Sequence record: MK250017.1
Length of the DNA stretch: 64,000 nucleotides
Direction: 5' to 3' (one strand)
Of the stretch, positions 1 through 64,000 are shown piece by piece (positions within the stretch are counted from its first letter, which is position 1; each line of letters begins with the position of its first letter). Under the pieces are notes generated by a model. The model was not told where the DNA came from, did not search any database, and saw nothing but the letters and a program-made list of their open reading frames with translations. The position numbers and the translations under genes are program-made.

Positions 1-1
1 G

Positions 2-538
2 AATAGGTGTATTAAGTTTCCGGATTGTGTTTTAAGTGTTGTTCAATTTATGGAGCTCAAACGTAAAAATTCCATGTGGGGTATTGCAGACCCAGATTTA
101 TCATGGAATCGAATGTTTCAGACAGATATGTGGATGGGACCATAGATGGCAATGGATACTGTTATGTTTAGAACTATATAGTGGTCTAATTGGGATTAGT
201 TGAAGCAGTTTAATTTGGTTGATATAAAGCATAGATGGAATAGACCTACACATTAGTTATTTGTAACTGGACATGATCCATATAATGATGTATATTGTGA
301 ATTAGCAACAAAGGTAGATGATTAGGATTTATTTGAAGATCCTTGGGTTAGACAATGGATTGCAGCTAAGTGTAAATTATAGGTAGTAAAGAAATTAGGT
401 ACATTTACAGTAACAGCGATTGGTGGTGTAACAGTAAATACTGGAACATATTCTGAAGAAGCGAATAATGATATAAATGATTGTAAGGAATATTGGAAAA
501 CTCTTTAGCAAGCAGACTTTTTTGAAACTGGATATTAA
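2..538 (+). CDS. Neck protein, T4 gp13-like (5' partial; 5 in-frame TAG=Gln)
   Basis: Frame 2 is open to TAA 536-538 with TAG read through. C-terminus DLFEDPWVRQWIAAKCKLQVVKKLGTFTVTAIGGVTVNTGTYSEEA resembles the gp13 C-terminal W-V-x-x-Y...GGVT motif. Confidence 0.7.
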
Positions 539-570
539 TTTATTGATTAACAAATAGTTAATATATGTGA

Positions 571-614
571 TATAGGATATTATATTTTAGATGATTAAAA
601 TATAGTATCCTATA
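571..614 (+). terminator. Intrinsic terminator-like hairpin
   Basis: 19-bp arms tataggatattatatttta / taaaatatagtatcctata (one G-U pair), followed by a T-run. Confidence 0.6.
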
Positions 615-662
615 TTTTTATAAAATAAATAATGTAAATTTAATAATAGATTTAAATAAACA

Positions 663-2093
663 ATGGGATATAAAAGATATGGTAGTAGTGAGTCTGTACC
701 AACGTTTAATGATGATAATAATGGGGAAGTTGTTTCAAATGGCATTTTAAAAAATTCATCAAATAAAGAAATATATTTTGGTATTAAGAAACCAAAATCT
801 GCTGCAGATTCAGATAAACCTTGGCGAGAATTAACAACAGATGATTTTGATACATAGATAACAAGTGAAACTGGTGGATGTTCAGCAACAATAACAAAAA
901 ATGATAATGATACCACAAATAAAACAGGTATAATTACATATAGATTATCTAAAAATACAACAGGTAGTAGTAGGTTAATAACATTTAAATATAAAGGTAC
1001 AACATTATTTGAAATAAATTAGGCTGCAGGTCCAGTAGATAATAATACATATGTATATTTAAGATATTGGGTATTTGATAAGTCAACATATGAAAATATT
1101 ATAACATCTGCAAATAATACTACTTAGTTATATCGTTTTTCTCTTGGCATTAACAAAGAAGATGATAATGCGTATATAAGTTATGAAACTTGGAAAACAT
1201 CTGGTAATATAATATATCATGTAACAAATAATGAAGATTTAACTAATATCTTTAATACAGCAACTTCGATAAAAAATTTAGTAGATAATGGAACATTAAC
1301 ATATGTTGCAGGAAAAAATTTTGATAATAATACTATATCAAGTATTATAAAATTCCCAACAAAAATGTATGAAAATGAAAATACACTTATTTCTGTTAAT
1401 GATAATAGTATTGTATACATATATAGTGGCAAATATGAAGCAACTGTTGATGCAAATGATTATTATTTTGATAAAAATAATATACATAGCATTATAAATT
1501 GGGGAAATATTAATAATGATAATGTTACATCTATTGGAAAATATAGATATAATAAAAAATTAGTAATAAAAAAAACATATGAAATTTATATGTTTAAAGT
1601 ATTAACTAGTTGGTTTACTTCACATGGTAATGAAGCATTTTTATTTGTACCGACTAGTGATAGTAGGTATACATCAATCTCTAAAGAAAATGCAGATATA
1701 GATAGATGGGGTTATACATCATTTCCAGTAAGAGACGACGGAAATAAACTATATACATATTTCTTTGTAGAAACAACAAATACTTTAACAATCAATATGC
1801 TTTCTGGTAAAACATTAAAAGAATTAAAAGATAATTATAATTTAACAAAAGTTTCTGGAAATATGTATGAAGAAGATGATACTTATGTAAATAATATATC
1901 AGATAAAGTATTAGTAAATCAATGGAATACTATTATACATAAAACATTAAATAAAAATACAGCAACAGATACTGTTGCTATAGCATGGTTATATGCTTCA
2001 AATGGTTCAGAAATTTATACAAACGCAACATCAAGTAATAGTGTAATAATTGATATGAATAATCCTTCAGGAATATATAATATTACAGTATAA
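663..2093 (+). CDS. BACON-like Ig-domain protein, putative tail/receptor-binding accessory (476 aa, TAG=Gln)
   Basis: Track ORFs 663-857 and 1365-2093 are in the same frame and joined through TAGs. Contains GIITYRLSKNTTGSSRLITFKYKGTTLFEINQ, a BACON-like N-T-x-x-x-R...I-x-Q pattern. Confidence 0.6.
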
Positions 2094-2100
2094 TATTAAA

Positions 2101-2190
2101 TTCGTTATTCAAAAAACATTGAATAACGAATTTTTTATTTATGTAATTTAAGTTGCAGGATCTTATATTTAGACGTATATATAAAAAATG
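2101..2190 (+). repeat. Intergenic terminator+regulatory module, copy 1
   Basis: Hairpin ttcgttattc...gaataacgaa, a 33-bp core aataacgaattttttatttatgtaatttaagtt identical to 3076-3108, and ~30 further similar bases. Confidence 0.8.
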
Positions 2191-2198
2191 AATTTTCC

Positions 2199-3047
2199 AT
2201 GGCAAATTATAAACAAGTTTCTAACATTGGTATAGAAACAATTTCAGCAGATACACATACAAATGAAACATTAAAAGCACATTATCAAAGTAATGATTTA
2301 TAGACTATATATTTTGGATTAAAAGATGATAATGGTAATTATGAAGGTAAGTTAATAGAATCTTCTTATGAATTAATATCTACAATACCTGGATGTTCTG
2401 CAACTATTTCTACTATTGATTTAACAAAAACTGCAGGAATTATTAAATATACGATTTCTAAAAATACAACAAGTAGTGCAAGATTAATAACCTTTAAATA
2501 TAAGAATACTGAATTATTTAAAATAAATTAGGTTGATACTAATACATTAATATATAATTCTGAATATGTATATGTATGTACGGTTGGTAATATATCAAGT
2601 GATCCTAATAAAATATGGTTATTTGCTATACTTGCTGAAAATGGTAGTTTACCTAATAAGTCAGATTTATTAAATAATTATAAAACAATGGTGCAATTTG
2701 ATAGTTCATATGCAGGAGATAATCGAAAAAATGGTAGAACATTGTATTTTTCAGAGAAAACGTTACCTGCAAATAAAACAATACAGGAATTAAAAAATAG
2801 TGGGGTATTAACAGTTGTTAGAGAAAATAAAGTTAAGTATGATACAGATATTCCTTATCATTTAGTACTAGTAAATAATAATGCATATAATGCACCATAT
2901 AATATTTAGTCTAACATTGAAGACGCATTTAAAACTCCATATGAGATGTATGTTATAAATTAGAGTGATACTGTTATTTCATATTAGAAGACAATATTTA
3001 ATATATTTGATTATTATTATTGTGGTATATATAAATTTAATTCATAA
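2199..3047 (+). CDS. BACON-like paralog 2 (282 aa, TAG=Gln)
   Basis: ATG 2199 to TAA 3045-3047. GCSATIST...GIIKYTISKNTTSSARLITFKYKNTELFKINQ is closely similar to the 663-2093 protein. Confidence 0.6.
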
Positions 3048-3053
3048 TAATTA

Positions 3054-3140
3054 TTCGTTATTCAATTTGTTTTTAAATAACGAATTTTTTATTTATGTAA
3101 TTTAAGTTACTGGATTTCATATTTAGGCGTAGATATAAAA
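3054..3140 (+). repeat. Intergenic terminator+regulatory module, copy 2
   Basis: Same hairpin and core as 2101-2190. Confidence 0.8.
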
Positions 3141-3156
3141 ATATATTTTAATTTTT

Positions 3157-3990
3157 ATGTCAACATATAAAGAAACAACAGAACGAGAATTTCATATAAT
3201 TAATTTTATAGATAAATCATTAGTTACATTTACGCCTGATCCAAATATAGGTACGAAAGGGCTATTAGTAAAAGGTGTAAGTGTAAAGGATTCAAATAAA
3301 AAAGATGTTTTTATAGGATTAACTGATGGCACAAAGTTTAAATATTTAACTAATGATGATTATAACATCTATTATCAATCTAGTGATGCAATATATGTTA
3401 CTAAATATGCAGGTTCACAAGGTTGGCCTATATACTTGAATGTTTATAAAGAAAATATAGGGTTAATAGCACATATAAAATATTCATATAATGGAGTATA
3501 TGATTAGTTTTTTACTATCAATTACATACCATATGAAGTATTATTTATGGGTATTTATTATTCAGAAGATATAAGAAATGTGTATTTATTTAGTGAAAAA
3601 TTACCATCATCATATAGTGTAAGTCCATCTAAACATATAGCATTATATTCAAGTGCATCTGGTGATATATCATTATATGGTCCATATATATATTATGATC
3701 CCATGAAAATATTAGGTGGTGATGAAAAAAGTATTGATGATTATGTTAATGAAGGTACAATAACATATAAATCTGGAAATGATTTCAATGCTAATATAAA
3801 AAGTATGTATACAATAGAAGTGACATTTGTAAATATACCAAATACAAATAAAGATACAATAGAAATAAGTGAAAAAACAGATATATATTGCTATGAATAT
3901 ATTAATAATAAGTGGCAAACATATGGTTCTAGATCTTTTATATCACCAACACCATTAGTTTATAAGAGTGTTGCACATTATTCGAAATAA
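3157..3990 (+). CDS. Hypothetical protein, probable distant paralog of the two upstream genes (277 aa, one TAG)
   Basis: Track ORFs 3157-3507 and 3547-3990 are in frame across a single TAG. KDVFIGL echoes KEIYFGI and TIYFGL in the upstream genes. Confidence 0.6.
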
Positions 3991-4051
3991 TAAATTAATA
4001 TAAAAAATATTCATGAATAAATAATAAAAAGTTATTTTTAATATATTTTTT

Positions 4052-4462
4052 ATGAAACATAATATTCCATTAAATATACTAGATGAATATGCAAAAACAA
4101 TTTCATCAAAATAGGTAAAAATGCTTTATGAATCAAAATGTAATAAAAAATTTAAGAAAGCATTATATGAAAATATGAAATATCAAAATGATAATAGTTT
4201 TTCAATATACTTAAATGATTTTACATTAGATGAAGCTCATTCATCTGTTGATAAAGCATTAGTACGTTATGTAAGGAAACATAAACTTCAATATAATAAA
4301 GTCAGTGATGGTGTTTATTTTTATACACCTCTTGAAGAAAATTATATTTCCTTATTAGAAAATCTTGTTCAAGACGGATTTGATATAGATTTATTAAAAG
4401 AAAATGTAGATTCACAAAAAGCTACAGTTTATTTAGAAAAATTAAAGTTAAATAAGAAATGA
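4052..4462 (+). CDS. Hypothetical protein (136 aa, one TAG)
   Basis: ATG 4052 is in frame with the track ORF 4121-4462 through one TAG. Confidence 0.6.
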
Positions 4463-5145
4463 TAAAGATTAGAAGACGTAAACCTATTTTTGAGGATGAT
4501 CAGACTACATAGCAGCAACCTGCAACAGGTACAACAGCACAACCTGCTGCAACACCTGCAAATAATACAACAACTCCAGCTGCACCAACTCAACCTCAGC
4601 AACCTGCATAGCAACCTGCTCAACTTAATAATACTAACACACCTCAGCAACCAGCTGATCAAAATAATCAACAGCAATAGCAACAACCTAATCCTAATGC
4701 TTAGAAAGTTGCAGATGTGTTGAAAAAAATGGAAAATACATGGTGGATGATTTCTGTTAATCTTCCTGATGAAATTCAAAAAGATATTCCTGATTTTAAA
4801 CAAGGAAATCAATAGGCTGATAATGCTATTAAAGCATGGGGAACATTTAAACAGAATCCAACAGAAGATACATTCAAACAATTCTTAGAAGGATTTAAAG
4901 CATTTGGTGGCGTAAATAATGATTAGACAAATAATCAATAGAATAGCCAGCAACCAGCTGCACCAGCTCAACCTCAACAACCAGCATAGCAACCTACTCA
5001 ACCTCAAACAAATGTTAATGCTGGATTAAAAGCTGCATATTCATTCAGAAAGAATCTTATGGAAAATCTTGAGATTGCAAATAAGAAAAAATATTATAAT
5101 TCTGTTTGTGAAGATTATTTTGATAAAACTGAATTTACATTATAA
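4459..5145 (+). CDS. Gln/Pro/Ala/Thr-rich low-complexity protein (228 aa, TAG=Gln)
   Basis: MIKIRRRKPIFEDDQTT*QQPATG...QPQQPA*QPAQ...QQQ*QQPNP: TAGs fall inside Gln runs; stop TAA 5143-5145. Confidence 0.75.
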
Positions 5146-5167
5146 TAAAAATAAATGAATCTAAAAT

Positions 5168-5941
5168 ATGGTTAAAAAATATAAATATGTTTATAATCAA
5201 AAAACTGGACATTTTATAAAAAAACTAAATGAAGATGATTCAAATGTAAGTACAGATACACAACAATAGCAAAATAATAATTCTAATACTACTTCATCAA
5301 CAACTGATAATAAAGATACATCAACAAATAATACATCTTTTAAATCTGTTGAATCTGATGAAACAATTCAAAGTCTCAATGCAAAAATGCAAGATAATGA
5401 AAATAAATTTCAATAGGATTTAAATACATAGCAGAAACTTTTAGATGCTGCTAAAGTTACTGCATCTAAAAAAACACCAACAGGACCATATGACCCTGTT
5501 GCAACAGATGCAGACGTATTAAATATCATGAAAAAAATAAATGATATTACTAAACAACATGCTATTGATATTGCAAATTTTCAAGATTAGAAATTAGCAT
5601 AGCTATAGAAACTATCACAAACAAATGAATCATATTATAAAATTCCAGAAAAATATAAATGGTTAAACGAATCTAATATTCATACTGCAAAAATATATAT
5701 GGGTGATCTTATAGCTCCAGATGATTAGCACATATTAAAAGGTATGGCTGATTTCAAACGTGCTTTTAAAGATACAGATTTATTATACGGGAAAGACAGA
5801 AATGGATACTTTCTTATCGCGGTTGATAAAGATGATATGACAAAAGCATTTGACACACTAGAAGAAATAGGATACCTTCGTGATGAAATAATTGATACAA
5901 TGTTACCATAGGTATTAGATAGAACAAAAATGATTTTATAA
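5168..5941 (+). CDS. Hypothetical protein (257 aa, TAG=Gln)
   Basis: ATG 5168 to TAA 5939-5941 with several TAGs; N-terminal FIKKLNEDD. Confidence 0.7.
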
Positions 5942-5944
5942 TTT

Positions 5945-7224
5945 ATGAAAAATGAAATTTTATCATTAATATAGAATAATGATGGAACTATTAATACTCA
6001 TTTTAAAAAAATATTAAAAACACATAAAGATATTTATGATAAGATCTTATTATATTATGATGATTCAACATCTTTAACAGAAGCAGTATATCGTATAATT
6101 AATAATTTAGATGAAAGACCTAAATGTCCTGTATGCGGTAAAAAATTAAAATTTTATGGGTTTTCTACAGGATTTGCAAAATCTTGTTCTATAAGATGTG
6201 CTCAATATAATATAGAAACATAGTAGAAAATAAAAGAAACATGTTTAAAGAGATATGGTGAAACAAATGCAATGAAAAATAAACAAATATATAATAAAGC
6301 AAAGAATACTATAATTAAAAAATATGGAGTTGATAATGTATCTAAATCTGATATAATTAAATAGAAAAAAGTTGAAACATGTTTAAATAATTATGGTGTT
6401 AAATATTTTTATCGAGATGCACTTAGTTTTATCGAGATGCACTTAGGCATTACATTTACCAGATGTTAAAGAAAAAGCAAGTAAAAATTCTCATACTAAA
6501 GAAGTACGTGACAAAGCAAAGAATACTATAATTAAAAAATATGGAGTTGATAATGTATCTAAATCTGATATAATTAAATAGAAAAAAGTTGAAACATGTT
6601 TAAATAATTATGGTGTTAAATATTTTTATCGAGATGCACTTAGTTTTATCGAGATGCACTTAGCCTATGCAATCTAATATTGTATAGAATAAATCTATGT
6701 AGTCATGTTTAAATATATATGGATGTAAATCTATATCATAGGTGTATTCTATAAAATAGAAGAAAATAGAAACAATGCGCTTACATAATTCTTTTTGTAT
6801 ATCTAAACCAGAAAATAAAATATTGAATATTTTATTAAATAAATATAATGATACATGTTATCAATATAGTTCAGATTTATATCCATTTCATTGTGATTTT
6901 TATATACCATCATTAAATTTATATATAGAATATAATGGTAGTTGGACACATGGAAAACATCCATTTAATAAAGATAATGAAGATGATATAGAAATACTTA
7001 ATAATTGGAAAATTAAATCGGAAACAAGTAAATTTTATAAAAGTGCAATAGAAACTTGGACAATACGAGATGTAAATAAACGCAATTTAGCATATAAAAA
7101 TAAATTAAATTTTATTGAAATCTGGTATGTTTATAAAAATTATCATATAATAGGATATTATCAAGGTAAATATATTGATACTGTTATGCCTTAGCTATTT
7201 GATAGACATGAAATGATACAATAA
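5945..7224 (+). pseudogene. Free-standing homing-endonuclease-like gene (Zn finger, KYGV repeats, PD-(D/E)xK domain), frameshifted by two 40-nt inserts
   Basis: CPVC...CSIRC Zn motif, repeats of KYGVDNVSK/YGVKY, and catalytic-like YPFHCDFYIPSLNLYIEYNGSWTHG. The frame is continuous only if 6407-6446 and 6624-6663 are removed. Confidence 0.7.
6296..6663 (+). repeat. 151-bp direct repeat (6296-6446, 6513-6663), each copy ending in 2x TTTTATCGAGATGCACTTAG
   Basis: Direct reading of the sequence. Confidence 0.9.
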
Positions 7225-7231
7225 TTTAATT

Positions 7232-8005
7232 ATGCATTATATACAAGAAACAGATAATTTTAACATAAATCTTCCTTTGTATGGTTCATATTTATTATAT
7301 AATCCAAATACAAAAGAAACTGTAGTTAAAAAATCACCAAATCCTAAATATATTTCTGCTGATACATTTATTGATGTTGCTAATGAACTTAAACAAATTG
7401 CAACGGACTTAAAAATTACACCTACTGAATTACCATTATTTCAATATATTAGATATAGTCGCTATAAAGACGCAACATGGACAATTATTGCAGGTACAAT
7501 AGATAATAATTTTAAAGTGAAAGCAGATGTATCATATTCAATGGTTCCTAATATTCAATAGATGATTTTACCTTCAAAAGAAACTTTAGATTTTCCTCAT
7601 TTTTGTGGAACTATAAACGGTTTAATAAAAGGACATGGTGATCTTTGTGGATGGGCAGGTGATGCAGTCGAATATGCAGCAGATTTAATGAAAGATTAGA
7701 ATGCAGTATTTCCATCAGGTGGGTTTGACAGTGAAGATTTAAGAACTGATTTAGATGCTTATAATTTATATAATATTAGTAATACAAATATTATAGATAA
7801 TATAAAATCATATTATGAAAATATTACAGATAGTAAAAGAATTTCATTATTTTTAAAAGGTGGTGAAAATATTACTACAAGATTTAACAGTTCACCAGAT
7901 ATATTTTATCTTAATATATTAAAACAAAAGATGAATGTAACTGATGAATATATGACATTAGCATTAAATAAAATACAAACATATATGGATAAAAATAAAG
8001 GTTGA
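7232..8005 (+). CDS. Hypothetical protein with DLCGWAGD...GFDSEDLRTDLDAYN motif (257 aa, TAG=Gln)
   Basis: Track ORF 7232-7561 continues through TAG to TGA 8003-8005. Confidence 0.65.
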
Positions 8006-8034
8006 TAATTTTCGATATTATCAACCTTTATTTT

Positions 8035-8682
8035 TTATAAACTTGCAATATATTTCTTTATACCTTCCACATGAATATCTGTAATTATATTTCTACCTTC
8101 ATTACTTAATAACCATGTAGCATCTTCTTTATTATCCATAAACATATTTTCTGTTAAACATGCAGGACATGCAGTTTTTGATAATACATAATAATTTGCT
8201 TCCTGATCAGGATCACCATCTGAATTATCAGGGCGTAATTTCTTACCCAATGGTTTTAATTTAGATTCGGCAACTTCATAGATACATGTTGCTAATTTAT
8301 CTGCAGATGTTTGTCCTTTACTTGTATATACAGACCAACCTTGTGCATTCATCCATGAACCATTTCCAGCGGCATTTACATGAATAGAAATAAAAATTGC
8401 TTTATTTCCCTTTGCTTTTTCTTCAAGATATTTTTTATTAGCACGTTGAACTCGAAGATTTAAATCATAAGATTGACTTGTAATCTCTTCCACTTCAGGA
8501 TGTGTAATATAACATCTATATCCTCCTGAAATTAACTTATTGTAAACTTCATATCCTATTGCACGAACATATGCATATTCTTTTAACTATGTTTTACCAT
8601 CGTCAAATACAGGACTGGATTTCCCTGGTGTATTACAACCATGTCCCATATCAAGCATTACTAAAACTTTACTCTTTTCCAT
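8035..8682 (-). CDS. N-acetylmuramoyl-L-alanine amidase (Amidase_3), endolysin (215 aa, one TAG)
   Basis: VMLDMGHG, QLKEY, FISIHVNAA and CLTENMFMDN supply the His/Glu/His Zn ligands and the catalytic Glu. Start ATG 8682; TAG at codon 32. Confidence 0.88.
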
Positions 8683-8684
8683 AA

Positions 8685-10160
8685 TTAATACATCTTATCA
8701 TATAATTTAAATGTAAATACTGATAATTCTTTTAAGCAATTATTACTTAAACAAACACCATCTCCAGCAGCAGTTGGTGCCAAGAAATTTTTATAATTAT
8801 CAGAAATACTCTTATTTACTTTAATTGTTTTTCTATCTCTCTTTCCTTGTTTAATTTCTTCTTTACATCTATTTAAAATTGATATGAGATTATCATATAT
8901 ATTTTGTACATCATCTTTCTTCAAAGTATATACAATATAATCAATATTACTTGTTCCAATATATCTAGGAAATAAAATATATTGAATATTATCATCAGAT
9001 AATATATCTAATTCTCCCTTTCTTGAAATATTAATTCTAAAATTATCTTCGCTTGATTTACGTCTCTATGCAACAGCAATACTAAAAACAGATGGAAATC
9101 CAGGAGCATTATTAATATTTCTTACTATAAAATCTTGATTTCCTCTTCTTGCAGATTTATTGAAAAATGTAGATTTACCAAATTTTTTCATAAGCACGCC
9201 ATTCAATCTTTCCTTTAAATGTGTAGATGAATTATTATGTGAATAATCATATCTATCTTCATTTAAACTACGTTTAATACTAACTGCAATAGATTCAATT
9301 AATGATTTATATAACTAATTATTATTCATTTTTTCTGATACCTATTTTAATTTATTTATTGTATTTTTATCAATAATTGCATAATCATCTCCATCATATC
9401 GTATTTCAGAATTATCAGCTAATATATCAAAAAACTTAGGATTCTTTTTATTAAATTGATATATAGGTATATTATCTATACATGTTGTACATGTATTTAC
9501 AAATACTTTATTAAACTGTTTAAGTAATGAATTAAGTAATGAAATACATGTAGTCTCATCCTATATAGATAATTGCCTTATATATACTATATTCGCTATA
9601 CATTCTGATTTTATATTTAATAATTTTGGAAAATTATTTGCAAACTCATTTGATATTTTATAATCACTAGATGATAATCGACGTTCTTTATTATATATTA
9701 CACAAAAAGAATCTCTTACATTATTATATGTAATGTCATCATAACCATATATAATTTTATCTGTTATAATATTATATTCATCATATAATATATTTGTGAA
9801 TTTTATAATATAAAAATCATCATCACTTATACGCGTTTTATTGGTACTATACATATAAGGATAAACCTATATATATTCTATTCTTGTATAATTATTATTA
9901 AATTTAAATGTTAAATAAATACAATCAGGATTAAATGGTAATTTTACATTATCATATGTTAACTATTCTCCTTTATTATAATCTTTGTAACAATCTTTAT
10001 CTAACATAATTAAATAATGATCATATATCTCATAGGATACTTTCATCCAATCAATTTCTCTAGCAAATCTATGTGCAATCTCTTCTACATCATTAGATAA
10101 TATAGATGATGTTAAAATATTATTATCATCATTAAAATCTATATCATTAAATAAATCCAT
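8685..10160 (-). CDS. Hypothetical protein (491 aa, TAG=Gln); possible internal start at 9329
   Basis: Three track ORFs lie in one frame with no TAA/TGA between them; internal MNNNQLYKSLIESIAVSIKRSLNE looks like an N-terminus. Confidence 0.55.
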
Positions 10161-10190
10161 TAAAATAAACTACTATTTTAAATATTTATT

Positions 10191-10532
10191 TTAAAAGGGT
10201 AATTCTTCTCCAGGTTCCATAGGTAAAAATGAAAGTGTTGGAATTATATTATGTTTTCTAAAATACTTTTTATGCATTTTCTTTGCAGTTCTCCATTCTC
10301 TTATAGATTCTCTTGAAACAGTAAAACTTGGACAATTTTCACAAATATCAAATATATTTTTATTTAATTCATTTTCAATTTCATATACTGGTCTATTATC
10401 ATAATTTGGTTGTCGAGAACAACAAAACCAATTAATATACATAGGATATGGATCATCTGTTACCATATCATCAAATGACTTATCATGTGCGCATTTACAA
10501 CCACAAAATTTTTTTCTTAATCTACTTTTCAT
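10191..10532 (-). CDS. Hypothetical Cys-rich protein
   Basis: 113-aa ORF with several Cys pairs (CGCKC, CCS, CENC). Confidence 0.6.
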   Translation of the reverse strand: MKSRLRKKFCGCKCAHDKSFDDMVTDDPYPMYINWFCCSRQPNYDNRPVYEIENELNKNIFDICENCPSFTVSRESIREWRTAKKMHKKYFRKHNIIPTLSFLPMEPGEELPF

Positions 10533-10637
10533 ATCTGTTTAATTTAAAATATTATATAACATTTATATAATAATAAATCTATTAATGTTTGTTAAATTTT
10601 ACTTATAAATATGTTAAATGCTAAATAATTTAATTAT

Positions 10638-12791
10638 ATGGCAAGAAGAAGTTCAACTATTAGAGATATTAGAGCAAATGCATTGGATAAGCAGTCAGAG
10701 AGCGTAAAAATGTCTACTGTTTATACAACTGCAAAAATTAATTAGATATTAGACGATATAAAGAAAGGTAAAAAACCAGATCTTAACCCGTTTTATCATG
10801 GTAAAAAAGATTTAAGGGATTCTGGTATTACTTTCGAACGTACACAAGAAGAAGATGATGAATATAAAAAATGTGCAATGGATTGCATATATTTTGTTTC
10901 AAGATATGTAAAATTCAGAAACGACAAAGGTTTTACATTGGTTAAATTAAGAGATTATTAGGAAGACGTTATTCATCTTTTTTCTGATGAAATATGGGAT
11001 GAAGAACTACAAGATGTTCGTATGAAAAATCGAAGAGTAATTCTTTTGTAGGCACGTCAAACTGCGAAATCTACAACTTGCGTCGCGTATTTTGTATGGT
11101 ACTTGATTTTTCATGCAGACCGTAACTTAATGATCACAGCTAATAAAGAGTCTACTACAAAGGAAATTCTTAAAAAATGTATGGATGTATTTAAAGCATT
11201 ACCATACTTCTTGAAGCCGGGTATTGAAGAATATTCAAAAACAACTTTAAGAACTGAGAATGGCTGTTCTTTAAGAGCAGTTGCAACTACTGGTGATTCT
11301 GCAACAGGTGATTCAATAAATATCCTTCTCATTGATGAATGTGCACTAATATCTCAAAATGTAATTAAGGAATTCTGGGCATCAGTTTACCCAACAATGT
11401 CAAACTTCCAGTAGTCTTAGATTATTGTTTTGTCAACACCACGTGGTAGAACAGGACTTTATTATGATTTATGGGAGGGTGCATAGAATGGTAAAAATGG
11501 TTTTGTGTCAAAACGTGTAGACTGGTGGCAGGTACCAGGTAGAGATGAAAAATGGAAGCAAGATTAGATTTCTGTATTCGGACAAGATTTATGGGAACGT
11601 GAGTTTGAACTTTCATTTGATACTAATGAATCTAGATTGTTATCAAAGAATGCATTAGAGAAAATAGATCATATAAAGAGAAAATTTGAACATGTTGAGA
11701 TATATGGTGTACCTAAACGTGTAACTGATAAAATATATTGGGATCCAGAATTTCATCCAGATTAGTTAACATATGAAGATAAGATACAACGAAGATTTGT
11801 ATGTATAATTGATACTGCATAGGGAACTGAAGCTGGTGAATATGGTAAAGAAGATTCAGATTATAATATTATTAATATATTTGAAATGAAACTTTTAGAT
11901 CCTGAAATAATTTTAAAGAATAGACTTGGATATAAAGCAGTTAAATATACTAACTGTATATGTTTAGAATAGGTTGGTATTTACATAGATAATAATTTTG
12001 ATGAAGAAGAATGTGCAGCAGCTGCCCAACATATTGCATTTGATGTATTCAGTAATGGTGGAGGTTATGAAGGTGAAATAGATAATATGAGAATATTATA
12101 TGAAACTAATTTTAATGGTAAGAATTTCAGAAAGATTTTTTAGAAGCATGATTAGTTTTATGATACAATATTAAAAGGTTTCTTAACAACTGGTGGAAAT
12201 CACGGCAAGAAATATTTCTGTGAACTTGGTGCAAAGCTTATTGATCTTGATTAGATTATTGTTAAGTAGGATCATGAAATACCTGTATTATCTTCTGTTG
12301 AATAGTTAAAGTCATTCGGTAAAGTAAAGAATAGTTATGCAGGTTTATCTATGCATGATGATATATCTATTACTATATTATTTGCAAGTCGTTTCTTTGA
12401 AGATGACAGTCAATTTGAATGGCTTGATGAATGGTTTAGCCAATTACCAAATTATAATTATAATACAATAGAAGAAAGAAATAAGGTTTTACAGATATTA
12501 AATTATCTTGAAATATATGAATATACTAAAGAAGATGATGATACTGAAGCTGATAATTATTCAGAATTAGTAAGTGCAGCAACCTCAGGATTTGGACAAA
12601 TAACATAGCAAGCATCTGGAACATATGGTTCATTAATGCATAATTAGAATACATCAACACCGTATCATAATAATCCTAATAATATGAATGGAAATTATTA
12701 TCCACCTCAACAGCAAACACCTATGTATTAGGGAACATACTCCAGTTTAAGTAGAAATAATTTAATGAATTCACGTTTTATCAAGCGTTAA
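10638..12791 (+). CDS. terL: Terminase large subunit, T4 gp17-like (717 aa, >15 in-frame TAG)
   Basis: LQARQTAKSTT (Walker A variant), ILLIDECA (Walker B), VLSTPRG motif C, nuclease IIDTAQG...DSDY and terminal HDD. Confidence 0.92.
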
Positions 12792-12827
12792 AATAAATAT
12801 ATTAATAATTTAATAAAATTTAGATAT

Positions 12828-14345
12828 ATGAATAAGAAATTATATAATTCTATAGTTAGAGGAATATCAGAGTCATTATAGAAATCATTGTATGAAGGTT
12901 TGTTTGATGATGTAGATGATATATTATCAAATGATGATATAGATTCTTCTTAGCTAATGGATGATTATTTAAAGAAAGTTATATTGGAAACATTATGTAC
13001 AATTGATGCTTATCATAATGTTGAAGCAGATGAAGATGACGGTTTACCTATGATAAAATAGAATCCTGATAATAATTTATAGTATTATATTGCTCCTTAC
13101 ACTACATATAAACGTGAAAAGTTAGGACCTAGAAAAAGGAAGAGATATAATTTAAATTATTTCTACAGATATATTTTGACATTTGATGAAACAGGCGGAA
13201 TAATATTAGATATTACAAAATTCGGTAATAAAAGAAATTTCATTATTAATGATCAGTTATATTAGTTTATTTGTAAAACTCCATATACAATAAGTGAAAT
13301 AAAATATCATTTACCATATAATGAATATACTCCATATACAGAACAATGGGAGAAAATATGGATAATAGACAGAACACCACTTTCTAAACCAAAAAATATT
13401 CCAAATTCATTTGTTAATAATTTTCCAGAAAAAATAACACCTATGTATTCTGATGAATTAAAAGATGATATGAATCCATCTAATAATTCTATAATAGGCA
13501 GAGAATGGTTTACATCAGATGAAATGTTTTTAACATTTATACAGAAACTTGTAAATAATCAATTTGATATATCAGATGGAGATTTTTTTGTATATAATTA
13601 GAATACAATAGATGAACGTAGAAAAGAACTTTTATCAGGTAATCAGGATAAACAAATAGAAGAAGAAAATGATGCAAAATTGAATTTCAGTAGAAGTATA
13701 CTGGGTGAAAAATATTATCAAAAATTTAATCAAATTTCGCAATATTTTCAAGAAAATAACATAAAATTTTACTTAAAAACAATAAATACTTTCAGAACAT
13801 GTAAAATTTGTTTAAAAGATACAGTATTGAATTTAAGACGTTAGAATGGATATATATTTGATGAGATTGATAATATAGAAGAACCTAATAGAGTAGAACC
13901 ATTTTTTGAACGATAGCTATTATATAAAATGTTTTGTATAATGAAACATGAAAAATTAAATGACTGGAAAATTCAGCAGACTTATGATGAATGTATAAAT
14001 GGTACTCTGGTAAGTTATAATTTTTATAATACATCAACTTCATATTATGATATAAACACATTACCTATAAAATTTGATAACAAATATGCTATATATAATT
14101 TGTATTATGTAATTGGTAAAGCTATATCAGACAGTAAACCGATTTATGAATTAGGCGTTAAAAAATTTGACAAATATCCATATCAAAATGATGTAACATT
14201 AGGTCCAACATCTATATTAGCTGCTAATGAAATAGAAACAACCGGTAATGCATCATTTAATATGTCAATGTTCGATTATAGTTATTTAACAGATTAGTTA
14301 AAGACAATTATTGATAAAGTTTGTAAAAAATACAAAATAAAGTGA
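12828..14345 (+). CDS. Hypothetical protein (505 aa, TAG=Gln)
   Basis: ATG 12828 to TGA 14343-14345; N-terminus MNKKLYNSIVRGISESLQKSLYEGLFDD. Confidence 0.65.
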
Positions 14346-14358
14346 AATTGTTATTAAT

Positions 14359-14949
14359 ATGAGAATAACCACATTAAACCAATTAAAAGAATATACTACA
14401 TATACATATTATAAATTAAATAAACCTGAATATACAAAAAAGAAAAAAGTTTATATTTGTCAACCTATTAACTATATAGATGAAGGATGTACACATATGG
14501 ATATATGGTCAGGATATATATTTTATAAAACTAATGCAGTTTCCAGGAATGTAGGTTATTATGGTTTTTTATTAGATAAAGAATCAGATGAAACATATAA
14601 TAATATAATTAAAAAACAACCAAAATATCTTGGTAAAATTTCACCTATGTGGTATGTAAATACTACATTGTATAATATACAATCTGAAGAAAATTGTAAG
14701 TTATATAAAAATCTGAAATTAGAAGAAAATCTATTAACAGAAAATAATAAAGCAGTATTTACAGATAAGCATGAAATAGAACAATATATAGATGATATAA
14801 GAAATAATATCATTAAGATTCCAGAAGTAGAACATATTGTTACAATGAAAACATGGTATAATGATAAAGATGGAAATAAAATAGAAGAAACATCAGTTAG
14901 ACATTTACCAAGCGGGAAAACAGATATAATAAAAACAATAATAAAATAA
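14359..14949 (+). CDS. Hypothetical protein
   Basis: 196-aa TAG-free ORF. Confidence 0.65.
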   Translation: MRITTLNQLKEYTTYTYYKLNKPEYTKKKKVYICQPINYIDEGCTHMDIWSGYIFYKTNAVSRNVGYYGFLLDKESDETYNNIIKKQPKYLGKISPMWYVNTTLYNIQSEENCKLYKNLKLEENLLTENNKAVFTDKHEIEQYIDDIRNNIIKIPEVEHIVTMKTWYNDKDGNKIEETSVRHLPSGKTDIIKTIIK

Positions 14950-14960
14950 TGTTAAAATTT

Positions 14961-14990
14961 AAAGTCTTCACAATAATATGTGAAGACTTT
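14961..14990 (+). terminator. Intrinsic terminator
   Basis: aaagtcttcaca / tgtgaagacttt stem followed by a T-run. Confidence 0.7.
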
Positions 14991-15037
14991 TTTATTTATT
15001 ATTATATAAACACTAATTAACTATATTTTTATAAAAA

Positions 15038-16174
15038 ATGAATACTGAAAATAAATTTAATTATGTTCTTGTCGGCGGAACATTTAATGATAATAAAGGA
15101 AAAGAATCTGGCGTAGTGAATAAATTATATCACGCATTAGGTACATTTAATTCTGTTATGTATAATGGTGGTAATTATTTCGATTTGGTTGGTAATGCAT
15201 TATCATCTATTACAGAAACAGATCTTATTATATGGATGGCAGATGTAGATAATGCTAAAGAGAAAATATATCCAGTTAAAAATACAGGTTCTGTATTAAT
15301 TTGCTCAAAAGTTATTAGAGACGGTTATACATATAAAGATGCAATTGCACGTATATTTAAAATGCATGGTAATGCTGTTATTGCAATCACAAAAGATAGT
15401 AAAGCAAATATGTTTATGTTTGAATTTTGGGATGCATTAGCAAATTGTTGGTACAGTGGTTCTGATATTGAAAAATTAGCATTAACAATATATAGATTTT
15501 ATATATTCAGTAAAGGCAGTATTCGTCGACAAACAGCACGAGATACCTCATTAATTAAATATAATGATGGTAGACCTGATGATTTAAATGATTTTATTAG
15601 GTTGAATAATAGTCTTGCTGATTTTATTCAAACGTCGTGTGGTGATAGGTTTTTCGGTAATTTATCTACACGTTGTCAAAAGTTATTTCCATCAGAACGT
15701 GATGGTAAATTTATTTATGTAAGTCCAAGAAATGTAGATAAACATAGGTTAACTCCTTCTGATTTTGTTTTATTTAATACAGATGATTATACTTATTATT
15801 CAGTAGATGAAAAAATAAAGCCATCTGTTGATTCTCCTGTACAATCTGAAATATATAAAGAATTCCCATCTATCAATTATATGATTCATGGACATGCATT
15901 TATATCTATTATGAAAGAGTTAGATGAAAATAATATTCCATGTGCAAGTACAGAGAATTATTTTCCATGTGGAGACTTAAGAGAATTAACAGAAGTAAAG
16001 AAACTTATGAAACATATCATATATGATGAATGTCATAAAGATTATGGTATAATAAATTTGAAAGGACATGGTTTTTTAATGTTCAGTCAGACTTTTGAAC
16101 AAATGAAATATATGATTAATGATATATATGCATTCAAAATGAATGATGGTAAACAATTATTTAAATTTTATTAA
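15038..16174 (+). CDS. Class II aldolase/adducin-family domain fused to an unknown N-terminal domain
   Basis: FGNLSTR, VSPRNVDK, PSVDSPVQSEIYKEFPSINYMIHGH and LKGHGFLMF match the aldolase II metal-binding HxH pattern. Confidence 0.7.
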   Translation: MNTENKFNYVLVGGTFNDNKGKESGVVNKLYHALGTFNSVMYNGGNYFDLVGNALSSITETDLIIWMADVDNAKEKIYPVKNTGSVLICSKVIRDGYTYKDAIARIFKMHGNAVIAITKDSKANMFMFEFWDALANCWYSGSDIEKLALTIYRFYIFSKGSIRRQTARDTSLIKYNDGRPDDLNDFIRLNNSLADFIQTSCGDRFFGNLSTRCQKLFPSERDGKFIYVSPRNVDKHRLTPSDFVLFNTDDYTYYSVDEKIKPSVDSPVQSEIYKEFPSINYMIHGHAFISIMKELDENNIPCASTENYFPCGDLRELTEVKKLMKHIIYDECHKDYGIINLKGHGFLMFSQTFEQMKYMINDIYAFKMNDGKQLFKFY

Positions 16175-16176
16175 TA

Positions 16177-16872
16177 ATGGGAAAATTCAATATTAAATCA
16201 TTATTTGTTGAAGAAACAAATACAGACGATGAAGTTAAAGATACTACAGTCGAAACTTCAAATAATTCAAATAATAAACCAAATGTAGAAAGTAATGTAT
16301 CTACAACAAACGTACAATCACCAGCATCTGTTCCAGCTGATGCATCAGTTAATTCTGGAAAGGAAGAAGTAAATCAAGAACTTCTTAATAAACTATGTAA
16401 TTATCTAGAAACATGTAAAATCGAAGGTGGTGATTATATGCAACTTAAAAAAGCGGCAAACAGTGATGGAATGAAAGTTATTCCAGATGAAGCTGTCAGA
16501 TTCCAAGCTGCATATGCAACGCTAAAAAGTGTAAATCCAAATCTTACAAAAGATATTATTATCAATTCTATTGATACATATATTTCTGAAATGAATAAGC
16601 AATATGATATTGCTATTAAACAGATTGAAGAAAAAAGAAAGATTAATGTAGGTGATAAGAAAAGAGCACATGAGGAGAAAGCTCAACGAATTGCAATGCT
16701 TCAAAAAGAGATTGTAGAATTATCTACTGAAATGACAAAATTATCTGATGAAATTAAAGAAGGTGATGCAGAATGTGATAAGAATGTAAAGGAATTTAGA
16801 AATGCTGTAAATGTTATTGTATCTGCATTGGAATCAGATAAGAAAAAGATTTCTGAAAAGTTAGTAAATTAA
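16177..16872 (+). CDS. Coiled-coil hypothetical protein
   Basis: Long heptad-like C-terminal half; first gene of the envelope/ABC cluster. Confidence 0.7.
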   Translation: MGKFNIKSLFVEETNTDDEVKDTTVETSNNSNNKPNVESNVSTTNVQSPASVPADASVNSGKEEVNQELLNKLCNYLETCKIEGGDYMQLKKAANSDGMKVIPDEAVRFQAAYATLKSVNPNLTKDIIINSIDTYISEMNKQYDIAIKQIEEKRKINVGDKKRAHEEKAQRIAMLQKEIVELSTEMTKLSDEIKEGDAECDKNVKEFRNAVNVIVSALESDKKKISEKLVN

Positions 16873-16876
16873 TAAT

Positions 16877-17059
16877 ATGAGAGTAATAATTAAAAATTAC
16901 GATTCTACAAAAGCAAAAGATATTATTATTCCTGTAGAAAATAATATGGATAAACATGTAGACTTTTCAGGCGGTTATGTTGTATTAAATGATGCAAATG
17001 GTAATAAAGTTGTTTATGTAGATTTTATGAAATATCCTGAAGTAACATTAGATTTATAA
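16877..17059 (+). CDS. Small hypothetical protein
   Basis: 60-aa ORF tightly packed between its neighbours. Confidence 0.5.
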   Translation: MRVIIKNYDSTKAKDIIIPVENNMDKHVDFSGGYVVLNDANGNKVVYVDFMKYPEVTLDL

Positions 17060-17074
17060 TAATTAAATAAAAAT

Positions 17075-18139
17075 ATGGCAGAATATAACACAAGTGATAT
17101 TGTAAATGTAGCAAAAAATACAGTATCAAAATGGGAAAAACCTGGTGGAACAACAGGTATGATTGTATTAGGTGTTGTAGTAGGTGCAATTGCAATTAAT
17201 ATTACACCTATTATGAATTTTATTGCAGCAGCATGCGCAAGTACACTATCTGCAATTGGTATGGCGGCAGCACTTTTTCTAGTTTTATATTGTTTATTTG
17301 ATCCTCGTATTCGTAATATTGGTTCAACAATATATTTTATGATTATGCGTAAGATTGAAGGTCTTCTTGTTGATTATGATCCAATCTCTATTGTTAAGAG
17401 AAAGATTATGCAGATGAATAAGAAGATTCAGGAAATTACTGATAATATGGGAAAGCTTCGAGGTCTTATTGATAAATCAGAAAAACGTATTCAAGATAAA
17501 AAGAAACAATGTGATCATGATTTTCAACTATTGAATAAGTATAAAGAAACTGGTAAAGCACAAGATGCTGCTGTATATGAACGACAAGTTACTCGCCTTA
17601 CTGAAGTAATTAAAAATTCAGAAGCACGACTTATTCAGTCAAAGCAATGGTATGAAATTATGGGTAAACTGAAACACCAGGCTGAATTAACAGTACTTGA
17701 TGCAACAAATGAAGTAAATGAACGTGTAGAAGAGTGGGAAATGATTAAAGCGCAGCATAAGGCATTTACATCTATTGTTGGAATTATTAATGGTAAGGAT
17801 GATCAGTTTAGTTTATTTACTCGTGCAATGGATCATATGGCAGATGATATTTCACAGAAACTTGGAGAAATGTCATTTATCATCGAGGAAACAGGTGGTT
17901 TGATGTCAAAGATTGATATGGATAATCTTGTGATGTCAGATAAAGCAAATGCACTTCTTGCACAATATAATTCTGGTGGTCTTGATGCTGTTCTTCTTGG
18001 AAGTTTTGCAAAGCAACCAATTGAACACGCACCAGCAGAAAATGTAGAGTTCAAAGAAGCAGAATTTACAAATTTGAATACTATTACAAATAATAGGAAT
18101 AATGTACAACAAACATTAGGCCAACCAAATTGGTTTTAA
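17075..18139 (+). CDS. Membrane-anchored coiled-coil protein, PspA/IM30-like
   Basis: Two N-terminal hydrophobic helices followed by ~250 aa of coiled coil. Confidence 0.6.
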   Translation: MAEYNTSDIVNVAKNTVSKWEKPGGTTGMIVLGVVVGAIAINITPIMNFIAAACASTLSAIGMAAALFLVLYCLFDPRIRNIGSTIYFMIMRKIEGLLVDYDPISIVKRKIMQMNKKIQEITDNMGKLRGLIDKSEKRIQDKKKQCDHDFQLLNKYKETGKAQDAAVYERQVTRLTEVIKNSEARLIQSKQWYEIMGKLKHQAELTVLDATNEVNERVEEWEMIKAQHKAFTSIVGIINGKDDQFSLFTRAMDHMADDISQKLGEMSFIIEETGGLMSKIDMDNLVMSDKANALLAQYNSGGLDAVLLGSFAKQPIEHAPAENVEFKEAEFTNLNTITNNRNNVQQTLGQPNWF

Positions 18140-18146
18140 TAAAATT

Positions 18147-18182
18147 AAAGAGAATTGTGTAAAAAATACATGATTCTCTTTT
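18147..18182 (+). terminator. Intrinsic terminator
   Basis: aaagagaattgtgta / tacatgattctcttt imperfect stem plus T-run. Confidence 0.6.
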
Positions 18183-18201
18183 TTATTTTTAAAAATATAT
18201 G

Positions 18202-18209
18202 TATCTTTG
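18202..18209 (+). promoter_or_regulatory. Bacteroidota-type -7 promoter element TATCTTTG
   Basis: Matches the TAnnTTTG consensus; upstream of ORF 18231. Confidence 0.6.
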
Positions 18210-18230
18210 AATTAATAAAATATTTATGTT

Positions 18231-18560
18231 ATGATAAAAATAGTTGATACATCATATTATATTATTAATAATAAAGAAAAGAAAGAATTATTTATATATT
18301 ACGATACAGAACATAAATTGGATTGTAATATGGATATACTTTCTTTTCAATTAGATTTTAATCTCAAAGATATTGATAATGATAATAAAGATGAAATTAT
18401 TGAACAATATTTTAAAGATAATTGGACAAGATTTTTTATGATAAAATCAGTACCATATGGAGATTTAATGTCTATTGGTATTTCATTTGAACAAATATTA
18501 AATATGGTTAATGAAATAGCTAAATCAAAAATAATATTTGAAGATTATAAATCAATTTAA
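18231..18560 (+). CDS. Hypothetical protein
   Basis: 109-aa ORF downstream of the promoter motif. Confidence 0.55.
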   Translation: MIKIVDTSYYIINNKEKKELFIYYDTEHKLDCNMDILSFQLDFNLKDIDNDNKDEIIEQYFKDNWTRFFMIKSVPYGDLMSIGISFEQILNMVNEIAKSKIIFEDYKSI

Positions 18561-18648
18561 TAGACTTTTTAATAAACACGATATAAAAGAAAAATAGAGA
18601 ATAATATTAAACATTAATTTAAATAACTTTAATTAAGAATTAAAAATT

Positions 18649-20238
18649 ATGGCAAATGTTGTTTTGCGACCTTGGGTAAAGGTTGTTGGTGTTATTGCAG
18701 TTGTTGCTGCAATTATGTTTGGTGCTTCTAAATTTTTTGGAGGCAGTAATGATGGTGATAATAAGTCATCGAGTGACAGCGGCGGTTTTTTCAGCAGCAT
18801 GTTTTCTGGTGGTGATGATGATGTAATCACCATTGGTACAAATACTTATGCAGGTTTTCTGCCATTTATGTATTTGAATAATGGTCTTGAACCTAATGAA
18901 GATTGTCCTATTTATAAGGAATATGGTCTTAAGTTGAAGATTGTTGTTCAGGATGATTTTGCTGCAGGACGTGCAGCATTCAATAATGGTGATATTGACA
19001 TTATTTATTGTACTGCTGATGCTCTTCCTGTTGAGATGAGTGAAGGTTCAAATATGAATGATGCTCGTTTCTTTAATGTATCAAACTGGTCACGTGGAGC
19101 TGATGCTATTGTAGTTAATAAGAGTATTCAGAATGTAAGTAACTTGATTGGTAAGGTTGTTTGTTGCTCTCAGGGTACAGCATCTCATACACTGTTGTTG
19201 AATACACTTGAAACAAATGGTATTGGAGCTGATAAGGTAAATATGGGAAATTCTACAGATCCTAATAAGGTTAATATTAAGGTTGTAGATAACGGTCTTG
19301 AAGCTGCTTCTGCATTCCGTGCAGGTTCTTGTGATGCAGCTGTTGTATTCTCTCCAGATGATCAGGATTTGGTTGCAACTGTAAAGGGTGCACATGTATT
19401 GATTTCAACAAAGCAAGCATCTAATATTATTTGTGATGGTTTGATTGCAAAGCAGAGCTACCTTGATTCTAATAAAGAGAATGTAAAGAAACTTATTTCT
19501 GCATTGTTGTATGCAAATGATAAAATGAATAGTGACGAAGCAGCAGTAAAGATTGCAGCTAAGGCTTTTGCAAAGGCATATGGAACAGATGAGAAGTTTG
19601 CAATTGATGGTTCTAAGAATATTCATTATATTACATTGGGAGATGCACAGAACTTCTTTGGTTTGAATAGTTCATATACAGGTATGCAGGGTGATGAGCT
19701 ATATTCAAAAATGGCACGTACTTATGAAAAGTTGGGTCTTTGTAAGAAACCACTTTCATGGCGAAAAGTTTCTTATCCTGATATTATTGAATCACTTGCA
19801 TCTAATGCTGGTGAAGTAAAGGGTGATCAGGCTGCAGAAGCATCAGTAAAGTTTAAAGAAACATCTACATCTGATGCAGAAACAAAGACTGCAATTTCAG
19901 ATAAGAAGGTAACTATTGAATATCCTGTTGATAGTGATATTCTTGATAATAATGCGCAGTGTATTATTGATAGAGAGTTCGCTGGTATTGCAAAGCAGTT
20001 TGCAGGTGCAAAGATTCGTATTGTAGGAAATACTGATAATACTGGTAATTATGCATATAATGTTGAATTGTCACGAAGACGTGCACAATCAGTTGCAAAT
20101 TATCTTGTAAAGGAATATGGATTTGATAAGAATCGATTCATTATTGTTGGTAATGGTCCTAAACGTGCAGTAGAAGATAAAGTAGTAGGAAGTAATAATG
20201 CATATCGTACTACAGATTTTCAGTTGGTAACAGAGTAA
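18649..20238 (+). CDS. ABC substrate-binding protein (NMT1/SsuA-like) fused to a C-terminal OmpA-like peptidoglycan-binding domain
   Basis: N-terminal membrane anchor; periplasmic-binding-protein motifs (IGTNTYAGFLP, SNWSRGADAIV, QGTASHTLL); OmpA motif IVGNTDNTGNYAYNVELSRRRAQSVANYL. Confidence 0.82.
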   Translation: MANVVLRPWVKVVGVIAVVAAIMFGASKFFGGSNDGDNKSSSDSGGFFSSMFSGGDDDVITIGTNTYAGFLPFMYLNNGLEPNEDCPIYKEYGLKLKIVVQDDFAAGRAAFNNGDIDIIYCTADALPVEMSEGSNMNDARFFNVSNWSRGADAIVVNKSIQNVSNLIGKVVCCSQGTASHTLLLNTLETNGIGADKVNMGNSTDPNKVNIKVVDNGLEAASAFRAGSCDAAVVFSPDDQDLVATVKGAHVLISTKQASNIICDGLIAKQSYLDSNKENVKKLISALLYANDKMNSDEAAVKIAAKAFAKAYGTDEKFAIDGSKNIHYITLGDAQNFFGLNSSYTGMQGDELYSKMARTYEKLGLCKKPLSWRKVSYPDIIESLASNAGEVKGDQAAEASVKFKETSTSDAETKTAISDKKVTIEYPVDSDILDNNAQCIIDREFAGIAKQFAGAKIRIVGNTDNTGNYAYNVELSRRRAQSVANYLVKEYGFDKNRFIIVGNGPKRAVEDKVVGSNNAYRTTDFQLVTE

Positions 20239-20249
20239 TAAAAATATAT

Positions 20250-20305
20250 AAACATGCGGTTTATAGAATAATATAATTTTAATTATATTCTATAGATCGC
20301 ATGTT
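20250..20305 (+). terminator. Long hairpin terminator
   Basis: aaacatgcg...tatagaata.atataatt / aattatat.tctataga.tcgcatgttt. Confidence 0.6.
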
Positions 20306-20317
20306 TTTAATTTAGTT

Positions 20318-20770
20318 ATGAAATATAGAAATGATTTAATAGGTAAAAAAATTTTAATTATATGTAATAGTATAGGCAGCAGTTATAAAAGGTTATATTG
20401 TTCTTATGTATTAGGAAAAATAATTGAATATAACCCAGCTACAAATAAGATTATGGTTATTAGAAATACTGGACATATTGGTTCAGCTGTTGAATTTAAA
20501 ATTAATAATCATGATCCTTTTGAATATCCATATTATTTTGATAATCGGTTCGCATCAAGAGAACCAGAAAATGATAATGAAACATGGTGGTATGTAGCAT
20601 TTGCTGATGATGAAGCTATACAATTATTAAAACGAAATTTATTAAAACAAAATAATAGAAGACCTGTATATAAATCATACTATTTATCAACTCTTTGCTA
20701 TGGTAAACATAAATCTAAAAAAGAATATTTAACATATCTATTAAATGAATTAAACAATGAATCTAATTAA
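20318..20770 (+). CDS. Hypothetical protein
   Basis: 150-aa ORF inserted between the binding protein and permease genes. Confidence 0.6.
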   Translation: MKYRNDLIGKKILIICNSIGSSYKRLYCSYVLGKIIEYNPATNKIMVIRNTGHIGSAVEFKINNHDPFEYPYYFDNRFASREPENDNETWWYVAFADDEAIQLLKRNLLKQNNRRPVYKSYYLSTLCYGKHKSKKEYLTYLLNELNNESN

Positions 20771-21593
20771 ACGTCTATTTAAATTTGGTGGTGATTCTGA
20801 TTTTGGAACAGTTACCAATGTAATTATTAGTATTATTGGTGCAGTTATTATTATTATGGGATGGCATTGTATTTCAGCATATAACGTAGTACCTAGTAAT
20901 ATTCTTCCTGATCCTTTTAAAGTAATTGGTAGTATTCCAACATTAATTTCAGAAAATCATTTATTTGCAAATATTTGGTATACAGTAAAATTGAATTTAT
21001 CATGTTATGTGTATGCTATTTTATTTTCATTTCCTATAGGATTCTTAATTGCATTGTATCCTATTAATAATATCTTATTTGGAAAATATATTAATTCAGT
21101 CCGATTTATCCCATTGCCTTCTATTACAGGAATTTTCCTTGCAATATTTGGTTTGACATTTGGAATGAAAGTATGGTTTTTAACAGTTGCAATTATGATT
21201 TATATTATTCCATCTGTTGTAAATAAAGTAAATGATTTGCAAAACCCTGCTAATGAAAAAGATAATGTATATTTGCAAACTGCACAGACAATCGGAATGT
21301 CTTCATGGCAAAAATTCTGTTATGTATATTTCCCTTATGTAACAGGTGGTGTAGTTGATTCTTGTATTGACTTATTGGCTATTAGTTATAGTTATGTTGT
21401 TATTGCAGAAATGATTTATAAAGATGGTGCAGTAAGTGGAATGGGTGCATTGATTAATACAATGGTTAGACAATCACAAATGGCATCTGCATTTGCATTA
21501 CTTTTCCTTATTATCATTATCGGTTGTGTACAAGATTTTCTTTTTAAGAAAGGTGCAAAACTATTATTTCCTTACAAATATAAAAATGAATAA
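20757..21593 (+). CDS. ABC transporter permease (SsuC/TauC-like)
   Basis: About six hydrophobic helices; EAA-loop variant YLQTAQTIGMSSWQKFCYVYFP. Confidence 0.85.
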   Translation: MNLIKRLFKFGGDSDFGTVTNVIISIIGAVIIIMGWHCISAYNVVPSNILPDPFKVIGSIPTLISENHLFANIWYTVKLNLSCYVYAILFSFPIGFLIALYPINNILFGKYINSVRFIPLPSITGIFLAIFGLTFGMKVWFLTVAIMIYIIPSVVNKVNDLQNPANEKDNVYLQTAQTIGMSSWQKFCYVYFPYVTGGVVDSCIDLLAISYSYVVIAEMIYKDGAVSGMGALINTMVRQSQMASAFALLFLIIIIGCVQDFLFKKGAKLLFPYKYKNE

Positions 21594-21598
21594 ACAGT

Positions 21599-22543
21599 AT
21601 GAGTGATTTTAAAACATTATTCGGACAAACAAATAATAATCAAGACGAGAAAAAGAATAATATTATTTCTGAACAGAATAATACATCTGTAGATGATTCT
21701 AATATTCAATCAAAGAATACAAATTCACAAGTAATTAATACTACAACTGATGGTAAATATGAATGTGAAGATGTAGATGTATTTAATTTTGTAAATATCA
21801 ATAAATCATTTGGTGATTTTAAGTTATTTGACAATCTTAATCTTACAATTAAAGACTTTAAAGATGAGGGACAATTCATTACATTTATAGGTCAATCTGG
21901 ATGTGGGAAAACTCAGCTTCTTAAGATGATCTCAGGAATCTCAAAACCTGATTCCGGTAAGATTATGTTATATGGTAAGGAAATTAAAGAATCTGATAAT
22001 ATACCTATGGTATTTCAGCAGTATTCAAGTTTTGAATGGATGACTGTTCTAGAAAATATCGCATTACCTATGAAACTTGCTGGTATTGATAAGAAAACGC
22101 GTGAAGAAAGAGCACGTAAAATTATTAATCTTATAGGTCTAGATGGTAGTGAAAATAAGTATTGTAGATATGGTGTATTATCTGGTGGTATGTTGCAACG
22201 AGCATCAATAGGTAGAGCATTAGCATGTGATTCGAAACTATTGATGTTAGATGAATATTCATCTGGTCTTGATTATTTTACAAAATTTGAACTTCAAGAT
22301 TTGCTTCTTAAAATTTTCAATAATAGAGATGTTGACAGAACATTTCTTATGGTAACGCATGATATTTCAGAGGCAGTTTACCTTTCTAATAGAATTTATA
22401 TTTTGGAACCAAAACCTTGTCGTATTAAGGAAGTTATTGATATTAAATTCAGTCAACCACGAACACAAGCTATTCGCGAAACAGATGAATTTAAAGAATA
22501 TTACGCAAAAGTTTTAAAGGCATTAAATGAAACTGTTAAGTAA
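21599..22543 (+). CDS. ABC transporter ATP-binding protein (SsuB/TauB-like)
   Basis: Walker A GQSGCGKT, Q-loop MVFQQYS, signature LSGGMLQR, Walker B LLMLDE, H-loop MVTHDISEAVYL. Confidence 0.92.
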   Translation: MSDFKTLFGQTNNNQDEKKNNIISEQNNTSVDDSNIQSKNTNSQVINTTTDGKYECEDVDVFNFVNINKSFGDFKLFDNLNLTIKDFKDEGQFITFIGQSGCGKTQLLKMISGISKPDSGKIMLYGKEIKESDNIPMVFQQYSSFEWMTVLENIALPMKLAGIDKKTREERARKIINLIGLDGSENKYCRYGVLSGGMLQRASIGRALACDSKLLMLDEYSSGLDYFTKFELQDLLLKIFNNRDVDRTFLMVTHDISEAVYLSNRIYILEPKPCRIKEVIDIKFSQPRTQAIRETDEFKEYYAKVLKALNETVK

Positions 22544-22554
22544 ATTAGATAATT

Positions 22555-22893
22555 ATGGGAAAACATATTTATACATTTGGTGACTTAGAAAAAGGTGATC
22601 ATATATTTAGATATAGAATTGTTAATGATAAAGCTAAAATTGAAACGTTAGTAATAGAAAATATTAAAATTAATAATAATAAAGCTATAATAAGTATAAA
22701 AGATTCTGGTACTATTTATACTATTGATAAAGATAGACAATATATTACTGGTGGTAATAATGATGATTGGTCTAGTTTTGCTCTTGTTTCTGATTATGAA
22801 TTAGTAGAATTTATGAAAACTATTATTAATATAACAAAACAACCTCTTATAAGAGCGCACACAAATATTATGGATTTTATATTAAATAAATGA
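22555..22893 (+). CDS. Hypothetical protein
   Basis: 112-aa ORF. Confidence 0.55.
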   Translation: MGKHIYTFGDLEKGDHIFRYRIVNDKAKIETLVIENIKINNNKAIISIKDSGTIYTIDKDRQYITGGNNDDWSSFALVSDYELVEFMKTIINITKQPLIRAHTNIMDFILNK

Positions 22894-22911
22894 AACTGTT
22901 AAATAAATTAT

Positions 22912-23223
22912 ATGGTATTTTCAGAATTAACAAATAATAATACAGTTACTATATATACAAAAAATGAGGTAAATACTTATTTTGTAAAACGAATAGAATC
23001 TAATAATGTATCAACAAATATATCATTAGAAGACTATAATTATATGATTACAGTTCCAAGAGATGTATCATTTTATATATTACATATAAATAATGATATT
23101 TCTATTATCACATGTGACAATAGAATAATTGAGTTAATTAATACGGTTAAGAGATTAACAAAAAATTCTATAGGTCTTCAACTAAATGAACTATTTGGAA
23201 ATGTATTCAAAACAAATATTTAA
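22912..23223 (+). CDS. Hypothetical protein, possible paralog of 22555-22893
   Basis: 103-aa ORF; MVFSELTNNNTV parallels YTFGDLEKGDHI with similar beta-rich spacing. Confidence 0.5.
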   Translation: MVFSELTNNNTVTIYTKNEVNTYFVKRIESNNVSTNISLEDYNYMITVPRDVSFYILHINNDISIITCDNRIIELINTVKRLTKNSIGLQLNELFGNVFKTNI

Positions 23224-23277
23224 TTATAAATCATGGGTATTTTTTATCCATGATTTTTTTATTTTGAATAAAATATG

Positions 23278-23285
23278 TATCTTTG
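23278..23285 (+). promoter_or_regulatory. TAnnTTTG promoter element
   Basis: TATCTTTG just after a terminator hairpin (23228-23256) and before ORF 23312. Confidence 0.65.
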
Positions 23286-23311
23286 TATTATTAATAAAAT
23301 AATTAATTATT

Positions 23312-23836
23312 ATGAAGCAGTCTAAATTGTATACTAAGAATGAAGGAGGAAATTGTCATAGAGGTCATAATCATGGTTCTGAAAAGAAATACAGATCTCG
23401 ATATGATAGACATAAAAAGATTACAAAATTTGAAATTGATAATGAAATAACAAGGAAGAAATCTCATTATAATAAAAATAAACGAACAAATTATGATTAT
23501 GGACCTCTATATAATTACTTACTTAAACAAGTAGGAAAGAAATGGGAAACTGTATGGAAAGATATATTTCCACGTGTTGATAACAATTCTGAACCTATTT
23601 TATATATGGTTATAAATATAAATACACATGGAGTTGTTATTACACATGATATAAGTAATGCAGAACCTATGTTTAATTGTTCATTATATAATAATGGTGT
23701 TCGTTCTTATTCAACATTATATGTTGATGAAAATGATATATTACAATTTGTTGATAAAGATTTCAAACCCAATGATAGATATGAAGGTCTTGGCTTTGGA
23801 CAATCTTTCAATGGAAAAGAAATTTCTACCATATAA
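23312..23836 (+). CDS. Hypothetical protein
   Basis: 174-aa ORF, basic N-terminus, DYGPLYNYLLKQVGKKWE...STLYVDENDILQFV. Confidence 0.65.
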   Translation: MKQSKLYTKNEGGNCHRGHNHGSEKKYRSRYDRHKKITKFEIDNEITRKKSHYNKNKRTNYDYGPLYNYLLKQVGKKWETVWKDIFPRVDNNSEPILYMVININTHGVVITHDISNAEPMFNCSLYNNGVRSYSTLYVDENDILQFVDKDFKPNDRYEGLGFGQSFNGKEISTI

Positions 23837-23857
23837 TTTTTTTATTTGGAATAAAAG

Positions 23858-23907
23858 GTGTATCTTTGTATTGTTAATGAAATAATAAACAATTAAAAAT
23901 ATAAAGA
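23858..23907 (+). promoter_or_regulatory. Promoter and leader module, copy 1 (repeated at 26592-26641)
   Basis: gtgtatctttgtattgttaatgaaataataaacaattaaaaatataaaga; 49 of 50 bases identical to copy 2; contains TATCTTTG. Confidence 0.75.
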
Positions 23908-23910
23908 AAA

Positions 23911-24237
23911 ATGAGAGCAAATTTCACAACAGTTATCAAAAAGAGAGCAATTAAAAATGTACCAGCATTTCATGAGTTCTCTATGAGACAGATTAAGGTT
24001 ATTAGTAATTCAGCTAATTATCCAAATTCTGTTACATTGTCTATGGACATTTATTGTGATAATGTTGATGGATATATTTTCAATAATGCATCTACAAATG
24101 AGCAATATGCACTTACTGCAATTCAACTCAGTAAAGCATTACAGAAGATGATAAATAATAGAAAATGTTATAAGCCTAATAGTGAATCTGATTTACTTAG
24201 ACTTACATTTGATATTATTGAATCTTTTAAATTTTAA
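23911..24237 (+). CDS. Hypothetical protein
   Basis: 108-aa ORF downstream of the promoter module. Confidence 0.6.
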   Translation: MRANFTTVIKKRAIKNVPAFHEFSMRQIKVISNSANYPNSVTLSMDIYCDNVDGYIFNNASTNEQYALTAIQLSKALQKMINNRKCYKPNSESDLLRLTFDIIESFKF

Positions 24238-24479
24238 TTGATTTAATGTAGACAATAATAAGATATTAGTATATAATATATAAATTGTTTAATGAAACAA
24301 ATTAATGAATTTAAAATTAAATTNNNNNNNNNNNNNNNNNNNNNNNNNNAATTAATAATAAATAACATATAAATAATATAACAATTAAAAACAAACGCTT
24401 ATTTAATTTTCGTAGCGTTATGGATAAGTTGAATGAAAATTCAGAAATTCCTTTTAGGACGAAGATACTAGTTATGTAT

Positions 24480-24565
24480 GCCAAGATGGTGGAATAGGTA
24501 GACACGCTAGACTTAAAATCTCGTGGACTGAAAAGTCCGTACGGGTTCGAGTCCCGTTCTTGGTA
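24480..24565 (+). tRNA. trnL: tRNA-Leu (anticodon TAA), CCA not encoded
   Basis: Acceptor GCCAAGA/TCTTGGT+A, D-loop GGAATAGGTAGAC, anticodon loop CTTAAAA, long variable arm TGGACTGAAAAGTCCG, T-loop GGTTCGAGTCC; followed by CAA. Confidence 0.93.
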
Positions 24566-24621
24566 CAAAAATTATTATAGAGAATAAACAACATATGTTT
24601 ATTCTCTATTTTTTATATAAT

Positions 24622-25398
24622 ATGGCATATATAAATTTACATAAAATATCTGATACTTTATATAAATGTGATTGTGGAAAAGAATTTAATTCTGCACGTT
24701 CATTAGCATCTCATGCTAGATTTTGTAATTAGTATATAAAAGTAGATAAAACGACAATATATAAACAAAATGATGTATATAAATGTGAATGTGGTAACAC
24801 ATTTAAAAATTATTAGAGTTTTAATGCACATTTATCACATTGTGATATTCATCATAATTATAATAATACTACAAGAAAATTAAGACCATCTGAATTATAT
24901 CATACAATGTCATGGGATAATAAATCATTATTTGAAATAGAAATGATTAGATAGAGATCTGGACAAACATTTTCAAAAAAACAAAAAGCTGGAGAAATAA
25001 TTAATTGGTGGAAAAATAGGCATTTAACAAATTTACATAAATTACATATACGCGAAGGTATGTTAAATTATTTAGATAATTTATATGATACACATATATA
25101 GGCGCATTATAATAAAAAATCTATTTAGTTTATAAATGATTTAAATCTAAAAAATAATTGGCATTTACAACATGCTGAAAACGGAGGAGAAATACGTTGT
25201 TTAGGATATTTTTTAGATGGATATGATAAGGAAAAAAATATTGTATTTGAATATGATGAATCTAGACATTATATAGATGTTTATAATAATATATTAAGTA
25301 AAAAAGATATAGAACGACAAAATAACATTATTGATAAATTACATTGTCAATTTTGGAGATATAATGAAAAAATAAAATTATTATATAGAGTATATTAA
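24622..25398 (+). CDS. Homing-endonuclease-like protein: two C2H2-like Zn fingers plus PD-(D/E)xK domain (258 aa, TAG=Gln)
   Basis: CDCGKEF...SHARFC and CECGNTF...AHLSHC; GYFLDGYDKEKNIVFEYDESRH; 5 in-frame TAGs. Confidence 0.75.
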
Positions 25399-25400
25399 TC

Positions 25401-26537
25401 ATGATTACAATAACAGAACAATATATAAAGGATTATAAAGATAAGTTAGATAAAATAGCAAAGTCATTCGATTTGGATAAACAGAAGATAATCGTTGAAG
25501 AATTATCTATTAAAGTTTCAGCACCAGATTTTTGGGATGATTTTGAAAATGCAACAACTATTACAAAGGAACTTAATACAGCAAAAGAAAAGATTAAAGA
25601 TGTTTCACATATCAATATATTAATAGATGATCTTGAAACTGCTTTAATGTATTATAAAGAGTTTGAAGGTAAGGATGAAGAAGAACTTGTTAATCTTGCT
25701 AATGATGAATTAATTAAAGAATTTAAAATATTTGAAAACAAATATAGATTTGTAGATCCGACTGATTCATTGGGAGCAGTATTAGATATTAATGCAGGTG
25801 CAGGTGGAACAGAAGCAAATGATTGGGCAAATATGTTATTCAGAATGTATGATATGTGGGCTAAATCAAATGGTTATAAATTTAAGATTTTATATTATTC
25901 AGAAGGTGATAAAGTAGGTATTAAAAATGTATCTATTGAAATTACCGGTAATAATGCATATGGTACATTAAAAGGTGAAACTGGTGTTCATCGTCTTGTT
26001 CGTGTTTCTCCTTATAATGCGCAGGGAAAGAGAATGACAAGTTTTGCGGCAGTTTCTGTTGTTCCGTTGGTAGATAATTCAATTAAAGTTGAAATTGATG
26101 AGTCTAAATTAACAATAGATACATTTAGATCTTCTGGTGCCGGTGGACAAAATGTTAATAAAGTTGAATCAGGTGTACGTGTAAATTATATGTATACAGA
26201 TCCTGATACAGGTGAAACTGAAAAGATTCAGGTTGCAAATACAGAAACGCGTGATCAACCAAAAAATAAGGAACGTGCAATGCAAATTCTTAAATCTATT
26301 CTTTATAAAAAAGCGTTAGATAAACAGCTTGCAAAGAAAAAGGAAATTGAAGATGCTAAACTAAAAAATGAATGGGGTGCACAGATTAGATCTTATGTAT
26401 TTGATGATAAGCGTGTAAAGGATCATCGTACTGGTTATCAAACAACTGATGTTGATTCTGTTATGAATGGAAATTTAAATGGATTTATAGAATCTTATAA
26501 TAATTGGATAATTGAGCAGGAAAATAATAAACTTTAA
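25401..26537 (+). CDS. prfB: Peptide chain release factor 2
   Basis: GAGGTEANDWANML, GETGVHRLVRVSPY (RF2 SPF-type specificity motif, SPY), SSGAGGQNVNKVESGVR (GGQ), WGAQIRSYV. Confidence 0.95.
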   Translation: MITITEQYIKDYKDKLDKIAKSFDLDKQKIIVEELSIKVSAPDFWDDFENATTITKELNTAKEKIKDVSHINILIDDLETALMYYKEFEGKDEEELVNLANDELIKEFKIFENKYRFVDPTDSLGAVLDINAGAGGTEANDWANMLFRMYDMWAKSNGYKFKILYYSEGDKVGIKNVSIEITGNNAYGTLKGETGVHRLVRVSPYNAQGKRMTSFAAVSVVPLVDNSIKVEIDESKLTIDTFRSSGAGGQNVNKVESGVRVNYMYTDPDTGETEKIQVANTETRDQPKNKERAMQILKSILYKKALDKQLAKKKEIEDAKLKNEWGAQIRSYVFDDKRVKDHRTGYQTTDVDSVMNGNLNGFIESYNNWIIEQENNKL

Positions 26538-26591
26538 TATATATTCATTATATAAGTATTTAATGAATTATTTTTCTATTTAAATAAAAAT

Positions 26592-26641
26592 GTGTATCTT
26601 TGTATTGTTAATGAAATAATAAACAGTTAAAAATATAAAGA
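26592..26641 (+). promoter_or_regulatory. Promoter and leader module, copy 2
   Basis: Near-identical to 23858-23907; contains TATCTTTG. Confidence 0.75.
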
Positions 26642-26642
26642 T

Positions 26643-26861
26643 ATGAAAATTAAGGTTGGTAGAAATAATGAGTTCGTAGAACTTGAAGAATATGATTCAA
26701 TTGTAATTATTGATGATAATGGTCATGAATTTCGTATCTCACCTACACAGAAATGTTGGGGTAAGGGTTTTGAAATTAATGATCCTGATGGAAGTTTGGT
26801 AATTCGTCCATGTGTATCTAATGAAGTAATGGTATTCTCATCTTCAGATGTTGGTTTGTAA
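26643..26861 (+). CDS. Hypothetical protein
   Basis: 72-aa ORF right after the promoter module. Confidence 0.6.
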   Translation: MKIKVGRNNEFVELEEYDSIVIIDDNGHEFRISPTQKCWGKGFEINDPDGSLVIRPCVSNEVMVFSSSDVGL

Positions 26862-26940
26862 ATTATAACTTTCATTAATAACACAATCACAATAATTATT
26901 ATTTTACAGTTTGATTTTAAACTAAATTTAATTATTATAT

Positions 26941-27492
26941 ATGAGTTGTCATACTTGGGTTTACAAACGTATTGATTCAATGTCTCGTGAAGAGATTAAT
27001 CAAGAAATTGATTGTGTTATTAATGAACGTTTATCTCGTGCATACATGAGTGAAAATGAAGATGAATATGCAAATAAAATGGTTAAGTTAACAAAAGACA
27101 GTTCAATTTCTCCATTATCATATTCAGATGCAATTAAACGATATAAAGAAGCACGATATGAAACATCACTTATTGTAAAGAAATTACATGAAGCTAAACG
27201 TACAGGTGATTTATCTCTTATAACAGATATAAATGGATTTGATACAGCTGAAAATAATACATATCTATTTTTATGTAATGATATGCCATTTAGATGTTAT
27301 GAATATACATATAAACAATGTCATAATAAAGATGAACTTATTGAATTTGTACATACAGTTGAGCCAAATAATATTGCAATATATGATGAAAATAATAATC
27401 AGCATATAGGTATTCCTGAAGACATAGATGAACGAATATCTGATTTTTTTGATAAACATGGTATTAACAATTTATTAATTGAATTTGGTTGA
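26941..27492 (+). CDS. Hypothetical protein
   Basis: 183-aa ORF. Confidence 0.65.
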   Translation: MSCHTWVYKRIDSMSREEINQEIDCVINERLSRAYMSENEDEYANKMVKLTKDSSISPLSYSDAIKRYKEARYETSLIVKKLHEAKRTGDLSLITDINGFDTAENNTYLFLCNDMPFRCYEYTYKQCHNKDELIEFVHTVEPNNIAIYDENNNQHIGIPEDIDERISDFFDKHGINNLLIEFG

Positions 27493-27493
27493 T

Positions 27494-27946
27494 ATGAGAA
27501 CAAATATAGATTTACATACTATTGCAATGAACTATACAAATTGTAATATTGAACTTGATTCATTTTCATTACTTTGTTGTCTTGATGAAATAGGATTTAC
27601 ATATCCAAAAACAAACAAATATTTAAATGTTGGTGCATGTAGGAATTTAAGAGAATTTAATGAAATACATGATAAAATATATTATTATATGATTTATGAT
27701 TTTCTACGTTCTACATATGGTATTTCAGTAACATTTTTTGAAGGTAAATCTATTTCTTATAACGAACGAGGTGTAATAGAAAAAGTTGAAATTGAAGGAA
27801 TGGATAAAGAATCTGACATATATATGATTATATCAAATATGGTATTTGATAATATTGATGTAGCATATAAGACTGTTGCACATATGATTGTATCAGATTT
27901 AAATTGGAGACATATTCAAAAGAAAAATTTTTCTAAGATAAAATAA
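27494..27946 (+). CDS. Hypothetical protein
   Basis: ATG 27494 directly follows the upstream TGA. Confidence 0.6.
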   Translation: MRTNIDLHTIAMNYTNCNIELDSFSLLCCLDEIGFTYPKTNKYLNVGACRNLREFNEIHDKIYYYMIYDFLRSTYGISVTFFEGKSISYNERGVIEKVEIEGMDKESDIYMIISNMVFDNIDVAYKTVAHMIVSDLNWRHIQKKNFSKIK

Positions 27947-28016
27947 GACTTTATTATTAAACACATATATAAAGAATAATTAATTTAACATATTAACTTT
28001 TAAATTTAGATTTAGC

Positions 28017-28580
28017 ATGGGATTATTTGAACTTTTTAATAAGAAAAATGCTGCAGATGTAAGTACATTGTTTACAGATGAAAATAAAGTTTCTATTTCA
28101 GCAGCAGATGCATATAAGAAGTCTCGCTATGGTATCTTGAAATCTGATAAGATGATGCTTGAGGAATTCTTTACTGATGTAAAACTTATGGTTGAGCAGA
28201 AGAATATGGAGCGTAGTTATTGTGGTATGCTTCAGCTTGATGATGACATTATTAAGTTTCTTCCTCGTATTAAGGATCGATTAATGCGTCAACTTGGATT
28301 TAAGGTAATCATTCTTGATGATAATTCTGTTATTACAAATAAAGAATTGAAGTCAGAAGATACAATTAAAACAGGTAGTACATTTGTTTTGCTTGTATGG
28401 AATAAACAGGCAATTGAGGAAGTTGAAGAAATGAAAGCAAACAATTTGTTGGAACCTATTTCAGATGACTCATCAATTGCAACAGAAACAGTAGATTCGA
28501 TTAAGGATGAAAAGAAAGAGGAAATAACTCCTGCTATTTCTGGAAATTCTAATCCTATTAAGAAACATCTTAATAGTTAA
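28017..28580 (+). CDS. Hypothetical protein
   Basis: 187-aa ORF using AAG/CTT/CAG/CGT codons like the other apparently highly expressed genes. Confidence 0.7.
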   Translation: MGLFELFNKKNAADVSTLFTDENKVSISAADAYKKSRYGILKSDKMMLEEFFTDVKLMVEQKNMERSYCGMLQLDDDIIKFLPRIKDRLMRQLGFKVIILDDNSVITNKELKSEDTIKTGSTFVLLVWNKQAIEEVEEMKANNLLEPISDDSSIATETVDSIKDEKKEEITPAISGNSNPIKKHLNS

Positions 28581-28898
28581 AAAAATTGTTAAAATATAGA
28601 CTTTTTAAGTATTAAGACATATAAATAATAAGAAGAGAAAAATGGTGATTATATGATTATACATAAGATGCTTTTTAATTATCCTTAGTTTTTAAATGTA
28701 TAATCATTTCCGTTTAAATGTTTTGGTTTTGGATAATTAACAATCATTTAAACAAATTAAAAAGAAGGGAGTGTTTATCACTTAGATAAACACAAAAGAA
28801 GAAAAGGAAAGATAGATGATAAGGGTGAAAGTCGTTGTGATAACGGTTTTCACTCATTTTTTTATTATTTAATATTTTTATATTTAAATAAAAATGTG

Positions 28899-28906
28899 TA
28901 TCTTTG
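28899..28906 (+). promoter_or_regulatory. TAnnTTTG promoter element
   Basis: TATCTTTG upstream of ORF 28946. Confidence 0.6.
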
Positions 28907-28945
28907 TAATATACTATAATAGTAATTATTAAAATTAATTTATAT

Positions 28946-30535
28946 ATGAAATATTTGTTGAATTGGATCGAAAAAGAATTAAATCCAGAACGGCATGTAA
29001 GTTCAAAAACAACATCATCTGAATATTTTTATTTTTATGGTGCAAAAGTTCGATTTGCTGATCATATTTCAGATAGAAATGATAGTGATTTGGAAATTAT
29101 ATTAGTAAAGGATTTAACTGGTCAAAATAAACATTATCTGATAAAAGAACAGAATTATCCTGCAATGGTATCTGTTCCTGATGTAAAAACTTTAAAAATT
29201 GTATTATCTACATTTATATTCCAATTTAAGAATAGATATTCAGATAATATAGTAAAAGAAGCAAATAAGTCAGAAGAGAATAAAAAAATATTAAATACTT
29301 GTTTAAATCAGCTACGTTCAAATAATAATGCTAATTTAGATATATTTCAAACATTTGATAAATGCATTTATAGTATTATTCCTCAATGGCATAATATGAA
29401 ACAAATATATAGAATTATATTCATGCATTTATTTAAATTATGTGGTGATATTGACAGTATTAAGAATATTATTGATGTAGAATTTCCAAATGATAACCAA
29501 AATGATTGGCATCATAAGAATACTAATGATATTATTAATATATTAGTAACATATTTTCCTGATGATTATAATATCAGAAATATTATTGGATTAGACGAAA
29601 CTATTAGTCCTAAAGAAAAATTTGCTAATTGTTTTAATGAATACTATAAGAATCTTGATATTAATATAGAAGATATGAAGGAAGAAGATAAATCTAAATT
29701 CTTAAATGCATTTGGAAGTCTTCTTGCATTAGATACAAAAAATAAATATGCTAAATGTTCAGATCATCAAAAGAAGTATATCCGTTCATTACTTAATGAA
29801 CATATATCATATGATAATATTTTGAAATTTGTGAATAGTATATTTGATGTTATGTTTACACCAAAGATGAAACATAAAAACGATGCGCCACAAATGAAAG
29901 TTATTGTTGATAAATTCTTGCGGTTGTATAATATTGGAATTATTAAATTCCCAAATGAATATGACTTTGATTCTACTTATAACAATAATTTTAATCATAT
30001 TGATGTAACACAGGAAGAATCTACTGATATTGAAAAAACTACTGATGATACTACTATTAGTGAAAATATAGAAGTAACAGAAGTTAAAGAACCATGTAAT
30101 GATATTCAATATGAAACTATAGTAGATTATATTCCTGATACTGATATTACTATTAAAGATTCATATAATTATGCATCTACAGAATTTGATGATATTCAAG
30201 ATATTCATGAAATGTTTGAACATAATCAAATTAATATACTTAATGATGTAATTAAGAAAATTAATGATACCAATAAGTATACATCATTTGAAACTAGACG
30301 TATTACTGATATATTTGCATCACATTATTCAGATATATGGGAGAAACTTACATGGACACAAAAAGAACTTTGCTCATCTATTATAACAAATGAACGAATG
30401 AATTTGAGTGAAACTGATTATATTATCAATAAAATATTTGATAAAACATCGTTTAATTTCCCTGTAACGGAACTTTGTCGTAAATATATAAAAGAATATA
30501 GTCAACGTATAAAGGAGAGCCGTATGGCTGCTTAA
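28946..30535 (+). CDS. Hypothetical protein (529 aa)
   Basis: TAG-free long ORF with an acidic linker. Confidence 0.7.
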   Translation: MKYLLNWIEKELNPERHVSSKTTSSEYFYFYGAKVRFADHISDRNDSDLEIILVKDLTGQNKHYLIKEQNYPAMVSVPDVKTLKIVLSTFIFQFKNRYSDNIVKEANKSEENKKILNTCLNQLRSNNNANLDIFQTFDKCIYSIIPQWHNMKQIYRIIFMHLFKLCGDIDSIKNIIDVEFPNDNQNDWHHKNTNDIINILVTYFPDDYNIRNIIGLDETISPKEKFANCFNEYYKNLDINIEDMKEEDKSKFLNAFGSLLALDTKNKYAKCSDHQKKYIRSLLNEHISYDNILKFVNSIFDVMFTPKMKHKNDAPQMKVIVDKFLRLYNIGIIKFPNEYDFDSTYNNNFNHIDVTQEESTDIEKTTDDTTISENIEVTEVKEPCNDIQYETIVDYIPDTDITIKDSYNYASTEFDDIQDIHEMFEHNQINILNDVIKKINDTNKYTSFETRRITDIFASHYSDIWEKLTWTQKELCSSIITNERMNLSETDYIINKIFDKTSFNFPVTELCRKYIKEYSQRIKESRMAA

Positions 30536-30542
30536 AATAAGA

Positions 30543-30580
30543 AATAGGATAGATATACTAATACAGTTATCTATCCTATT
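30543..30580. terminator. Bidirectional terminator between convergent blocks
   Basis: aataggatagata / tatctatcctatt. Confidence 0.7.
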
Positions 30581-30586
30581 TTATTT

Positions 30587-33500
30587 TTATATTGCATATC
30601 CAGAATTTCCAGTTGATTTATTATCAGAATTTGCATTTTGCTTTGCTTGCCATGCCCTATCTATTGCAGCTTTATCAACATCCTAAAATTTATGTATATC
30701 ATCAACTATATATGTATTTCGTTTAGGCTGTTTTATTGATTGCATCTTCATATGTTTATGAGGCGGAATATGAGGCTTATTATCCTATAACTTCATATTT
30801 TTCTATCTACTTCGTAATTCATCATATGTTGATTCTATAATATCTGCAAGAGATAACATATCTTCTGTACTTATATTATCTAATTCATTAATATCTATTG
30901 ACGTTAATGCTTTTAATTTTTCTGTAAGTTTTTTATCATCTGTAATATTTACTAATTTCATTTCTGGTTTATAATCATTATTATCAGTAATATTATCAAA
31001 TAACATTGCGGAAGGAATATCATCTGTAATAACAGGTTTATTCATTACCATTTCTGATTTTTCATTAACAGATGTATTAGAAATAAATGGAATATTTGCA
31101 GTTGAACTATTATTAATATTCTATGTCATTTGCATATCTATAATACTTTCATTCTTTAATAACTTACTCATTACCATCTTTGTTTTATATTCATTTGCAT
31201 TTAATTCTGTCATACTCATATCAGGATTATTATCAACAAATTCTGTATGTGTCATCTGCATATTAGGTATAGACGAATCAGTATTTAATCTTGTCATATC
31301 CATATCAGATAATGAAGTATTTGATATTACTTCTGTCATTTTCATACTCGGATTTTCAGTAATCTAATCGATATTAGTCATTTTCATATCAGATGTAGAA
31401 GCATTCATATCAAGATGAATCATATCCATATTTGCAATAGATACATCATTATTAGTAGTTGTTAATATCATATCAGGTAATGATGTATCAGTTATAGGGT
31501 AAATAAAATCCATATCAGAAGTAGAAACATCTATATTAAGATGTATCATATCCATATTTGCTGTAGATATATTCTAGTTTAATGTTGTCATATCCATATT
31601 TGCAATAGATGAATTCTGTATTAACTGTAACATCTAACCATTAGCAATAGAAGTATTAGATATAAGTGTTGTCATATCCATATTTGCTATAGAAACATTC
31701 TAATTTAATGACGTCATATCCATATTTGTTATAGATGTATTTTGACGTAATGATGTCATATTCATTTTTGGATTTGTCTATTGAGAATTTAACATAATCA
31801 TATCCGTAGGATTTGTCTAATCTGTAATTTCAATATTATTCATTAATGTTGAAGATTTGAATGTATCATTTTCTGTTGGAATTAAACCAGATGTTGGCTT
31901 AGAAAGATACATATCCATTGTTGTCATTTGATTATGTGCCTATGGTCTTGCATCGCCTTCTAATGGTTGTAAATTATGCTGTTCTTTACTAATAGTCTAT
32001 GGATTATTTACTAATGTCATAGATGAATTACTTACATCCTATGATACTGGTATAAATGTCATTGAATTATGATCTGAATTTATATTATTAGTAACTAAAT
32101 TCATTGATGCCTTACTTGTATCTATATATGTTGAATCATTACTCATATTCATATCGTTATGATCTGTATTTAATTCAGGTTTTGTATACTCCATTGAATT
32201 ATGTTCTGTATTAATCTATGGTTCTACAAATGTCATTGAATTATGTTCTGTATTCATAACAGGTGAAATATAATTCATATCATTATGTTCATCATTTATA
32301 TCAGGATTAACATAATTCATATCATTATGATCTAAATTCATTTCTGGAGAAACATAATTCTAATCAGTCTTACTAAGATTAAATTCTGGTTCTACATAAT
32401 TATGATGTTCTTTATGTAGATTCATTTCTGGTTCTACATAATTCTAATCAACTTTATCAAGATTAAATTCTGGTTCTACATAACTATGATGATTTTTATG
32501 TAAATTCATTTCTGGAGAAACATAATTCATATCATTATGATCTAAATTCATTTCTGGAGAAACATAATTCTAATCAGATTTATCAAGATTAAATTCTGGT
32601 TCTACATAATTATGTTTATTTTTGTCTAAATTCATTTCTGGAGAAACATAATTCTAATCAGATTTATCTAAATTCATATATGGTTTAATATAATCCATAA
32701 TACTATGGTCTAAATTAAACTCAGGCTCAACATATGTTTGATGTGGTTTATTAAGATTAAACTCTGGTTTAATATAATTCTATTTAAATTTATCGAGATT
32801 AAATTCTGGTTCCACATAATTCATATCATTATGATCTAAATTCATTTCTGGTGAAATATAATTCATATCATTATGCTCTAAATTAAATTCTGGTGTTATA
32901 TAATCATATTCTGGTTTATCTAGATTTTCATCAAGTTCTGTATAATTCTATGATATTTTATCTAAGTTTTCATTCAGATGAATATAATTATGTTCAGGTT
33001 TTTCAAGATTTTTCTAAATAGACGGATCAATTAATCCAAAACTTGCATCACTTCCAATAATCTGAATTTTTGGTTCTAACTTAGTTGCAGATGTATCTAT
33101 AATACCTGGATCTATTATATTATAATATGCATTACTTCCTACAACATAAGTATTTCTTAACATATGTAATAACATTACCTTTATACGATTTTTCATCTAT
33201 TGCTAAGCTTTAACAACATCTGGACCGTATAAAAGTTGCTCATGATCATATATATAAGACCATTCATATGGTCTCTATAAATCATTATAGAACTAATCTC
33301 TGTCTGGATTTCTAGAATCACGAACTAATACAGGTCTTGAATGAATAACTTTTTTAAGATATTTTTTCAAATCCTTCCATGAACTTATAGTATAAAGATT
33401 ATCTCTTACATTTGCCTCATGCCAACTATTATCTGGTAATTGTGGACCATATACATCTGCAGTTCCATATAATTTGTCATAATCTGCATTATCACCAACT

Positions 33501-34747
33501 TTATGTGTAATTTCTTTATCAAAATATGCAGTATATTCAGATGGCATCATAAACATACGTCTCATCCATCTTGTTCTGAAATTCGCATGATTATCTGCAT
33601 TAGTTGATGTATAGTCATTTCGTTCTGATATGGACTAAAAATCAGAAATCCAATTAACTGTATTTTTTACATTTGAATTTGGTTTATGGTCTGTCTAATT
33701 AGGATCTAATGCATCTATCTTTTTCATTAAACCATTAGAATAGAATGTTTTTACATTTTTTACAGAAATTGTTATTTTTGTTTCTGCATCCTTATGTTCA
33801 TCATATGCAGTTGCATACTCATTATCCCATATTGATTCAATATCAATTTCACATGGACCACATTCTAACGCATATATAGGAAAGTCGTTTTGTTCTACAC
33901 TATATACAGCAGTTTTATTTCCTGTTGATTTATCCAATTTATAACCAGTCTATAAAATACGTCTGTCAAATACATAAATAATCATTTTGAAATATCTATA
34001 TATATCTGGTAATATCCATCTCTACCAAACATCATCATATGCAGCTTTTCTATACATTTCTAATAATGTACGAATTTTCAAATCAATTCCTTCATAACAT
34101 TCTAATGTAATCTTTGCATCCTTAAGTCGTACTCCTTTTCCTGGTTCAAATGATGTTAACTTTTCCAATCCAGTAATTTTTTTGAACAGATAAGGCATAC
34201 TTCTCTATATTTCATAAAGGCCTTGGACAAATGTTTTAATATAAGATGCGCGCGCATCTTCATTCCTGTTCATCAGATAATTATATGTATTATAATGTTC
34301 TTGATTACTCCAATTTTCCGTATTATCAAATTCTAAAAAATTTAAATCAAGTAAACCCATTGGAAATTGATCATAATCTTCATAATATATATTATTATAA
34401 AGACTTGTTTTCTATTGGTTCTTTATTGTTTCTGTATCAAGAACTGAACAACCCCAATCACCAAATTCAACTTTAAACATAAGTCGAGTAGGATCTTCAA
34501 AACCTGATCTGAATACTTCAGAAGACATATCAGCACCATATTCATTTCCCATATGAAATCGTTCCATGATTTCATTCTGTTCCATAAATCGTCCAGATGA
34601 TAAAATCCACGATTCACTGTCAGTTACTTTCTACTCTAATTCATTTGTTTTAGTATCTCCAGTAAGTAATGAATTAAATCCTTTTAAAAAATTGTATGCA
34701 GAATTTGTCTTTTTATTTAAGCCTTTTAATGTACTAAAAATACCCAT
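30587..34747 (-). CDS. Large putative virion protein with a 13-aa tandem-repeat region (1386 aa, TAG=Gln)
   Basis: Six track ORFs share one frame from ATG 34747 to TAA 30587; globular N-terminal half (FEDPTRLMFKVEF...RWILPD) followed by repeats. Confidence 0.72.
31100..32930 (-). repeat. Degenerate 39-nt / 13-aa tandem repeats in two sub-families
   Basis: NY(V/I)(S/E)PE(M/F)NLD(K/H)xx units, e.g. repeated aaattcatttctggagaaacataattc on +, grading into MDMTTLNLEYSTA / MDMIHLNIDVSTS units. Confidence 0.85.
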
Positions 34748-34763
34748 AATTTAATTAATCATT

Positions 34764-36314
34764 TTATTTTACTGGTGTAATGAATGGTGTTTTATTAGGA
34801 TTATTCGGTGTATCTACCAATATCAATTTACTTTCATTTCGTGTTACTGGTGAATACATATCTAATTTATAATTATCTCCTATTTCATATTCATTTTCAT
34901 ATAATCTGATATTACACATCTATATATTACATCCCATATCTTCTATACTAAATTCATGTACAGAAAAATCAGATATATTCCAAGCAATAGTTGTATCTGT
35001 TTTAACAACATCTCCTATTACGCGATCACCAACTTCCTTCGGTGTACTTATTAATATTCTAGTATTATCAGGTGATATATCTAACATAATATAAGACCAT
35101 ATATCAAATTCAAAATTAATAGGTATATGTTTAGATTTATTACCTACCTATATCTATAATTCATTCTATCTTATAAGAACGTCAAATGTTATTTTACTAT
35201 TTTCATCATAACCTCTGATTAATTTATAAATATTAGTTTTATAAATTTTCAAAAATTGTGAATTTTCATACCATTTTGTTAATTTCTTATTTGCTTTTGC
35301 CATATCAGAATTTTTAATGGCAATACCCAATGATTCAACACATTCATCAAGTTCAACAACAACTGCATTAACTTTTATTAATGTTCCTCTTGTTATTGTT
35401 ACATTATCTCCTAATTCTAATTTTATTGAAGTGGAAACTCTAAAATACCAATTATCAGAATCTTTAGAATAATATACCAATTTTATTACTTTACTATCTT
35501 GAATATAACTATTGAGAAAACACCAGCATGAATATATAAGATGATTTCTTGATGATGATATTTCATATAATAATTCATCATTATATGTAATATTTTTTGA
35601 TGCAATAGAAAAATCATAATACGCATTTGATATAAGATTTCCATTTGAACCAAATATCTAATTTGATACTATAGAATCTATGTCATAATCCTTCTGAGGA
35701 TCTACATAAGTTGTATTATTATATGATGTTTCTACAGGTGCATCTACATCTGCTACTTCTTCTGATATAGTATCTCCAAATAATTCTTCTTGTGATGTTG
35801 TAAGCTCTTCTACAGAATCTCTAAATTCCTATGTTTCTTTTCTAGATGCAGTTGGACTATATTTTGATAAAATAACTTTATAATATGTAGGTAATGCAGC
35901 TATTGTATAAATTAATTCAGAAGACTATACTTCAAATAATTTATGATAAATCTATACATATACAATATCTCCTTTCTATGGCATAGTATTATTTCCAAAC
36001 ATATTTTGCCATTCCTATATAGTTATATTAATTTCAAGGGGCTAAACATAATTAAGACCATATAAATCAATAGTATATTCTCCTGGATTATAGTCTGGAT
36101 TTGAAACAATAACTTTAACAATTTTAGGACATTCGAGACCTACCTATGTTAATGTATATTCCTATAAAACAACATCTTCAGAATTGATGACAGGTGTTGC
36201 ACGTGCCCATAAACAGTCAGTTCCAACAGTCTCTGTCGCAGACTGTTGGATTTCCTTTACTGTTTCATACGCGGATTTTATAATTTCATTAATATCAATT
36301 CCTAAACCTGCCAT
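34764..36314 (-). CDS. Neck/head-completion protein, T4 gp14-like N-terminus with C-terminal extension (516 aa, TAG=Gln)
   Basis: LEINITIQEWQNMFGNNTMPQKGDIVYVQIYHKLFEV resembles the gp14 P-x-E-G-D-L-I-Y...LFE motif; beta-rich C-terminal domain. Confidence 0.65.
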
Positions 36315-36316
36315 AA

Positions 36317-38026
36317 TTAATTATTTAATGTTTCATTTATTTTTTGTTCCATTGAAGATAATTCATTACATAATTCTTTAATATTATGTATACGTATCTT
36401 TATTTGATTACTATCTTCCTAACATCTTTTTAATTTCTATTCTTTCGCCCATGTTGACATATATGCATCTTCCTTATTATTCGCATATGTATCTTTAAAT
36501 GATGATATAGCAATCTATATATTACCATATTGTTGTAACATATTATTTAACAATTTACTATATACACCATATAACATCATAAGTGATTTAAATTTTATAA
36601 CGTCATTCCTGTATATATTTTTAATTTCATTACATAATACTTTACCTGTTTGTGTAAATGCCTATAACTATGGTAATATTTCCTTTAATTCTTTATTAAA
36701 ATTAGAAATGCCTATTTTTGATCTATTCTATGCAATTAATTTTTTATATCTCAAAATATTAGCTCTTGCTATTTTATTGCAATAATCATCTGTTCCATAT
36801 AATTTTTCATAATCATATGATTCTAATTTTCTACCAAACGCAAAAAGTTCTGATGATTTTCCACCAGCATATGGATGATATTTTCCTAAAATATCTTTAG
36901 TCCATTTATATATCTTTCGTTGTTGTTCTTCAAAATCTAATTTTCTCTGACGTGTTTTTTCTGTATCCAATTTAAACTCATTGTATCCTTTTAAATTAGA
37001 ATCATCCATTTTTCGTTTACCATTATCTTTAGTCGATATAACATTTCCATCATAATCTTTATGTCCACTTTCTGGTATATAAACAATGAAATAATCATCA
37101 TTTGAATTTCCCCAACCAGTAAACTTATTTAACTTACTTGATTTTGAATATGGATTAGCCCCGACTTTCTATAATTTCTTTTTAAAATCTCCATATGCAT
37201 TTATATATTTCGACAAATCTAAAAAATTCTTCACAAAACCTATTCCACATAATTCTCGTTTATCACCACCACGAGATAAACGAGCAACAGTAGGATATGT
37301 TAATACAGCTCCGTCTTTTAATGTCTATGTTAAATTATTAACAATAAGATTATCTTTCTTACATGCATCTTCAATAATTTCCGGTGTTAATTTATGTGTT
37401 TGAAAACTTTGCCAAACACGTCCATCTTCAAATGTTATATTTTCATTATCTATAGCAAATAATACCATTCTACCATATACAGAAACAACAAGAATTTTAC
37501 CTTCTGAATTAAACCAAAATATTGCATATTCATTAATGTATTGTTTTAGATCCTTATTTTTCTTTAAATCCGATACGGTATACTTTTTAAAGTTTTCATC
37601 TGTTAAATTAAATAAATCCAATTTATTCATAGGGAAAGTTCCATCAGCATTACTTAATATTACAGAAGATAATACCTAAGGATCTGGTTTAATAAACAAT
37701 TTTGATGTATAATCTTTATATAATTCTAATGTTTGCATATATTTGTCATGTAATGCTTTCTTCTATTCATCTGTTTTTATAGATTCATGTTGATAACTAT
37801 ACGAATCATATGCTTCAGTTGAATATACAGGAAATGTATTAGAAATAATATCATTTAATATTTCAAATTGATTTAATGCTTTTTTATACATTGTTCCAGG
37901 ATATGGTTGTTTATAATATGTAAACATCTTTCCTTTATCATTAAGAATATCATGAATAACTGTATCTGACTATAAACGTTCAGTTAAATATTTTTCAGTA
38001 ATATATTTTTTTAAACTAAATTGCAT
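36317..38026 (-). CDS. Hypothetical protein (569 aa, TAG=Gln)
   Basis: ATG 38026 to TAA 36317; joins track ORFs 37325-37630 and 36728-37009. Confidence 0.65.
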
Positions 38027-38116
38027 AATGATAGATTTATTCTATTTTTATTATTTATTTGATAATATAGTATATGTTGAAATAAATAATAAAACCAATA
38101 TTTTATTATTTACAAA

Positions 38117-40705
38117 ATGGGACTTAATATTAATAGCATAGGAGAACAATTTAAAAACGGTTTTATAGATAAATTTAATAAAGATATATCAAATGAGGAT
38201 TTAGATAGAGTTATTTCACAAATGACAACATTAACTAATTCATCTACATACTCATAGCAAAACAGTCCATTATATGGTACATTTAAATATGCAATAGATT
38301 CATCTAAATCATTAGATAGTTTTGAACCTGGTGGCTCAATAAATGATGAAATAACGGAATATCGTGCATGGGATCCAAGACTTGCACGTGTTGATGGGTT
38401 TGTGTCTCGTAGTTCAACAAGTGATGATCATCCTACTGTTGTTCCATTCGCCTCTGAAACAGCAGCTGGCGCATTTTATGATTTAGTATTTACTGCAGAA
38501 AAAGCAGTAGGTGACAAAATGTCAGGATCTACAACGCATAAAGAAAAACCAAAAGAAACTGATAAAAATGGACAACAACAAACATCGTCATCCGAAAAAT
38601 ATTATACTGTTACAGAAGATGGTGAAACAATACCAGATGTTAAGTTATCAACTAAAAACTTTTATATATCAAATACGTCAAACGGAGAAAAAATAAAAAA
38701 TACTATATTAAATGATGGTAATTCATATGGTGTTGCTTCTATTGTTAACCCATATACATTAACTAAATTATGTGGAGGACTTGTAAAAGCAAAATCAAAT
38801 AGTACAGAAAAAAACAGTGATGACATATAGGTAGAAAACCATATGTATGACATACGAAATTCACGTAGATTTTATGGTGATGTAATGGAAAAGGGAGGAG
38901 ATGTTTTAACTGTATCAAATCCTACAACTACTAATATTATTACATGGAGTAATAAAGATAAATGGGGAAGAACACCTTATTATTTTTAGGATTTTGTATT
39001 TTGTAAATATTGGAATGTTATACCTAATAACAGGTTAATTACATTAAGAAAGTATCATGCACCTGTATATGATAACCTTCAATTTTCTAATATGTTTGAT
39101 GGAACAACTGCAACACCATTTGCACCTATTGCTACCGTTATAACTTATTTTGGTGATGATACCGGTAATACATTATCTTCTTTATTCGGATTTACTGCAG
39201 GTACTAAATGGAAAGAAATAACATCTGATGTATATGATGTACAAGGAGAAAGTGGTTCAGATCCTCATGCACTTATTGATGAAATGTTTACTGGAGGTGG
39301 TGGATTTCCTACTGGTGAATCAAATATTATGAGCAGTATTATTGGTAAAACTAATTTATTAACTGGTAAAATGTTTTCATTAGGTAAATTTGTTGGTTTA
39401 TTAAGTCCAGGCGGTTATAATATGGGTAAAGATCAAAAAACATTTGATAAATTATCACAAGCAAATGTAGATCCATCTGAACAACTTTATAGCAACAAAA
39501 TAAAAGGTCCTGTTAATAGAATTAATATGACTAAAGCAAGAGATGCTGGAATTACATTTGATTAGAAATTCAGTTTAACATGTCAATATATAGCCAGACC
39601 TATTGGTGGTGTTAATACAAAAGCAGCAATGCTTGATATTTTATCAAACTGTATGGAAATGGCATCAGCTGATGCAGTATTCTGGGGTGGTGGATATAGA
39701 TTTAATATACACCCACATATGTATCCATTTAAAAACACTGCGTTTAAAAATAGAATTATGGATGATTTATATGCAGGTAGAATATTCGGTAAAGATGGTG
39801 CATTATCTCATACTGTTGAAGGCATAAAAAGTTTTGGAACAGATTCAACTGGTTCATTTTCATGGAGTGAAATAGGTAAACATTTAAGTGAATATCTTGG
39901 TGAAACATTGGGTGCGTTAGGCGAAATGTTCAACACATTACAAAACATGGTATTCGGTACAAATGGTAGTTCTATTGGTGATTGGCTAAAAGGAAAAGGT
40001 AATGATGTTGGTGATGGTGAGTCTGGAGATAAAGGTGCAAAAAAATTAAATTCGCTTGGTTAGAATCTTAATATGATGTGGAGATCTAAAGTTATACAAG
40101 CATCAACAATGCCATCTATAACTGGTATGCGTGCATTATTAACTGGTGAACCTGTCGGTAACTGGCATTTAACAGTTGGAAACCCTTTAAATCCTATTAT
40201 GGTAATAGGTAATCTCATATGTACTGATATGAAAGTTGAAGTAGGAGAAGAATTAGGACCAGATGATTTCCCAACAGAATTAAAAGTAGTTTATACATTA
40301 GAGCATGGTATGCCTCGTGATAAATCTGGAATTCAATCTATGTTTAATAGAGGTAGCGGACGTATATATCAGTTACCCGACTGGATAAGAGCATCATCTG
40401 ATTATGAGTCAAAAGTTGATAATTTTACAGGAGGAAGTAATTTTTATCAGCCAAAATATATGAGTGCATCAAAAATGATGGCAATCGGAGGTGCTCATGG
40501 TTATTAGACATATAAAATAGATAAAGGAAAAAATCCTGCAATGGATGAACATACATCTAATACAGTAATAGCCAAATTTACTCCACCTGACGTAGATGCA
40601 GCTATTAGCAATATTGTTGATAAATCATCTTCATTTTTTGGTTCTAATAATTCATCAAGAGCATGGATTAGAGGTACAGCAGCAACTAGAAAACTTATGA
40701 ATTAA
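38117..40705 (+). CDS. Putative tail/baseplate structural protein (862 aa, TAG=Gln)
   Basis: Four track ORFs in one frame; GNWHLTVGNPLNPIMVIGNLICTDM...GPDDFPTELKVVYTLEHG is a tube/hub-like beta pattern; directly upstream of the gp53-like gene. Confidence 0.6.
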
Positions 40706-40710
40706 TTAAA

Positions 40711-41445
40711 ATGTTTACTTATACAATAGATAAAAAACCGACAATTATAGATTCAAAAGGAAATACAATAGTTAATTTTATTACACCATTATTTACAAAA
40801 AATTCAACAGGTGTTAAAGACTATTAGATAATGCGAATAAATGCAGATAAGTATTAGATGAGACCTGATCTTATATCGATGGCAATGTATGGTGATATTG
40901 ATGAAGCTGAATATATTTTAAAGTTTTCAGGTATTTCAAATCCATTTTCATTAGATAAAGATGATGTATTAAAAATACCGAATGATTAGGAAGTATATGG
41001 TATGATGGAAGTTAATACACCAAGTGATGATAATGAAGATGCAATTGATAATGAAGCAGAAATCAGACATAGTTTTAAATATTATGATCCTACATTAAAT
41101 CCTTATAATAAAGATGGATAGTCTTATAGAGATCTTGAAAATAAGAAAATACCTTCGGGTATTATAGATAAAGGTAAGATTGTTAATAAAACAGGTAATA
41201 TAATGGTTCCATATATTTCTGAAGATGGAAGAACTGCAGTTACTATCAGAAATGGTAAAGTATATTTTGGAGAAGATAGTGGTTTAAATATTGCTTCATC
41301 TGAAAAAATATCATAGGTTGCAAATATTACATCAACTATATAGAACGCTATAAATAATACAATGACAAAATTATCAGATTCGAATTGTTTATATAACGGT
41401 TCGAACTTAGCAGATTTTGTAAGAACAAATTTTAATAATAACTGA
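40711..41445 (+). CDS. Baseplate wedge protein, T4 gp53/LysM-like (244 aa, TAG=Gln)
   Basis: YQMRPDLISMAMYGDIDEAEYILKFSGISNPFSLDKDDVLKIP. Confidence 0.75.
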
Positions 41446-41452
41446 TTGAAAT

Positions 41453-44400
41453 ATGAATACAAAATATCCTATAAATGGTAGAGTTGCCACATTAAATGAC
41501 ATAGTACATGAATATGGTGCTTCTTCCTCATGGCCTAAAACTACTGTTTATCCATTTATCGATACACCAGAAAAAATTGTGTCTTAGCCTTTTTAGAATT
41601 TAGTATTTAAAGATGCTTTAGATGCTAATAATAAATTCGTTGGTGAAAGACCATATGAAATTGTTTATTTTGATAATGTATATTCAAATACAGAAAGAGA
41701 TACTACTGGTAAACATATGAAAATTATACAGAAACGTGATTCTGATGTATTTAGTGGTTTATATCCAGGAGGAATGTCTGGACATGAATATATAAAAGCA
41801 GGTGATGTAGCAAATCCATTAAAGATAATAGAAGGCAAATATGGTTTTAAATTTATAGTAGCAAGTTAGAATGATAAAAAACAATACTATTATAATTATA
41901 GAACATCTACTGGTGAAGCTACTGTTATGTATGCATTAAGAAATATAATTAAAATATTAAAAAAACAAGGTATTGCGAATTTATCAGAATCTTTTAAACC
42001 GTTATTTATTCCTGAAAAAACGGAAGACGGTGATAATAAGTATCATATTGATAATATTATAGATAAAAATAATGAGTTGAAGAGTGACGCATATAAGTAT
42101 TTAGGAGATTTTATATGGACATATAAAAATATAAACATTAAAAATTATACAAGAACAGAATAGTCTATTTTAAATATTGCAGAAAGTAAAGGTTATTTAA
42201 CGTTAAATAATAATAGTGTAAATAGTATTAATACATTATTAAAAAATTGGTTAGGTGACAATAAAGATGACAATTATTCGTATAATCAAGAATCTGATTA
42301 TAATCAACTTAAATATTATTTAAATATTTTTGCAAATTCGTAGAGATTTTTCGTAAGTTATGTTACAGGATTTAGATTTGGAAAGATTTCAAATAAATCA
42401 TATTTACAGATAGAACCTGTATTAAGATGTGATCTTGGTGCATTTGTATTATATAACTCTATTGAAATTTTATCATCAATTCATGATTATCGTACTGCAT
42501 TACCATAGAGTGATATTTCACCATCTACACAACTTGATATTATATTAAAATATAAAGTGACATATGAAAATATAAGTAAAGAATCAACACCTATAACAAC
42601 AACTATATCATTAACATGGTATGATATTATTAATCATACAACGGAAGATAAAAACATATGGTTTACTTTAAGAAATGCAGTATGTGATGAAGATAGCGTT
42701 ATTGAATACTATAAAAAAAATCATAAGAAATTTGGAAAATATGTATACGGTGATGAGAACTTTTTTTTTGATATTAAAAAGAAAACAACATCATTAGGTA
42801 TTTTAGATTGGCCAGTTGAAGATGGAGGATTATTATTAACTGATGAAACTGAATTTAAAAATATAATAAATAATCCATCATATAATAAAAATGGAATAAC
42901 AAATTATGCAAATACATCAGATCCAAGTACATTTGGTAAAAATAAAAACAAAGAGGATATAAAAAATACTATTGCAGGACAATTTGCACCTTTTGGTACA
43001 TTAAGAATGCATAATTTTTTAGATAAAGATAATGACAAATCTGGATACTATTGTGATGTTGATATACTTAGATGTAAAAATTTTTATATGATACAATAGA
43101 ATTTAAAAATTTCAAATATTGGTATTAATATTTATTATAGCATACCATATGATACTATAATACCAAATACTTGTGTAAGATTAATATCTAAATCTTTTGA
43201 AGAAGCTGGAACATCAGATGATAATATAGCAGTAAATGATAAACCATATAAAATATTAGAATGGCAACAAGAGTTGGATGAAAATATAATATATTCTATT
43301 CCAAATAATAGTGATAATGAAGTATTTATAACTATATCTAGTTCTTCTGCTAAAGTAAGATTATATGCATCAGGCAAAACTAAACCAATAACATCAACAT
43401 AGAAAGACTCATATATTAATAATTTAAATCTGGAATTATATTATCTAGATCAACAAACATGGTAGCTTGCAGAAAAGGGAGTAGATTATATTATTAATGC
43501 ATATACACGAACAAATACTTTACCATATTATTCATTTAAATTTACAAATTCAACTACAACACATGTATTTTGGAAATTTAAATTTAATGATATAAAATAG
43601 TTTTTATATTTCAGATCAAATAATATTCAAAGGAATGATAAACAACAATTAACAATAATATCTTTATATGTATAGGATGAAAATTCTGCAACTATAGAAT
43701 AGAAGGTTAGAGGTTTAAATAATATAGATATATCTTTATAGTATTTAATATATCATGCTGATACTAATGCAGAATCATATACAAACGGTACAACATGTTT
43801 AAATTGTTTCACGCAAGCGTTTATTAGATAGTCTACAACATAGAATCAAAATGCATATGTAAATAAAAATCAAAGGTTCTATATAGAACCTTTATCATTC
43901 AAGACATCAGATTCATATCAATATCAAGAATTTAATACAATAACGCATAAACCATTTAATGTTGCTTATAAAACATCAACAGTTATGAATAAAAAGAATA
44001 TTTATAAATTTGAACAATGTAGTACATTATTTGGAAAAGATATTGATAATCGTAGAGTTCGAATAGATACGTTAACTACAGAAACATAGCCTTCAATATA
44101 TTTAGCATTTGAACCAATATATATAATAGAATTTGGTTCAATACAGTATTCTACTGAAATTGATAAAAATGATGGAAAGCTATTAGTGGAAGATGAATGT
44201 AACACACGTTATAAAGATAATATATCGCTAAATATATTTAAATATAGAATAAATTCAGGTGCAAGTGCATCATCAATAAATTTACAAGATAAGATTAATA
44301 ATTTAAATATATTATCATTATATACTACTGATATATTTATTGATAGTGATTTCTTAAAAATACTAAGTACTTCAATTGATGAAGATCTACAATAGATTTC

Positions 44401-45016
44401 ATAGTAGTATTTAATAAGTTATGATGTTGTAATATCATCGTATGATTTCACATCAACGAATTATGTAGAACAAGGTCGTGCTTCTATTTCAAATGGTCTT
44501 ACAAAATCTCAAATTAATGAAAATTTTTATAAAATAAAATTTGACCCAAATAAACAATATCTTGTGGATGTTATATTTACAAAGTATAGAAAACGTACGA
44601 GTGAAATAGCTTGTACATTCTTTTGTACAGATTCACGATTTGATGGTTTTATAACACTATTAATTACAGAATTACCTAAAGGTTATAACGGAGAATTATC
44701 TAACATTAAGGTTCCACCATATTATAGTACTCCTGGAAGTACACGCCCGATAAGTTTACCTATTGGATGTACTGTTAATCTTAAACATAATTTTGATGCG
44801 TTATTAAAAGCAAATGGAGATAAAATAAAATGGAATGGATGGATTTATCCAGGTGTAACTGAACCAGACATAAATAAGGAGATAACGTTTAAAATAGGAG
44901 ATACATCAAATATATCAATTACTGCAAATTTATATGCAGATCCTTCAATTACTGTAAATTCACAGTCTACACCAACAACTCCTTCTACACCAGATACATC
45001 TAATAATAAACCATAA
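41453..45016 (+). CDS. Large putative structural/tail protein (1187 aa, TAG=Gln)
   Basis: Four track ORFs in one frame from ATG 41453 to TAA 45016; beta-rich with a PTTPSTPD tail. Confidence 0.65.
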
Positions 45017-45020
45017 AAAT

Positions 45021-45057
45021 AAAAAATCCAAACAACCTAACATTGTTTGGATTTTTT
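45021..45057. terminator. Bidirectional terminator
   Basis: aaaaaatccaaacaa / ttgtttggatttttt between convergent genes. Confidence 0.7.
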
Positions 45058-45115
45058 ATTTTATAAAATAATTTATAAAGTTAACAGTGGGAATATTCAT
45101 TTTATTAAAAACATT

Positions 45116-45592
45116 TTACTCAAGACCTAACTTAATACGGTTAGAAATAAGGTTCCATACTGTATTTGTAATGAAGTTTTCCTTAAGTTTCTTACCAACA
45201 GCAGGTTCAATATCTGATTTAAATGTTTCTACTACATATTTACCATTTCCAGAACGATATGCTTCTGTAATAGCAACAAGATTTTTCTTAGTCTGTTTCT
45301 CTATATAAAGACGAATATCATCCTTAGTTGAATTCGCGCTAAGAGTAATCATATTTTCATTTAAGAGTTTAATACCTGCTTTATTAATTCCTGTTTTAGG
45401 TGACCAGTATTCAAATACTTTCTTGGCCATTTCTTTTTTCTGATCAGCAGGAAGATCTGACATATTTCCAGTAATCATATATGTCTCTTTAAGTACGTTA
45501 ATAACGGCTACTTTCTGAGATTCATATAATTTCTCACGAGCCTCAAGTACCTATTTTTTACTATTATTATATACTGTACTAAAACTTTTCAT
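45116..45592 (-). CDS. Hypothetical protein (158 aa, one TAG)
   Basis: ATG 45592 extends the track ORF through one TAG. Confidence 0.65.
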
Positions 45593-45650
45593 TTGCTTGA
45601 ATTTAAATGTTTTTATTTATTATTTTATTTATCTATGTTTTTATAAAAAA

Positions 45651-46103
45651 TTATTTTCTGATATTCAAAACGAGCTTTGTATTTTTCGGTATTCGATTTA
45701 AAGCCCTTATTATTATTTTATTATTATCACCATCCCACATATAATCACAATTAGGATCGGGATTTGATTTACTTATAACATCATAATATTGGCAATAACC
45801 GAATGGAATAACATATTTCTCATTAGGAATAACTTCAAATACTATATCTCTCATATCTTTAGTATAAAGAGATAATTTATCTATAGATTTTGTAGGACAT
45901 ACTTCTATAATATCTCCTGGATAAAACTATGAATTAGAATAAACAGATTTACCATCAGAACAAATTTTACATTGATTTAAATTTGTCGGTATCATTGTTA
46001 CTTTCTTTATGTTAGTTTTATCACGTGGTTCCTAACCATAAAATAATCCATACCATGATTTCTCATTTACAGATTTAAACTTTTTATTTGTTCTTTGTTT
46101 CAT
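45651..46103 (-). CDS. SET-domain-like protein, degenerate (150 aa, TAG=Gln)
   Basis: GKSVYSNSQFYPGDIIEVCP...IPFGYCQYYD...PDPNCDYMWD...IIIRALNRIPKNTKLVLN follows the SET pattern, but the NHS motif is missing. Confidence 0.55.
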
Positions 46104-46147
46104 AATTAAANNNNNNNNNNNNNNNNNNNNNTAATGTATTTTAAAAA

Positions 46148-47806
46148 TTAATTATGTTCTACAGCTTGTACTGTATTACTAGCTTTTTCTATTTCTGTTG
46201 GCATTCCTAAATTATTTTCAGACGGTTTATCATTACCTTTAGTTTCGTCTTTATCGTTCTATATTTCTTCTTTATTATTTTTATATAATGAATCAGCTAA
46301 ATCTTTTAATGACGCTTTTGTACCCATTTCCTGTTCTATATATTTCTTCGCTTTATCAATTAAATTTTCTGTATTATTCTATTCATCTTCAAATAAGTAT
46401 ATATCATTATTTCTAAAATATAAAACAGATTCTATTTTTATTTTACTTATAAAATACATTAAACTATAAAACATTGATAAACCATCATAAGGTTTATCAT
46501 TTGAAATATAATCTAATATAGTTTTATATATATCAAATATATTTAACGAACCATCTATTACTTTAAACTATTTAAAAAATGATAAAATTTCTTTATTATC
46601 ATTACTTAATAACAATTTAAATGATTTAAAGAAACTATTATCTTTATTAATTATTTGAATTTTTAAATTATTTAAATTTATATTGAATAGATCTTGTAAT
46701 TCATTAATAATATGTTCACCTATACTTAGATTATCTTTCTCTCCATTTGTTGTATCATGACCATCTAACGTTTTTATATTTGTATAAAATAATTTAAATA
46801 TTTCTTTACATAATATAGTTGTTGTCTACAATTTATTTGTTTTTTCATCTTTACCTATAACAACAGTTACTTTTGATGTATTTAATGTTTCCTTAATTTC
46901 ATTTATACTATCTTCCAAATTTTCAGATTTTTTATTTAATGATAATAACGTATCCGATAATAATGTATTCCATTTTGTAAACTATTCATTAGTTATTACA
47001 TCTAAATTCTATATATTTTCTAAGAATTTACTTACTGTTAATTTATTTGTTTTAAATACATCTTTATCTACATCAATCTGTTTTTTAAGAAATACATCTT
47101 TAATACCTTCTTTTATATCTATATTTGATATATTCTATTTGAAATATTCTATATATTCCTATTCATTATCTTTTTTTAATAATTCTAATAATGTTGAATA
47201 TATATCTTTATAACGCTATGTATTTATATTATTCTAAACATCTTTATTACCTAATGTATTATATATATTAATTGGAATTTCAAACTATGAAAATTTATCA
47301 TCAATTAATTTATTATAATATGAACTAAAATTATTAGAAAAAATAAATTGTAATATACTTATTAACGTTTTTTGAGAAATCATATTATTAAATGTATCAA
47401 TAAACTATTTCATTTCATCATCAGTTATTGGTTCAATATTATATAATTTATCTTTATCGATTTCTGTAGTTTCATTCTATATAATATATTTTATTATAGT
47501 TTTATATGATATATTTGAAATATCATTTTGACTTAACTATATATTATTTTTAAATATATCATTTTCTATAATTTGTGAAATTTTTTCATTTATTAAATTA
47601 TTTGGTTCTAAGTAAATATTTAATGGCGTTATTCCACATTTTCTTAAAAACTAATTTAATTTAATTGCCTTATTTTTTATATCTGCATTTGTATTGTTAT
47701 CATCATTTAATTCATTTATAATATTACTAAATTCATTGAATAAATCAGTTGATAACATATTATGATATACTACATTATATATTATATTATCTATTTGCTA
47801 TAACAT
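46148..47806 (-). CDS. Hypothetical protein (~552 aa, TAG=Gln)
   Basis: ATG 47806 and TAA 46148 are in the same frame. Both ends were translated; the middle was only spot-checked. Confidence 0.5.
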
Positions 47807-47819
47807 AACTTATATTCAT

Positions 47820-50456
47820 TTAATTTTGATTATTTTTTGAGTTATTCAATATATTTAATAACTACGCATATGTATATAATGTTTCTTGCTCTTCTTGCTG
47901 TTTCTTTAATTCATCTGAAGATTCTTTTGTAATAGGATATTTATCAGTATATAGTTTTATAAGGTAGAATATCTGTTTATAATAAAGCATTACAGCTAGC
48001 AAATTTGGATATTGAACTGTCAAAAATTCCTATATAGACTTATACATACAACTATTACCATTATCACCTGTAATTGAACGAATACGTGATTCTATTCTAT
48101 CATCTAAATCATCTGCATATCGTGCCCATATATTTTGAAGACTTGTCGCACGAACAGGATGTTTAGACAGTGCAGCTTTAAACTTATCACCTAATGTTGA
48201 CTATGCAGACTATGATGTTCTGCATATTAATCCTATTTTTTCAGTAATTTCTTTATCTGCTGCTTCTTTTAATTTTTTCATTCGTTCACGAGCATTTTTA
48301 ATTATATACCATTCTTCTGGATTACCATAACTTGTAATAATTCCTGTAATTTCTCTTGTTAAATTGTCCTTAACAAACTTGTATGTTTGCTCATTTCCGT
48401 CTTCTAACTATTTAATAATTTCATCACTATTTTTAATTTGCTCATTTTCAAATAGAGAATTATATGCATAACTATACTTATCATTATAAGTAAATACTGA
48501 TACTGATTCATCCTTTAAGTTTAAAGAATATGCTACTTTTTGTAACTCGTCATATTTACTATATGGTGTATATTTTGCAATTATAAGGTCTAAATCTTTA
48601 TTACGTGAATCTGTATCTTGTATTTTAGAAGTTACACGGTCTTTAAATTCTTTTAATTTTTTCTTATCTGTTATACCTAATTTCTATATAAACTTATCAG
48701 ATGATGTCCATGATAGAATTTTGCTTGATCTTCTTGCAGTTTCACTAAATTCTCGCCAACCATTTAAATCCTTTTGATATTCATTATCCATAATTTGTTT
48801 TAATACTGCATCTTCTTTCTTCATATACTTATCCATATTACCTTCGGATGCATTATTCATATCAGATACTTTCTAAGCGAAATTACTCATCTCTTTAGTA
48901 CCATTATTACCACAAATTGATTTCATTAATGTTGTTACAATAGATATACTACTACGTACATAATTATCAATTGCATCTATTAAATTACCATTAAATGCAG
49001 ATGCTTCATTTTCTACACGTTTCTTTGTTTCCTAATCTAATTCACTTCCTAATACAGAAGTTGGATCTAAATCTCCAGTTAATGGTCCACTTAATGAAAC
49101 ACCTTTTGTTTTATCTAATCCTTCTTCATTCTCAACTTCAAATAATGATAATACTTTATTTAAAGATAACATATATGACTCATTTTTTAATGTTTCATAT
49201 TTTACAATATCATCTAATTTCACATGTTCTTTATTAAAATATTTAAGTCCTATATCAGAAGCTTTATCCTATATAATTTCCTTTGTAGGTTTCATGAATA
49301 ATGAACCATTTGGATTTTCATTTGCTTTTGTAGGATAATCAATATTAGACATTAACATTGCATAATTTGTTGGTAATGATGGTAACATTAATAATGACTT
49401 ATTAAAACGTTTTTCATTTACCTTAATTGGTAATAGTTTTTTTGTACCTTCATTTATATAAGCATCTTCTCCTTCTGTAGAAACACCATTTACAATATCA
49501 AAAAATTGACCTAAACCTGAATCATCTGACGGCTCATCACCTGAAGTTATACTATTAAAATTAGTTAATGAAGGTGATAAAAAACCTAATCTGTGAATAC
49601 ATTGTGTATATAAACATGCCATATTTCTTTCTGCAGTTTCCTGGATAGTTCTAAAACATGCTTTATTGTAATCACCTGTATTTTGTTTATTCTTTCTACC
49701 AGGTAATAAAAATGAATACCAAGGACGTTTTTTATTTACACCTGAATCTGTTAACTCTACAAGCTTATTCATATATTGCTTAAGCTTCATCATCGCTAAT
49801 CTATCTTTTCCTTTCATAAACAACCACGCAATAATACCTAATAAACCTGTTAACAAACCAGCACTTAATTTCAAAATCCAAGAACAATCCATCCACCAAT
49901 CAGCTGCATGACCTTCAGCTTCATTTAATGTATGAAGATCTGGATCATTCATAATATATTCAAAAATATTCTTTTTGATATTATTATATTCATCTAAACC
50001 AACTTCGGCAATAAGTTCCTTATCAAATAATTCATCAAACTATGATTCGAATAACATCTCATCCATCATTTGTTTTATTTGACGTTTCTCTTCTTCACTA
50101 TATTCATTAGAAAGTTTTATATCCTGAATATCTTCATATGTTATTTCATCATCTGAATTATCAATAACATCTTCAGATTCTTTAAGATTAAACGGCATTG
50201 TACCATAATATGCATCGCAGTTACTGCATACATATACAGGTTCTCCTTGTATTTTCAAAACAACTTTACCACCGCATTTTGGACATATATTTGGAACAAT
50301 ATTACCTTCATCATTATATATACGTTTCTTTTTCTTAGATTCTTGAAGCTATTTCATTTCAGGACATAAACCGGAATGTTCGTATTCATATATTTTTCTA
50401 TCTTCAGGACTAAGTAAACTTAAACGTTCTTTAGATAATTTTCTTGGAAATTTCAT
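47820..50456 (-). CDS. Large hypothetical protein with an N-terminal Zn ribbon and one TM-like segment (878 aa, TAG=Gln)
   Basis: CPKCGG...CSNC; HTLNEAEG; ILKLSAGLLTGLLGIIAWLFM hydrophobic stretch; continuous frame to TAA 47820. Confidence 0.65.
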
Positions 50457-50521
50457 TTAATTAAAAACTTTGTTTTCATATTTATTATTGAAAATAAATT
50501 ATCTCATTTTTATAAATAAAA

Positions 50522-50561
50522 AATAAGGAATTAGAATATCAGCAAATTCTAATTCCTTATT
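50522..50561 (-). terminator. Intrinsic terminator-like hairpin
   Basis: aataaggaattagaat / attctaattccttatt. Confidence 0.6.
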
Positions 50562-50568
50562 ATATTTT

Positions 50569-50859
50569 TTAACGTCCACTAATCATTTTATCAATCTTTC
50601 TGAAAATTGCATTTACTTCATCATATGAAATATCACCATCATTCAATAGTCCAACTATTTTAAGAATATCTTCTAACATCCATTGAATATTATTAATAAC
50701 TTCAGCTTTCAAACTTTCGTCACCAGTTTTATCAAGACACACATTGATATTATATGCATAATCTTCATAACTTTGATTTTCATTCAAACGTCTTTTAATA
50801 GTTTTTGATACACTTCTCATGATATTCTCATAAAGTGCTTTCTTTTGCATTTTATTCAT
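50569..50859 (-). CDS. Small hypothetical protein with a KALYENIM...KRRLNE leader
   Basis: 96-aa ORF. Confidence 0.65.
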   Translation of the reverse strand: MNKMQKKALYENIMRSVSKTIKRRLNENQSYEDYAYNINVCLDKTGDESLKAEVINNIQWMLEDILKIVGLLNDGDISYDEVNAIFRKIDKMISGR

Positions 50860-50939
50860 AATTTTTAATAGTTTTTTTCTTATATGTTATTTATCAAATA
50901 AAACAAACAATATATTTTTTGATATAATTAAATAATAAT

Positions 50940-51314
50940 ATGATGCAATTAAAACTTTTAGGAGTACTTCAGGATTATGATAGTCCTTATGTCTCCTTAT
51001 ATAGAGACGATAATAGTCAAAATTTATATTTGGCTGTGGAACAAAACTCAGATAAACCAAAAGAGTTTTGCACATTGTTACTTCATGTGTCTAAAAGATT
51101 AGTCGAATATTATTTGCAGAATAAAATTGGCCTCCGAGAAATCTATAAGAATGTGAAAAGTAAATATATTTGGTTTCACAAAAAAGATCAGATTTGTACA
51201 TTGGTAGATGTAGGTAATGAAGATGTGTCTAAATACATAGATATTGATGATGATATGTTTGATCCTGATTTTTGCAATCATGAAGCTAGCATAAAGTATT
51301 ATTTAAACAAGTAA
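50940..51314 (+). CDS. Hypothetical protein
   Basis: 124-aa TAG-free ORF. Confidence 0.6.
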   Translation: MMQLKLLGVLQDYDSPYVSLYRDDNSQNLYLAVEQNSDKPKEFCTLLLHVSKRLVEYYLQNKIGLREIYKNVKSKYIWFHKKDQICTLVDVGNEDVSKYIDIDDDMFDPDFCNHEASIKYYLNK

Positions 51315-51543
51315 AATTACTAAATGTACTAGAGAGTGACTTGAAATATGATCGAACACTTGATTTCAAGAAAGCCTTAAAAATAAAGAGATAGAACTTG
51401 ACGTTGGTGCAACTTTGTTACAACATAAGGAGAATGACATTTTAGTAAGGTTTTCAAAGATTTCTCGTGCTTACAGCGTATAGCTGCTTAGCACATTATT
51501 GAATTATTAACGAACTATTGATATAATATATAACTATATTTTT

Positions 51544-52443
51544 ATGAATGCAAAACCAATTATCAAATGGGTAGGTGGAAAAACCCAATTATTAAATACA
51601 ATAAATGATAATCTTCCACAAAATATATCACATTTTAACACATATATGGAACCATTCATTGGTGGTGCTGCAGTATTATTTTATATTGTTCCAAAATTAC
51701 CTAATATAAAAAATGTGTTTATAAATGACTTAAATTATAAATTGACAAATTTATATACAGTTGTGAAAAATAAACATTTGAAATTAATTAATCAATTAAA
51801 AACAATACAGGAAGAATATAGAAAATCTGAAGATCCGAAAATGTTTTATTATAATACACGTGATTCATTTAATATATATGATATGAATATGGAACCAGAT
51901 GCAGATGTATTACATGCAGCTGAATTTATATTCTTAAATAAGACATGTTTTAACGGATTATACAGAGAGAATTCAAAAGGTGAATTTAATGTACCATGGA
52001 ATAAGAATGTAAATGTTTGTATATGTGATGAAGAAAATATTAAAGCAGTACATAAATTTTTCATTAAATACAATGTTCAAATATCTACCGGTACATATAA
52101 TGATTTTTTTAAAGGTAAAGGGATGTATATGAAAAATGCATTTGTTTATATGGATCCACCATATAGACCTATTACTAAATCAGCTGCATTTACGTCATAT
52201 ACAAAATCAGGTTTTAATGATAATAATCAAAAAGAATTAAAAATTTGGATTGATATTTTAAATAGTAGTAATGCTTATTGCATGTTAAGTAATTCAGATC
52301 CAAAAAATTATGATGTAAATGATACGTTTTTTGATGACTTATATTCAGATTATAATATAATTAGAGTAAATGCTAAAAGATCTATCAATTCAAAAGGAAA
52401 TGGACGTGGTAGTATAACAGAAATATTGGTAAAAAATTATTAA
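51544..52443 (+). CDS. dam: DNA adenine methyltransferase (Dam/D12 class)
   Basis: KWVGGK, YMEPFIGGAAV (motif I), FLNKTCFNGLYREN, YMDPPY (motif IV). Confidence 0.93.
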   Translation: MNAKPIIKWVGGKTQLLNTINDNLPQNISHFNTYMEPFIGGAAVLFYIVPKLPNIKNVFINDLNYKLTNLYTVVKNKHLKLINQLKTIQEEYRKSEDPKMFYYNTRDSFNIYDMNMEPDADVLHAAEFIFLNKTCFNGLYRENSKGEFNVPWNKNVNVCICDEENIKAVHKFFIKYNVQISTGTYNDFFKGKGMYMKNAFVYMDPPYRPITKSAAFTSYTKSGFNDNNQKELKIWIDILNSSNAYCMLSNSDPKNYDVNDTFFDDLYSDYNIIRVNAKRSINSKGNGRGSITEILVKNY

Positions 52444-52474
52444 TAAAATAAATACTTAAACATATATCTGATAT

Positions 52475-53467
52475 ATGAAATTTATACATAATCTGACTGA
52501 ATAGAATAATATATTGTCATATAATGAAATATTAAATACAATTAATAACATTAATGAAGAATATCATGAAGTAACAAATTTTGATAATATGATAAAAGAT
52601 GTTGCTAAACAAATATATTATTCTAATTATACTGATTTTTATACAGGTTGGAATTGGTTTATTAAAGAACAAACATGTTTAAAAGTTAATACTGAATATA
52701 AATCAGATAATACAGTTTATAAAGATAATATAGGATGTCCTATATATATTAAATTTGATGATTTAGAAAATAATACATATTTTGCTGTATAGATGAGAGA
52801 TAATACGTATAACATACCAATATATGTTAACAAACATTATAACTTATCTATATAGCAATATGCATATAAATTAAAACATGAAATTACACATATACGTACA
52901 ATGTATTCTAAAATAGATTCAAATCCGTTAGATTCATTAAAGAATAGATCATCAAGTATTGAATTGGATAATATAAGATTAATAAATAATAAACAATTTC
53001 CATTTATATATAATGTTTGTTATTTATTATCACCAACTGAATAGCAAGCACGTATAAATGAATATATATTTTTTATAAAAGATTATTTAAAAGAAAATGA
53101 TATAGATAATGTAAACAGTCATAAATTAATAAATGAATTAATTGAAAAAGGATATGAACATACATTATTAAAAGATTTCTTTGATATATATGAAAAATTA
53201 GAATTTATGGTAAATGCTTAGATTTATATATAGGTAATATCATTAGGATATGTGTTATAGAAATATAATTTATTTAAATCTAATATAACAGATACAGATT
53301 TACTGAGATTAGAATCTGATAGAACAGGAATGATATATAAGTATATTAAATCAGATGAAGATAATTCATATAAAATATTAGAGTTTTTAAAATAGAATTT
53401 ATCTGATTACTATACAAAATTAAAAAACGTAACATACAAAACATTAAAAGAAAATAACATAATTTAA
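52475..53467 (+). CDS. Putative Zn metallopeptidase-like protein (HExxH; 330 aa, TAG=Gln)
   Basis: KLKHEITHIR plus downstream YYLSPTEQQARINE; starts MKFIHNLTEQ. Confidence 0.55.
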
Positions 53468-53473
53468 TTATAT

Positions 53474-53947
53474 ATGAAGACTAATTTAAATGGTGGTTGT
53501 TTATTACCAAATGAAGAGATTATTGTAAAAGATGGACTTGTATTGATGTCTGAAATTAAAGTAGGTGATAAAGTTTTATCACATGATGGTGATTACCATG
53601 AAGTAGAGCATGTATGGAATTTTGAGAAACCTACATACTATGTATCACTTTCAAACGGTGATCATATCGAATGTTCAAATACACATAGATTTTTGGTAAA
53701 TAAGAATAAGATTGAGAAGGAATCATCATGGAAAACTGCTGAAGAACTTCATGATGGAGATGAAATCTTTACAATGAGTACCATTAATATGGACATTAAT
53801 GAGAAAATTAAGTTTAATAAAATAAAGATTGTCCGTATATTCAAATCAGGAATTAATAATCCTGTGATTGACATTACTGTCAAAGATACACATACATATA
53901 TTTCAGCTAATGGTATTGTTAATCATAATTCAGGAACTAATTTCTGA
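53474..53947 (+). CDS. Stand-alone mini-intein (Hint domain) with very short exteins
   Basis: MKTNLNGG|CLLPNEEI (block A), IECSNTHRF (block B), VIDITVKDTHTYISANGIVNHN|SGTNF (blocks F/G, His-Asn then Ser+1). Confidence 0.85.
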   Translation: MKTNLNGGCLLPNEEIIVKDGLVLMSEIKVGDKVLSHDGDYHEVEHVWNFEKPTYYVSLSNGDHIECSNTHRFLVNKNKIEKESSWKTAEELHDGDEIFTMSTINMDINEKIKFNKIKIVRIFKSGINNPVIDITVKDTHTYISANGIVNHNSGTNF

Positions 53948-53962
53948 TAAAGAATTATAATA

Positions 53963-54361
53963 ATGAATTATAAAGAAACATATTTAAAACCAGAAATTGC
54001 ATTCTTACTGAAAAAGCATAACTATAATATCGATAAAACTCGATATATGGTAAACAGAGACGGAACATTAGTTGAATCTACTAATGAATTATAGAAACAT
54101 TATAATCATTTAGAATTAGCTTATAATCCTAATGCAGAAGAAGTAATCGATTATTTCAAAAAACAATCAATCTATATTAACATTAATAAAGTAGATAATA
54201 ATAAATGGGAATGGATTATTTCATTTGGTAAGAAATCTGTATATTCTGGTGAAACTGCAAACGGAAATATCGGGCATAATCTTCCAGAATCACGTCAATT
54301 TTTTAACAATGAAAAAGACACATATTATGATGCAGTTATAGAACTTATTGTTTTAATTTAA
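53963..54361 (+). CDS. Hypothetical protein (132 aa, one TAG)
   Basis: ATG 53963 to TAA 54359-54361; MNYKETYLKPEIAFLLKK. Confidence 0.6.
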
Positions 54362-54424
54362 TATATAAGAGGATATGGATTTAATTCTATATTCTCTTTT
54401 TTTTTTTCTTTCAAATAAAATATG

Positions 54425-54432
54425 TATCTTTG
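54425..54432 (+). promoter_or_regulatory. TAnnTTTG promoter element
   Basis: TATCTTTG after a terminator (54367-54398) and upstream of the cca gene. Confidence 0.65.
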
Positions 54433-54462
54433 TATAAAATATGAATTAATAATTATAAGAGA

Positions 54463-55716
54463 ATGGATACAAAAACATATATGGCAATTAAAGATTGTCT
54501 TAGAATAATTATTCAAGGATCTGAATTTGAAAACAATTTATTTGCAGTCGGTGGATGTTGTAGAGATGAGATTTTAGGAAATAATATAAAAGATTTAGAC
54601 CTTGTTGTTTCATTGGAAAACGGCGGTATTAAATTTGCAGAATGGTTGGAAAAGAATCATTTTACAAAAGGAACTGTTGTGACATATCCTCGATATGGAA
54701 CTGCTATGTTCAGACTAAAGGATTTTCCTAATGAAGAACTTGAAGTTGTACAAACAAGAACTGAAATTTATACAACAGATTCAAGAAAACCAGATACAAC
54801 ATTCGGTTCACTTAAGCAGGATTGCATGCGTAGAGACCTTACAATCAATGCAATTTATTATGATATTTCAAACAGTAAATTTATTGATGTTACAAACAGA
54901 TCATTTGATGACATTAAAAATAAAATTATTGTAACACCATGTGAACCAGATCAGACATATATTGATGATCCTCTTCGCATTATGAGATGTGTAAGATTTG
55001 CATGTAAACTTGGTTGGAATATAGATAAAAATGTATTCAACAGTATGAAGAAAAATATAGATAGACTATCTATTATTTCAAAAGAAAGAATACAGGATGA
55101 ACTTATGAAAATATTGAATACACCAAATTCAAAATTAGGTATTGATTATCTATTTGATATTGATGCAATGAAATTTATTTTCCCTTGTATAAATCATAAT
55201 ATTCCTGGACATTTTATTGATTTAGATAAGACATATAAACCTTATTTAAAATTAGCATTAATTAATATTAATAATTCTAATGTTAAAGAAGATTTAATTA
55301 ATCTTAAATTTTCTACATATGAAATTAATACAATAATGAATTATATTAATGTATATCATGATATGTCGAAAATTAATAATCAATCATCACCCAGTGATAT
55401 TAGACGAATGTTATATAAATGTAAAACATTAAATATATTCTTTGATGTATATAACATGATAGTAATATATGAATCAAATAACAATAAATTAAAATCAATT
55501 CATGATGCTATTTCGAAAGGAATAAATTGTAATGATTTAATTAAGATGTTTGAATATAAGTTACCAGTTAATGGTAATGATATTATGGATGTATTTAATA
55601 TTAAACCCGGACCAAAAATTAAAGAATATCTTGATAAAAGTTTGGATATTGTCTTTGATAATCCTTATATAACAAAAGATGAAATTTTAAATAAGTTAAA
55701 AGAGATTAAAAATTAA
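54463..55716 (+). CDS. cca: tRNA nucleotidyltransferase (CCA-adding enzyme / poly(A) polymerase family)
   Basis: AVGGCCRDEILG...KDLDLVV, DCMRRDLTINAIYYD, DDPLRIMRCVRF, SKERIQDEL; no HD domain evident. Confidence 0.9.
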   Translation: MDTKTYMAIKDCLRIIIQGSEFENNLFAVGGCCRDEILGNNIKDLDLVVSLENGGIKFAEWLEKNHFTKGTVVTYPRYGTAMFRLKDFPNEELEVVQTRTEIYTTDSRKPDTTFGSLKQDCMRRDLTINAIYYDISNSKFIDVTNRSFDDIKNKIIVTPCEPDQTYIDDPLRIMRCVRFACKLGWNIDKNVFNSMKKNIDRLSIISKERIQDELMKILNTPNSKLGIDYLFDIDAMKFIFPCINHNIPGHFIDLDKTYKPYLKLALININNSNVKEDLINLKFSTYEINTIMNYINVYHDMSKINNQSSPSDIRRMLYKCKTLNIFFDVYNMIVIYESNNNKLKSIHDAISKGINCNDLIKMFEYKLPVNGNDIMDVFNIKPGPKIKEYLDKSLDIVFDNPYITKDEILNKLKEIKN

Positions 55717-55767
55717 AACAATTTATTGGTTAAACATTATAAACATTAATTAAAACAGTTATTAGAT

Positions 55768-55917
55768 ATGGATTTAAATATTACACAGAGAGAAGGAATT
55801 AAGAAGTGTCTCTATGAGGATTTAAAGAAAATGTATGATGCATTTATTTTGACTGATAGAGATAAGGTAGAAAGTGTATTTAATGAGTTTTTGAATAAAT
55901 GTGAACGTTATATTTAA
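55768..55917 (+). CDS. Small hypothetical protein (49 aa)
   Basis: MDLNITQREGIKKCLYEDL...CERYI, fills the gap between larger genes. Confidence 0.45.
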   Translation: MDLNITQREGIKKCLYEDLKKMYDAFILTDRDKVESVFNEFLNKCERYI

Positions 55918-55923
55918 TTTGAT

Positions 55924-56322
55924 ATGAATTATTTTACTCATACAGTAGATGATAATATTTGTAAGTGGTTACTTGATAATAAGTTTCCACTTACAACGTG
56001 TATACGAAATGATCATGATGAATCATTATATTATACATTGCCATATGAAGATTCTGATGGATGGCAATATTGTGATGCATATTATAAACCTACATATTTT
56101 GATGTAAAAGAATGGTTATATAAAGAACATAATATACTTATTAATTCGAATATTTATACTGATAGATTTTCTGTACAAATTAGATATAAATCAAAATCAG
56201 ATAAGTATTTTGGAAACTGTTGGGAAATTGGTTATGGTTGTAAAACATTTGAAGATTGTTTAAAATCTGCAATTGAATATATTATTGAAAATAATATACT
56301 GAACGAAAAGAGTACAGAATAA
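55924..56322 (+). CDS. Hypothetical protein
   Basis: 132-aa ORF. Confidence 0.6.
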   Translation: MNYFTHTVDDNICKWLLDNKFPLTTCIRNDHDESLYYTLPYEDSDGWQYCDAYYKPTYFDVKEWLYKEHNILINSNIYTDRFSVQIRYKSKSDKYFGNCWEIGYGCKTFEDCLKSAIEYIIENNILNEKSTE

Positions 56323-56327
56323 TTTAA

Positions 56328-56870
56328 TTATGTTAAAGGATTAAATAATTCCTTTTGTTCTTTAATATATTTTTTTGCTTCAGGTAGATTATCAAATAAA
56401 ATATCATTTTCATCAGGTTGACAGTAAACCATATTTCCATCATCTTCTATAATATAGATAATACCGAATGTATCTTGCATTGATGTTGGTTCAATTGGTT
56501 TACTGAATATGATTTTTCTTATTTGATTATCTACAATTACATAGTAAATATTTGCATTTGCATCTATATTACTAGTCCATTTACCGATATAATTTATTTT
56601 ATCATCATATGATGATAATTCATTATTCATGACATTATCACCGAAAAATGAAGCTAGGTAATTATTATTTGCATTTACTTTATCTATGTTATCTCTAATA
56701 AGTCCATCAGATGTTAAATTAATTTGTGATTTATTATCATCTGGATAAAAATATCCACCTATTATAATATCATCAAATTCATCATTATCTTCTTTTGGAT
56801 TTAACAACATATCAGATAAGTTATTTAACTGAGGAATATATTTATGTAATAATTTATAGGTATATTTCAT
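56328..56870 (-). CDS. Hypothetical protein
   Basis: 180-aa ORF on the opposite strand to its neighbours. Confidence 0.6.
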   Translation of the reverse strand: MKYTYKLLHKYIPQLNNLSDMLLNPKEDNDEFDDIIIGGYFYPDDNKSQINLTSDGLIRDNIDKVNANNNYLASFFGDNVMNNELSSYDDKINYIGKWTSNIDANANIYYVIVDNQIRKIIFSKPIEPTSMQDTFGIIYIIEDDGNMVYCQPDENDILFDNLPEAKKYIKEQKELFNPLT

Positions 56871-56908
56871 TTAATTTATTATATATAAACTTTAAAATAT
56901 TTATTTAT

Positions 56909-57223
56909 ATGATTATAACATATACAGCATTTGATGGAAAGGTATTTAATGATCAAAAGGAATGTGAAGACTATGAATATAAATTAAAACTTTTAGGAGT
57001 TGCATATTCAGAATTCAGTAAATTTCTTGATAAAATTCCAGAAGATTATAATGATAATCTTTGGATATGTAAAGAAAAATTAGAAATTAATGATGCATGT
57101 GGACAAGAACTTCCTACAATTGGAGATACTATAAAGGTTTTAACAAAAGATGATTTATCACATATGAGAGTAATTAAGACTCTGCTTAAAAATTTTAAAT
57201 TGGATGATAATGGAAACAACTAG
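56909..57223 (+). CDS. Hypothetical protein
   Basis: Likely start ATG 56909: MIITYTAFDGKVFNDQKECEDYE. Confidence 0.6.
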   Translation: MIITYTAFDGKVFNDQKECEDYEYKLKLLGVAYSEFSKFLDKIPEDYNDNLWICKEKLEINDACGQELPTIGDTIKVLTKDDLSHMRVIKTLLKNFKLDDNGNN

Positions 57224-57758
57224 AAATGTTATAGATAAAATTAAATATCTATATAAAAGGTTATATAAAGCCGAATTATTTTCTTCATCGTTAGCAGTTC
57301 GTATGAATGAGCGTGATGACTTTTATGAATATTCTAGACAACATCAACCAGCGTTTAAGATAGCTATGATGGAATTACTTAGTCATCCAGATGAAATGAA
57401 TGCTCGTATTCCTTTTTACTGTTGTTATATATTACGTGAAAATGATTTTCTTAAATTATATGAAAATAAAAAGGATAAATTACCTTTAAATGAAGATTAT
57501 GAATGGGATGAATGTAATTTATGGTTAAATCATTTTAAATCAACAAAAAATATAGATTACTACAAAGATTACAAAGAATATAAAAGATATTTAAATCTGA
57601 ATTTTAAACCATTTAATCCATTTACTGGTAAAGATCCAAATCCTACATATGAAGAATATATCAGAAAAAGAGATTCTATCGATTCAATAAATAAATTTGT
57701 AACTAAATTAATAAAAGATAATAATATAAAGATAACATGGAAGTACGAGACGAAGTAA
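57204..57758 (+). CDS. Hypothetical protein
   Basis: 184-aa ORF overlapping its neighbours. Confidence 0.6.
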   Translation: MIMETTRNVIDKIKYLYKRLYKAELFSSSLAVRMNERDDFYEYSRQHQPAFKIAMMELLSHPDEMNARIPFYCCYILRENDFLKLYENKKDKLPLNEDYEWDECNLWLNHFKSTKNIDYYKDYKEYKRYLNLNFKPFNPFTGKDPNPTYEEYIRKRDSIDSINKFVTKLIKDNNIKITWKYETK

Positions 57759-58078
57759 AAAAGCGTATGGAAGAATCGTTAAAAGGATGTAAGATTATAG
57801 ATAAACAAGACACACCTAAAACTACAATACTTCCAGATCTTTCAGATCCTGCTGAATATAAAAGATGGTTTAATATGGGTCCAAAAGAAGCAATGGTAAA
57901 TCTACAAAAATATGTTGATTTAAACAAGAAAGATAATATTAACTTTGAAACGGAGTTTAACTATCTTTATACGAATGGTGGAATTTGTGGATGGAATAAA
58001 ATACCATATACAACATTTTATAATATTATATATGGTAAACAGCGTGTTGATTTTAATGGTAATTTAACAAATAATTAA
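57737..58078 (+). CDS. Hypothetical protein
   Basis: 113-aa ORF. Confidence 0.55.
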   Translation: MEVRDEVKKRMEESLKGCKIIDKQDTPKTTILPDLSDPAEYKRWFNMGPKEAMVNLQKYVDLNKKDNINFETEFNYLYTNGGICGWNKIPYTTFYNIIYGKQRVDFNGNLTNN

Positions 58079-58081
58079 AAC

Positions 58082-58228
58082 ATGAATGTAGAACGAGCAT
58101 TATTAAAATTAAATAAATTAAAATCTGAAATGGAATTAGAATGCTTTTATAACACCAATGTTGAATATAAAGCAAAACCATGGTTAGAATTGGTGGAAGA
58201 TACTATAGCATTTTTAGATGGTAAATAA
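58082..58228 (+). CDS. Small hypothetical protein (48 aa)
   Basis: MNVERALLKLNKLK...LDGK, tightly packed between neighbours. Confidence 0.45.
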   Translation: MNVERALLKLNKLKSEMELECFYNTNVEYKAKPWLELVEDTIAFLDGK

Positions 58229-58243
58229 AATTTATATAAAGTT

Positions 58244-58597
58244 ATGTCATATAATTTAATACCAAAATATTATACATTATATCCTGAGTGTTCAAGTTCA
58301 ACTTATTTATATTTTCATGATGAACCTTATGCTTATTGGTTAGAGAATAGTGAATATAAAGTTTATGAATGGGTTTTGTTTAAAGAATACAATGATTATA
58401 AATCTGTATGTCATCCAAATGATTGTATATCTGCAATAAGTTATAATGATCTCATTGATTCATTTAAAACATATTCATTTTATGAGAATATGGATCGTGA
58501 AAAGATGTGTAGAACATTTAGGCAAAGATCATTAGAAACAGAATTTGGACCTGAATCTGAACCTTATTGGGATTTTGAAGATTTTATTGAAGAATAA
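58244..58597 (+). CDS. Hypothetical protein
   Basis: 117-aa ORF. Confidence 0.55.
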   Translation: MSYNLIPKYYTLYPECSSSTYLYFHDEPYAYWLENSEYKVYEWVLFKEYNDYKSVCHPNDCISAISYNDLIDSFKTYSFYENMDREKMCRTFRQRSLETEFGPESEPYWDFEDFIEE

Positions 58598-58616
58598 TAT
58601 ATTTTTATATATGAAA

Positions 58617-58646
58617 ATGGGAGATGAAACTTATTTCATCTCCCAT
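58617..58646. terminator. Perfect 13-bp hairpin with a 4-nt loop between convergent genes
   Basis: atgggagatgaaa-ctta-tttcatctcccat. Confidence 0.7.
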
Positions 58647-58667
58647 ATATTTTTATTAATAGTTTTA

Positions 58668-59567
58668 TTAATATTCTAAAGTTAAGAAACCTAAGACACA
58701 GCCGTCGTAGTCCTTATCGTAGCTGCCGATGCCACCATTATTGAGACCGACAAAGTACTCATAGCTACTTGATTTCTCTCTACTACTCCAATAATAGCCG
58801 TCATAGAAACCTCTACCAACCAATGCAGTTCTCTTTTCATTTATAGCTGTTTTATTCGCATAAATCTGATATAATTCACCAGGAGTTGGTAAATACCAGT
58901 CACCTGATTTTGTACCTGGTGTTGAATATGCAACGCAGCAACATGCTGGAGCACAGTAACCAATACCAGAATTATTTGTTATACCATTACATATATATGG
59001 ATCTTGTTTTGTTGCTTTAGATAAACATTGTTGTGTATTCCATTTACCACCTATATATGCTGTTGAATTCGTACCACCTTTTACATTACCTACTGTAGTA
59101 CCATAATTACCAAACGTTATATTATATGGAGAAACTTGTCCCTCTGCTGGATATGCTGGATGCATATAATTTATAGAAACGAATCTAGCTGTTTTTACAG
59201 CACCCGTTGAATCATCACCATTTTTGAAGTTTTCTGAAACTTCAGGGATTACACAAATTGCAATAGGTGTATTATCTACATTGTTTGTTTGTGCGTCAAG
59301 TGTAAGTTTACCATCTGAAGTAGAATAAAGAACATCTGCAACTGCAGGAATTTTCTTTATTGATGATGAATCCAATTTAACTGGTGCCATATTTACTGAA
59401 CCTAACATAACACAATTGGCATCTGGATGTCTCTGACAATAAATAGACGCATCCTCTATTCCTTTTGTCGGTTTCACATCGAATACATATGCACCATCTC
59501 CATGATTAATTAATGAAACTGATAAATCTAACTCAGATTTACTATCAAATACGTTAAAATATTTCAT
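58668..59567 (-). CDS. C-type-lectin-fold (DUF1566/Lcl-like) protein, candidate DGR target
   Basis: DWYLPTPGELYQIY...YYWSSRE...YFVGLNNGGIGSYDKDYDGCVLGF at the C-terminus; NNC-codon-rich 3' end. Confidence 0.7.
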   Translation of the reverse strand: MKYFNVFDSKSELDLSVSLINHGDGAYVFDVKPTKGIEDASIYCQRHPDANCVMLGSVNMAPVKLDSSSIKKIPAVADVLYSTSDGKLTLDAQTNNVDNTPIAICVIPEVSENFKNGDDSTGAVKTARFVSINYMHPAYPAEGQVSPYNITFGNYGTTVGNVKGGTNSTAYIGGKWNTQQCLSKATKQDPYICNGITNNSGIGYCAPACCCVAYSTPGTKSGDWYLPTPGELYQIYANKTAINEKRTALVGRGFYDGYYWSSREKSSSYEYFVGLNNGGIGSYDKDYDGCVLGFLTLEY

Positions 59568-59800
59568 AATATATTTTAAAATTATAATATTTATATAGTC
59601 AATAAATAATTTTCATGAAATCATATATATTAATAAACATAGCTAAATAGATATTTAATAATTAATTATATTTTCATAAAACTTAAATAATTCTATCAAA
59701 TTTCTATCAATTTAACTTTATTTTTATTAAAATTTCATATAAATTTTAATAAATTTTTTCAACCAGTATATAGTATCTGTGATTAATTATTTTATACTAA

Positions 59801-61729
59801 TTATGAATTATTTATAATTTTTTCTACTTCTGCTCTTTTCTTTGCAGATACAATCCAACCCGGTGTTTTAACACCATTTATATTTAAGAATTTATTATAT
59901 CGACAACCAATTTCTTTTAACTTATCTTTAATAGGAAGAATATCTTTATAATCACCATATATAGCAATAGCTCTATCTGAATAATCATAAATCTTTACAT
60001 TACTATTATTTGTTACTTCAGTTCCCTTATTATTTTCAGAATTAACTTCTGTATTATTTGTTGTAGTAATATCTGATTTACGTGGTCTTCCTCTACGTTT
60101 CTTTACCTGTTGAATTTCATCATTATTTGTTTCATCTGATGTATGTTTAACAACATTATTTTCTTTTGCTTTATTTCTTAATTCTTTCCTTAATTGTTTA
60201 GCTTCTTCTTTTCGTTGTTCAACAATTTTAGCTCTACGTTCTTCAACAGGTTTAACAATTACATCGCGTAAAGTTTCTGTACCACCTTTTTCAAGTTTAA
60301 ATGATGTATGATCTAACCATTTACAGAATGCTTCATATGTCTTATATGTATTTGTAACTGACATACGTTTCGCAAGAATATATGAAATAAATCTATCACC
60401 TAATGATTTTATACGTATTACCCAGTTATTACCAAAATATGTTGTGTCAGGTTTTAAATATTTGATACAGTTTTCTTTCATTAATTCTGCATCTTCTTTC
60501 TTATCTTCTGTACGTTTATTTACAGAATCAATTTTTGCTTTTTCTTTTGCTTCTTGTGCTTCTTTATTATCTGGTTCTACATATTCTCTATGTGGTCCAT
60601 CCTTTGAACTATAGCAATCAAGGAACCAATCTTTCGATGTCAATATTGTTTTCCATTGTGGTTTTGTTGGTTTCCATCGTCTACAATTAGCCTCAAATTT
60701 ATAAGGACCTAACTGGATCATAATTCCATAATTTTTACCAGGGAATCCACATGCTTCAAAATTAAATTTAGGTAAATTTCCCATAGTAATACCTTCAAAT
60801 GACATATAAGGCAAAACTCTCCATGGTAATTGTCTAACTCTTGCTGTCAATTCTGAACAGTTAGAAGGGAAACCAACAAAATTTATTTTAACTTTCCCGT
60901 CTAATGGTTGATATGGTTGATTAACAGTTCTTTCATCATTAAATTCTAATTGAGCTCTATATGTTCCATTAGGTAAACCTGTAAGATTTCCTGTTTTTGG
61001 TAATCCTTTATATGAATAAACATCATTTCTGAATGATGTATTTATTTTCTTAATAAATGAATAATCATTCATATTATAACATTCCATTAAACTTATTGAA
61101 TCAGTTGATTCAATGTTAATAGTTTCATTATCAATCCAACATCTTAATAAATTAATATCAACATCACCTTTATAATAATAGTTATGTTCATCAAATACAG
61201 TAGAATATAATTTTTCTTCTTTAATAACATCACCATTAACATAAAAGTTTTTTGGATAAACACCCTTTAAACCGACACTAATAAAATTGATATTTTTTAA
61301 GTCTATTATATTATTAATTGCATCTGAATCTTTTGCGTTTACATATCTTCCAACTTCTAGATTATATCTAAGCAATACATTACTGATACTGAATTCATTA
61401 AGTTCATCAATAAATTTCTGTGCATCATTTAAACGTCTAAAAGATACATGTGTTAAATAAACTTTTGGTTCTTCTGGTTTTTTTGTTTCATAATAGAAAG
61501 CTACTGTAGACCCTTCTACTTCTGAATGAACTTTTTTATCTACTGCATTTTTAATATCAATATAGCTATTACTGAATGTTTGCTCTGTTAAATACGATTC
61601 ACAATATGTTAACATATTTTTCGTTATCTTACCAGCAAGATCAGATGATAAATCATCTTGGTTATCTACAATATCCTCAAAATCATCATCAAATAAACTT
61701 TCAATCAAACGTTTTACACATTTATTCAT
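59801..61729 (-). CDS. Multidomain hypothetical protein with an AT-hook and a small C-terminal domain (642 aa)
   Basis: KKRRGRPRKS AT-hook; C-terminal YSDRAIAIYGD...IKDKLKEIGCRYN...GWIV. Confidence 0.7.
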   Translation of the reverse strand: MNKCVKRLIESLFDDDFEDIVDNQDDLSSDLAGKITKNMLTYCESYLTEQTFSNSYIDIKNAVDKKVHSEVEGSTVAFYYETKKPEEPKVYLTHVSFRRLNDAQKFIDELNEFSISNVLLRYNLEVGRYVNAKDSDAINNIIDLKNINFISVGLKGVYPKNFYVNGDVIKEEKLYSTVFDEHNYYYKGDVDINLLRCWIDNETINIESTDSISLMECYNMNDYSFIKKINTSFRNDVYSYKGLPKTGNLTGLPNGTYRAQLEFNDERTVNQPYQPLDGKVKINFVGFPSNCSELTARVRQLPWRVLPYMSFEGITMGNLPKFNFEACGFPGKNYGIMIQLGPYKFEANCRRWKPTKPQWKTILTSKDWFLDCYSSKDGPHREYVEPDNKEAQEAKEKAKIDSVNKRTEDKKEDAELMKENCIKYLKPDTTYFGNNWVIRIKSLGDRFISYILAKRMSVTNTYKTYEAFCKWLDHTSFKLEKGGTETLRDVIVKPVEERRAKIVEQRKEEAKQLRKELRNKAKENNVVKHTSDETNNDEIQQVKKRRGRPRKSDITTTNNTEVNSENNKGTEVTNNSNVKIYDYSDRAIAIYGDYKDILPIKDKLKEIGCRYNKFLNINGVKTPGWIVSAKKRAEVEKIINNS

Positions 61730-61787
61730 ATTTTATAATTAAAAATTAACTTTTATTATTTATTAAAAATAAAAGGTACAAGTTATA

Positions 61788-62978
61788 TTATCTAACTGTA
61801 CCTTTTCCGAAAACTTTATTAATATCTCGCTTAATTTCTATTATCGTATTCTTTATATATGTTTTATCATAATCCAATATATAATCTTTAAATCTACTAC
61901 CATTATACTTATATCCTTTAAGTTCATGAAATAACTATAATACACGACTTAAACAATCTGTATATGTATTATTATCAATTTTACATATTATTAATGTATC
62001 ATATATTTTTTGTTTTATATCATTAAACTATTTCTTTAATACATAAAAATCTCCTTCTGTATTATGAATTAATCTGTTAATACCTTTTGATGTATATCCT
62101 GTAGATATAAGTAATGCTCTATCTACTAATGTATTATATTTGTTAAATGGTGTTCTTATTTTTAGATTTAAGACTGTATTGAAATTCGTATCTGATTTTT
62201 GTCCAAGTTTTTTAAAGGTACCATCTTTATTAAATTCGCAATCAATTGCAATAGGTGCAGGCATAACATATGTTTTAAAATATTCAGCTTCACCTGTTTC
62301 TGAATTACAGAAATAAAAGAAAAATACAGTAGTAATATTTCGAAGACATGTTTGACATTTATTTTCTTTTATTTCCAACTATCGCATATCATTTAAAATC
62401 TAATCAATACCTTTCATTGCATTATTAACTTTACCCTTAAATGTATTATCATCAAAGAAACTACATAAAACTGATTTAACTTCTATATATGTTTCATCAC
62501 CATTTGGATATGTTAATTTAATATCTGGACATTCATTCCTACCATTTGGTTCATGTTCAATTTTATAACCATCGGTTTCTGAAAATATTCTATGTACAAT
62601 ATATTCTGATGTATCATGACATAAAGTCATAAGCATTGAATCTTTATATAACAGTTTATTTTCATATGACATAAACTATGTTAATGAACCATTAAATGTA
62701 ATATCTTCAGTATCTTTATAGATTTCTGTAAAATTCGGTTCTGGTAATGAAAGTGTTAAATAATAATCATCCATATAAGTATAAATGGAATTGTACAATT
62801 TATAGAACTATCGTTTATACTCATCATCAGTAGAATACTCTAACCACTATCGAATACTTTCTTCCAAATCATTTGCTACAAAAATACTATCATCTAATGA
62901 TGATAGAAACTATCGTCTTTCCTATGGATTATTAATACATTTAAGAATACGCTACGGACTTTTTGATTTATTTAACAT
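61788..62978 (-). CDS. PD-(D/E)xK nuclease-like protein (396 aa, TAG=Gln)
   Basis: ECPDIKLTYPNGDETYIEVKS; ATG 62978 to TAA 61788 joins two track ORFs. Confidence 0.6.
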
Positions 62979-63023
62979 TTTTTATTTTAGATTTATTTTA
63001 ATACATATTATAATGAAACTGTA

Positions 63024-63383
63024 TTAAAAAGTCTTTTTAAAATTAATCAAAGATTCTGTTATGTTTATAATTGTATCTCCTTTATAAACTGTTTCATTGA
63101 AATGATATTCATCTATAAGTTTCCCTTGTTTTGTCCGTATATTTAATTTCACATTAAAATTTAAAACATCATTATCTTCATCAGATGCAATTAAATATTC
63201 ATCATCAAATTTCATAATTACATGATGTTCAGAATGTTCGTCTCCTATTAATACATTTAAATTTGTTATGCAATAATTTTTAATTTTATTCTTTACAATA
63301 ACATTAAATCTTTTATCTGATAATTTTCGTTCATTATTTTTATTATCATTAAAAATATTTCTTAATAACGTAATCAATTTCAT
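63024..63383 (-). CDS. Hypothetical protein
   Basis: 119-aa ORF. Confidence 0.55.
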   Translation of the reverse strand: MKLITLLRNIFNDNKNNERKLSDKRFNVIVKNKIKNYCITNLNVLIGDEHSEHHVIMKFDDEYLIASDEDNDVLNFNVKLNIRTKQGKLIDEYHFNETVYKGDTIINITESLINFKKTF

Positions 63384-63468
63384 TTATTCTTAACAATTTA
63401 TTTTCACCTAAAAATAAAAAGGAATATACTATCACAATATATTCCTTTTATTTTATATATTTTGTCTT

Positions 63469-64000
63469 TTATTTATATTTAACCATATAATTAAATACCT
63501 GATCAAATGTTGATCCAATTGACCAGAAATTTTTTATATCTTTTATACTTTCATCTGCTACTATAACTGTTGTATCATAAAATTCATTATCATAAACTTC
63601 AGTTAACATTCTTAATTCATCACTTATTATACAAATGGTATTTTCTGTTTGAAATTGTCTTGTTAACTTCAATTCTTTATCATCATTATATAAATTATAT
63701 GGATATTCTTTATAAATGTCGATAATAGGATTTATAGCAATGAGATTTCCATCATAAAAAGATTGTAACCAGAAGTATGCTGCAGGTCCATCTGTTATAA
63801 CACATGCATATTTGTCTATACATGCATATATAGTTTCAGAATCAATTTCCATCTGTATGTTTTCTGGTACATAATTATATTGTTTCTGTATATCATTAAA
63901 TAGTTTAAAGACTATATCATAATTATCACCATAACAAAATTTTATTTGTTCTATAAACATATTATAACGTTTATCAGTATTATAATCATGATCAAGAATA
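63469..64000 (-). CDS. Hypothetical protein (5' partial)
   Basis: The frame stays open upstream of ATG 63960 to the window edge. Confidence 0.55.
   Translation of the reverse strand, partial: ILDHDYNTDKRYNMFIEQIKFCYGDNYDIVFKLFNDIQKQYNYVPENIQMEIDSETIYACIDKYACVITDGPAAYFWLQSFYDGNLIAINPIIDIYKEYPYNLYNDDKELKLTRQFQTENTICIISDELRMLTEVYDNEFYDTTVIVADESIKDIKNFWSIGSTFDQVFNYMVKYK

What the first reader, a model, noticed from the sequence alone, without database searches (positions are those of the whole stretch)
1..64000. TAG recoded to Gln, partitioned sharply between late and early gene blocks
Seen: terminase (>15 TAGs), neck, baseplate, endolysin and other genes in 1-14345 and 30587-50456 are intact only if TAG is a sense codon. 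The TAG-free blocks (14359-30535 except one endonuclease, and 53474-61729 except one codon) include RF2, CCA enzyme and the ABC module; none of the genes I called ends in TAG. TAG sits inside Gln runs (4459-5145) and in conserved YPMQ- and ARQ-type contexts, which points to Gln. Established: amber-to-Gln recoding occurs in Lak and some crAss-like phages and is enriched in structural and lysis genes. Inference: the code acts as a temporal switch. Genes needed before the switch are readable by the host's standard code; late genes are not.
Basis: partly seen in the sequence, partly recalled or inferred. Interest (0 to 1): 0.72.

Follow-up and report, generated by a model that had tools for sequence, protein, structure and literature searches.

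The report
Known amber-to-glutamine recoding in Lak megaphage
This window is part of the published Prevotella megaphage Lak-A1, whose reading of the stop codon TAG as glutamine in virion and lysis genes but not in many other genes is already described; I confirm it and add that the two gene classes sit behind two different promoter-like motifs.

Summary
The window is 100% identical to Prevotella phage Lak-A1 (MK250017.1, 294061-358060). With TAG as a sense codon, coding density rises from 65% to 94%. In the two TAG-rich blocks it rises from about 50% to 94-98%.

TAG stands for glutamine:
- It aligns with invariant Gln columns of the terminase and a neck protein.
- It faces CAG in a standard-code homologue.
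- It exchanges mainly with CAA/CAG between Lak-A1 and Lak-B4.
- Two tRNA-CUA genes lie elsewhere in the genome.

The partition is sharp: 6 TAG against 175 CAA/CAG in the TAG-poor blocks, 198 against 247 in the TAG-rich blocks. It is specific to the reading frame. It is conserved gene by gene in Lak-B4 and is not explained by base composition.

All of this, and the "code as late-gene switch" idea, is published (Devoto 2019, Crisci 2021, Borges 2021).

New here: genes directly behind a host-type -7 box (TATCTTTG) are TAG-free in 38 of 39 cases. Genes behind a T4-late-like ATAAATA motif carry TAG in 66 of 89 cases. This supports an early/late split. It also shows that transcription already separates the classes, so TAG may be a lock or only a by-product. 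No timing data exist.

The parts
1..14345 (.). TAG-rich block 1: 15 genes, 14 with in-frame TAG. It includes a head-tail adaptor-like gene (50-538, 7 TAG), an Amidase_3 endolysin (8035-8682, minus strand, 1 TAG) and TerL.
10638..12791 (+). Large terminase with 18 in-frame TAG. Many fall in columns that are Gln in nearly all homologues.
5945..7224 (+). Homing endonuclease of a multi-copy family (10 TAG). In this strain two 40-nt insertions split it into ORFs 5945-6469 and 6610-7224.
14359..24237 (+). TAG-free run of 14 genes. It includes an ABC transporter module: a substrate-binding protein fused to an OmpA domain (18649-20238), a permease (20757-21593) and an ATPase (21599-22543).
24324..24349 (.). 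N run 1: an exact-length mask, intergenic, just upstream of the late-type motifs at 24357 and 24368 and of tRNA-Leu.
24480..24566 (+). tRNA-Leu (anticodon UAA), the only tRNA in the window. It is not a suppressor.
24595..25398 (+). Gene with a zinc-finger part and an endonuclease-like part, 5 TAG, inside the TAG-free block. It ends 2 nt before RF2. Its paralogue in the big tRNA array has 14 TAG.
25401..26537 (+). Release factor 2 (prfB), TAG-free. It is one ORF with no +1 frameshift. It has GGQ, and SPY in place of SPF. It is present in all 15 Lak records.
26643..30535 (+). TAG-free genes behind two host-type motifs (26594 and 28898).
30587..50456 (.). TAG-rich block 2: 10 genes with 1 to 32 TAG each. 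The 862-aa protein (38117-40705) gave only weak tube or baseplate fold hints.
34764..36314 (-). Neck protein with 13 TAG. The N-terminal domain resembles T4 gp14; the C-terminal domain is a jelly-roll. TAG codons 51 and 113 fall in invariant Gln columns.
46111..46131 (.). N run 2: an exact-length mask, intergenic, between two minus-strand genes.
51544..52443 (+). DNA methyltransferase, TAG-free. The next gene (52475-53467, 8 TAG) follows after 31 nt and has its own late-type motif.
53474..61729 (.). TAG-poor block with only two TAG codons (54092-54094 and 57221-57223). It includes the CCA-adding enzyme (54463-55716).
61788..62978 (-). 396-aa gene with 10 TAG and a PD...EVK nuclease-like motif, read by eye only. 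It is conserved with 9 TAG in Lak-B4.
18201..18209 (+). Host-type promoter-like motif GTATCTTTG, which contains the Bacteroidetes -7 consensus TAnnTTTG. Further copies start at 23277, 23860, 26594, 28898 and 54424. All are on the plus strand, intergenic, 30-51 nt before a TAG-free gene.
10604..10611 (+). Late-type motif [AT]ATAAATA, 34 nt before TerL. Further copies lie 28-39 nt before TAG-bearing genes at 624, 4016, 12792, 38081, 52447 (plus strand) and 10190, 38059, 45621, 50486 (minus strand). Copies also precede TAG-free genes at 56905, 59595 and 61764 (minus strand).

Best explanation
The window is part of Prevotella megaphage Lak-A1, which reads TAG as glutamine (genetic code 15).

Shown here:
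- TAG is a sense codon in 30 of the 64 genes called.
- It behaves as a synonym of CAA/CAG.
- The genome carries two tRNA genes with a CUA anticodon. One has the acceptor stem of the phage's own tRNA-Gln.
- The genome also carries its own RF2, which does not read TAG, and a CCA-adding enzyme.
- RF2, the CCA enzyme and every gene directly behind a host-type promoter-like box are kept free of TAG by selection.
- Genes behind a T4-late-like motif (terminase, neck, adaptor and other virion-block genes, plus several nucleases) carry TAG freely.

Inferred mechanism: after infection the host RNA polymerase and the host's standard code express the TAG-free set. The suppressor tRNA accumulates, and phage RF2 keeps termination at TAA and TGA going. 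Only then can TAG-bearing late messages be translated to full length. TAG thus adds a translational lock on late and potentially harmful proteins, on top of promoter control.
For: - Identity: 100% to Lak-A1.
- Coding density: 94% against 65% in the window; 90% against 66% in the genome.
- TAG as Gln, terminase: Q fills 272 of about 590 cells in the TAG columns, against a background of 4.5%.
- TAG as Gln, standard-code homologue: a homologue with no in-frame TAG has CAG at 5 conserved TAG columns.
- TAG as Gln, Lak-B4: opposite 161 Lak-A1 TAG stand TAG 70, CAA 26, CAG 5, GAA 10, AAA 7.
- TAG as Gln, neck protein: two invariant Gln columns are TAG.
- Suppressors: two tRNA-CUA genes; one has U1-A72, G2-C71, G3-C70 and A73, like the phage tRNA-Gln.
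- RF2 scores above the curated cut-off.
- Partition: Fisher p 1e-28, with equal out-of-frame TAG.
- Conservation: 32 TAG-free Lak-A1 genes hold only 7 TAG in Lak-B4. CAA/CAG aligned to TAG is 1 of 167 there, against 30 of 210 in TAG-bearing genes (p 2e-7).
- Composition: GC3 is 0.138 against 0.134.
- Motifs: genes directly behind the host-type box are TAG-free in 38 of 39 cases, with 1 TAG against 159 CAA/CAG. Genes behind ATAAATA carry TAG in 66 of 89 cases, with 433 against 898.
- Motif controls: the link holds only on the sense strand and at the right distance. It recurs in Lak-B4.
- Published model.
Against: - There are no time-resolved RNA or protein data. RNA-library contigs cover both classes and cannot rank them.
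- The motifs are promoter-like by position, strand and consensus only. No transcription start has been mapped.
- Separate promoter classes could set the timing without any help from TAG.
- The endolysin has only 1 TAG among 6 Gln-type codons, so lysis genes are not specially loaded here.
- Five TAG-free genes (14359-18139) follow a TAG-bearing gene after 13 nt with no host-type motif. Three TAG-free genes sit behind the late-type motif.
- RF2 itself has no recognised motif, and part of its upstream spacer is masked.
- How host RF1 is overcome is unknown.
- Gln at TAG has not been seen in Lak protein.
Confidence: 0.62

Rival explanations
1. By-product, not switch. Timing is set wholly by the two promoter classes. 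TAG is tolerated and drifts into genes that are translated when the suppressor is plentiful. It is purged from genes translated before that. It has no regulatory role of its own.
For: - Two distinct motif classes already separate the genes.
- The constraint is one-sided: host-type genes are never TAG-bearing, while 23 of 89 late-type genes are TAG-free.
- TAG sits mostly at variable positions and exchanges with GAA, AAA and GAT as well as with CAA/CAG.
- The endolysin carries only 1 TAG.
Against: - TAG makes up a third of Gln-type codons in late genes, and 70 of 161 TAG are conserved between Lak-A1 and Lak-B4.
- TAG-bearing genes hold more Gln-type codons overall, 4.0 against 2.4 per 100.
- Nuclease genes placed inside TAG-free operons are heavily TAG-loaded. 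That fits a lock on harmful proteins that are co-transcribed with early genes.
- Several phage clades have converged on the same pattern.
Confidence: 0.3
2. Host antagonism. Recoding together with phage RF2 serves mainly to disturb host translation or to escape host defences, not to time the phage's own genes (the idea of Ivanova 2014).
For: - The phage brings its own RF2 without the autoregulatory frameshift.
- A suppressor tRNA would make host genes that end in TAG read through.
- The idea is quoted.
Against: It does not explain why TAG is excluded gene by gene from genes behind the host-type motif, nor why that exclusion is conserved. Nothing in the window bears on host shut-off. It is not exclusive of the best explanation.
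Confidence: 0.1
3. Ancestry. The TAG-free blocks are recent imports from standard-code bacteria or phages (ABC transporter, RF2, CCA enzyme) that have not yet had time to gain TAG.
For: Several TAG-free genes have bacterial-type functions. The substrate-binding gene (18649-20238) has the highest GC (0.36) and prefers CAG.
Against: - GC and GC3 of TAG-free and TAG-bearing genes do not differ (p 0.6).
- The same genes are TAG-free in Lak-B4 at 40-94% protein identity. Their Gln codons changed often, 55 of 167 to another residue, but only 1 to TAG.
- RF2 is in all 15 Lak genomes.
- Most TAG-free genes have no known bacterial relative.
Confidence: 0.03
4. TAG encodes some other residue, or several, or the TAG-bearing frames are decaying pseudogenes.
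For: At variable columns homologues show E, K, N and S opposite TAG. Many database homologues are themselves recoded and were translated with Q, which could make the evidence circular.
Against: - At conserved columns Q is nearly the only residue, and these are real CAG or CAA codons in a table-11 homologue and in a recoded relative.
- CAA, two mutational steps away from TAG, is the commonest replacement.
- The frames stay open over up to 1386 codons with 32 TAG and no TAA or TGA.
Confidence: 0.03

Closest known systems
Lak megaphage code 15, as published (Devoto et al. 2019, PMC6784885; Crisci et al. 2021, PMC8346664)
   Same: It is the same genome. Those papers report:
- coding density under 70% with code 11;
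- TAG read as Gln;
- TAG absent from large parts of Lak-A1 and Lak-A2 and used where structural proteins are encoded;
- CUA suppressor tRNAs, a universal tRNA with a TAA-reading anticodon, and RF2.
   Different: Nothing in the core finding differs. Added here: a codon-level comparison of Lak-A1 with Lak-B4, showing that TAG-free status is under selection, and two upstream motifs that track TAG status. None of the three papers I searched contains the word 'promoter'.
The model of stop-codon recoding as a regulator of late and lysis genes (Borges et al., bioRxiv 10.1101/2021.08.26.457843)
   Same: Early genes are readable by the host code. Code-change genes (release factor, tRNA) are written in standard code. 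Structural and lysis genes are recoded, and homing endonucleases inside early regions are recoded too.
   Different: In Lak the recoded modules are scattered, and the replication genes are mostly recoded. In this window RF2 is not next to the lysis gene or to the suppressor tRNAs, which lie more than 100 kb away in the genome. The endolysin is only lightly recoded.
Block-wise dual coding in crAss-like phages (Mgcod, bioRxiv 10.1101/2022.06.29.495998; proteomic proof, PMC9523058)
   Same: The genomes divide into blocks that use or avoid a reassigned stop codon. TAG as Gln was confirmed by mass spectrometry in two crAss-like phages (abstracts).
   Different: It is a different phage lineage, with one contiguous recoded unit rather than a mosaic. 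No protein-level proof exists for Lak.
T4-type late transcription (late promoter TATAAATA read by gp55; PMC1524935)
   Same: The motif before TAG-bearing Lak genes, [AT]ATAAATA, matches the T4 late consensus. In T4 relatives the first T is likewise often A. Lak also has a T4 gp14-like neck protein.
   Different: I did not look for gp55, gp33 or clamp homologues in Lak. The motif's role is inferred from position and strand only.
Amber suppressor tRNA-Gln (supE type) of E. coli
   Same: A tRNA-Gln-like molecule with a CUA anticodon inserts Gln at UAG in competition with RF1 (my own knowledge).
   Different: Here it is phage-encoded, paired with a phage RF2, and used at hundreds of codons.

Membership tests
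Genetic code 15 (TAG read as Gln) phage | Reading TAG as sense restores long ORFs and coding density | tested here: met
   Density is 93.7% against 65.0% in the window and 90.2% against 65.8% in the genome.
Genetic code 15 (TAG read as Gln) phage | TAG aligns with Gln in homologues that encode it by CAA or CAG | tested here: met
   Shown in the terminase and the neck protein, in a table-11 homologue and a recoded relative, and in the codon comparison of Lak-A1 with Lak-B4.
Genetic code 15 (TAG read as Gln) phage | The genome carries a suppressor tRNA with a CUA anticodon | tested here: met
   There are two, at MK250015.1 225329-225401 and 226234-226308 (minus strand), outside the window. One has a Gln-like acceptor stem. 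Charging with Gln was not tested.
Genetic code 15 (TAG read as Gln) phage | TAG is not used as a terminator | tested here: met
   ORFs in the TAG-free blocks are identical under both codes. One case is ambiguous: 57221-57223, 5 codons before a TAA.
Genetic code 15 (TAG read as Gln) phage | Gln found at TAG positions in the protein | not testable with these tools
   This needs virion or metaproteome mass spectrometry.
Prevotella phage Lak-A1 | Nucleotide identity to the published genome | tested here: met
   Identity is 100% to MK250017.1 over every stretch tried. It is 98.6-99.2% to Lak-A2 and Lak-C1 and about 80% to Lak-B.
Code-switch regulation of late genes (Borges model) | Structural and lysis genes carry the recoded stop | tested here: met
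   TerL has 18 TAG, the adaptor 7, the gp14-like neck protein 13 and the endolysin 1.
Code-switch regulation of late genes (Borges model) | Code-change machinery is written in standard code | tested here: met
   RF2 and the CCA enzyme have no TAG in Lak-A1 or Lak-B4. The suppressor tRNAs sit in a TAG-free gene array.
Code-switch regulation of late genes (Borges model) | TAG-free genes are expressed before TAG-bearing ones | tested here: inconclusive
   Motif classes fit this: the host-type -7 box precedes TAG-free genes in 38 of 39 cases. There are no timing data, and RNA contigs cover both classes.
Bacterial release factor 2 (prfB) | Family profile above the curated cut-off, plus the GGQ motif | tested here: met
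   TIGR00020 scores 406.5 bits against a cut-off of 370. GGQ is present. The protein aligns over its full length to E. coli RF2.
Bacterial release factor 2 (prfB) | SPF tripeptide that reads the stop codon | tested here: not met
   The aligned tripeptide is SPY. The effect on specificity is unknown. All other features are those of RF2.

The most novel reading that the evidence does not exclude
In Lak phages the code partition is tied to a two-class transcription programme. Genes directly behind a box matching the host's primary-sigma -7 consensus are TAG-free almost without exception. Genes behind a T4-late-like ATAAATA box carry TAG freely. TAG-loaded nuclease genes are embedded in otherwise TAG-free operons. 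If the motifs are real promoters, this gives a sequence-only classifier of early and late genes for an uncultured megaphage. It also gives a sharp test of whether TAG adds control beyond transcription. The three Lak and recoding papers I searched do not mention promoters.
Probability: 0.5. Interest if true: 0.45.

Novelty: already known. Interest (0 to 1): 0.28.

Why it matters
A virus that changes how its host cell reads the genetic code partway through infection is one of the clearest natural cases of a flexible code. It also matters in practice: gene callers that use the standard code shatter these genomes. For this window the phenomenon and the switch hypothesis are already published, so the finding adds no new biology.

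The useful additions are quantitative. TAG-free status is held by selection across Lak clades. TAG status follows two promoter-like motifs. This gives the hypothesis a concrete prediction that can be tested on metatranscriptomes or in reporter assays.

Tried and rejected
- No whole genome is held for the window. I fetched MK250015.1 outside the window's span instead.
- PHROGs, NCBIfam and PDB sequence searches found nothing for most large proteins of the TAG-rich blocks.
- The 862-aa protein folded poorly (pLDDT 57). Foldseek gave no match below E 0.001, only weak tube or baseplate rows. 'Baseplate' therefore stays unverified.
- The homologue search with RF2 returned only near-identical Lak sequences. 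I could not judge how rare SPY is.
I sent that protein nowhere else afterwards.
- RNA-library runs are kept as contigs only. They cover TAG-bearing and TAG-free genes alike, and one contig crosses the 14345/14359 border. This shows neither timing nor a shared transcript.
- Many database homologues are themselves recoded and were translated with Q. I therefore relied on a table-11 homologue and on codon-level comparison.
- I rejected recent import as the cause of TAG-free blocks.
- I rejected base composition as the cause.
- Loci L016 and L017, fetched for gene context, include the stretch that corresponds to N run 1. I neither read nor printed that part.


Full report
**Identity and gaps**

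The window has 26% G+C and two N runs. Its terminase region and a 751-nt stretch are 100% identical to Prevotella phage Lak-A1 record MK250017.1, so the window is 294061-358060 of that record. Three other Lak-A1 records differ by two 40-nt indels. Lak-A2 and Lak-C1 are 93-99% identical and the Lak-B phages 74-80%.

Queries that span each N run map to the Lak-A1 records as one colinear piece of exactly the query length, with only the N letters mismatched. The runs are therefore exact-length masks with continuous flanks. Both are intergenic and no gene call crosses them. I never read the masked letters in another copy.

- With TAG read as sense I genes covering 93.7% of the window. Under table 11 the coverage is 65.0%.
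- The gain is confined to 1-14345 (49% to 94%) and 30587-50456 (52% to 98%).
- In 14359-30535 and 53474-61729 the ORFs are the same under both codes.
- In-frame TAG against CAA+CAG is 6 against 175 in the TAG-poor blocks and 198 against 247 in the TAG-rich ones (p 1e-28).
- Out-of-frame TAG is equally frequent in both. The depletion therefore acts on the reading frame, not on base composition.
- TerL has 18 TAG.
- TAG sits inside Gln runs in 4459-5145.
- Annotation confirms:
  - TerL, an adaptor-like protein and an Amidase_3 endolysin;
  - RF2 above NCBI's curated cut-off, a CCA-adding enzyme and an ABC transporter module;
  - a neck protein whose N-terminal domain matches T4 gp14.
- Two small corrections. 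The second TAG-poor block has two TAG codons, not one. One of them (57221-57223) lies five codons before a TAA and could act as a stop.

**TAG means glutamine**

- In a 35-sequence terminase alignment, the conserved TAG columns are Gln in 28-33 of 34 homologues, against a background of 4.5%.
- Many database homologues are themselves recoded. I therefore checked a homologue whose gene has no in-frame TAG: it has CAG at five conserved TAG columns. A recoded relative has CAA or CAG at seven.
- Opposite 161 Lak-A1 TAG codons, Lak-B4 has TAG 70 times, CAA 26, CAG 5, GAA 10 and AAA 7. CAA is two mutational steps from TAG, so this is synonymous behaviour.
- Two TAG codons of the neck protein fall in invariant Gln columns.
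- Outside the window the genome has two tRNA genes with a CUA anticodon. One shares U1-A72, G2-C71, G3-C70 and A73 with the phage's own tRNA-Gln genes.

**The partition is selected, and it is a mosaic**

- Genome-wide, 224 of 575 called genes carry TAG. If TAG were spread evenly over Gln-type codons, 167 genes would be TAG-free; 351 are.
- Same-strand neighbours less than 30 nt apart agree in TAG status 80% of the time (z 8.3). Opposite-strand neighbours agree at chance level.
- The 32 TAG-free window genes with a Lak-B4 orthologue hold only 7 TAG there. Only 1 of their 167 CAA/CAG codons faces TAG, against 30 of 210 in TAG-bearing genes (p 2e-7).
- GC3 is the same in both classes. This rules out recent import from standard-code sources.
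- Borders can be very tight: 13 nt at 14345/14359, 6 nt at 53467/53474 and 2 nt between the TAG-bearing endonuclease-like gene and RF2.

**New here: two promoter-like motifs track TAG status**

- An unbiased k-mer comparison of upstream regions gave GTATCTTTG for TAG-free genes (25 of 90 against 0 of 81). It gave ATAAATA for TAG-bearing genes (56 of 81 against 13 of 90).
- TATCTTTG fits the Bacteroidetes primary-sigma -7 consensus TAnnTTTG.
  - 50 of its 80 copies are intergenic, in a genome that is 9.8% intergenic.
  - They lie 30-50 nt before start codons, and 44 of 45 precede TAG-free genes.
- Genes directly behind this motif are TAG-free in 38 of 39 cases (1 TAG against 159 CAA/CAG).
- Genes behind [AT]ATAAATA at 26-42 nt carry TAG in 66 of 89 cases (433 against 898).
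- The link vanishes on the antisense strand and at other distances. It recurs in Lak-B4.
- ATAAATA matches the T4 late promoter consensus.
- In the window all six host-type sites precede TAG-free genes. Ten late-type sites precede TAG-bearing genes, including TerL. Three late-type sites precede TAG-free genes.

**What this means**

The asymmetry is what the switch model predicts. Genes read by the unmodified host must avoid TAG; late genes need not. It equally shows that transcription already separates the classes. TAG may therefore be an added lock, most plausibly on nucleases embedded in early operons, or simply a tolerated by-product. RNA-library contigs cover both classes and cannot settle timing.

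**Novelty**

- Devoto 2019 reports code 15, TAG-free regions and structural genes in TAG regions for Lak-A1 and Lak-A2.
- Crisci 2021 reports TAG as Gln from terminase alignments, the CUA and TAA-reading tRNAs, and RF2.
- Borges 2021 sets out the temporal-switch model, including recoded homing endonucleases and release factors written in standard code.
- The finding is therefore already known. The motif link was not found in these three papers.

Noticed in passing
window 6407-6446 and 6624-6663: Each site holds a tandem pair of the same 20-mer (19-nt core TTTATCGAGATGCACTTAG). The sites occupy the same position in two copies of a 111-nt internal repeat (6296-6406 and 6513-6623). The 20-mer occurs nowhere else in the genome. 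It is missing from three other Lak-A1 records and from a near-identical ENA contig. The two 40-nt insertions split a homing endonuclease of about 400 aa into two ORFs.
   Followed up: partly
window 25401-26537: The phage RF2 has SPY where bacterial RF2 has the stop-reading SPF. It has an insertion of about 8 residues after the GGQ region. It lacks the +1 frameshift that autoregulates prfB in many bacteria. I could not judge how common SPY is.
   Followed up: partly
window 56909-57238: This gene in the TAG-poor block has a TAG five codons before its TAA and overlaps the start of the next gene (57204). The Lak-B4 orthologue ends about six codons earlier with TAA TAA. This TAG could stop translation early in infection and be read through later.
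   Followed up: partly
MK250015.1 290204-290276 (minus strand), outside the window: A tRNA with a TTA anticodon (ochre type) exists although 89% of called genes end in TAA. Crisci 2021 reports it as universal in Lak and unexplained.
   Followed up: no
MK250015.1 225329-226308 (minus strand), outside the window: The two tRNA-CUA genes flank a 256-aa gene with 11 TAG, inside an otherwise TAG-free minus-strand array. A loose host-type box (TATGTTTG) lies upstream at 230849.
   Followed up: partly
window 14359-18139: Five TAG-free genes follow the TAG-bearing gene 12828-14345 after only 13 nt. No host-type motif precedes them. Their promoter class is unknown, and a third class is possible.
   Followed up: no
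window, all genes: TAG-bearing genes hold more Gln-type codons in total (4.0 per 100: 2.2 CAA/CAG plus 1.8 TAG) than TAG-free genes (2.4 per 100). TAG therefore adds to the ordinary Gln codons rather than only replacing them.
   Followed up: no
window 18649-20238: This gene fuses a substrate-binding protein to an OmpA-like domain and heads the ABC module. It has the highest GC in the window (0.36) and prefers CAG over CAA (11 against 2), unlike its neighbours.
   Followed up: no
window 34764-36314 (minus strand): The gp14-like neck protein carries a large C-terminal jelly-roll domain. Its fold resembles pentraxin and lectin-type beta-sandwiches. This is a fold resemblance only.
   Followed up: partly
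window 24357-24375: Two late-type motifs lie right after N run 1 and about 110 nt before tRNA-Leu, the endonuclease-like gene and RF2. Because the spacer is partly masked, I cannot tell which promoter class drives RF2.
   Followed up: no

What the first reader, a model, noticed from the sequence alone, without database searches (positions are those of the whole stretch)
16177..22543. Phage-encoded envelope module: coiled-coil and PspA-like proteins plus a complete ABC system with an OmpA-fused binding protein
Seen: co-oriented, TAG-free genes for a coiled-coil protein, a 2-TM coiled-coil protein, a membrane-anchored NMT1/SsuA-like binding protein with a C-terminal OmpA domain, an SsuC-like permease and an SsuB-like ATPase with intact Walker A, Q-loop and H-loop. 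Established: OmpA-C domains bind peptidoglycan, and PspA/IM30 proteins remodel or repair inner membranes. Complete ABC importers are rare in phages. Inference: this is an early-expressed machine tethered to the cell wall. It could import a small ligand for the virocell (pyrimidine/thiamine precursor or sulfonate), maintain membrane potential during a long infection, or mediate superinfection exclusion. I know of no described function for this gene set.
Basis: partly seen in the sequence, partly recalled or inferred. Interest (0 to 1): 0.8.

Follow-up and report, generated by a model that had tools for sequence, protein, structure and literature searches.

The report
Host-type PspA–ABC envelope operon in megaphage
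Prevotella megaphage Lak-A1 carries an intact copy of a five-gene bacterial envelope operon, and the same operon sits in ordinary Bacteroidota chromosomes and in many other phages, so it is a borrowed host module of still-untested function rather than a new phage invention.

Summary
The window is Prevotella phage Lak-A1 (100% identity), and all the described genes are present, intact and free of in-frame TAG.

The core is five genes:
- CC-A, a coiled-coil protein (16177-16872).
- A protein with a two-helix membrane hairpin and a divergent PspA/IM30-like domain (17075-18139).
- A membrane-anchored TauA/SsuA-like binding protein fused to an OmpA peptidoglycan-binding domain (18649-20238).
- A permease (20757-21593).
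- An ABC ATPase with all catalytic motifs (21599-22543).

Three small ORFs found only in close Lak relatives are interspersed.

The five genes stay together, in this order, in Lak relatives, in a 735-kb phage and in unrelated metagenome contigs. In permuted order the set occurs in Bacillus phage G (gp243-gp249) and in dozens of 75-150 kb phage contigs.

The same contiguous operon also lies in Bacteroidota chromosomes among housekeeping genes. The signature gene was found in about 4-6% of sampled genomes, and nine of the fourteen loci I fetched held all five genes. So it is a cellular operon carried by phages, not a phage-specific machine, and the contig is not chimeric.

The PspA link rests on predicted fold and on bridging sequences. 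Direct profile matches fail.

Two papers already note PspA/Snf7 genes next to ABC systems; one of them describes the binding-protein–OmpA fusion. No function has been tested. My best reading is a wall-tethered importer of a small amine-bearing anion, coupled to inner-membrane stabilisation.

The parts
16177..16872 (+). CC-A: 231-aa cytoplasmic coiled-coil partner. It has a short N-terminal motif, a disordered linker (residues 1-61), a small helical domain (67-119) and one helix of about 100 residues (125-228).
   Evidence: ORF and AF2 model. No known fold was found in PDB or the Atlas. The gene always lies directly upstream of the TM-PspA-like gene in phages and bacteria. dN/dS is 0.30.
16877..17059 (+). 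60-aa small ORF of unknown function, an insertion found only in close Lak relatives.
   Evidence: Conserved only in the closest Lak genomes. No family was found.
17075..18139 (+). Membrane-anchored divergent PspA/IM30-like protein. It has a TM hairpin at about residues 25-75, a helix at 77-101 (alpha0 equivalent), a D-P-I motif at 102-104, a long hairpin (103-159 and 162-238) and further helices to 309.
   Evidence: AF2 model with pLDDT 76. The Foldseek top 10 are all Vipp1/PspA, and the top two Atlas clusters are PspA_IM30. Bridging proteins link the family to PspA. The family has 751 clusters at 50% identity. dN/dS is 0.06.
18147..18181 (+). Terminator-like hairpin (15-bp stem followed by a T-run) directly after the PspA-like gene.
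   Evidence: One search found 10 such sites in 11 kb against 1.5 expected. The longest X11 RNA-library contig ends at 18240, about 60 nt past the hairpin.
18231..18560 (+). 109-aa small ORF of unknown function, an insertion found only in close Lak relatives.
18649..20238 (+). Signal-anchored substrate-binding protein. It has a TM helix (about 10-28), a Gly/Ser-rich linker, a TauA/SsuA-like (NMT1) domain (about 58-400) and an OmpA_C peptidoglycan-binding domain (about 425-529).
   Evidence: (phrog_25518 matched over the full length). Family-invariant residues D152 and D263 align with the taurine-amine ligands Glu106 and Asp205 of TauA. OmpA residues D463 and R478 are present.
20318..20770 (+). 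150-aa small ORF of unknown function, an insertion found only in close Lak relatives. It overlaps the permease start by 14 nt.
20757..21593 (+). ABC type-I importer permease (TauC/SsuC/SaoP-like) with about six hydrophobic segments.
   Evidence: A homologue carries PF00528. dN/dS is 0.07.
21599..22543 (+). ABC ATPase (TauB/NtrCD/SaoA-like) with a low-complexity N-terminal extension of about 60 aa. All catalytic motifs are intact.
   Evidence: It is only 44% identical between Lak-A1 and Lak-B, whereas the permease is 94% identical.

Best explanation
This is a phage-borne copy of a conserved cellular (Bacteroidota-type) five-gene envelope operon.

**Shown**
- Three genes encode a complete type-I ABC importer of the nitrate/sulfonate/taurine (NitT/TauT) family.
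- Its binding protein is not free. An N-terminal transmembrane helix holds it in the inner membrane and a C-terminal OmpA-like domain should hold it on peptidoglycan.
- Two co-inherited cytoplasmic-face proteins accompany it. One is a PspA/IM30 (ESCRT-III superfamily)-like protein fixed to the membrane by a TM hairpin. The other is a long coiled-coil partner, CC-A.

**Inferred**
- During the long Lak infection the cassette is probably made while the host code is still in use, because none of its genes needs TAG decoding.
- The transporter takes up a small anionic solute with an amine group (taurine-like or aminoalkyl-sulfonate/phosphonate-like) at a fixed, wall-tethered site.
- The PspA-like/CC-A pair keeps the inner membrane around it sealed and energised.
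- The phage therefore supplies its own copy of a host envelope-maintenance and uptake unit.
For: **Architecture.**

**Conserved five-gene synteny**
- Lak relatives and the 735-kb phage.
- Metagenome contigs at 22-40% identity and 25-57% GC.
- In permuted order, phage G gp243-gp249 and dozens of mid-sized phage contigs.

**Chromosomal copies**
- They have housekeeping flanks (PBP1C, CstA, a PhoR/PhoB-like pair, MlaD, IlvE-like, a P-type ATPase) on contigs of 4.9-6 Mb.
- Lak proteins are 25-45% identical to them.

**PspA-like status.** The fold searches put Vipp1/PspA first. The DPI motif aligns with the EDPI motif of PspA. Bridging proteins link the two families.

**Binding protein.** The nearest solved relatives of the SBP are TauA (8e-16) and SsuA (3e-14). 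The two acidic residues that bind taurine's amine in TauA (PMC6906117) align with family-invariant D152 and D263.

**Selection and expression.** Purifying selection is seen. There is no in-frame TAG. RNA-library contigs from four studies cover the cassette at 95-99% identity.

**Prior notes of the association.** PMC11237479 and the 2026 preprint.
Against: - No function has been tested anywhere.
- All transporter matches fall far below NCBIfam's curated cut-offs (for example 67.8 against 163.5 bits for SsuA_fam), so the substrate is not assigned.
- The ligand inference rests on one profile-to-sequence alignment.
- The cassette occurs in soil, gut and Gram-positive-infecting phages, which argues against a habitat-specific solute such as taurine.
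- Direct profile comparisons of the 354-aa family with PspA are not significant.
- RNA-library contigs cannot prove transcription or its timing.
- No physical link between the coiled-coil proteins and the transporter is shown.
- A terminator-like hairpin separates the two halves in Lak-A1.
Confidence: 0.5

Rival explanations
1. The cassette is an ATP-driven envelope-remodelling or mechanotransducing machine rather than a nutrient importer. The ABC ATPase cycle would act on or through the membrane-anchored ESCRT-III-like polymer and the wall-tethered periplasmic domain. It would stand in for the AAA+ partner (Vps4/PspF) that other PspA/Snf7 systems use. The 'binding protein' would serve as a tether or sensor.
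For: - The five genes are inherited as a unit across very distant phages and bacteria.
- A related operon described in PMC11237479 adds a TM-Snf7 and AAA+ ATPases.
- One distant locus has a faint AAA hit downstream.
- Wall tethering of an SBP is unusual for simple uptake.
- The CC-A/TM-PspA pair also exists alone, so it is a functional unit that the ABC part joins.
Against: - The permease and ATPase are ordinary type-I importer parts, not MacB/FtsX-type mechanotransmitters.
- The SBP keeps a conserved TauA-like pocket.
- No AAA+ gene lies near the Lak cassette.
Confidence: 0.17
2. The cassette is a superinfection-exclusion or anti-defence device. The wall-tethered inner-membrane complex would block DNA entry of competing phages or mask an envelope receptor.
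For: - The cassette lies in a TAG-free, presumably early block.
- It sits in the envelope.
- It is widespread in phages.
Against: - The same operon is chromosomal in non-prophage contexts.
- Nothing in it resembles known exclusion proteins.
Confidence: 0.06
3. The cassette is an assembly chimera or a decaying passenger of host DNA with no role in the phage.
For: Host-like homologues exist. GC is slightly raised at 16-20 kb (0.30 against about 0.25).
Against: - The stretch is identical or near-identical in six independently assembled Lak genomes and syntenic in nine Lak-B genomes and in IMG/VR contigs up to 554 kb.
- The ORFs are intact and dN/dS is 0.06-0.30.
- GC is about 27-31% against 35-65% in the bacterial copies, so the sequence has long been adapted to the phage.
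Confidence: 0.02

Closest known systems
PspA/Snf7-associated operons with an ABC ATPase, a permease and a PBP+OmpA protein (Ravi et al., mSystems 2024, PMC11237479; example OGG56892.1, Candidatus Handelsmanbacteria)
   Same: A PspA-superfamily gene lies directly upstream of a signal-anchored binding protein fused to OmpA, followed by a permease and an ABC ATPase. A membrane-anchored ESCRT-III-like protein is present.
   Different: The published example has a soluble PspA plus a separate TM-Snf7 and a double AAA+ ATPase. The Lak-type cassette has one TM-anchored PspA-like protein and the CC-A partner, and no AAA+ gene. That paper did not describe phage copies.
Huge-phage PspA loci next to complete ABC transporters (Yuan and Chen, bioRxiv 2026, 10.64898/2026.10.24.761521)
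   Same: In phages above 200 kb, 15 of 189 PspA genes neighbour a complete SBP/ATPase/permease system. The authors propose membrane-stress mitigation.
   Different: I could not verify whether Lak is among the 15. In my tests the Lak 354-aa family misses NCBIfam's PspA model (TIGR02977), and the precomputed Pfam field is empty for its close relatives. The paper does not describe the OmpA fusion, the CC-A partner, the chromosomal origin or the occurrence in phages below 200 kb.
TauABC/SsuABC alkanesulfonate importers of E. coli (TauA, PDB 6ssy; SsuA, PDB 2x26)
   Same: The SBP fold family is the same and these are the best solved relatives. Permease and ATPase are of the same family. The acidic residues at the positions of TauA Glu106 and Asp205 are conserved.
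   Different: All scores lie far below the curated cut-offs. The SBP is TM-anchored and OmpA-fused rather than free in the periplasm. The substrate is unknown. There are no tauD/ssuDE-type downstream enzymes.
PspA/Vipp1 (IM30), the bacterial ESCRT-III proteins
   Same: The predicted helix order and the long alpha1-alpha2/3 hairpin match. The D-P motif sits at the alpha0/alpha1 junction. Bridging sequences link the families.
   Different: A two-helix TM hairpin precedes the alpha0 equivalent, so the protein would be permanently membrane-bound. There is no direct significant sequence match. No PspBC/PspF partners were seen.
MotB/Pal/YiaD-type inner-membrane or lipoprotein anchors with an OmpA_C domain
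   Same: The C-terminal OmpA-like domain carries the conserved Asp/Arg of the peptidoglycan-binding site.
   Different: Here the domain is fused to a solute-binding domain, not to a stator plug or a lipoprotein.

Membership tests
ABC type-I importer, NitT/TauT (taurine/sulfonate/nitrate) family | Nucleotide-binding subunit with Walker A, Q-loop, LSGGQ signature, Walker B with catalytic Glu, D-loop and H-loop | tested here: met
   The motifs were read in the translation: GQSGCGKT 98-105, Q140/Q141, LSGGM 194-198, LLMLDE 214-219, SGLD and H254. NCBIfam hits to TauB, NtrCD and SaoA have E 1e-49 to 5e-54.
ABC type-I importer, NitT/TauT (taurine/sulfonate/nitrate) family | BPD_transp_1-type permease with a cytoplasmic EAA coupling loop | tested here: inconclusive
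   SaoP/TauC-like hits have E 5e-17 and 1e-8. A homologue carries PF00528. About six hydrophobic segments are present. The EAA loop appears only in degenerate form (QTAQTIG...FP, read), and I did not analyse it further.
ABC type-I importer, NitT/TauT (taurine/sulfonate/nitrate) family | NMT1/SsuA-class substrate-binding protein | tested here: met
   TIGR01728 E 9e-19. Homologues carry PF09084 NMT1. The family profile hits TauA at 8e-16 and SsuA at 3e-14.
ABC type-I importer, NitT/TauT (taurine/sulfonate/nitrate) family | Score above the curated equivalog cut-off for a named substrate system (TauABC, SsuABC, SaoXPA) | tested here: not met
   All bit scores are far below the cut-offs: SsuA_fam 67.8 against 163.5, TauC 34.6 against 342, SaoA 183 against 360. 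No substrate can be assigned by membership.
PspA/IM30 (PF04012, TIGR02977), ESCRT-III superfamily | Significant direct sequence or profile match to the family model | tested here: not met
   No PspA hit was found for the Lak protein or for any of 135 family members. hhalign against PspA profiles gave a probability of about 1.3-1.5%. The PspA HMM found no cassette protein.
PspA/IM30 (PF04012, TIGR02977), ESCRT-III superfamily | Homology through intermediate sequences, in the same register | tested here: met
   Four Bacteroidota proteins of 250-285 aa match the 354-aa family HMM at about E 1e-12 (three of them; the fourth at 5e-6), with HMM positions 77-216 on residues 3-141. They also match a PspA HMM and TIGR02977 colinearly over the full length, at E 3e-5 to 3e-4. 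Their own HMM finds the cassette proteins starting just after the TM hairpin.
PspA/IM30 (PF04012, TIGR02977), ESCRT-III superfamily | Fold: alpha0, long alpha1-alpha2/3 hairpin, alpha4 and alpha5 | tested here: met
   The AF2 model has helices at 77-101, 103-159, 162-238, 244-272 and 277-301. The Foldseek top 10 are all Vipp1/PspA (E 3e-3 to 4e-2, probability 1.0). The hairpin alone superposes on PspA 4whe at rmsd 2.1 A. The top two Atlas clusters are PspA_IM30. Long helical hairpins are common, so this alone is weak evidence.
PspA/IM30 (PF04012, TIGR02977), ESCRT-III superfamily | Forms rings or rods and remodels or seals membranes | not testable with these tools
   This needs purified protein, EM and liposome or proton-leak assays.
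OmpA_C-like peptidoglycan-binding domain (PF00691) | Domain match plus the conserved Asp and Arg that bind the peptide stem | tested here: met
   YiaD, PA1041 and Pal models match at E 6e-16 to 3e-11. PDB OprF C-domain matches at 2e-10. In GNTD(463)NTG...LSRRR(478)A, R478 is invariant and D463 is kept in the Lak-type copies. That these two residues bind peptidoglycan is taken from my knowledge of the family. Binding itself was not tested.
Phage auxiliary (host-derived) gene module | Homologous operon in cellular chromosomes outside prophages, and maintained in phage genomes under selection | tested here: met
   Chromosomal copies have housekeeping flanks. Phage copies are reported. dN/dS is 0.06-0.30. 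The direction of transfer is not resolved by the tree.

The most novel reading that the evidence does not exclude
The five genes form one machine in which an ABC ATPase, not an AAA+ enzyme, powers or gates a membrane-anchored bacterial ESCRT-III-like polymer. The machine would be pinned to the cell wall through the binding-protein–OmpA subunit. That would be a new type of envelope-remodelling or repair device shared by Bacteroidota and many large phages, with the 'solute-binding' domain acting as sensor or tether rather than as a nutrient receptor.
Probability: 0.12. Interest if true: 0.8.

Novelty: new member of a known kind. Interest (0 to 1): 0.45.

Why it matters
The PspA-like gene family behind this cassette is large: 751 clusters at 50% identity. 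It received no family annotation in the sources I checked (no Pfam entry on record for close relatives, no NCBIfam match). It has no tested function.

It recurs in phages of very different size and host, and the full cassette lies in several Bacteroidota chromosomes. This suggests an envelope function useful enough for phages to carry their own copy.

Two tractable systems carry the cassette and could settle what it does: the cultivable Bacillus phage G (gp243-gp249) and any culturable Bacteroidota carrier.

For Lak itself, the finding moves from "unexplained phage machine" to [quoted passage not shown].

Tried and rejected
- **Complex prediction.** The cytoplasmic part of the PspA-like protein was folded with CC-A. 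The tool returned no verdict (score 0.00, below the mark). This is evidence neither for nor against binding.
- **Direct sequence tests for PspA membership.** All were negative: NCBIfam on the Lak protein and on 135 relatives, the family profile against PDB, which gave only generic coiled-coil hits, and hhalign against two PspA profiles. The PspA profiles were shallow, because the homologue search returned only proteins at least 74% identical.
- **First homologue search.** The search for homologous proteins on the 354-aa protein listed only 99%-identical copies. The representative-library search was needed to reach distant relatives.
- **Genome scan with the 135-sequence alignment.** The scan with the SBP-OmpA alignment used one OmpA-domain pattern. 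It found only five full-length hits, all on short MAG contigs, plus OmpA-only Hymenobacter hits. For a while this wrongly suggested phage specificity. The genome search with the family HMM corrected that.
- **CC-A fold.** No match to any known fold was found.
- **Class II ~190-aa proteins.** They match the CC-A profile only weakly (E 0.03-0.17), so their orthology rests mainly on gene position.
- **Sao system.** It gives the best NCBIfam names but is rejected as membership, because the scores are below the cut-offs and there is no selenoprotein context.
- **Sigma-70 promoter scan.** It was uninformative: 81 sites against 96 expected.
- **AAA+/Vps4-like partner.** None was found downstream in Lak. 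The neighbours are unknown small ORFs and RF2.
- **Tree of SBP-OmpA proteins.** It does not resolve who donated the cassette to whom.

Full report
**What the window is**

The stretch 16177-22543 is 100% identical to Prevotella phage Lak-A1 (MK250015-18). It is 98.9-99.2% identical to Lak-A2 and Lak-C1, and about 78% identical over most of its length to nine Lak-B genomes.

Outside a block running from 14359 to about 30535, genes are open only if TAG is read as an amino acid. Within that block one ORF (24595-25398) is the exception. This fits the published TAG=Q recoding of Lak (PMC8346664).

There is no sign of a host/phage chimera:
- The same flanking genes surround the stretch in several IMG/VR contigs of up to 554 kb.
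- GC is about 27-31% across it, against 35-65% in the bacterial homologues.

**Checking the observation**

- **231-aa protein.** It has no TM segment. The model shows a disordered N-terminal 60 residues, a small helical domain and one very long helix.
- **354-aa protein.** It has two hydrophobic helices (about residues 25-75) followed by long helices.
- **529-aa protein.** It has one N-terminal hydrophobic helix, a Gly/Ser-rich linker, an SsuA/NMT1-type binding domain and an OmpA_C domain. PHROGs already holds a family that matches it from end to end, phrog_25518, of unknown function.
- **Permease and ATPase.** Both are of the TauC/SsuC and TauB/NtrCD type. The ATPase keeps Walker A, Q-loop, signature, Walker B with the catalytic Glu, D-loop and H-loop (read).

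None of the cassette genes contains TAG and all end in TAA. Neighbouring recoded genes carry about 2.3-2.5 TAG per 100 codons.

Three small ORFs (60, 109 and 150 aa) lie between the cassette genes. They are conserved only in the closest Lak genomes.

**The unit is five genes, and it is conserved**

In all Lak relatives down to 47% SBP identity, and in the 735-kb phage LR756501 (41%), the order is CC-A, TM-coiled-coil, SBP-OmpA, permease, ATPase, with nothing in between.

The 354-aa protein belongs to a large family: 751 clusters at 50% identity, mostly 320-360 aa and matched over the full length. Two members at about 22-25% identity were looked up. Both sit in the same cassette on unrelated metagenome contigs.

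Five contigs in MAGs, with GC from 39 to 57%, carry the set or the part of it that the contig holds.

A second arrangement is permease, ATPase, a coiled-coil protein of about 190 aa, a membrane-anchored coiled-coil protein of about 245-276 aa, then SBP-OmpA. It occurs in Bacillus phage G (gp243, gp245, gp246, gp247, gp249, plus a second SBP-OmpA, gp250) and in dozens of viral contigs of 75-200 kb.

The proteins of about 245-276 aa at the syntenic position match the profile of the 354-aa family in register, with E down to 7e-9. The ~190-aa proteins match CC-A only weakly.

**It is a cellular operon too**

A profile search found strong matches to the 354-aa family:
- About 18 of 401 sampled Bacteroidota genomes, at E 1e-81 or better.
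- 26 of 401 sampled genomes of the order that holds locus L083, a Bacteroidales MAG, at E 1e-20 or better.

I fetched 14 of these loci and nine held all five genes. Eight held the contiguous five-gene cassette (L138, L140, L141, L147, L158-L161) and one held it split into two adjacent divergent units (L139). Two lie on contigs of 4.9 and 6.0 Mb. Their flanks are housekeeping genes: PBP1C, CstA, a PhoR/PhoB-like pair and MlaD in one, and an IlvE-like aminotransferase, a P-type ATPase and a T9SS-sorted protein in the other. These are not prophages.

Lak proteins compare with these copies as follows:

| Protein | Identity to chromosomal copies |
|---|---|
| SBP-OmpA | 38-41% |
| Permease | 35-44% |
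| ATPase | 39-45% |
| PspA-like | 26-30% |
| CC-A | 25-27% |

These figures leave out the far more divergent, high-GC (Hymenobacter-like) copies, which are only 21-30% identical.

In several genomes the CC-A/TM-coiled-coil pair stands alone. It is therefore a two-gene unit that the transporter joins.

A tree of SBP-OmpA proteins shows a monophyletic Lak-type phage clade, a clade of two of the chromosomal copies, the phage G-type clade and a very divergent Hymenobacter-type clade. The deep order is unresolved, so I make no claim about the direction of transfer.

**Is the 354-aa protein PspA-like?**

Direct sequence tests fail. Three other lines agree with each other.

1. *Fold.* The model (pLDDT 76) has a TM hairpin, a helix at 77-101, a long hairpin (103-159 and 162-238) and three more helices.
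   - The ten best Foldseek matches in PDB are all Vipp1/PspA over their full length. The hairpin superposes on E. coli PspA 1-144 at 2.1 A.
   - The two best ESM Atlas clusters are PspA_IM30.
2. *Motif.* The one nearly invariant residue in this part of the family, Pro103 in a D-P-I motif at the start of the long helix, aligns with the invariant E-D-P-I of PspA at the alpha0/alpha1 junction.
3. *Bridging sequences.* Four Bacteroidota proteins of 250-285 aa have a classical PspA N-terminus.
   - They match the 354-aa family profile at about E 1e-12 for three of them and 5e-6 for the fourth.
   - They also match a PspA profile and NCBIfam TIGR02977, colinearly over the full length, at E 3e-5 to 3e-4.
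   - Their own profile finds the cassette proteins starting just after the TM hairpin.

I conclude it is a divergent, permanently membrane-anchored member of the PspA/IM30 (ESCRT-III) superfamily. Confidence is moderate to good. CC-A resembles no known fold.

**The transporter and its ligand**

A profile of the binding domain finds TauA (6ssy, 8e-16), E. coli SsuA (2x26, 3e-14) and X. citri SsuA as the nearest solved structures.

In TauA the amine of taurine is held by Glu106, Thr132 and Asp205. Asp205 is the residue that SsuA lacks (PMC6906117). In the profile alignment Glu106 and Asp205 fall on D152 and D263 (Lak numbering). Both are invariant from Lak to phage G, and D263 is nearly invariant in the wider alignment. 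A Ser/Thr-rich loop (GTASH) aligns with the Thr132 loop.

This points to a small anion with a cationic group, but it rests on one alignment. All NCBIfam scores are far below the curated cut-offs, so no substrate is assigned.

In the OmpA domain, the Arg of the peptidoglycan-binding site (R478) is invariant and the Asp (D463) is kept in the Lak-type copies. The role of these residues comes from my own knowledge of the family.

**Expression**

Contigs assembled from four RNA libraries of four studies (gut, wastewater, pig gut and one coded organism) cover almost the whole cassette at 95-99% identity. The longest X11 contig ends about 60 nt past the terminator-like hairpin at 18147-18181.

Contigs cannot show strand, level or timing, and DNA carry-over is not excluded. 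This is therefore only consistent with transcription.

The absence of TAG means the genes can be translated under both codes. The idea that such genes are early comes from the literature on recoded phages as I remember it. It is not shown here.

**How it most likely works**

The shown parts are the architecture, the linkage, the purifying selection (dN/dS 0.06-0.30 for four genes) and the cellular homologues.

The inferred model is a wall-tethered, membrane-anchored binding protein that feeds a TauBC-like importer. On the cytoplasmic face a membrane-anchored PspA-like protein and its coiled-coil partner stabilise the membrane.

The main rival is that the ATPase cycle serves the ESCRT-III-like protein, giving remodelling or repair rather than uptake. 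Superinfection exclusion and "junk or chimera" are unlikely.

**Comparison with what is known**

- Ravi et al. (PMC11237479) list an operon [quoted passage not shown]. They suggest a link between membrane remodelling and solute transport.
- Yuan and Chen (bioRxiv 2026) report 15 huge-phage PspA genes next to complete ABC systems.
- The text terms I searched in papers on Lak (PMC8346664) and phage G (PMC12484599) found no mention of this cassette. The 2018 Lak preprint also has one "transporter" mention that I did not read.

The kind is therefore known from comparative genomics. This work adds five things:
- The precise five-gene definition, including CC-A.
- The TM-anchored PspA-like family.
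- The Lak, phage G and mid-sized-phage members.
- The chromosomal Bacteroidota copies.
- The conserved TauA-like pocket.

**Verdict**

This is a new member of a known but uncharacterised kind. Interest is moderate (0.45).

Noticed in passing
window 25401-26537 (+): The window holds a peptide chain release factor 2 gene (prfB, E 9e-122, above the cut-off). It lies directly after a TAG-containing ORF (24595-25398). This fits the published Lak TAG reassignment, in which RF2 reads only TAA and TGA.
   Followed up: partly
window 15038-16174 (+): A 378-aa protein ends 2 nt before CC-A. Its C-terminal half weakly resembles class II aldolase/AraD/MtnB folds (E 3e-8, far below the cut-offs). It is conserved only in close Lak relatives and is not part of the cassette.
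   Followed up: partly
window 21599-22543, compared with L005 11849 onwards: The ATPase is only 44% identical between Lak-A1 and Lak-B, while the adjacent permease is 94% identical. The blastn match to Lak-B stops near 20761. This suggests replacement or rapid divergence of the ATPase gene in one lineage. RNA-library contigs of other Lak strains also diverge at 21755, inside the low-complexity N-terminal extension.
   Followed up: partly
window 14000-25000: Terminator-like hairpins are enriched: 10 found against 1.5 expected. Strong ones lie at 14961-14990, 18147-18181, 23228-23256 and 24577-24609. They suggest several short transcription units inside the TAG-free block.
   Followed up: no
L001 7806-11011 (phage G gp249 and gp250); L083 6697-9422: The SBP-OmpA gene is duplicated in tandem in Bacillus phage G and on a horse-faeces Bacteroidales MAG contig.
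   Followed up: no
L138 5611-6849; L161 6227-7519; phrog_6743: The chromosomal permeases are 350-430 aa, with an N-terminal extension that Lak (278 aa) lacks. The matching PHROG profile is 582 positions long and the permease part occupies only positions 307-531. The extension was not identified.
   Followed up: no
L143, L145, L146 (Bacteroidota chromosomes): The CC-A/TM-PspA-like gene pair occurs without the ABC genes, and some genomes carry two copies. The pair is therefore an independent two-gene unit.
   Followed up: partly
L082 11734-12831: On one distant metagenome contig, a 365-aa protein with a faint AAA (PF00004) hit lies just downstream of the cassette. This recalls the AAA+ partner in the published Handelsmanbacteria operon.
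   Followed up: no
window 28946-30535 (+): A second ORF of exactly 529 aa lies in the same TAG-free block. It has no NCBIfam hit, and a tblastn search with the SBP-OmpA protein found only one place in each Lak genome, so it is not a paralogue.
   Followed up: partly

What the first reader, a model, noticed from the sequence alone, without database searches (positions are those of the whole stretch)
58668..58812. Orphan DGR-like variable region at the 3' end of a C-type-lectin-fold gene
Seen: 18 of the 41 codons in 58686-58808 end in C (GAC, GGC, AGC, TAC, GTC, ATC) although this genome mostly uses A/T-ending codons. They encode YWSS-x-E...V-x-L-x-x-G...K...V, and a perfect 13-bp hairpin lies about 20 nt past the stop. 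Established: diversity-generating retroelements mutate adenines in AAC-rich template repeats, producing NNC codons in CLec-fold C-termini, and the BPP-1 DGR needs a hairpin downstream of its VR. I found no template repeat or reverse transcriptase in the window. Inference: a remote DGR elsewhere in the genome diversifies this probable receptor-binding or adhesin protein.
Basis: partly seen in the sequence, partly recalled or inferred. Interest (0 to 1): 0.7.

Follow-up and report, generated by a model that had tools for sequence, protein, structure and literature searches.

The report
Orphan DGR variable region in Lak-A1
The C-rich codons mark a real variable region written by a diversity-generating retroelement, but this megaphage (Prevotella phage Lak-A1) has neither the reverse transcriptase nor the template, which sit in a sister megaphage, so the region is a frozen relic here.

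Summary
In 58686-58808, 18 of 41 codons end in C, against 3.8% across the window. A 13-bp hairpin lies 21 nt past the stop.

The window is Prevotella phage Lak-A1 (MK250017.1, a complete circular genome). The gene (58668-59567, minus strand, 299 aa) has a C-type-lectin-like C-terminus of the Lcl_C/DUF1566 class.

A sister megaphage, IMG/VR record G002 (553,716 bp), carries a canonical DGR: an Avd-sized ORF, an AAC-rich template repeat, and an RT with IGNLTSQ and YVDD motifs. It has six targets, five of them more than 100 kb from the RT.

The window's VR differs from that template at 26 of 138 positions, and 23 of those are template adenines (p = 6e-7). It is therefore a genuine DGR-written VR.

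Lak-A1 itself has no RT and no TR anywhere. Where G002 holds the 5.8-kb cassette, Lak-A1 holds about 650 bp of unrelated sequence.

The VR does not vary among Lak-A1-like strains in many metagenomes, although other parts of the gene do. In DGR-positive relatives, VRs differ between samples only at adenines.

Verdict: an orphan, frozen VR. It was left by cassette loss or brought in by recombination. Ongoing diversification by a remote DGR in this genome is not supported.

The parts
58668..59567 (-). Target-type gene (299 aa, P0001). Residues 1-55 form a poorly predicted N-terminal part. Residues about 64-299 form a C-type-lectin-like (Lcl_C/DUF1566-class) body that is rich in cysteines.
   Evidence: ORF and translation. 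Pfam Lcl_C at E = 2e-4, below the curated cut-off. Weak NCBIfam hits to the C-termini of adhesin Lcl and FimD tip adhesin. AF2 model at pLDDT 90.7. VIA-align: 4eps Z 15.2, Lcl C-domain 8q4e Z 11.8, then many C-type lectin-like domains including Mtd (Z 6.0), TvpA (5.2) and TaqVP (5.1).
58679..58816 (-). Variable region. These 138 nt are collinear, without gaps, with the template repeat of the DGR in sister megaphage G002.
   Evidence: 26 mismatches, 23 of them at TR adenines (A>G 16, A>T 7), binomial p = 5.8e-7.
58700..58805 (-). The stretch that holds all A-to-N substitutions. TR codons AAC and AAT appear here as GGC, AGC, TAC, GAC, TAT, TTT, GGT, GAT and TGT. This is the source of the C-ending codons and of the local GC rise.
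   Evidence: Position-by-position comparison with the TR. 18 of 41 codons end in C.
58679..58699 (-). Constant 3' end of the VR, in the IMH position. It is shared by the TR and by all VRs of the family. TR/VR homology stops right after it. It is AT-rich, unlike the GC-rich IMH of BPP-1.
   Evidence: Alignment of the TR with the VRs. The one difference from the TR (58682) is private to Lak-A1; other strains carry the TR base.
58617..58646 (.). Perfect 13-bp hairpin with a 4-nt loop and T-runs on both strands. It is a bidirectional intrinsic terminator between the convergent genes 58244-58597 (+) and 58668-59567 (-). A role as a DGR target-recognition cruciform is neither shown nor excluded.
   Evidence: Terminator scan on both strands and fold at z = -5.4. 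The stem is kept, with a different loop, in G001 (no DGR signature), in G002 and in other strains.

Best explanation
The stretch is a genuine but orphaned DGR variable region. A G002-type retroelement (Avd-sized ORF, AAC-rich TR, RT) once copied its template into the 3' end of this lectin-fold gene through an error-prone cDNA. That turned AAC/AAT template codons into NNC/NNT codons, which explains the C-ending codons in a 25% GC genome.

The Lak-A1 genome that contains the window lacks the retroelement. Either its lineage lost the 5.8-kb cassette that sits beside the prohead protease gene in G002, or the diversified allele was brought into a DGR-less backbone by homologous recombination between co-infecting Lak phages. 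Since then the VR has been frozen and evolves like ordinary coding sequence under purifying selection.

The protein is most likely a ligand-binding (adhesin or receptor-binding type) protein whose binding face is the former variable surface. The downstream hairpin acts as a shared terminator.

Shown here: the VR-TR relation, the absence of RT and TR, the empty cassette site, and population invariance. Inferred: loss versus import, and the binding function.
For: Identity of the window:
- It is 100% identical to Lak-A1 MK250017.1, a circular complete genome of 541,724 bp.

The DGR in G002:
- The TR lies at L015:4881-5018, and the RT (P0002) carries IGNLTSQ and YVDD (RVT_1; phrog_1423 at E = 2e-64).
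- A conserved 131-aa ORF predicted as four helices lies upstream, and a target gene lies adjacent.
- The genome holds one TR and six VRs.

The A-specific signature:
- Window VR: 23 of 26 mismatches at TR adenines.
- G002's own VRs: 16/16, 17/19, 24/25, 19/21 and 22/26.

Absence of the retroelement from Lak-A1:
- MK250016.1 and MK250017.1 have no RVT_1 match at E <= 10. The same search finds the RT in G002, which serves as a positive control.
- MK250016.1 has no P0002 homolog.
- tblastn of the RT against all GenBank phages hits none of the 15 Lak genomes.
- The TR query finds only two VR-like places per Lak-A1 genome, at most 81% identical.
- At the cassette site, G002 has 5.8 kb, Lak-A1 and G001 about 650 bp of unrelated filler, Lak-A2 about 64 bp and Lak-C1 about 12 bp.

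The VR is frozen:
- Contigs that differ by 0.8-1.3% in the flanks have 0 and 2 (synonymous) differences in the gene.
- Twelve distinct protein variants of the 90% cluster, many from contigs of about 530-542 kb, share every diversified VR residue while varying by up to 7% elsewhere. One of them is truncated by a frameshift within the VR.
- Contigs from wastewater, manure and gut runs carry the same VR with 1-2 differences.

Contrast with DGR-positive relatives:
- Contigs from different samples with identical RT and TR have different adjacent VRs, with 21/21, 23/24, 22/24 and 20/20 mismatches at adenines.
Against: - Only assembled contigs were available for the public runs, so low-frequency A-site variants in Lak-A1 populations could not be looked for.
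- One strain difference (58703) falls on a TR-adenine position.
- In run X15 the assembly forks inside the VR. One branch has 20 differences whose positions were not listed. It may be the paralog, but a variant VR is not excluded.
- The direction of the event (cassette loss, cassette gain in G002, or allele import) is not resolved.
- Orthologous VRs of the DGR-less genomes A1, A2 and C1 differ from each other mainly at TR-adenine sites (18/26, 27/40, 23/36). Diversification therefore continued after these lineages separated, which a single ancient loss does not explain.
Confidence: 0.8

Rival explanations
1. One reading: an active DGR elsewhere in the same genome keeps diversifying this VR.
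For: The VR carries a clean A-to-N signature and keeps the constant 3' end and a downstream hairpin. In the sister genome G002, remote targets more than 100 kb from the RT do exist.
Against: The complete circular Lak-A1 genomes have no RT at E <= 10 and no TR. The syntenic cassette site is empty. The VR does not vary across strains and samples.
Confidence: 0.03
2. Diversification in trans at the population level. DGR-positive Lak relatives that co-infect the same Prevotella cell supply the RT, Avd and TR-RNA. These occasionally rewrite the VRs of DGR-less genomes such as Lak-A1, which keep the cis elements.
For: Orthologous VRs of three DGR-less complete genomes differ mainly at TR-adenine sites. 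DGR-positive (G002) and DGR-negative (G001, G003) Lak genomes come from the same metagenome, by their IMG/VR record names. The window's VR 3' end and hairpin are nearly the same as those of G002's syntenic target.
Against: No variation of the VR is seen in any Lak-A1-like strain, although the gene varies elsewhere. VRs of DGR-less genomes carry more non-adenine mismatches than those of G002, as expected if they are no longer reset from a TR. Recombination of already diversified alleles explains the same pattern without action in trans.
Confidence: 0.12
3. No DGR is involved: the GC-rich patch is a horizontally acquired fragment or a local codon-bias oddity.
For: The local GC (about 0.44) is well above the genome's 0.25.
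Against: The patch aligns without gaps to an AAC-rich TR that sits next to an RT in a sister phage, and the differences fall on adenines. The C-ending codons are exactly the TR's AAC codons. The flanks of the gene are ordinary Lak sequence.
Confidence: 0.01

Closest known systems
Legionella pneumophila DGR and its target LdtA (CLec2 VR class; DUF1566/DUF823/Fib_succ_major category of Wu et al. 2018, PMC5758913)
   Same: The VR lies at the extreme C-terminus of a DUF1566/Lcl_C-type C-type-lectin-like domain and has the YWSS...E motif. The template has AAC codons and mutagenesis is adenine-specific. A hairpin follows the VR.
   Different: Here the genome that holds the VR has no RT or TR. The host is a 541-kb lytic megaphage with TAG read as Gln, not a bacterial chromosome or ICE. 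The constant 3' end is AT-rich.
Bordetella phage BPP-1 DGR (mtd-avd-TR-brt)
   Same: In sister phage G002 the order is an Avd-sized ORF, then the TR, then an RT with the (I/L)GxxxSQ motif, with a target gene adjacent. The target has a C-type-lectin fold (Mtd Z 6.0).
   Different: BPP-1 has one adjacent target. G002 has six, five of them 137-221 kb from the RT. The RT has a C-terminal extension of about 300 aa (676 aa in all). Lak-A1 has only the VR.
Treponema denticola DGR (TvpA) and other cellular DGRs with multiple remote targets
   Same: One TR serves several paralogous C-type-lectin-fold targets scattered over hundreds of kb.
   Different: Wu et al. 2018 (PMC5758913) expected remote targets (>100 kb) not to occur in phage-associated DGRs. 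In G002 they lie inside a phage genome, which its size makes possible.
Lak megaphages (Devoto et al. 2019, PMC6784885; Crisci et al. 2021, PMC8346664)
   Same: The window is Lak-A1 itself: about 25% GC, TAG recoded, Prevotella host.
   Different: Neither paper mentions a reverse transcriptase, a DGR or a retroelement. None of the 15 GenBank Lak genomes has the RT.

Membership tests
Diversity-generating retroelement (complete system in this genome) | A DGR-clade reverse transcriptase encoded in the same genome | tested here: not met
   No RVT_1 match at E <= 10 in MK250016.1 or MK250017.1. No homolog of the G002 RT. The same search finds the RT in G002.
Diversity-generating retroelement (complete system in this genome) | A template repeat in the same genome that differs from the VR almost only at adenines | tested here: not met
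   No repeat of the VR in the window. The G002 TR query finds only two VR-like places per Lak-A1 genome, at most 81% identical.
DGR variable region (target side) | The VR lies at the 3' end of the target gene and its differences from a TR are concentrated on template adenines | tested here: met
   Against the TR of sister phage G002, 23 of 26 mismatches fall on A, with no gaps (p = 5.8e-7).
DGR variable region (target side) | C-type-lectin-fold scaffold (CLec2 / DUF1566 class) | tested here: met
   Pfam Lcl_C is weak (E = 2e-4, below cut-off). The AF2 model has pLDDT 90.7. VIA-align gives the Lcl C-domain Z 11.8 and a long run of C-type lectin-like domains including Mtd, TvpA and TaqVP.
DGR variable region (target side) | An IMH at the VR 3' end, distinct from IMH* of the TR, and a downstream inverted repeat | tested here: inconclusive
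   A 21-nt constant end is shared with the TR, and homology stops right after it. It is not GC-rich. The 13-bp hairpin lies 32 nt downstream and has the form of a bidirectional terminator.
DGR variable region (target side) | Ongoing diversification (VR polymorphism at adenine-derived positions within or between populations) | tested here: not met
   The VR is identical in strains that differ by 0.8-1.3% in the flanks, in 12 protein variants of the cluster and in contigs of three environmental runs. Variation at read level was not testable because only contigs were served.
DGR in sister phage G002 | Avd accessory protein (a four-helix bundle of about 130 aa, upstream of the TR) | tested here: inconclusive
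   A 131-aa ORF is conserved in every RT contig. A single-sequence AF2 model shows four helices but only pLDDT 61.7. No Pfam, NCBIfam or PHROG hit.
DGR in sister phage G002 | Activity: identical TR and RT, with VRs that differ between samples only at adenines | tested here: met
   Eight RT-bearing contigs from different samples hold the TR: six carry it identical to G002's, two carry one substitution. Five of them also hold the adjacent VR, in four distinct versions, with 21/21, 23/24, 22/24 and 20/20 mismatches at A.

The most novel reading that the evidence does not exclude
The DGR cassette is an accessory, population-level 'diversification service' in Lak megaphages. Genomes without it, such as Lak-A1, keep competent VRs that are rewritten in trans during co-infection with DGR-positive relatives, or they continually import freshly diversified alleles by recombination. 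Receptor-binding diversity would then be shared across a phage population that mostly does not pay for the retroelement.
Probability: 0.15. Interest if true: 0.8.

Novelty: new variant of a known kind. Interest (0 to 1): 0.55.

Why it matters
DGRs are the only known natural system of targeted protein hypermutation in prokaryotes and their viruses. Three points matter here.

First, Lak-type megaphages, among the largest known phages of the gut, include members with a working DGR. The Lak papers I could search do not mention one.

Second, in that member one template serves six lectin-fold genes spread over 550 kb. A large survey (PMC5758913) expected remote targets not to occur in phage-borne DGRs.

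Third, the reference genomes Lak-A1, A2 and C1 carry VRs with the adenine signature but no retroelement. The cassette is therefore a presence/absence polymorphism, and diversified alleles outlive or travel without it.

These frozen VRs mark the likely ligand-binding proteins of uncultured megaphages whose host-recognition proteins are unknown. For annotation, a VR-like codon signature should not be taken as proof that the same genome holds an active DGR.

Tried and rejected
- TR in the window: blastn-short of the VR against the window found only the VR itself and the hairpin's self-match.
The ENA 541,756-bp contig that is 100% identical to the window could not be searched as a whole. I used the GenBank Lak-A1 records instead.
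- Exact 42-nt VR pattern in IMG/VR: no hit.
- The other GC-rich islands in the window (about 4460-4580, 19260-19300, 38320-38380) are ordinary coding sequence, not VRs.
- Read-level pile-up: all 24 runs offered are kept as Logan contigs, so A-specific minor variants could not be examined.
- Avd: no family hit for the 131-aa ORF, and the single-sequence model has low confidence.
- DGR-positive contigs on a Lak-A1-like backbone: the flanks of RT-bearing contigs are 98-99% identical to G002 but only 93-96% identical to the DGR-less genomes, so none was found.
- Horizontal acquisition from a GC-richer source: rejected because of the TR match.
- Complex prediction was not used, because no claim here rests on proteins binding each other.

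Full report
**What is at the coordinates.** The finding lies on the minus strand, at the 3' end of an ORF at 58668-59567 (299 aa, P0001). The window has about 25% GC. In 58686-58808, 18 of 41 codons end in C, against 13 of 253 in the rest of the gene (Fisher p = 5.7e-10). Among 16,151 codons of long ORFs in the window, 3.8% end in C. This is the highest 41-codon window in the whole 64 kb; the next best has 9. A perfect 13-bp hairpin (58617-58646, 4-nt loop, -20.3 kcal/mol, z = -5.4) starts 21 nt after the stop. No repeat of the stretch lies in the window.

**Whose genome it is.** Window 1-24000 and 57000-61000 are 100% identical to Prevotella phage Lak-A1, MK250017.1. This is a complete circular genome of 541,724 bp from human faeces. 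The window corresponds to about 294061-358060 of that record. An ENA contig of 541,756 bp is also 100% identical over 15.3 kb. Reading TAG through nearly triples the long-ORF content of the window (17 kb to 48 kb), as expected for Lak phages, which recode TAG (PMC6784885, PMC8346664).

**The cognate retroelement exists, in a sister phage.** Relatives of P0001 in IMG/VR led to a record rated 100% complete, G002 (IMGVR_UViG_3300045988_166570, 553,716 bp), with several paralogs. G002 has an RVT_1 match. The region (L015) reads as follows:
- A 131-aa ORF (4241-4636).
- A non-coding AAC-rich repeat (4881-5018).
- A 676-aa RT (5071-7101, four in-frame TAG) with IGNLTSQ and YVDD. The Q of the SQ motif is itself a TAG codon.
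- A P0001 paralog on the opposite strand (7209-8120).
- The prohead protease gene (PF03420).

The 131-aa ORF is present in every RT contig examined that reaches far enough upstream and is predicted as four helices. The model has low confidence and no family matched, so calling it Avd remains inconclusive. The TR query finds one TR and six VRs in G002, at about 6.9, 8.1, 133.6, 218.0, 357.2 (adjacent) and 529.1 kb. Five of the targets lie 137-221 kb from the RT on the circle.

**The window's VR was written from that template.** Window 58679-58816 aligns without gaps to the 138-nt TR. Of 26 mismatches, 23 are at TR adenines (16 A>G, 7 A>T), where 41% would be expected by chance (p = 5.8e-7). The TR codons AAC and AAT appear in the window as GGC, AGC, TAC, GAC, TAT, TTT, GGT, GAT and TGT. 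This accounts for both the C-ending codons and the GC rise.

G002's own VRs score 16/16, 17/19, 24/25, 19/21 and 22/26 at adenines. The syntenic ortholog in G001, the nearest held record, has 9/18, an insertion and AT-rich codons, so it shows no signature. Of the three non-adenine differences in the window, one (58682) is private to Lak-A1, because other strains carry the TR base.

**The fold.** Pfam gives a weak Lcl_C (DUF1566) hit. NCBIfam gives weak hits to the C-termini of Lcl and of a FimD tip adhesin. A phmmer search of 1.8 billion representatives finds 991 proteins, mostly matching residues about 146-298, often at their C-termini.

The AF2 model built on 61 sequences has pLDDT 90.7. Foldseek ranks the Legionella Lcl C-domain (8q4e) and a Bacteroides fimbrial protein (4eps) first. 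VIA-align gives 4eps Z 15.2, 8q4e Z 11.8 and Bd2740-C Z 8.8. A long series of C-type lectin-like domains follows, including the DGR targets Mtd (Z 6.0), TvpA (5.2) and TaqVP (5.1). This places the VR in the CLec2/DUF1566 category of Wu et al. (PMC5758913).

**Lak-A1 has no retroelement.**
- An RVT_1 search of the whole of MK250016.1 and MK250017.1 finds nothing at E <= 10. The same search finds the RT in G002 despite its TAG codons.
- The G002 RT protein finds nothing in MK250016.1.
- tblastn of the RT against all 50,697 GenBank phage records hits none of the 15 Lak genomes: A1 (four records), A2, B1-B9 and C1.
- The TR finds only two places per Lak-A1 genome, this VR (81%) and a second paralog's decayed VR (69%; 22/35 at A, with a 12-nt insertion). 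Nothing TR-like turns up.
- Lak-A2 has one VR-like place and Lak-C1 four (20/26; 19/24, 25/33, 20/30, 24/36 at A). Lak-B1 has none. None of the three has an RT.
- At the syntenic site beside the prohead protease, G002 holds 5.8 kb. Lak-A1 and G001 hold about 650 bp of unrelated filler, Lak-A2 about 64 bp and Lak-C1 about 12 bp.

**The VR is frozen in Lak-A1 but live in DGR-positive relatives.**
- The exact 299-aa protein occurs on at least 10 contigs, eight of them 0.2-1 Mb.
- Two contigs whose flanks differ from the window by 0.8% and 1.3% have 0 and 2 (synonymous) differences in the gene and none in the VR. The intergenic hairpin loop does differ.
- Thirteen sequences of the 90% cluster were aligned, several from contigs of 530-542 kb. 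They share every diversified residue of the VR but differ by up to 7% elsewhere, mainly in residues 182-202. One is truncated by a frameshift inside the VR.
- Logan contigs of a wastewater, a manure and a gut run carry the same VR with one or two differences: 58764, synonymous, at a TR cytosine; 58703, at a TR adenine; and 58682.
- By contrast, eight RT-bearing contigs from different samples hold the TR: six carry it identical to G002's and two carry one substitution. Five of them also hold the adjacent VR, in four distinct versions, with 21/21, 23/24, 22/24 and 20/20 mismatches at adenines.

The retroelement therefore works in nature, and the Lak-A1 VR is not being rewritten.

**The hairpin.** It lies between two convergent genes, has T-runs on both strands and is called as a terminator in both directions. 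Its stem is kept in G001, whose VR has no DGR signature, and in G002's syntenic target. The loop varies among strains. Two other G002 targets have a different hairpin that overlaps their stop codon. Wu et al. note that inverted repeats follow only a minority of VRs and that some are terminators. A role in target recognition is possible but not shown.

**How it most likely came about.** Shown: the VR was templated by a G002-type TR; Lak-A1 lacks the RT and TR; the cassette site is empty; and the VR is static. Inferred: either the Lak-A1 lineage lost the cassette, or the diversified allele entered a DGR-less backbone by recombination.

Two observations favour a recombining population over one ancient loss:
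- Orthologous VRs of the DGR-less genomes A1, A2 and C1 differ from one another mainly at TR-adenine sites (18/26, 27/40, 23/36).
- Lak-A1 and G001 share the same filler at the cassette site, yet one has a clean VR and the other none.

DGR-positive and DGR-negative genomes occur in the same metagenome, by their IMG/VR record names. Rewriting in trans during co-infection remains possible, and I give it about 0.12-0.15. RT-bearing contigs have flanks 98-99% identical to G002 and only 93-96% identical to the DGR-less genomes, so I found no DGR-positive Lak-A1 backbone.

**Limits.**
- No raw reads were served, so rare variants could not be seen.
- In run X15 the assembly forks at the VR's 3' end into two contigs of equal depth. 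This probably reflects the two paralogs, but the positions of one branch's 20 differences were not listed.
- The function of the protein is inferred from fold and family only. Its neighbours give no structural-module context.

**Novelty.** The two main Lak papers do not contain the words reverse transcriptase, DGR or retroelement. The full-text searches found no paper linking Lak phages to DGRs. Remote targets inside a phage genome go against the expectation stated in PMC5758913. The window's own feature is an orphan VR. I rate it a new variant of a known kind, of moderate interest.

Noticed in passing
window 58962-59024 (residues 182-202 of P0001): Among Lak-A1-like strains the gene's real polymorphic patch is here. 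Two haplotypes differ at about 12 of 21 residues, while the former VR does not vary. It looks like mosaic exchange with paralogs, not DGR action.
   Followed up: partly
window 4460-4720 (+ strand), and window-wide: In-frame TAG codons sit inside a Gln/Pro-rich ORF. Reading TAG through raises the summed length of ORFs over 600 nt from 17 kb to 48 kb. This fits the known TAG recoding of Lak phages. The target gene itself has no TAG.
   Followed up: partly
L015:5071-7101 (G002, outside the window): The invariant Gln of the DGR RT motif IGNLTSQ is encoded by TAG. This is a clean internal proof that TAG is read as Gln in this phage. The RT also has a C-terminal extension of about 300 aa with no family match.
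   Followed up: partly
G002 about 352.4-358.2 kb (L015:2428-8206), versus MK250016.1 about 189.7-190.4 kb (L039:1532-2201): The site beside the prohead protease gene is an indel hot spot with four states: a 5.8-kb DGR cassette that also holds a 471-aa coiled-coil ORF with 8 TAG codons; about 650 bp of filler; about 64 bp; and about 12 bp.
   Followed up: partly
window 1-6295: Only MK250017.1 is collinear with the first 6.3 kb of the window. The other three Lak-A1 assemblies align from 6296 onward, in three pieces, so there is a structural difference among Lak-A1 genomes here.
   Followed up: no
window 58630-58662: Some strains (L007, run X1) have a loop insertion of 7-8 nt and several substitutions around the terminator hairpin, while the stem is kept.
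   Followed up: partly
window 24480-24566; 24324-24349 and 46111-46131: The first place holds a tRNA-Leu (anticodon TAA). The other two are short runs of N (masked), which I left untouched.
   Followed up: no
window 53474-53947 (+) and 54463-55716 (+): In the gene table of the identical ENA contig, the neighbours include a 157-aa product with an intein-splicing domain hit and a CCA-adding/poly(A) polymerase family enzyme. Neither is related to the finding.
   Followed up: no
MK250016.1 529274-529435 (outside the window): Lak-A1 has a second paralog with a more decayed VR: 22 of 35 mismatches at TR adenines, plus a 12-nt insertion.
   Followed up: partly
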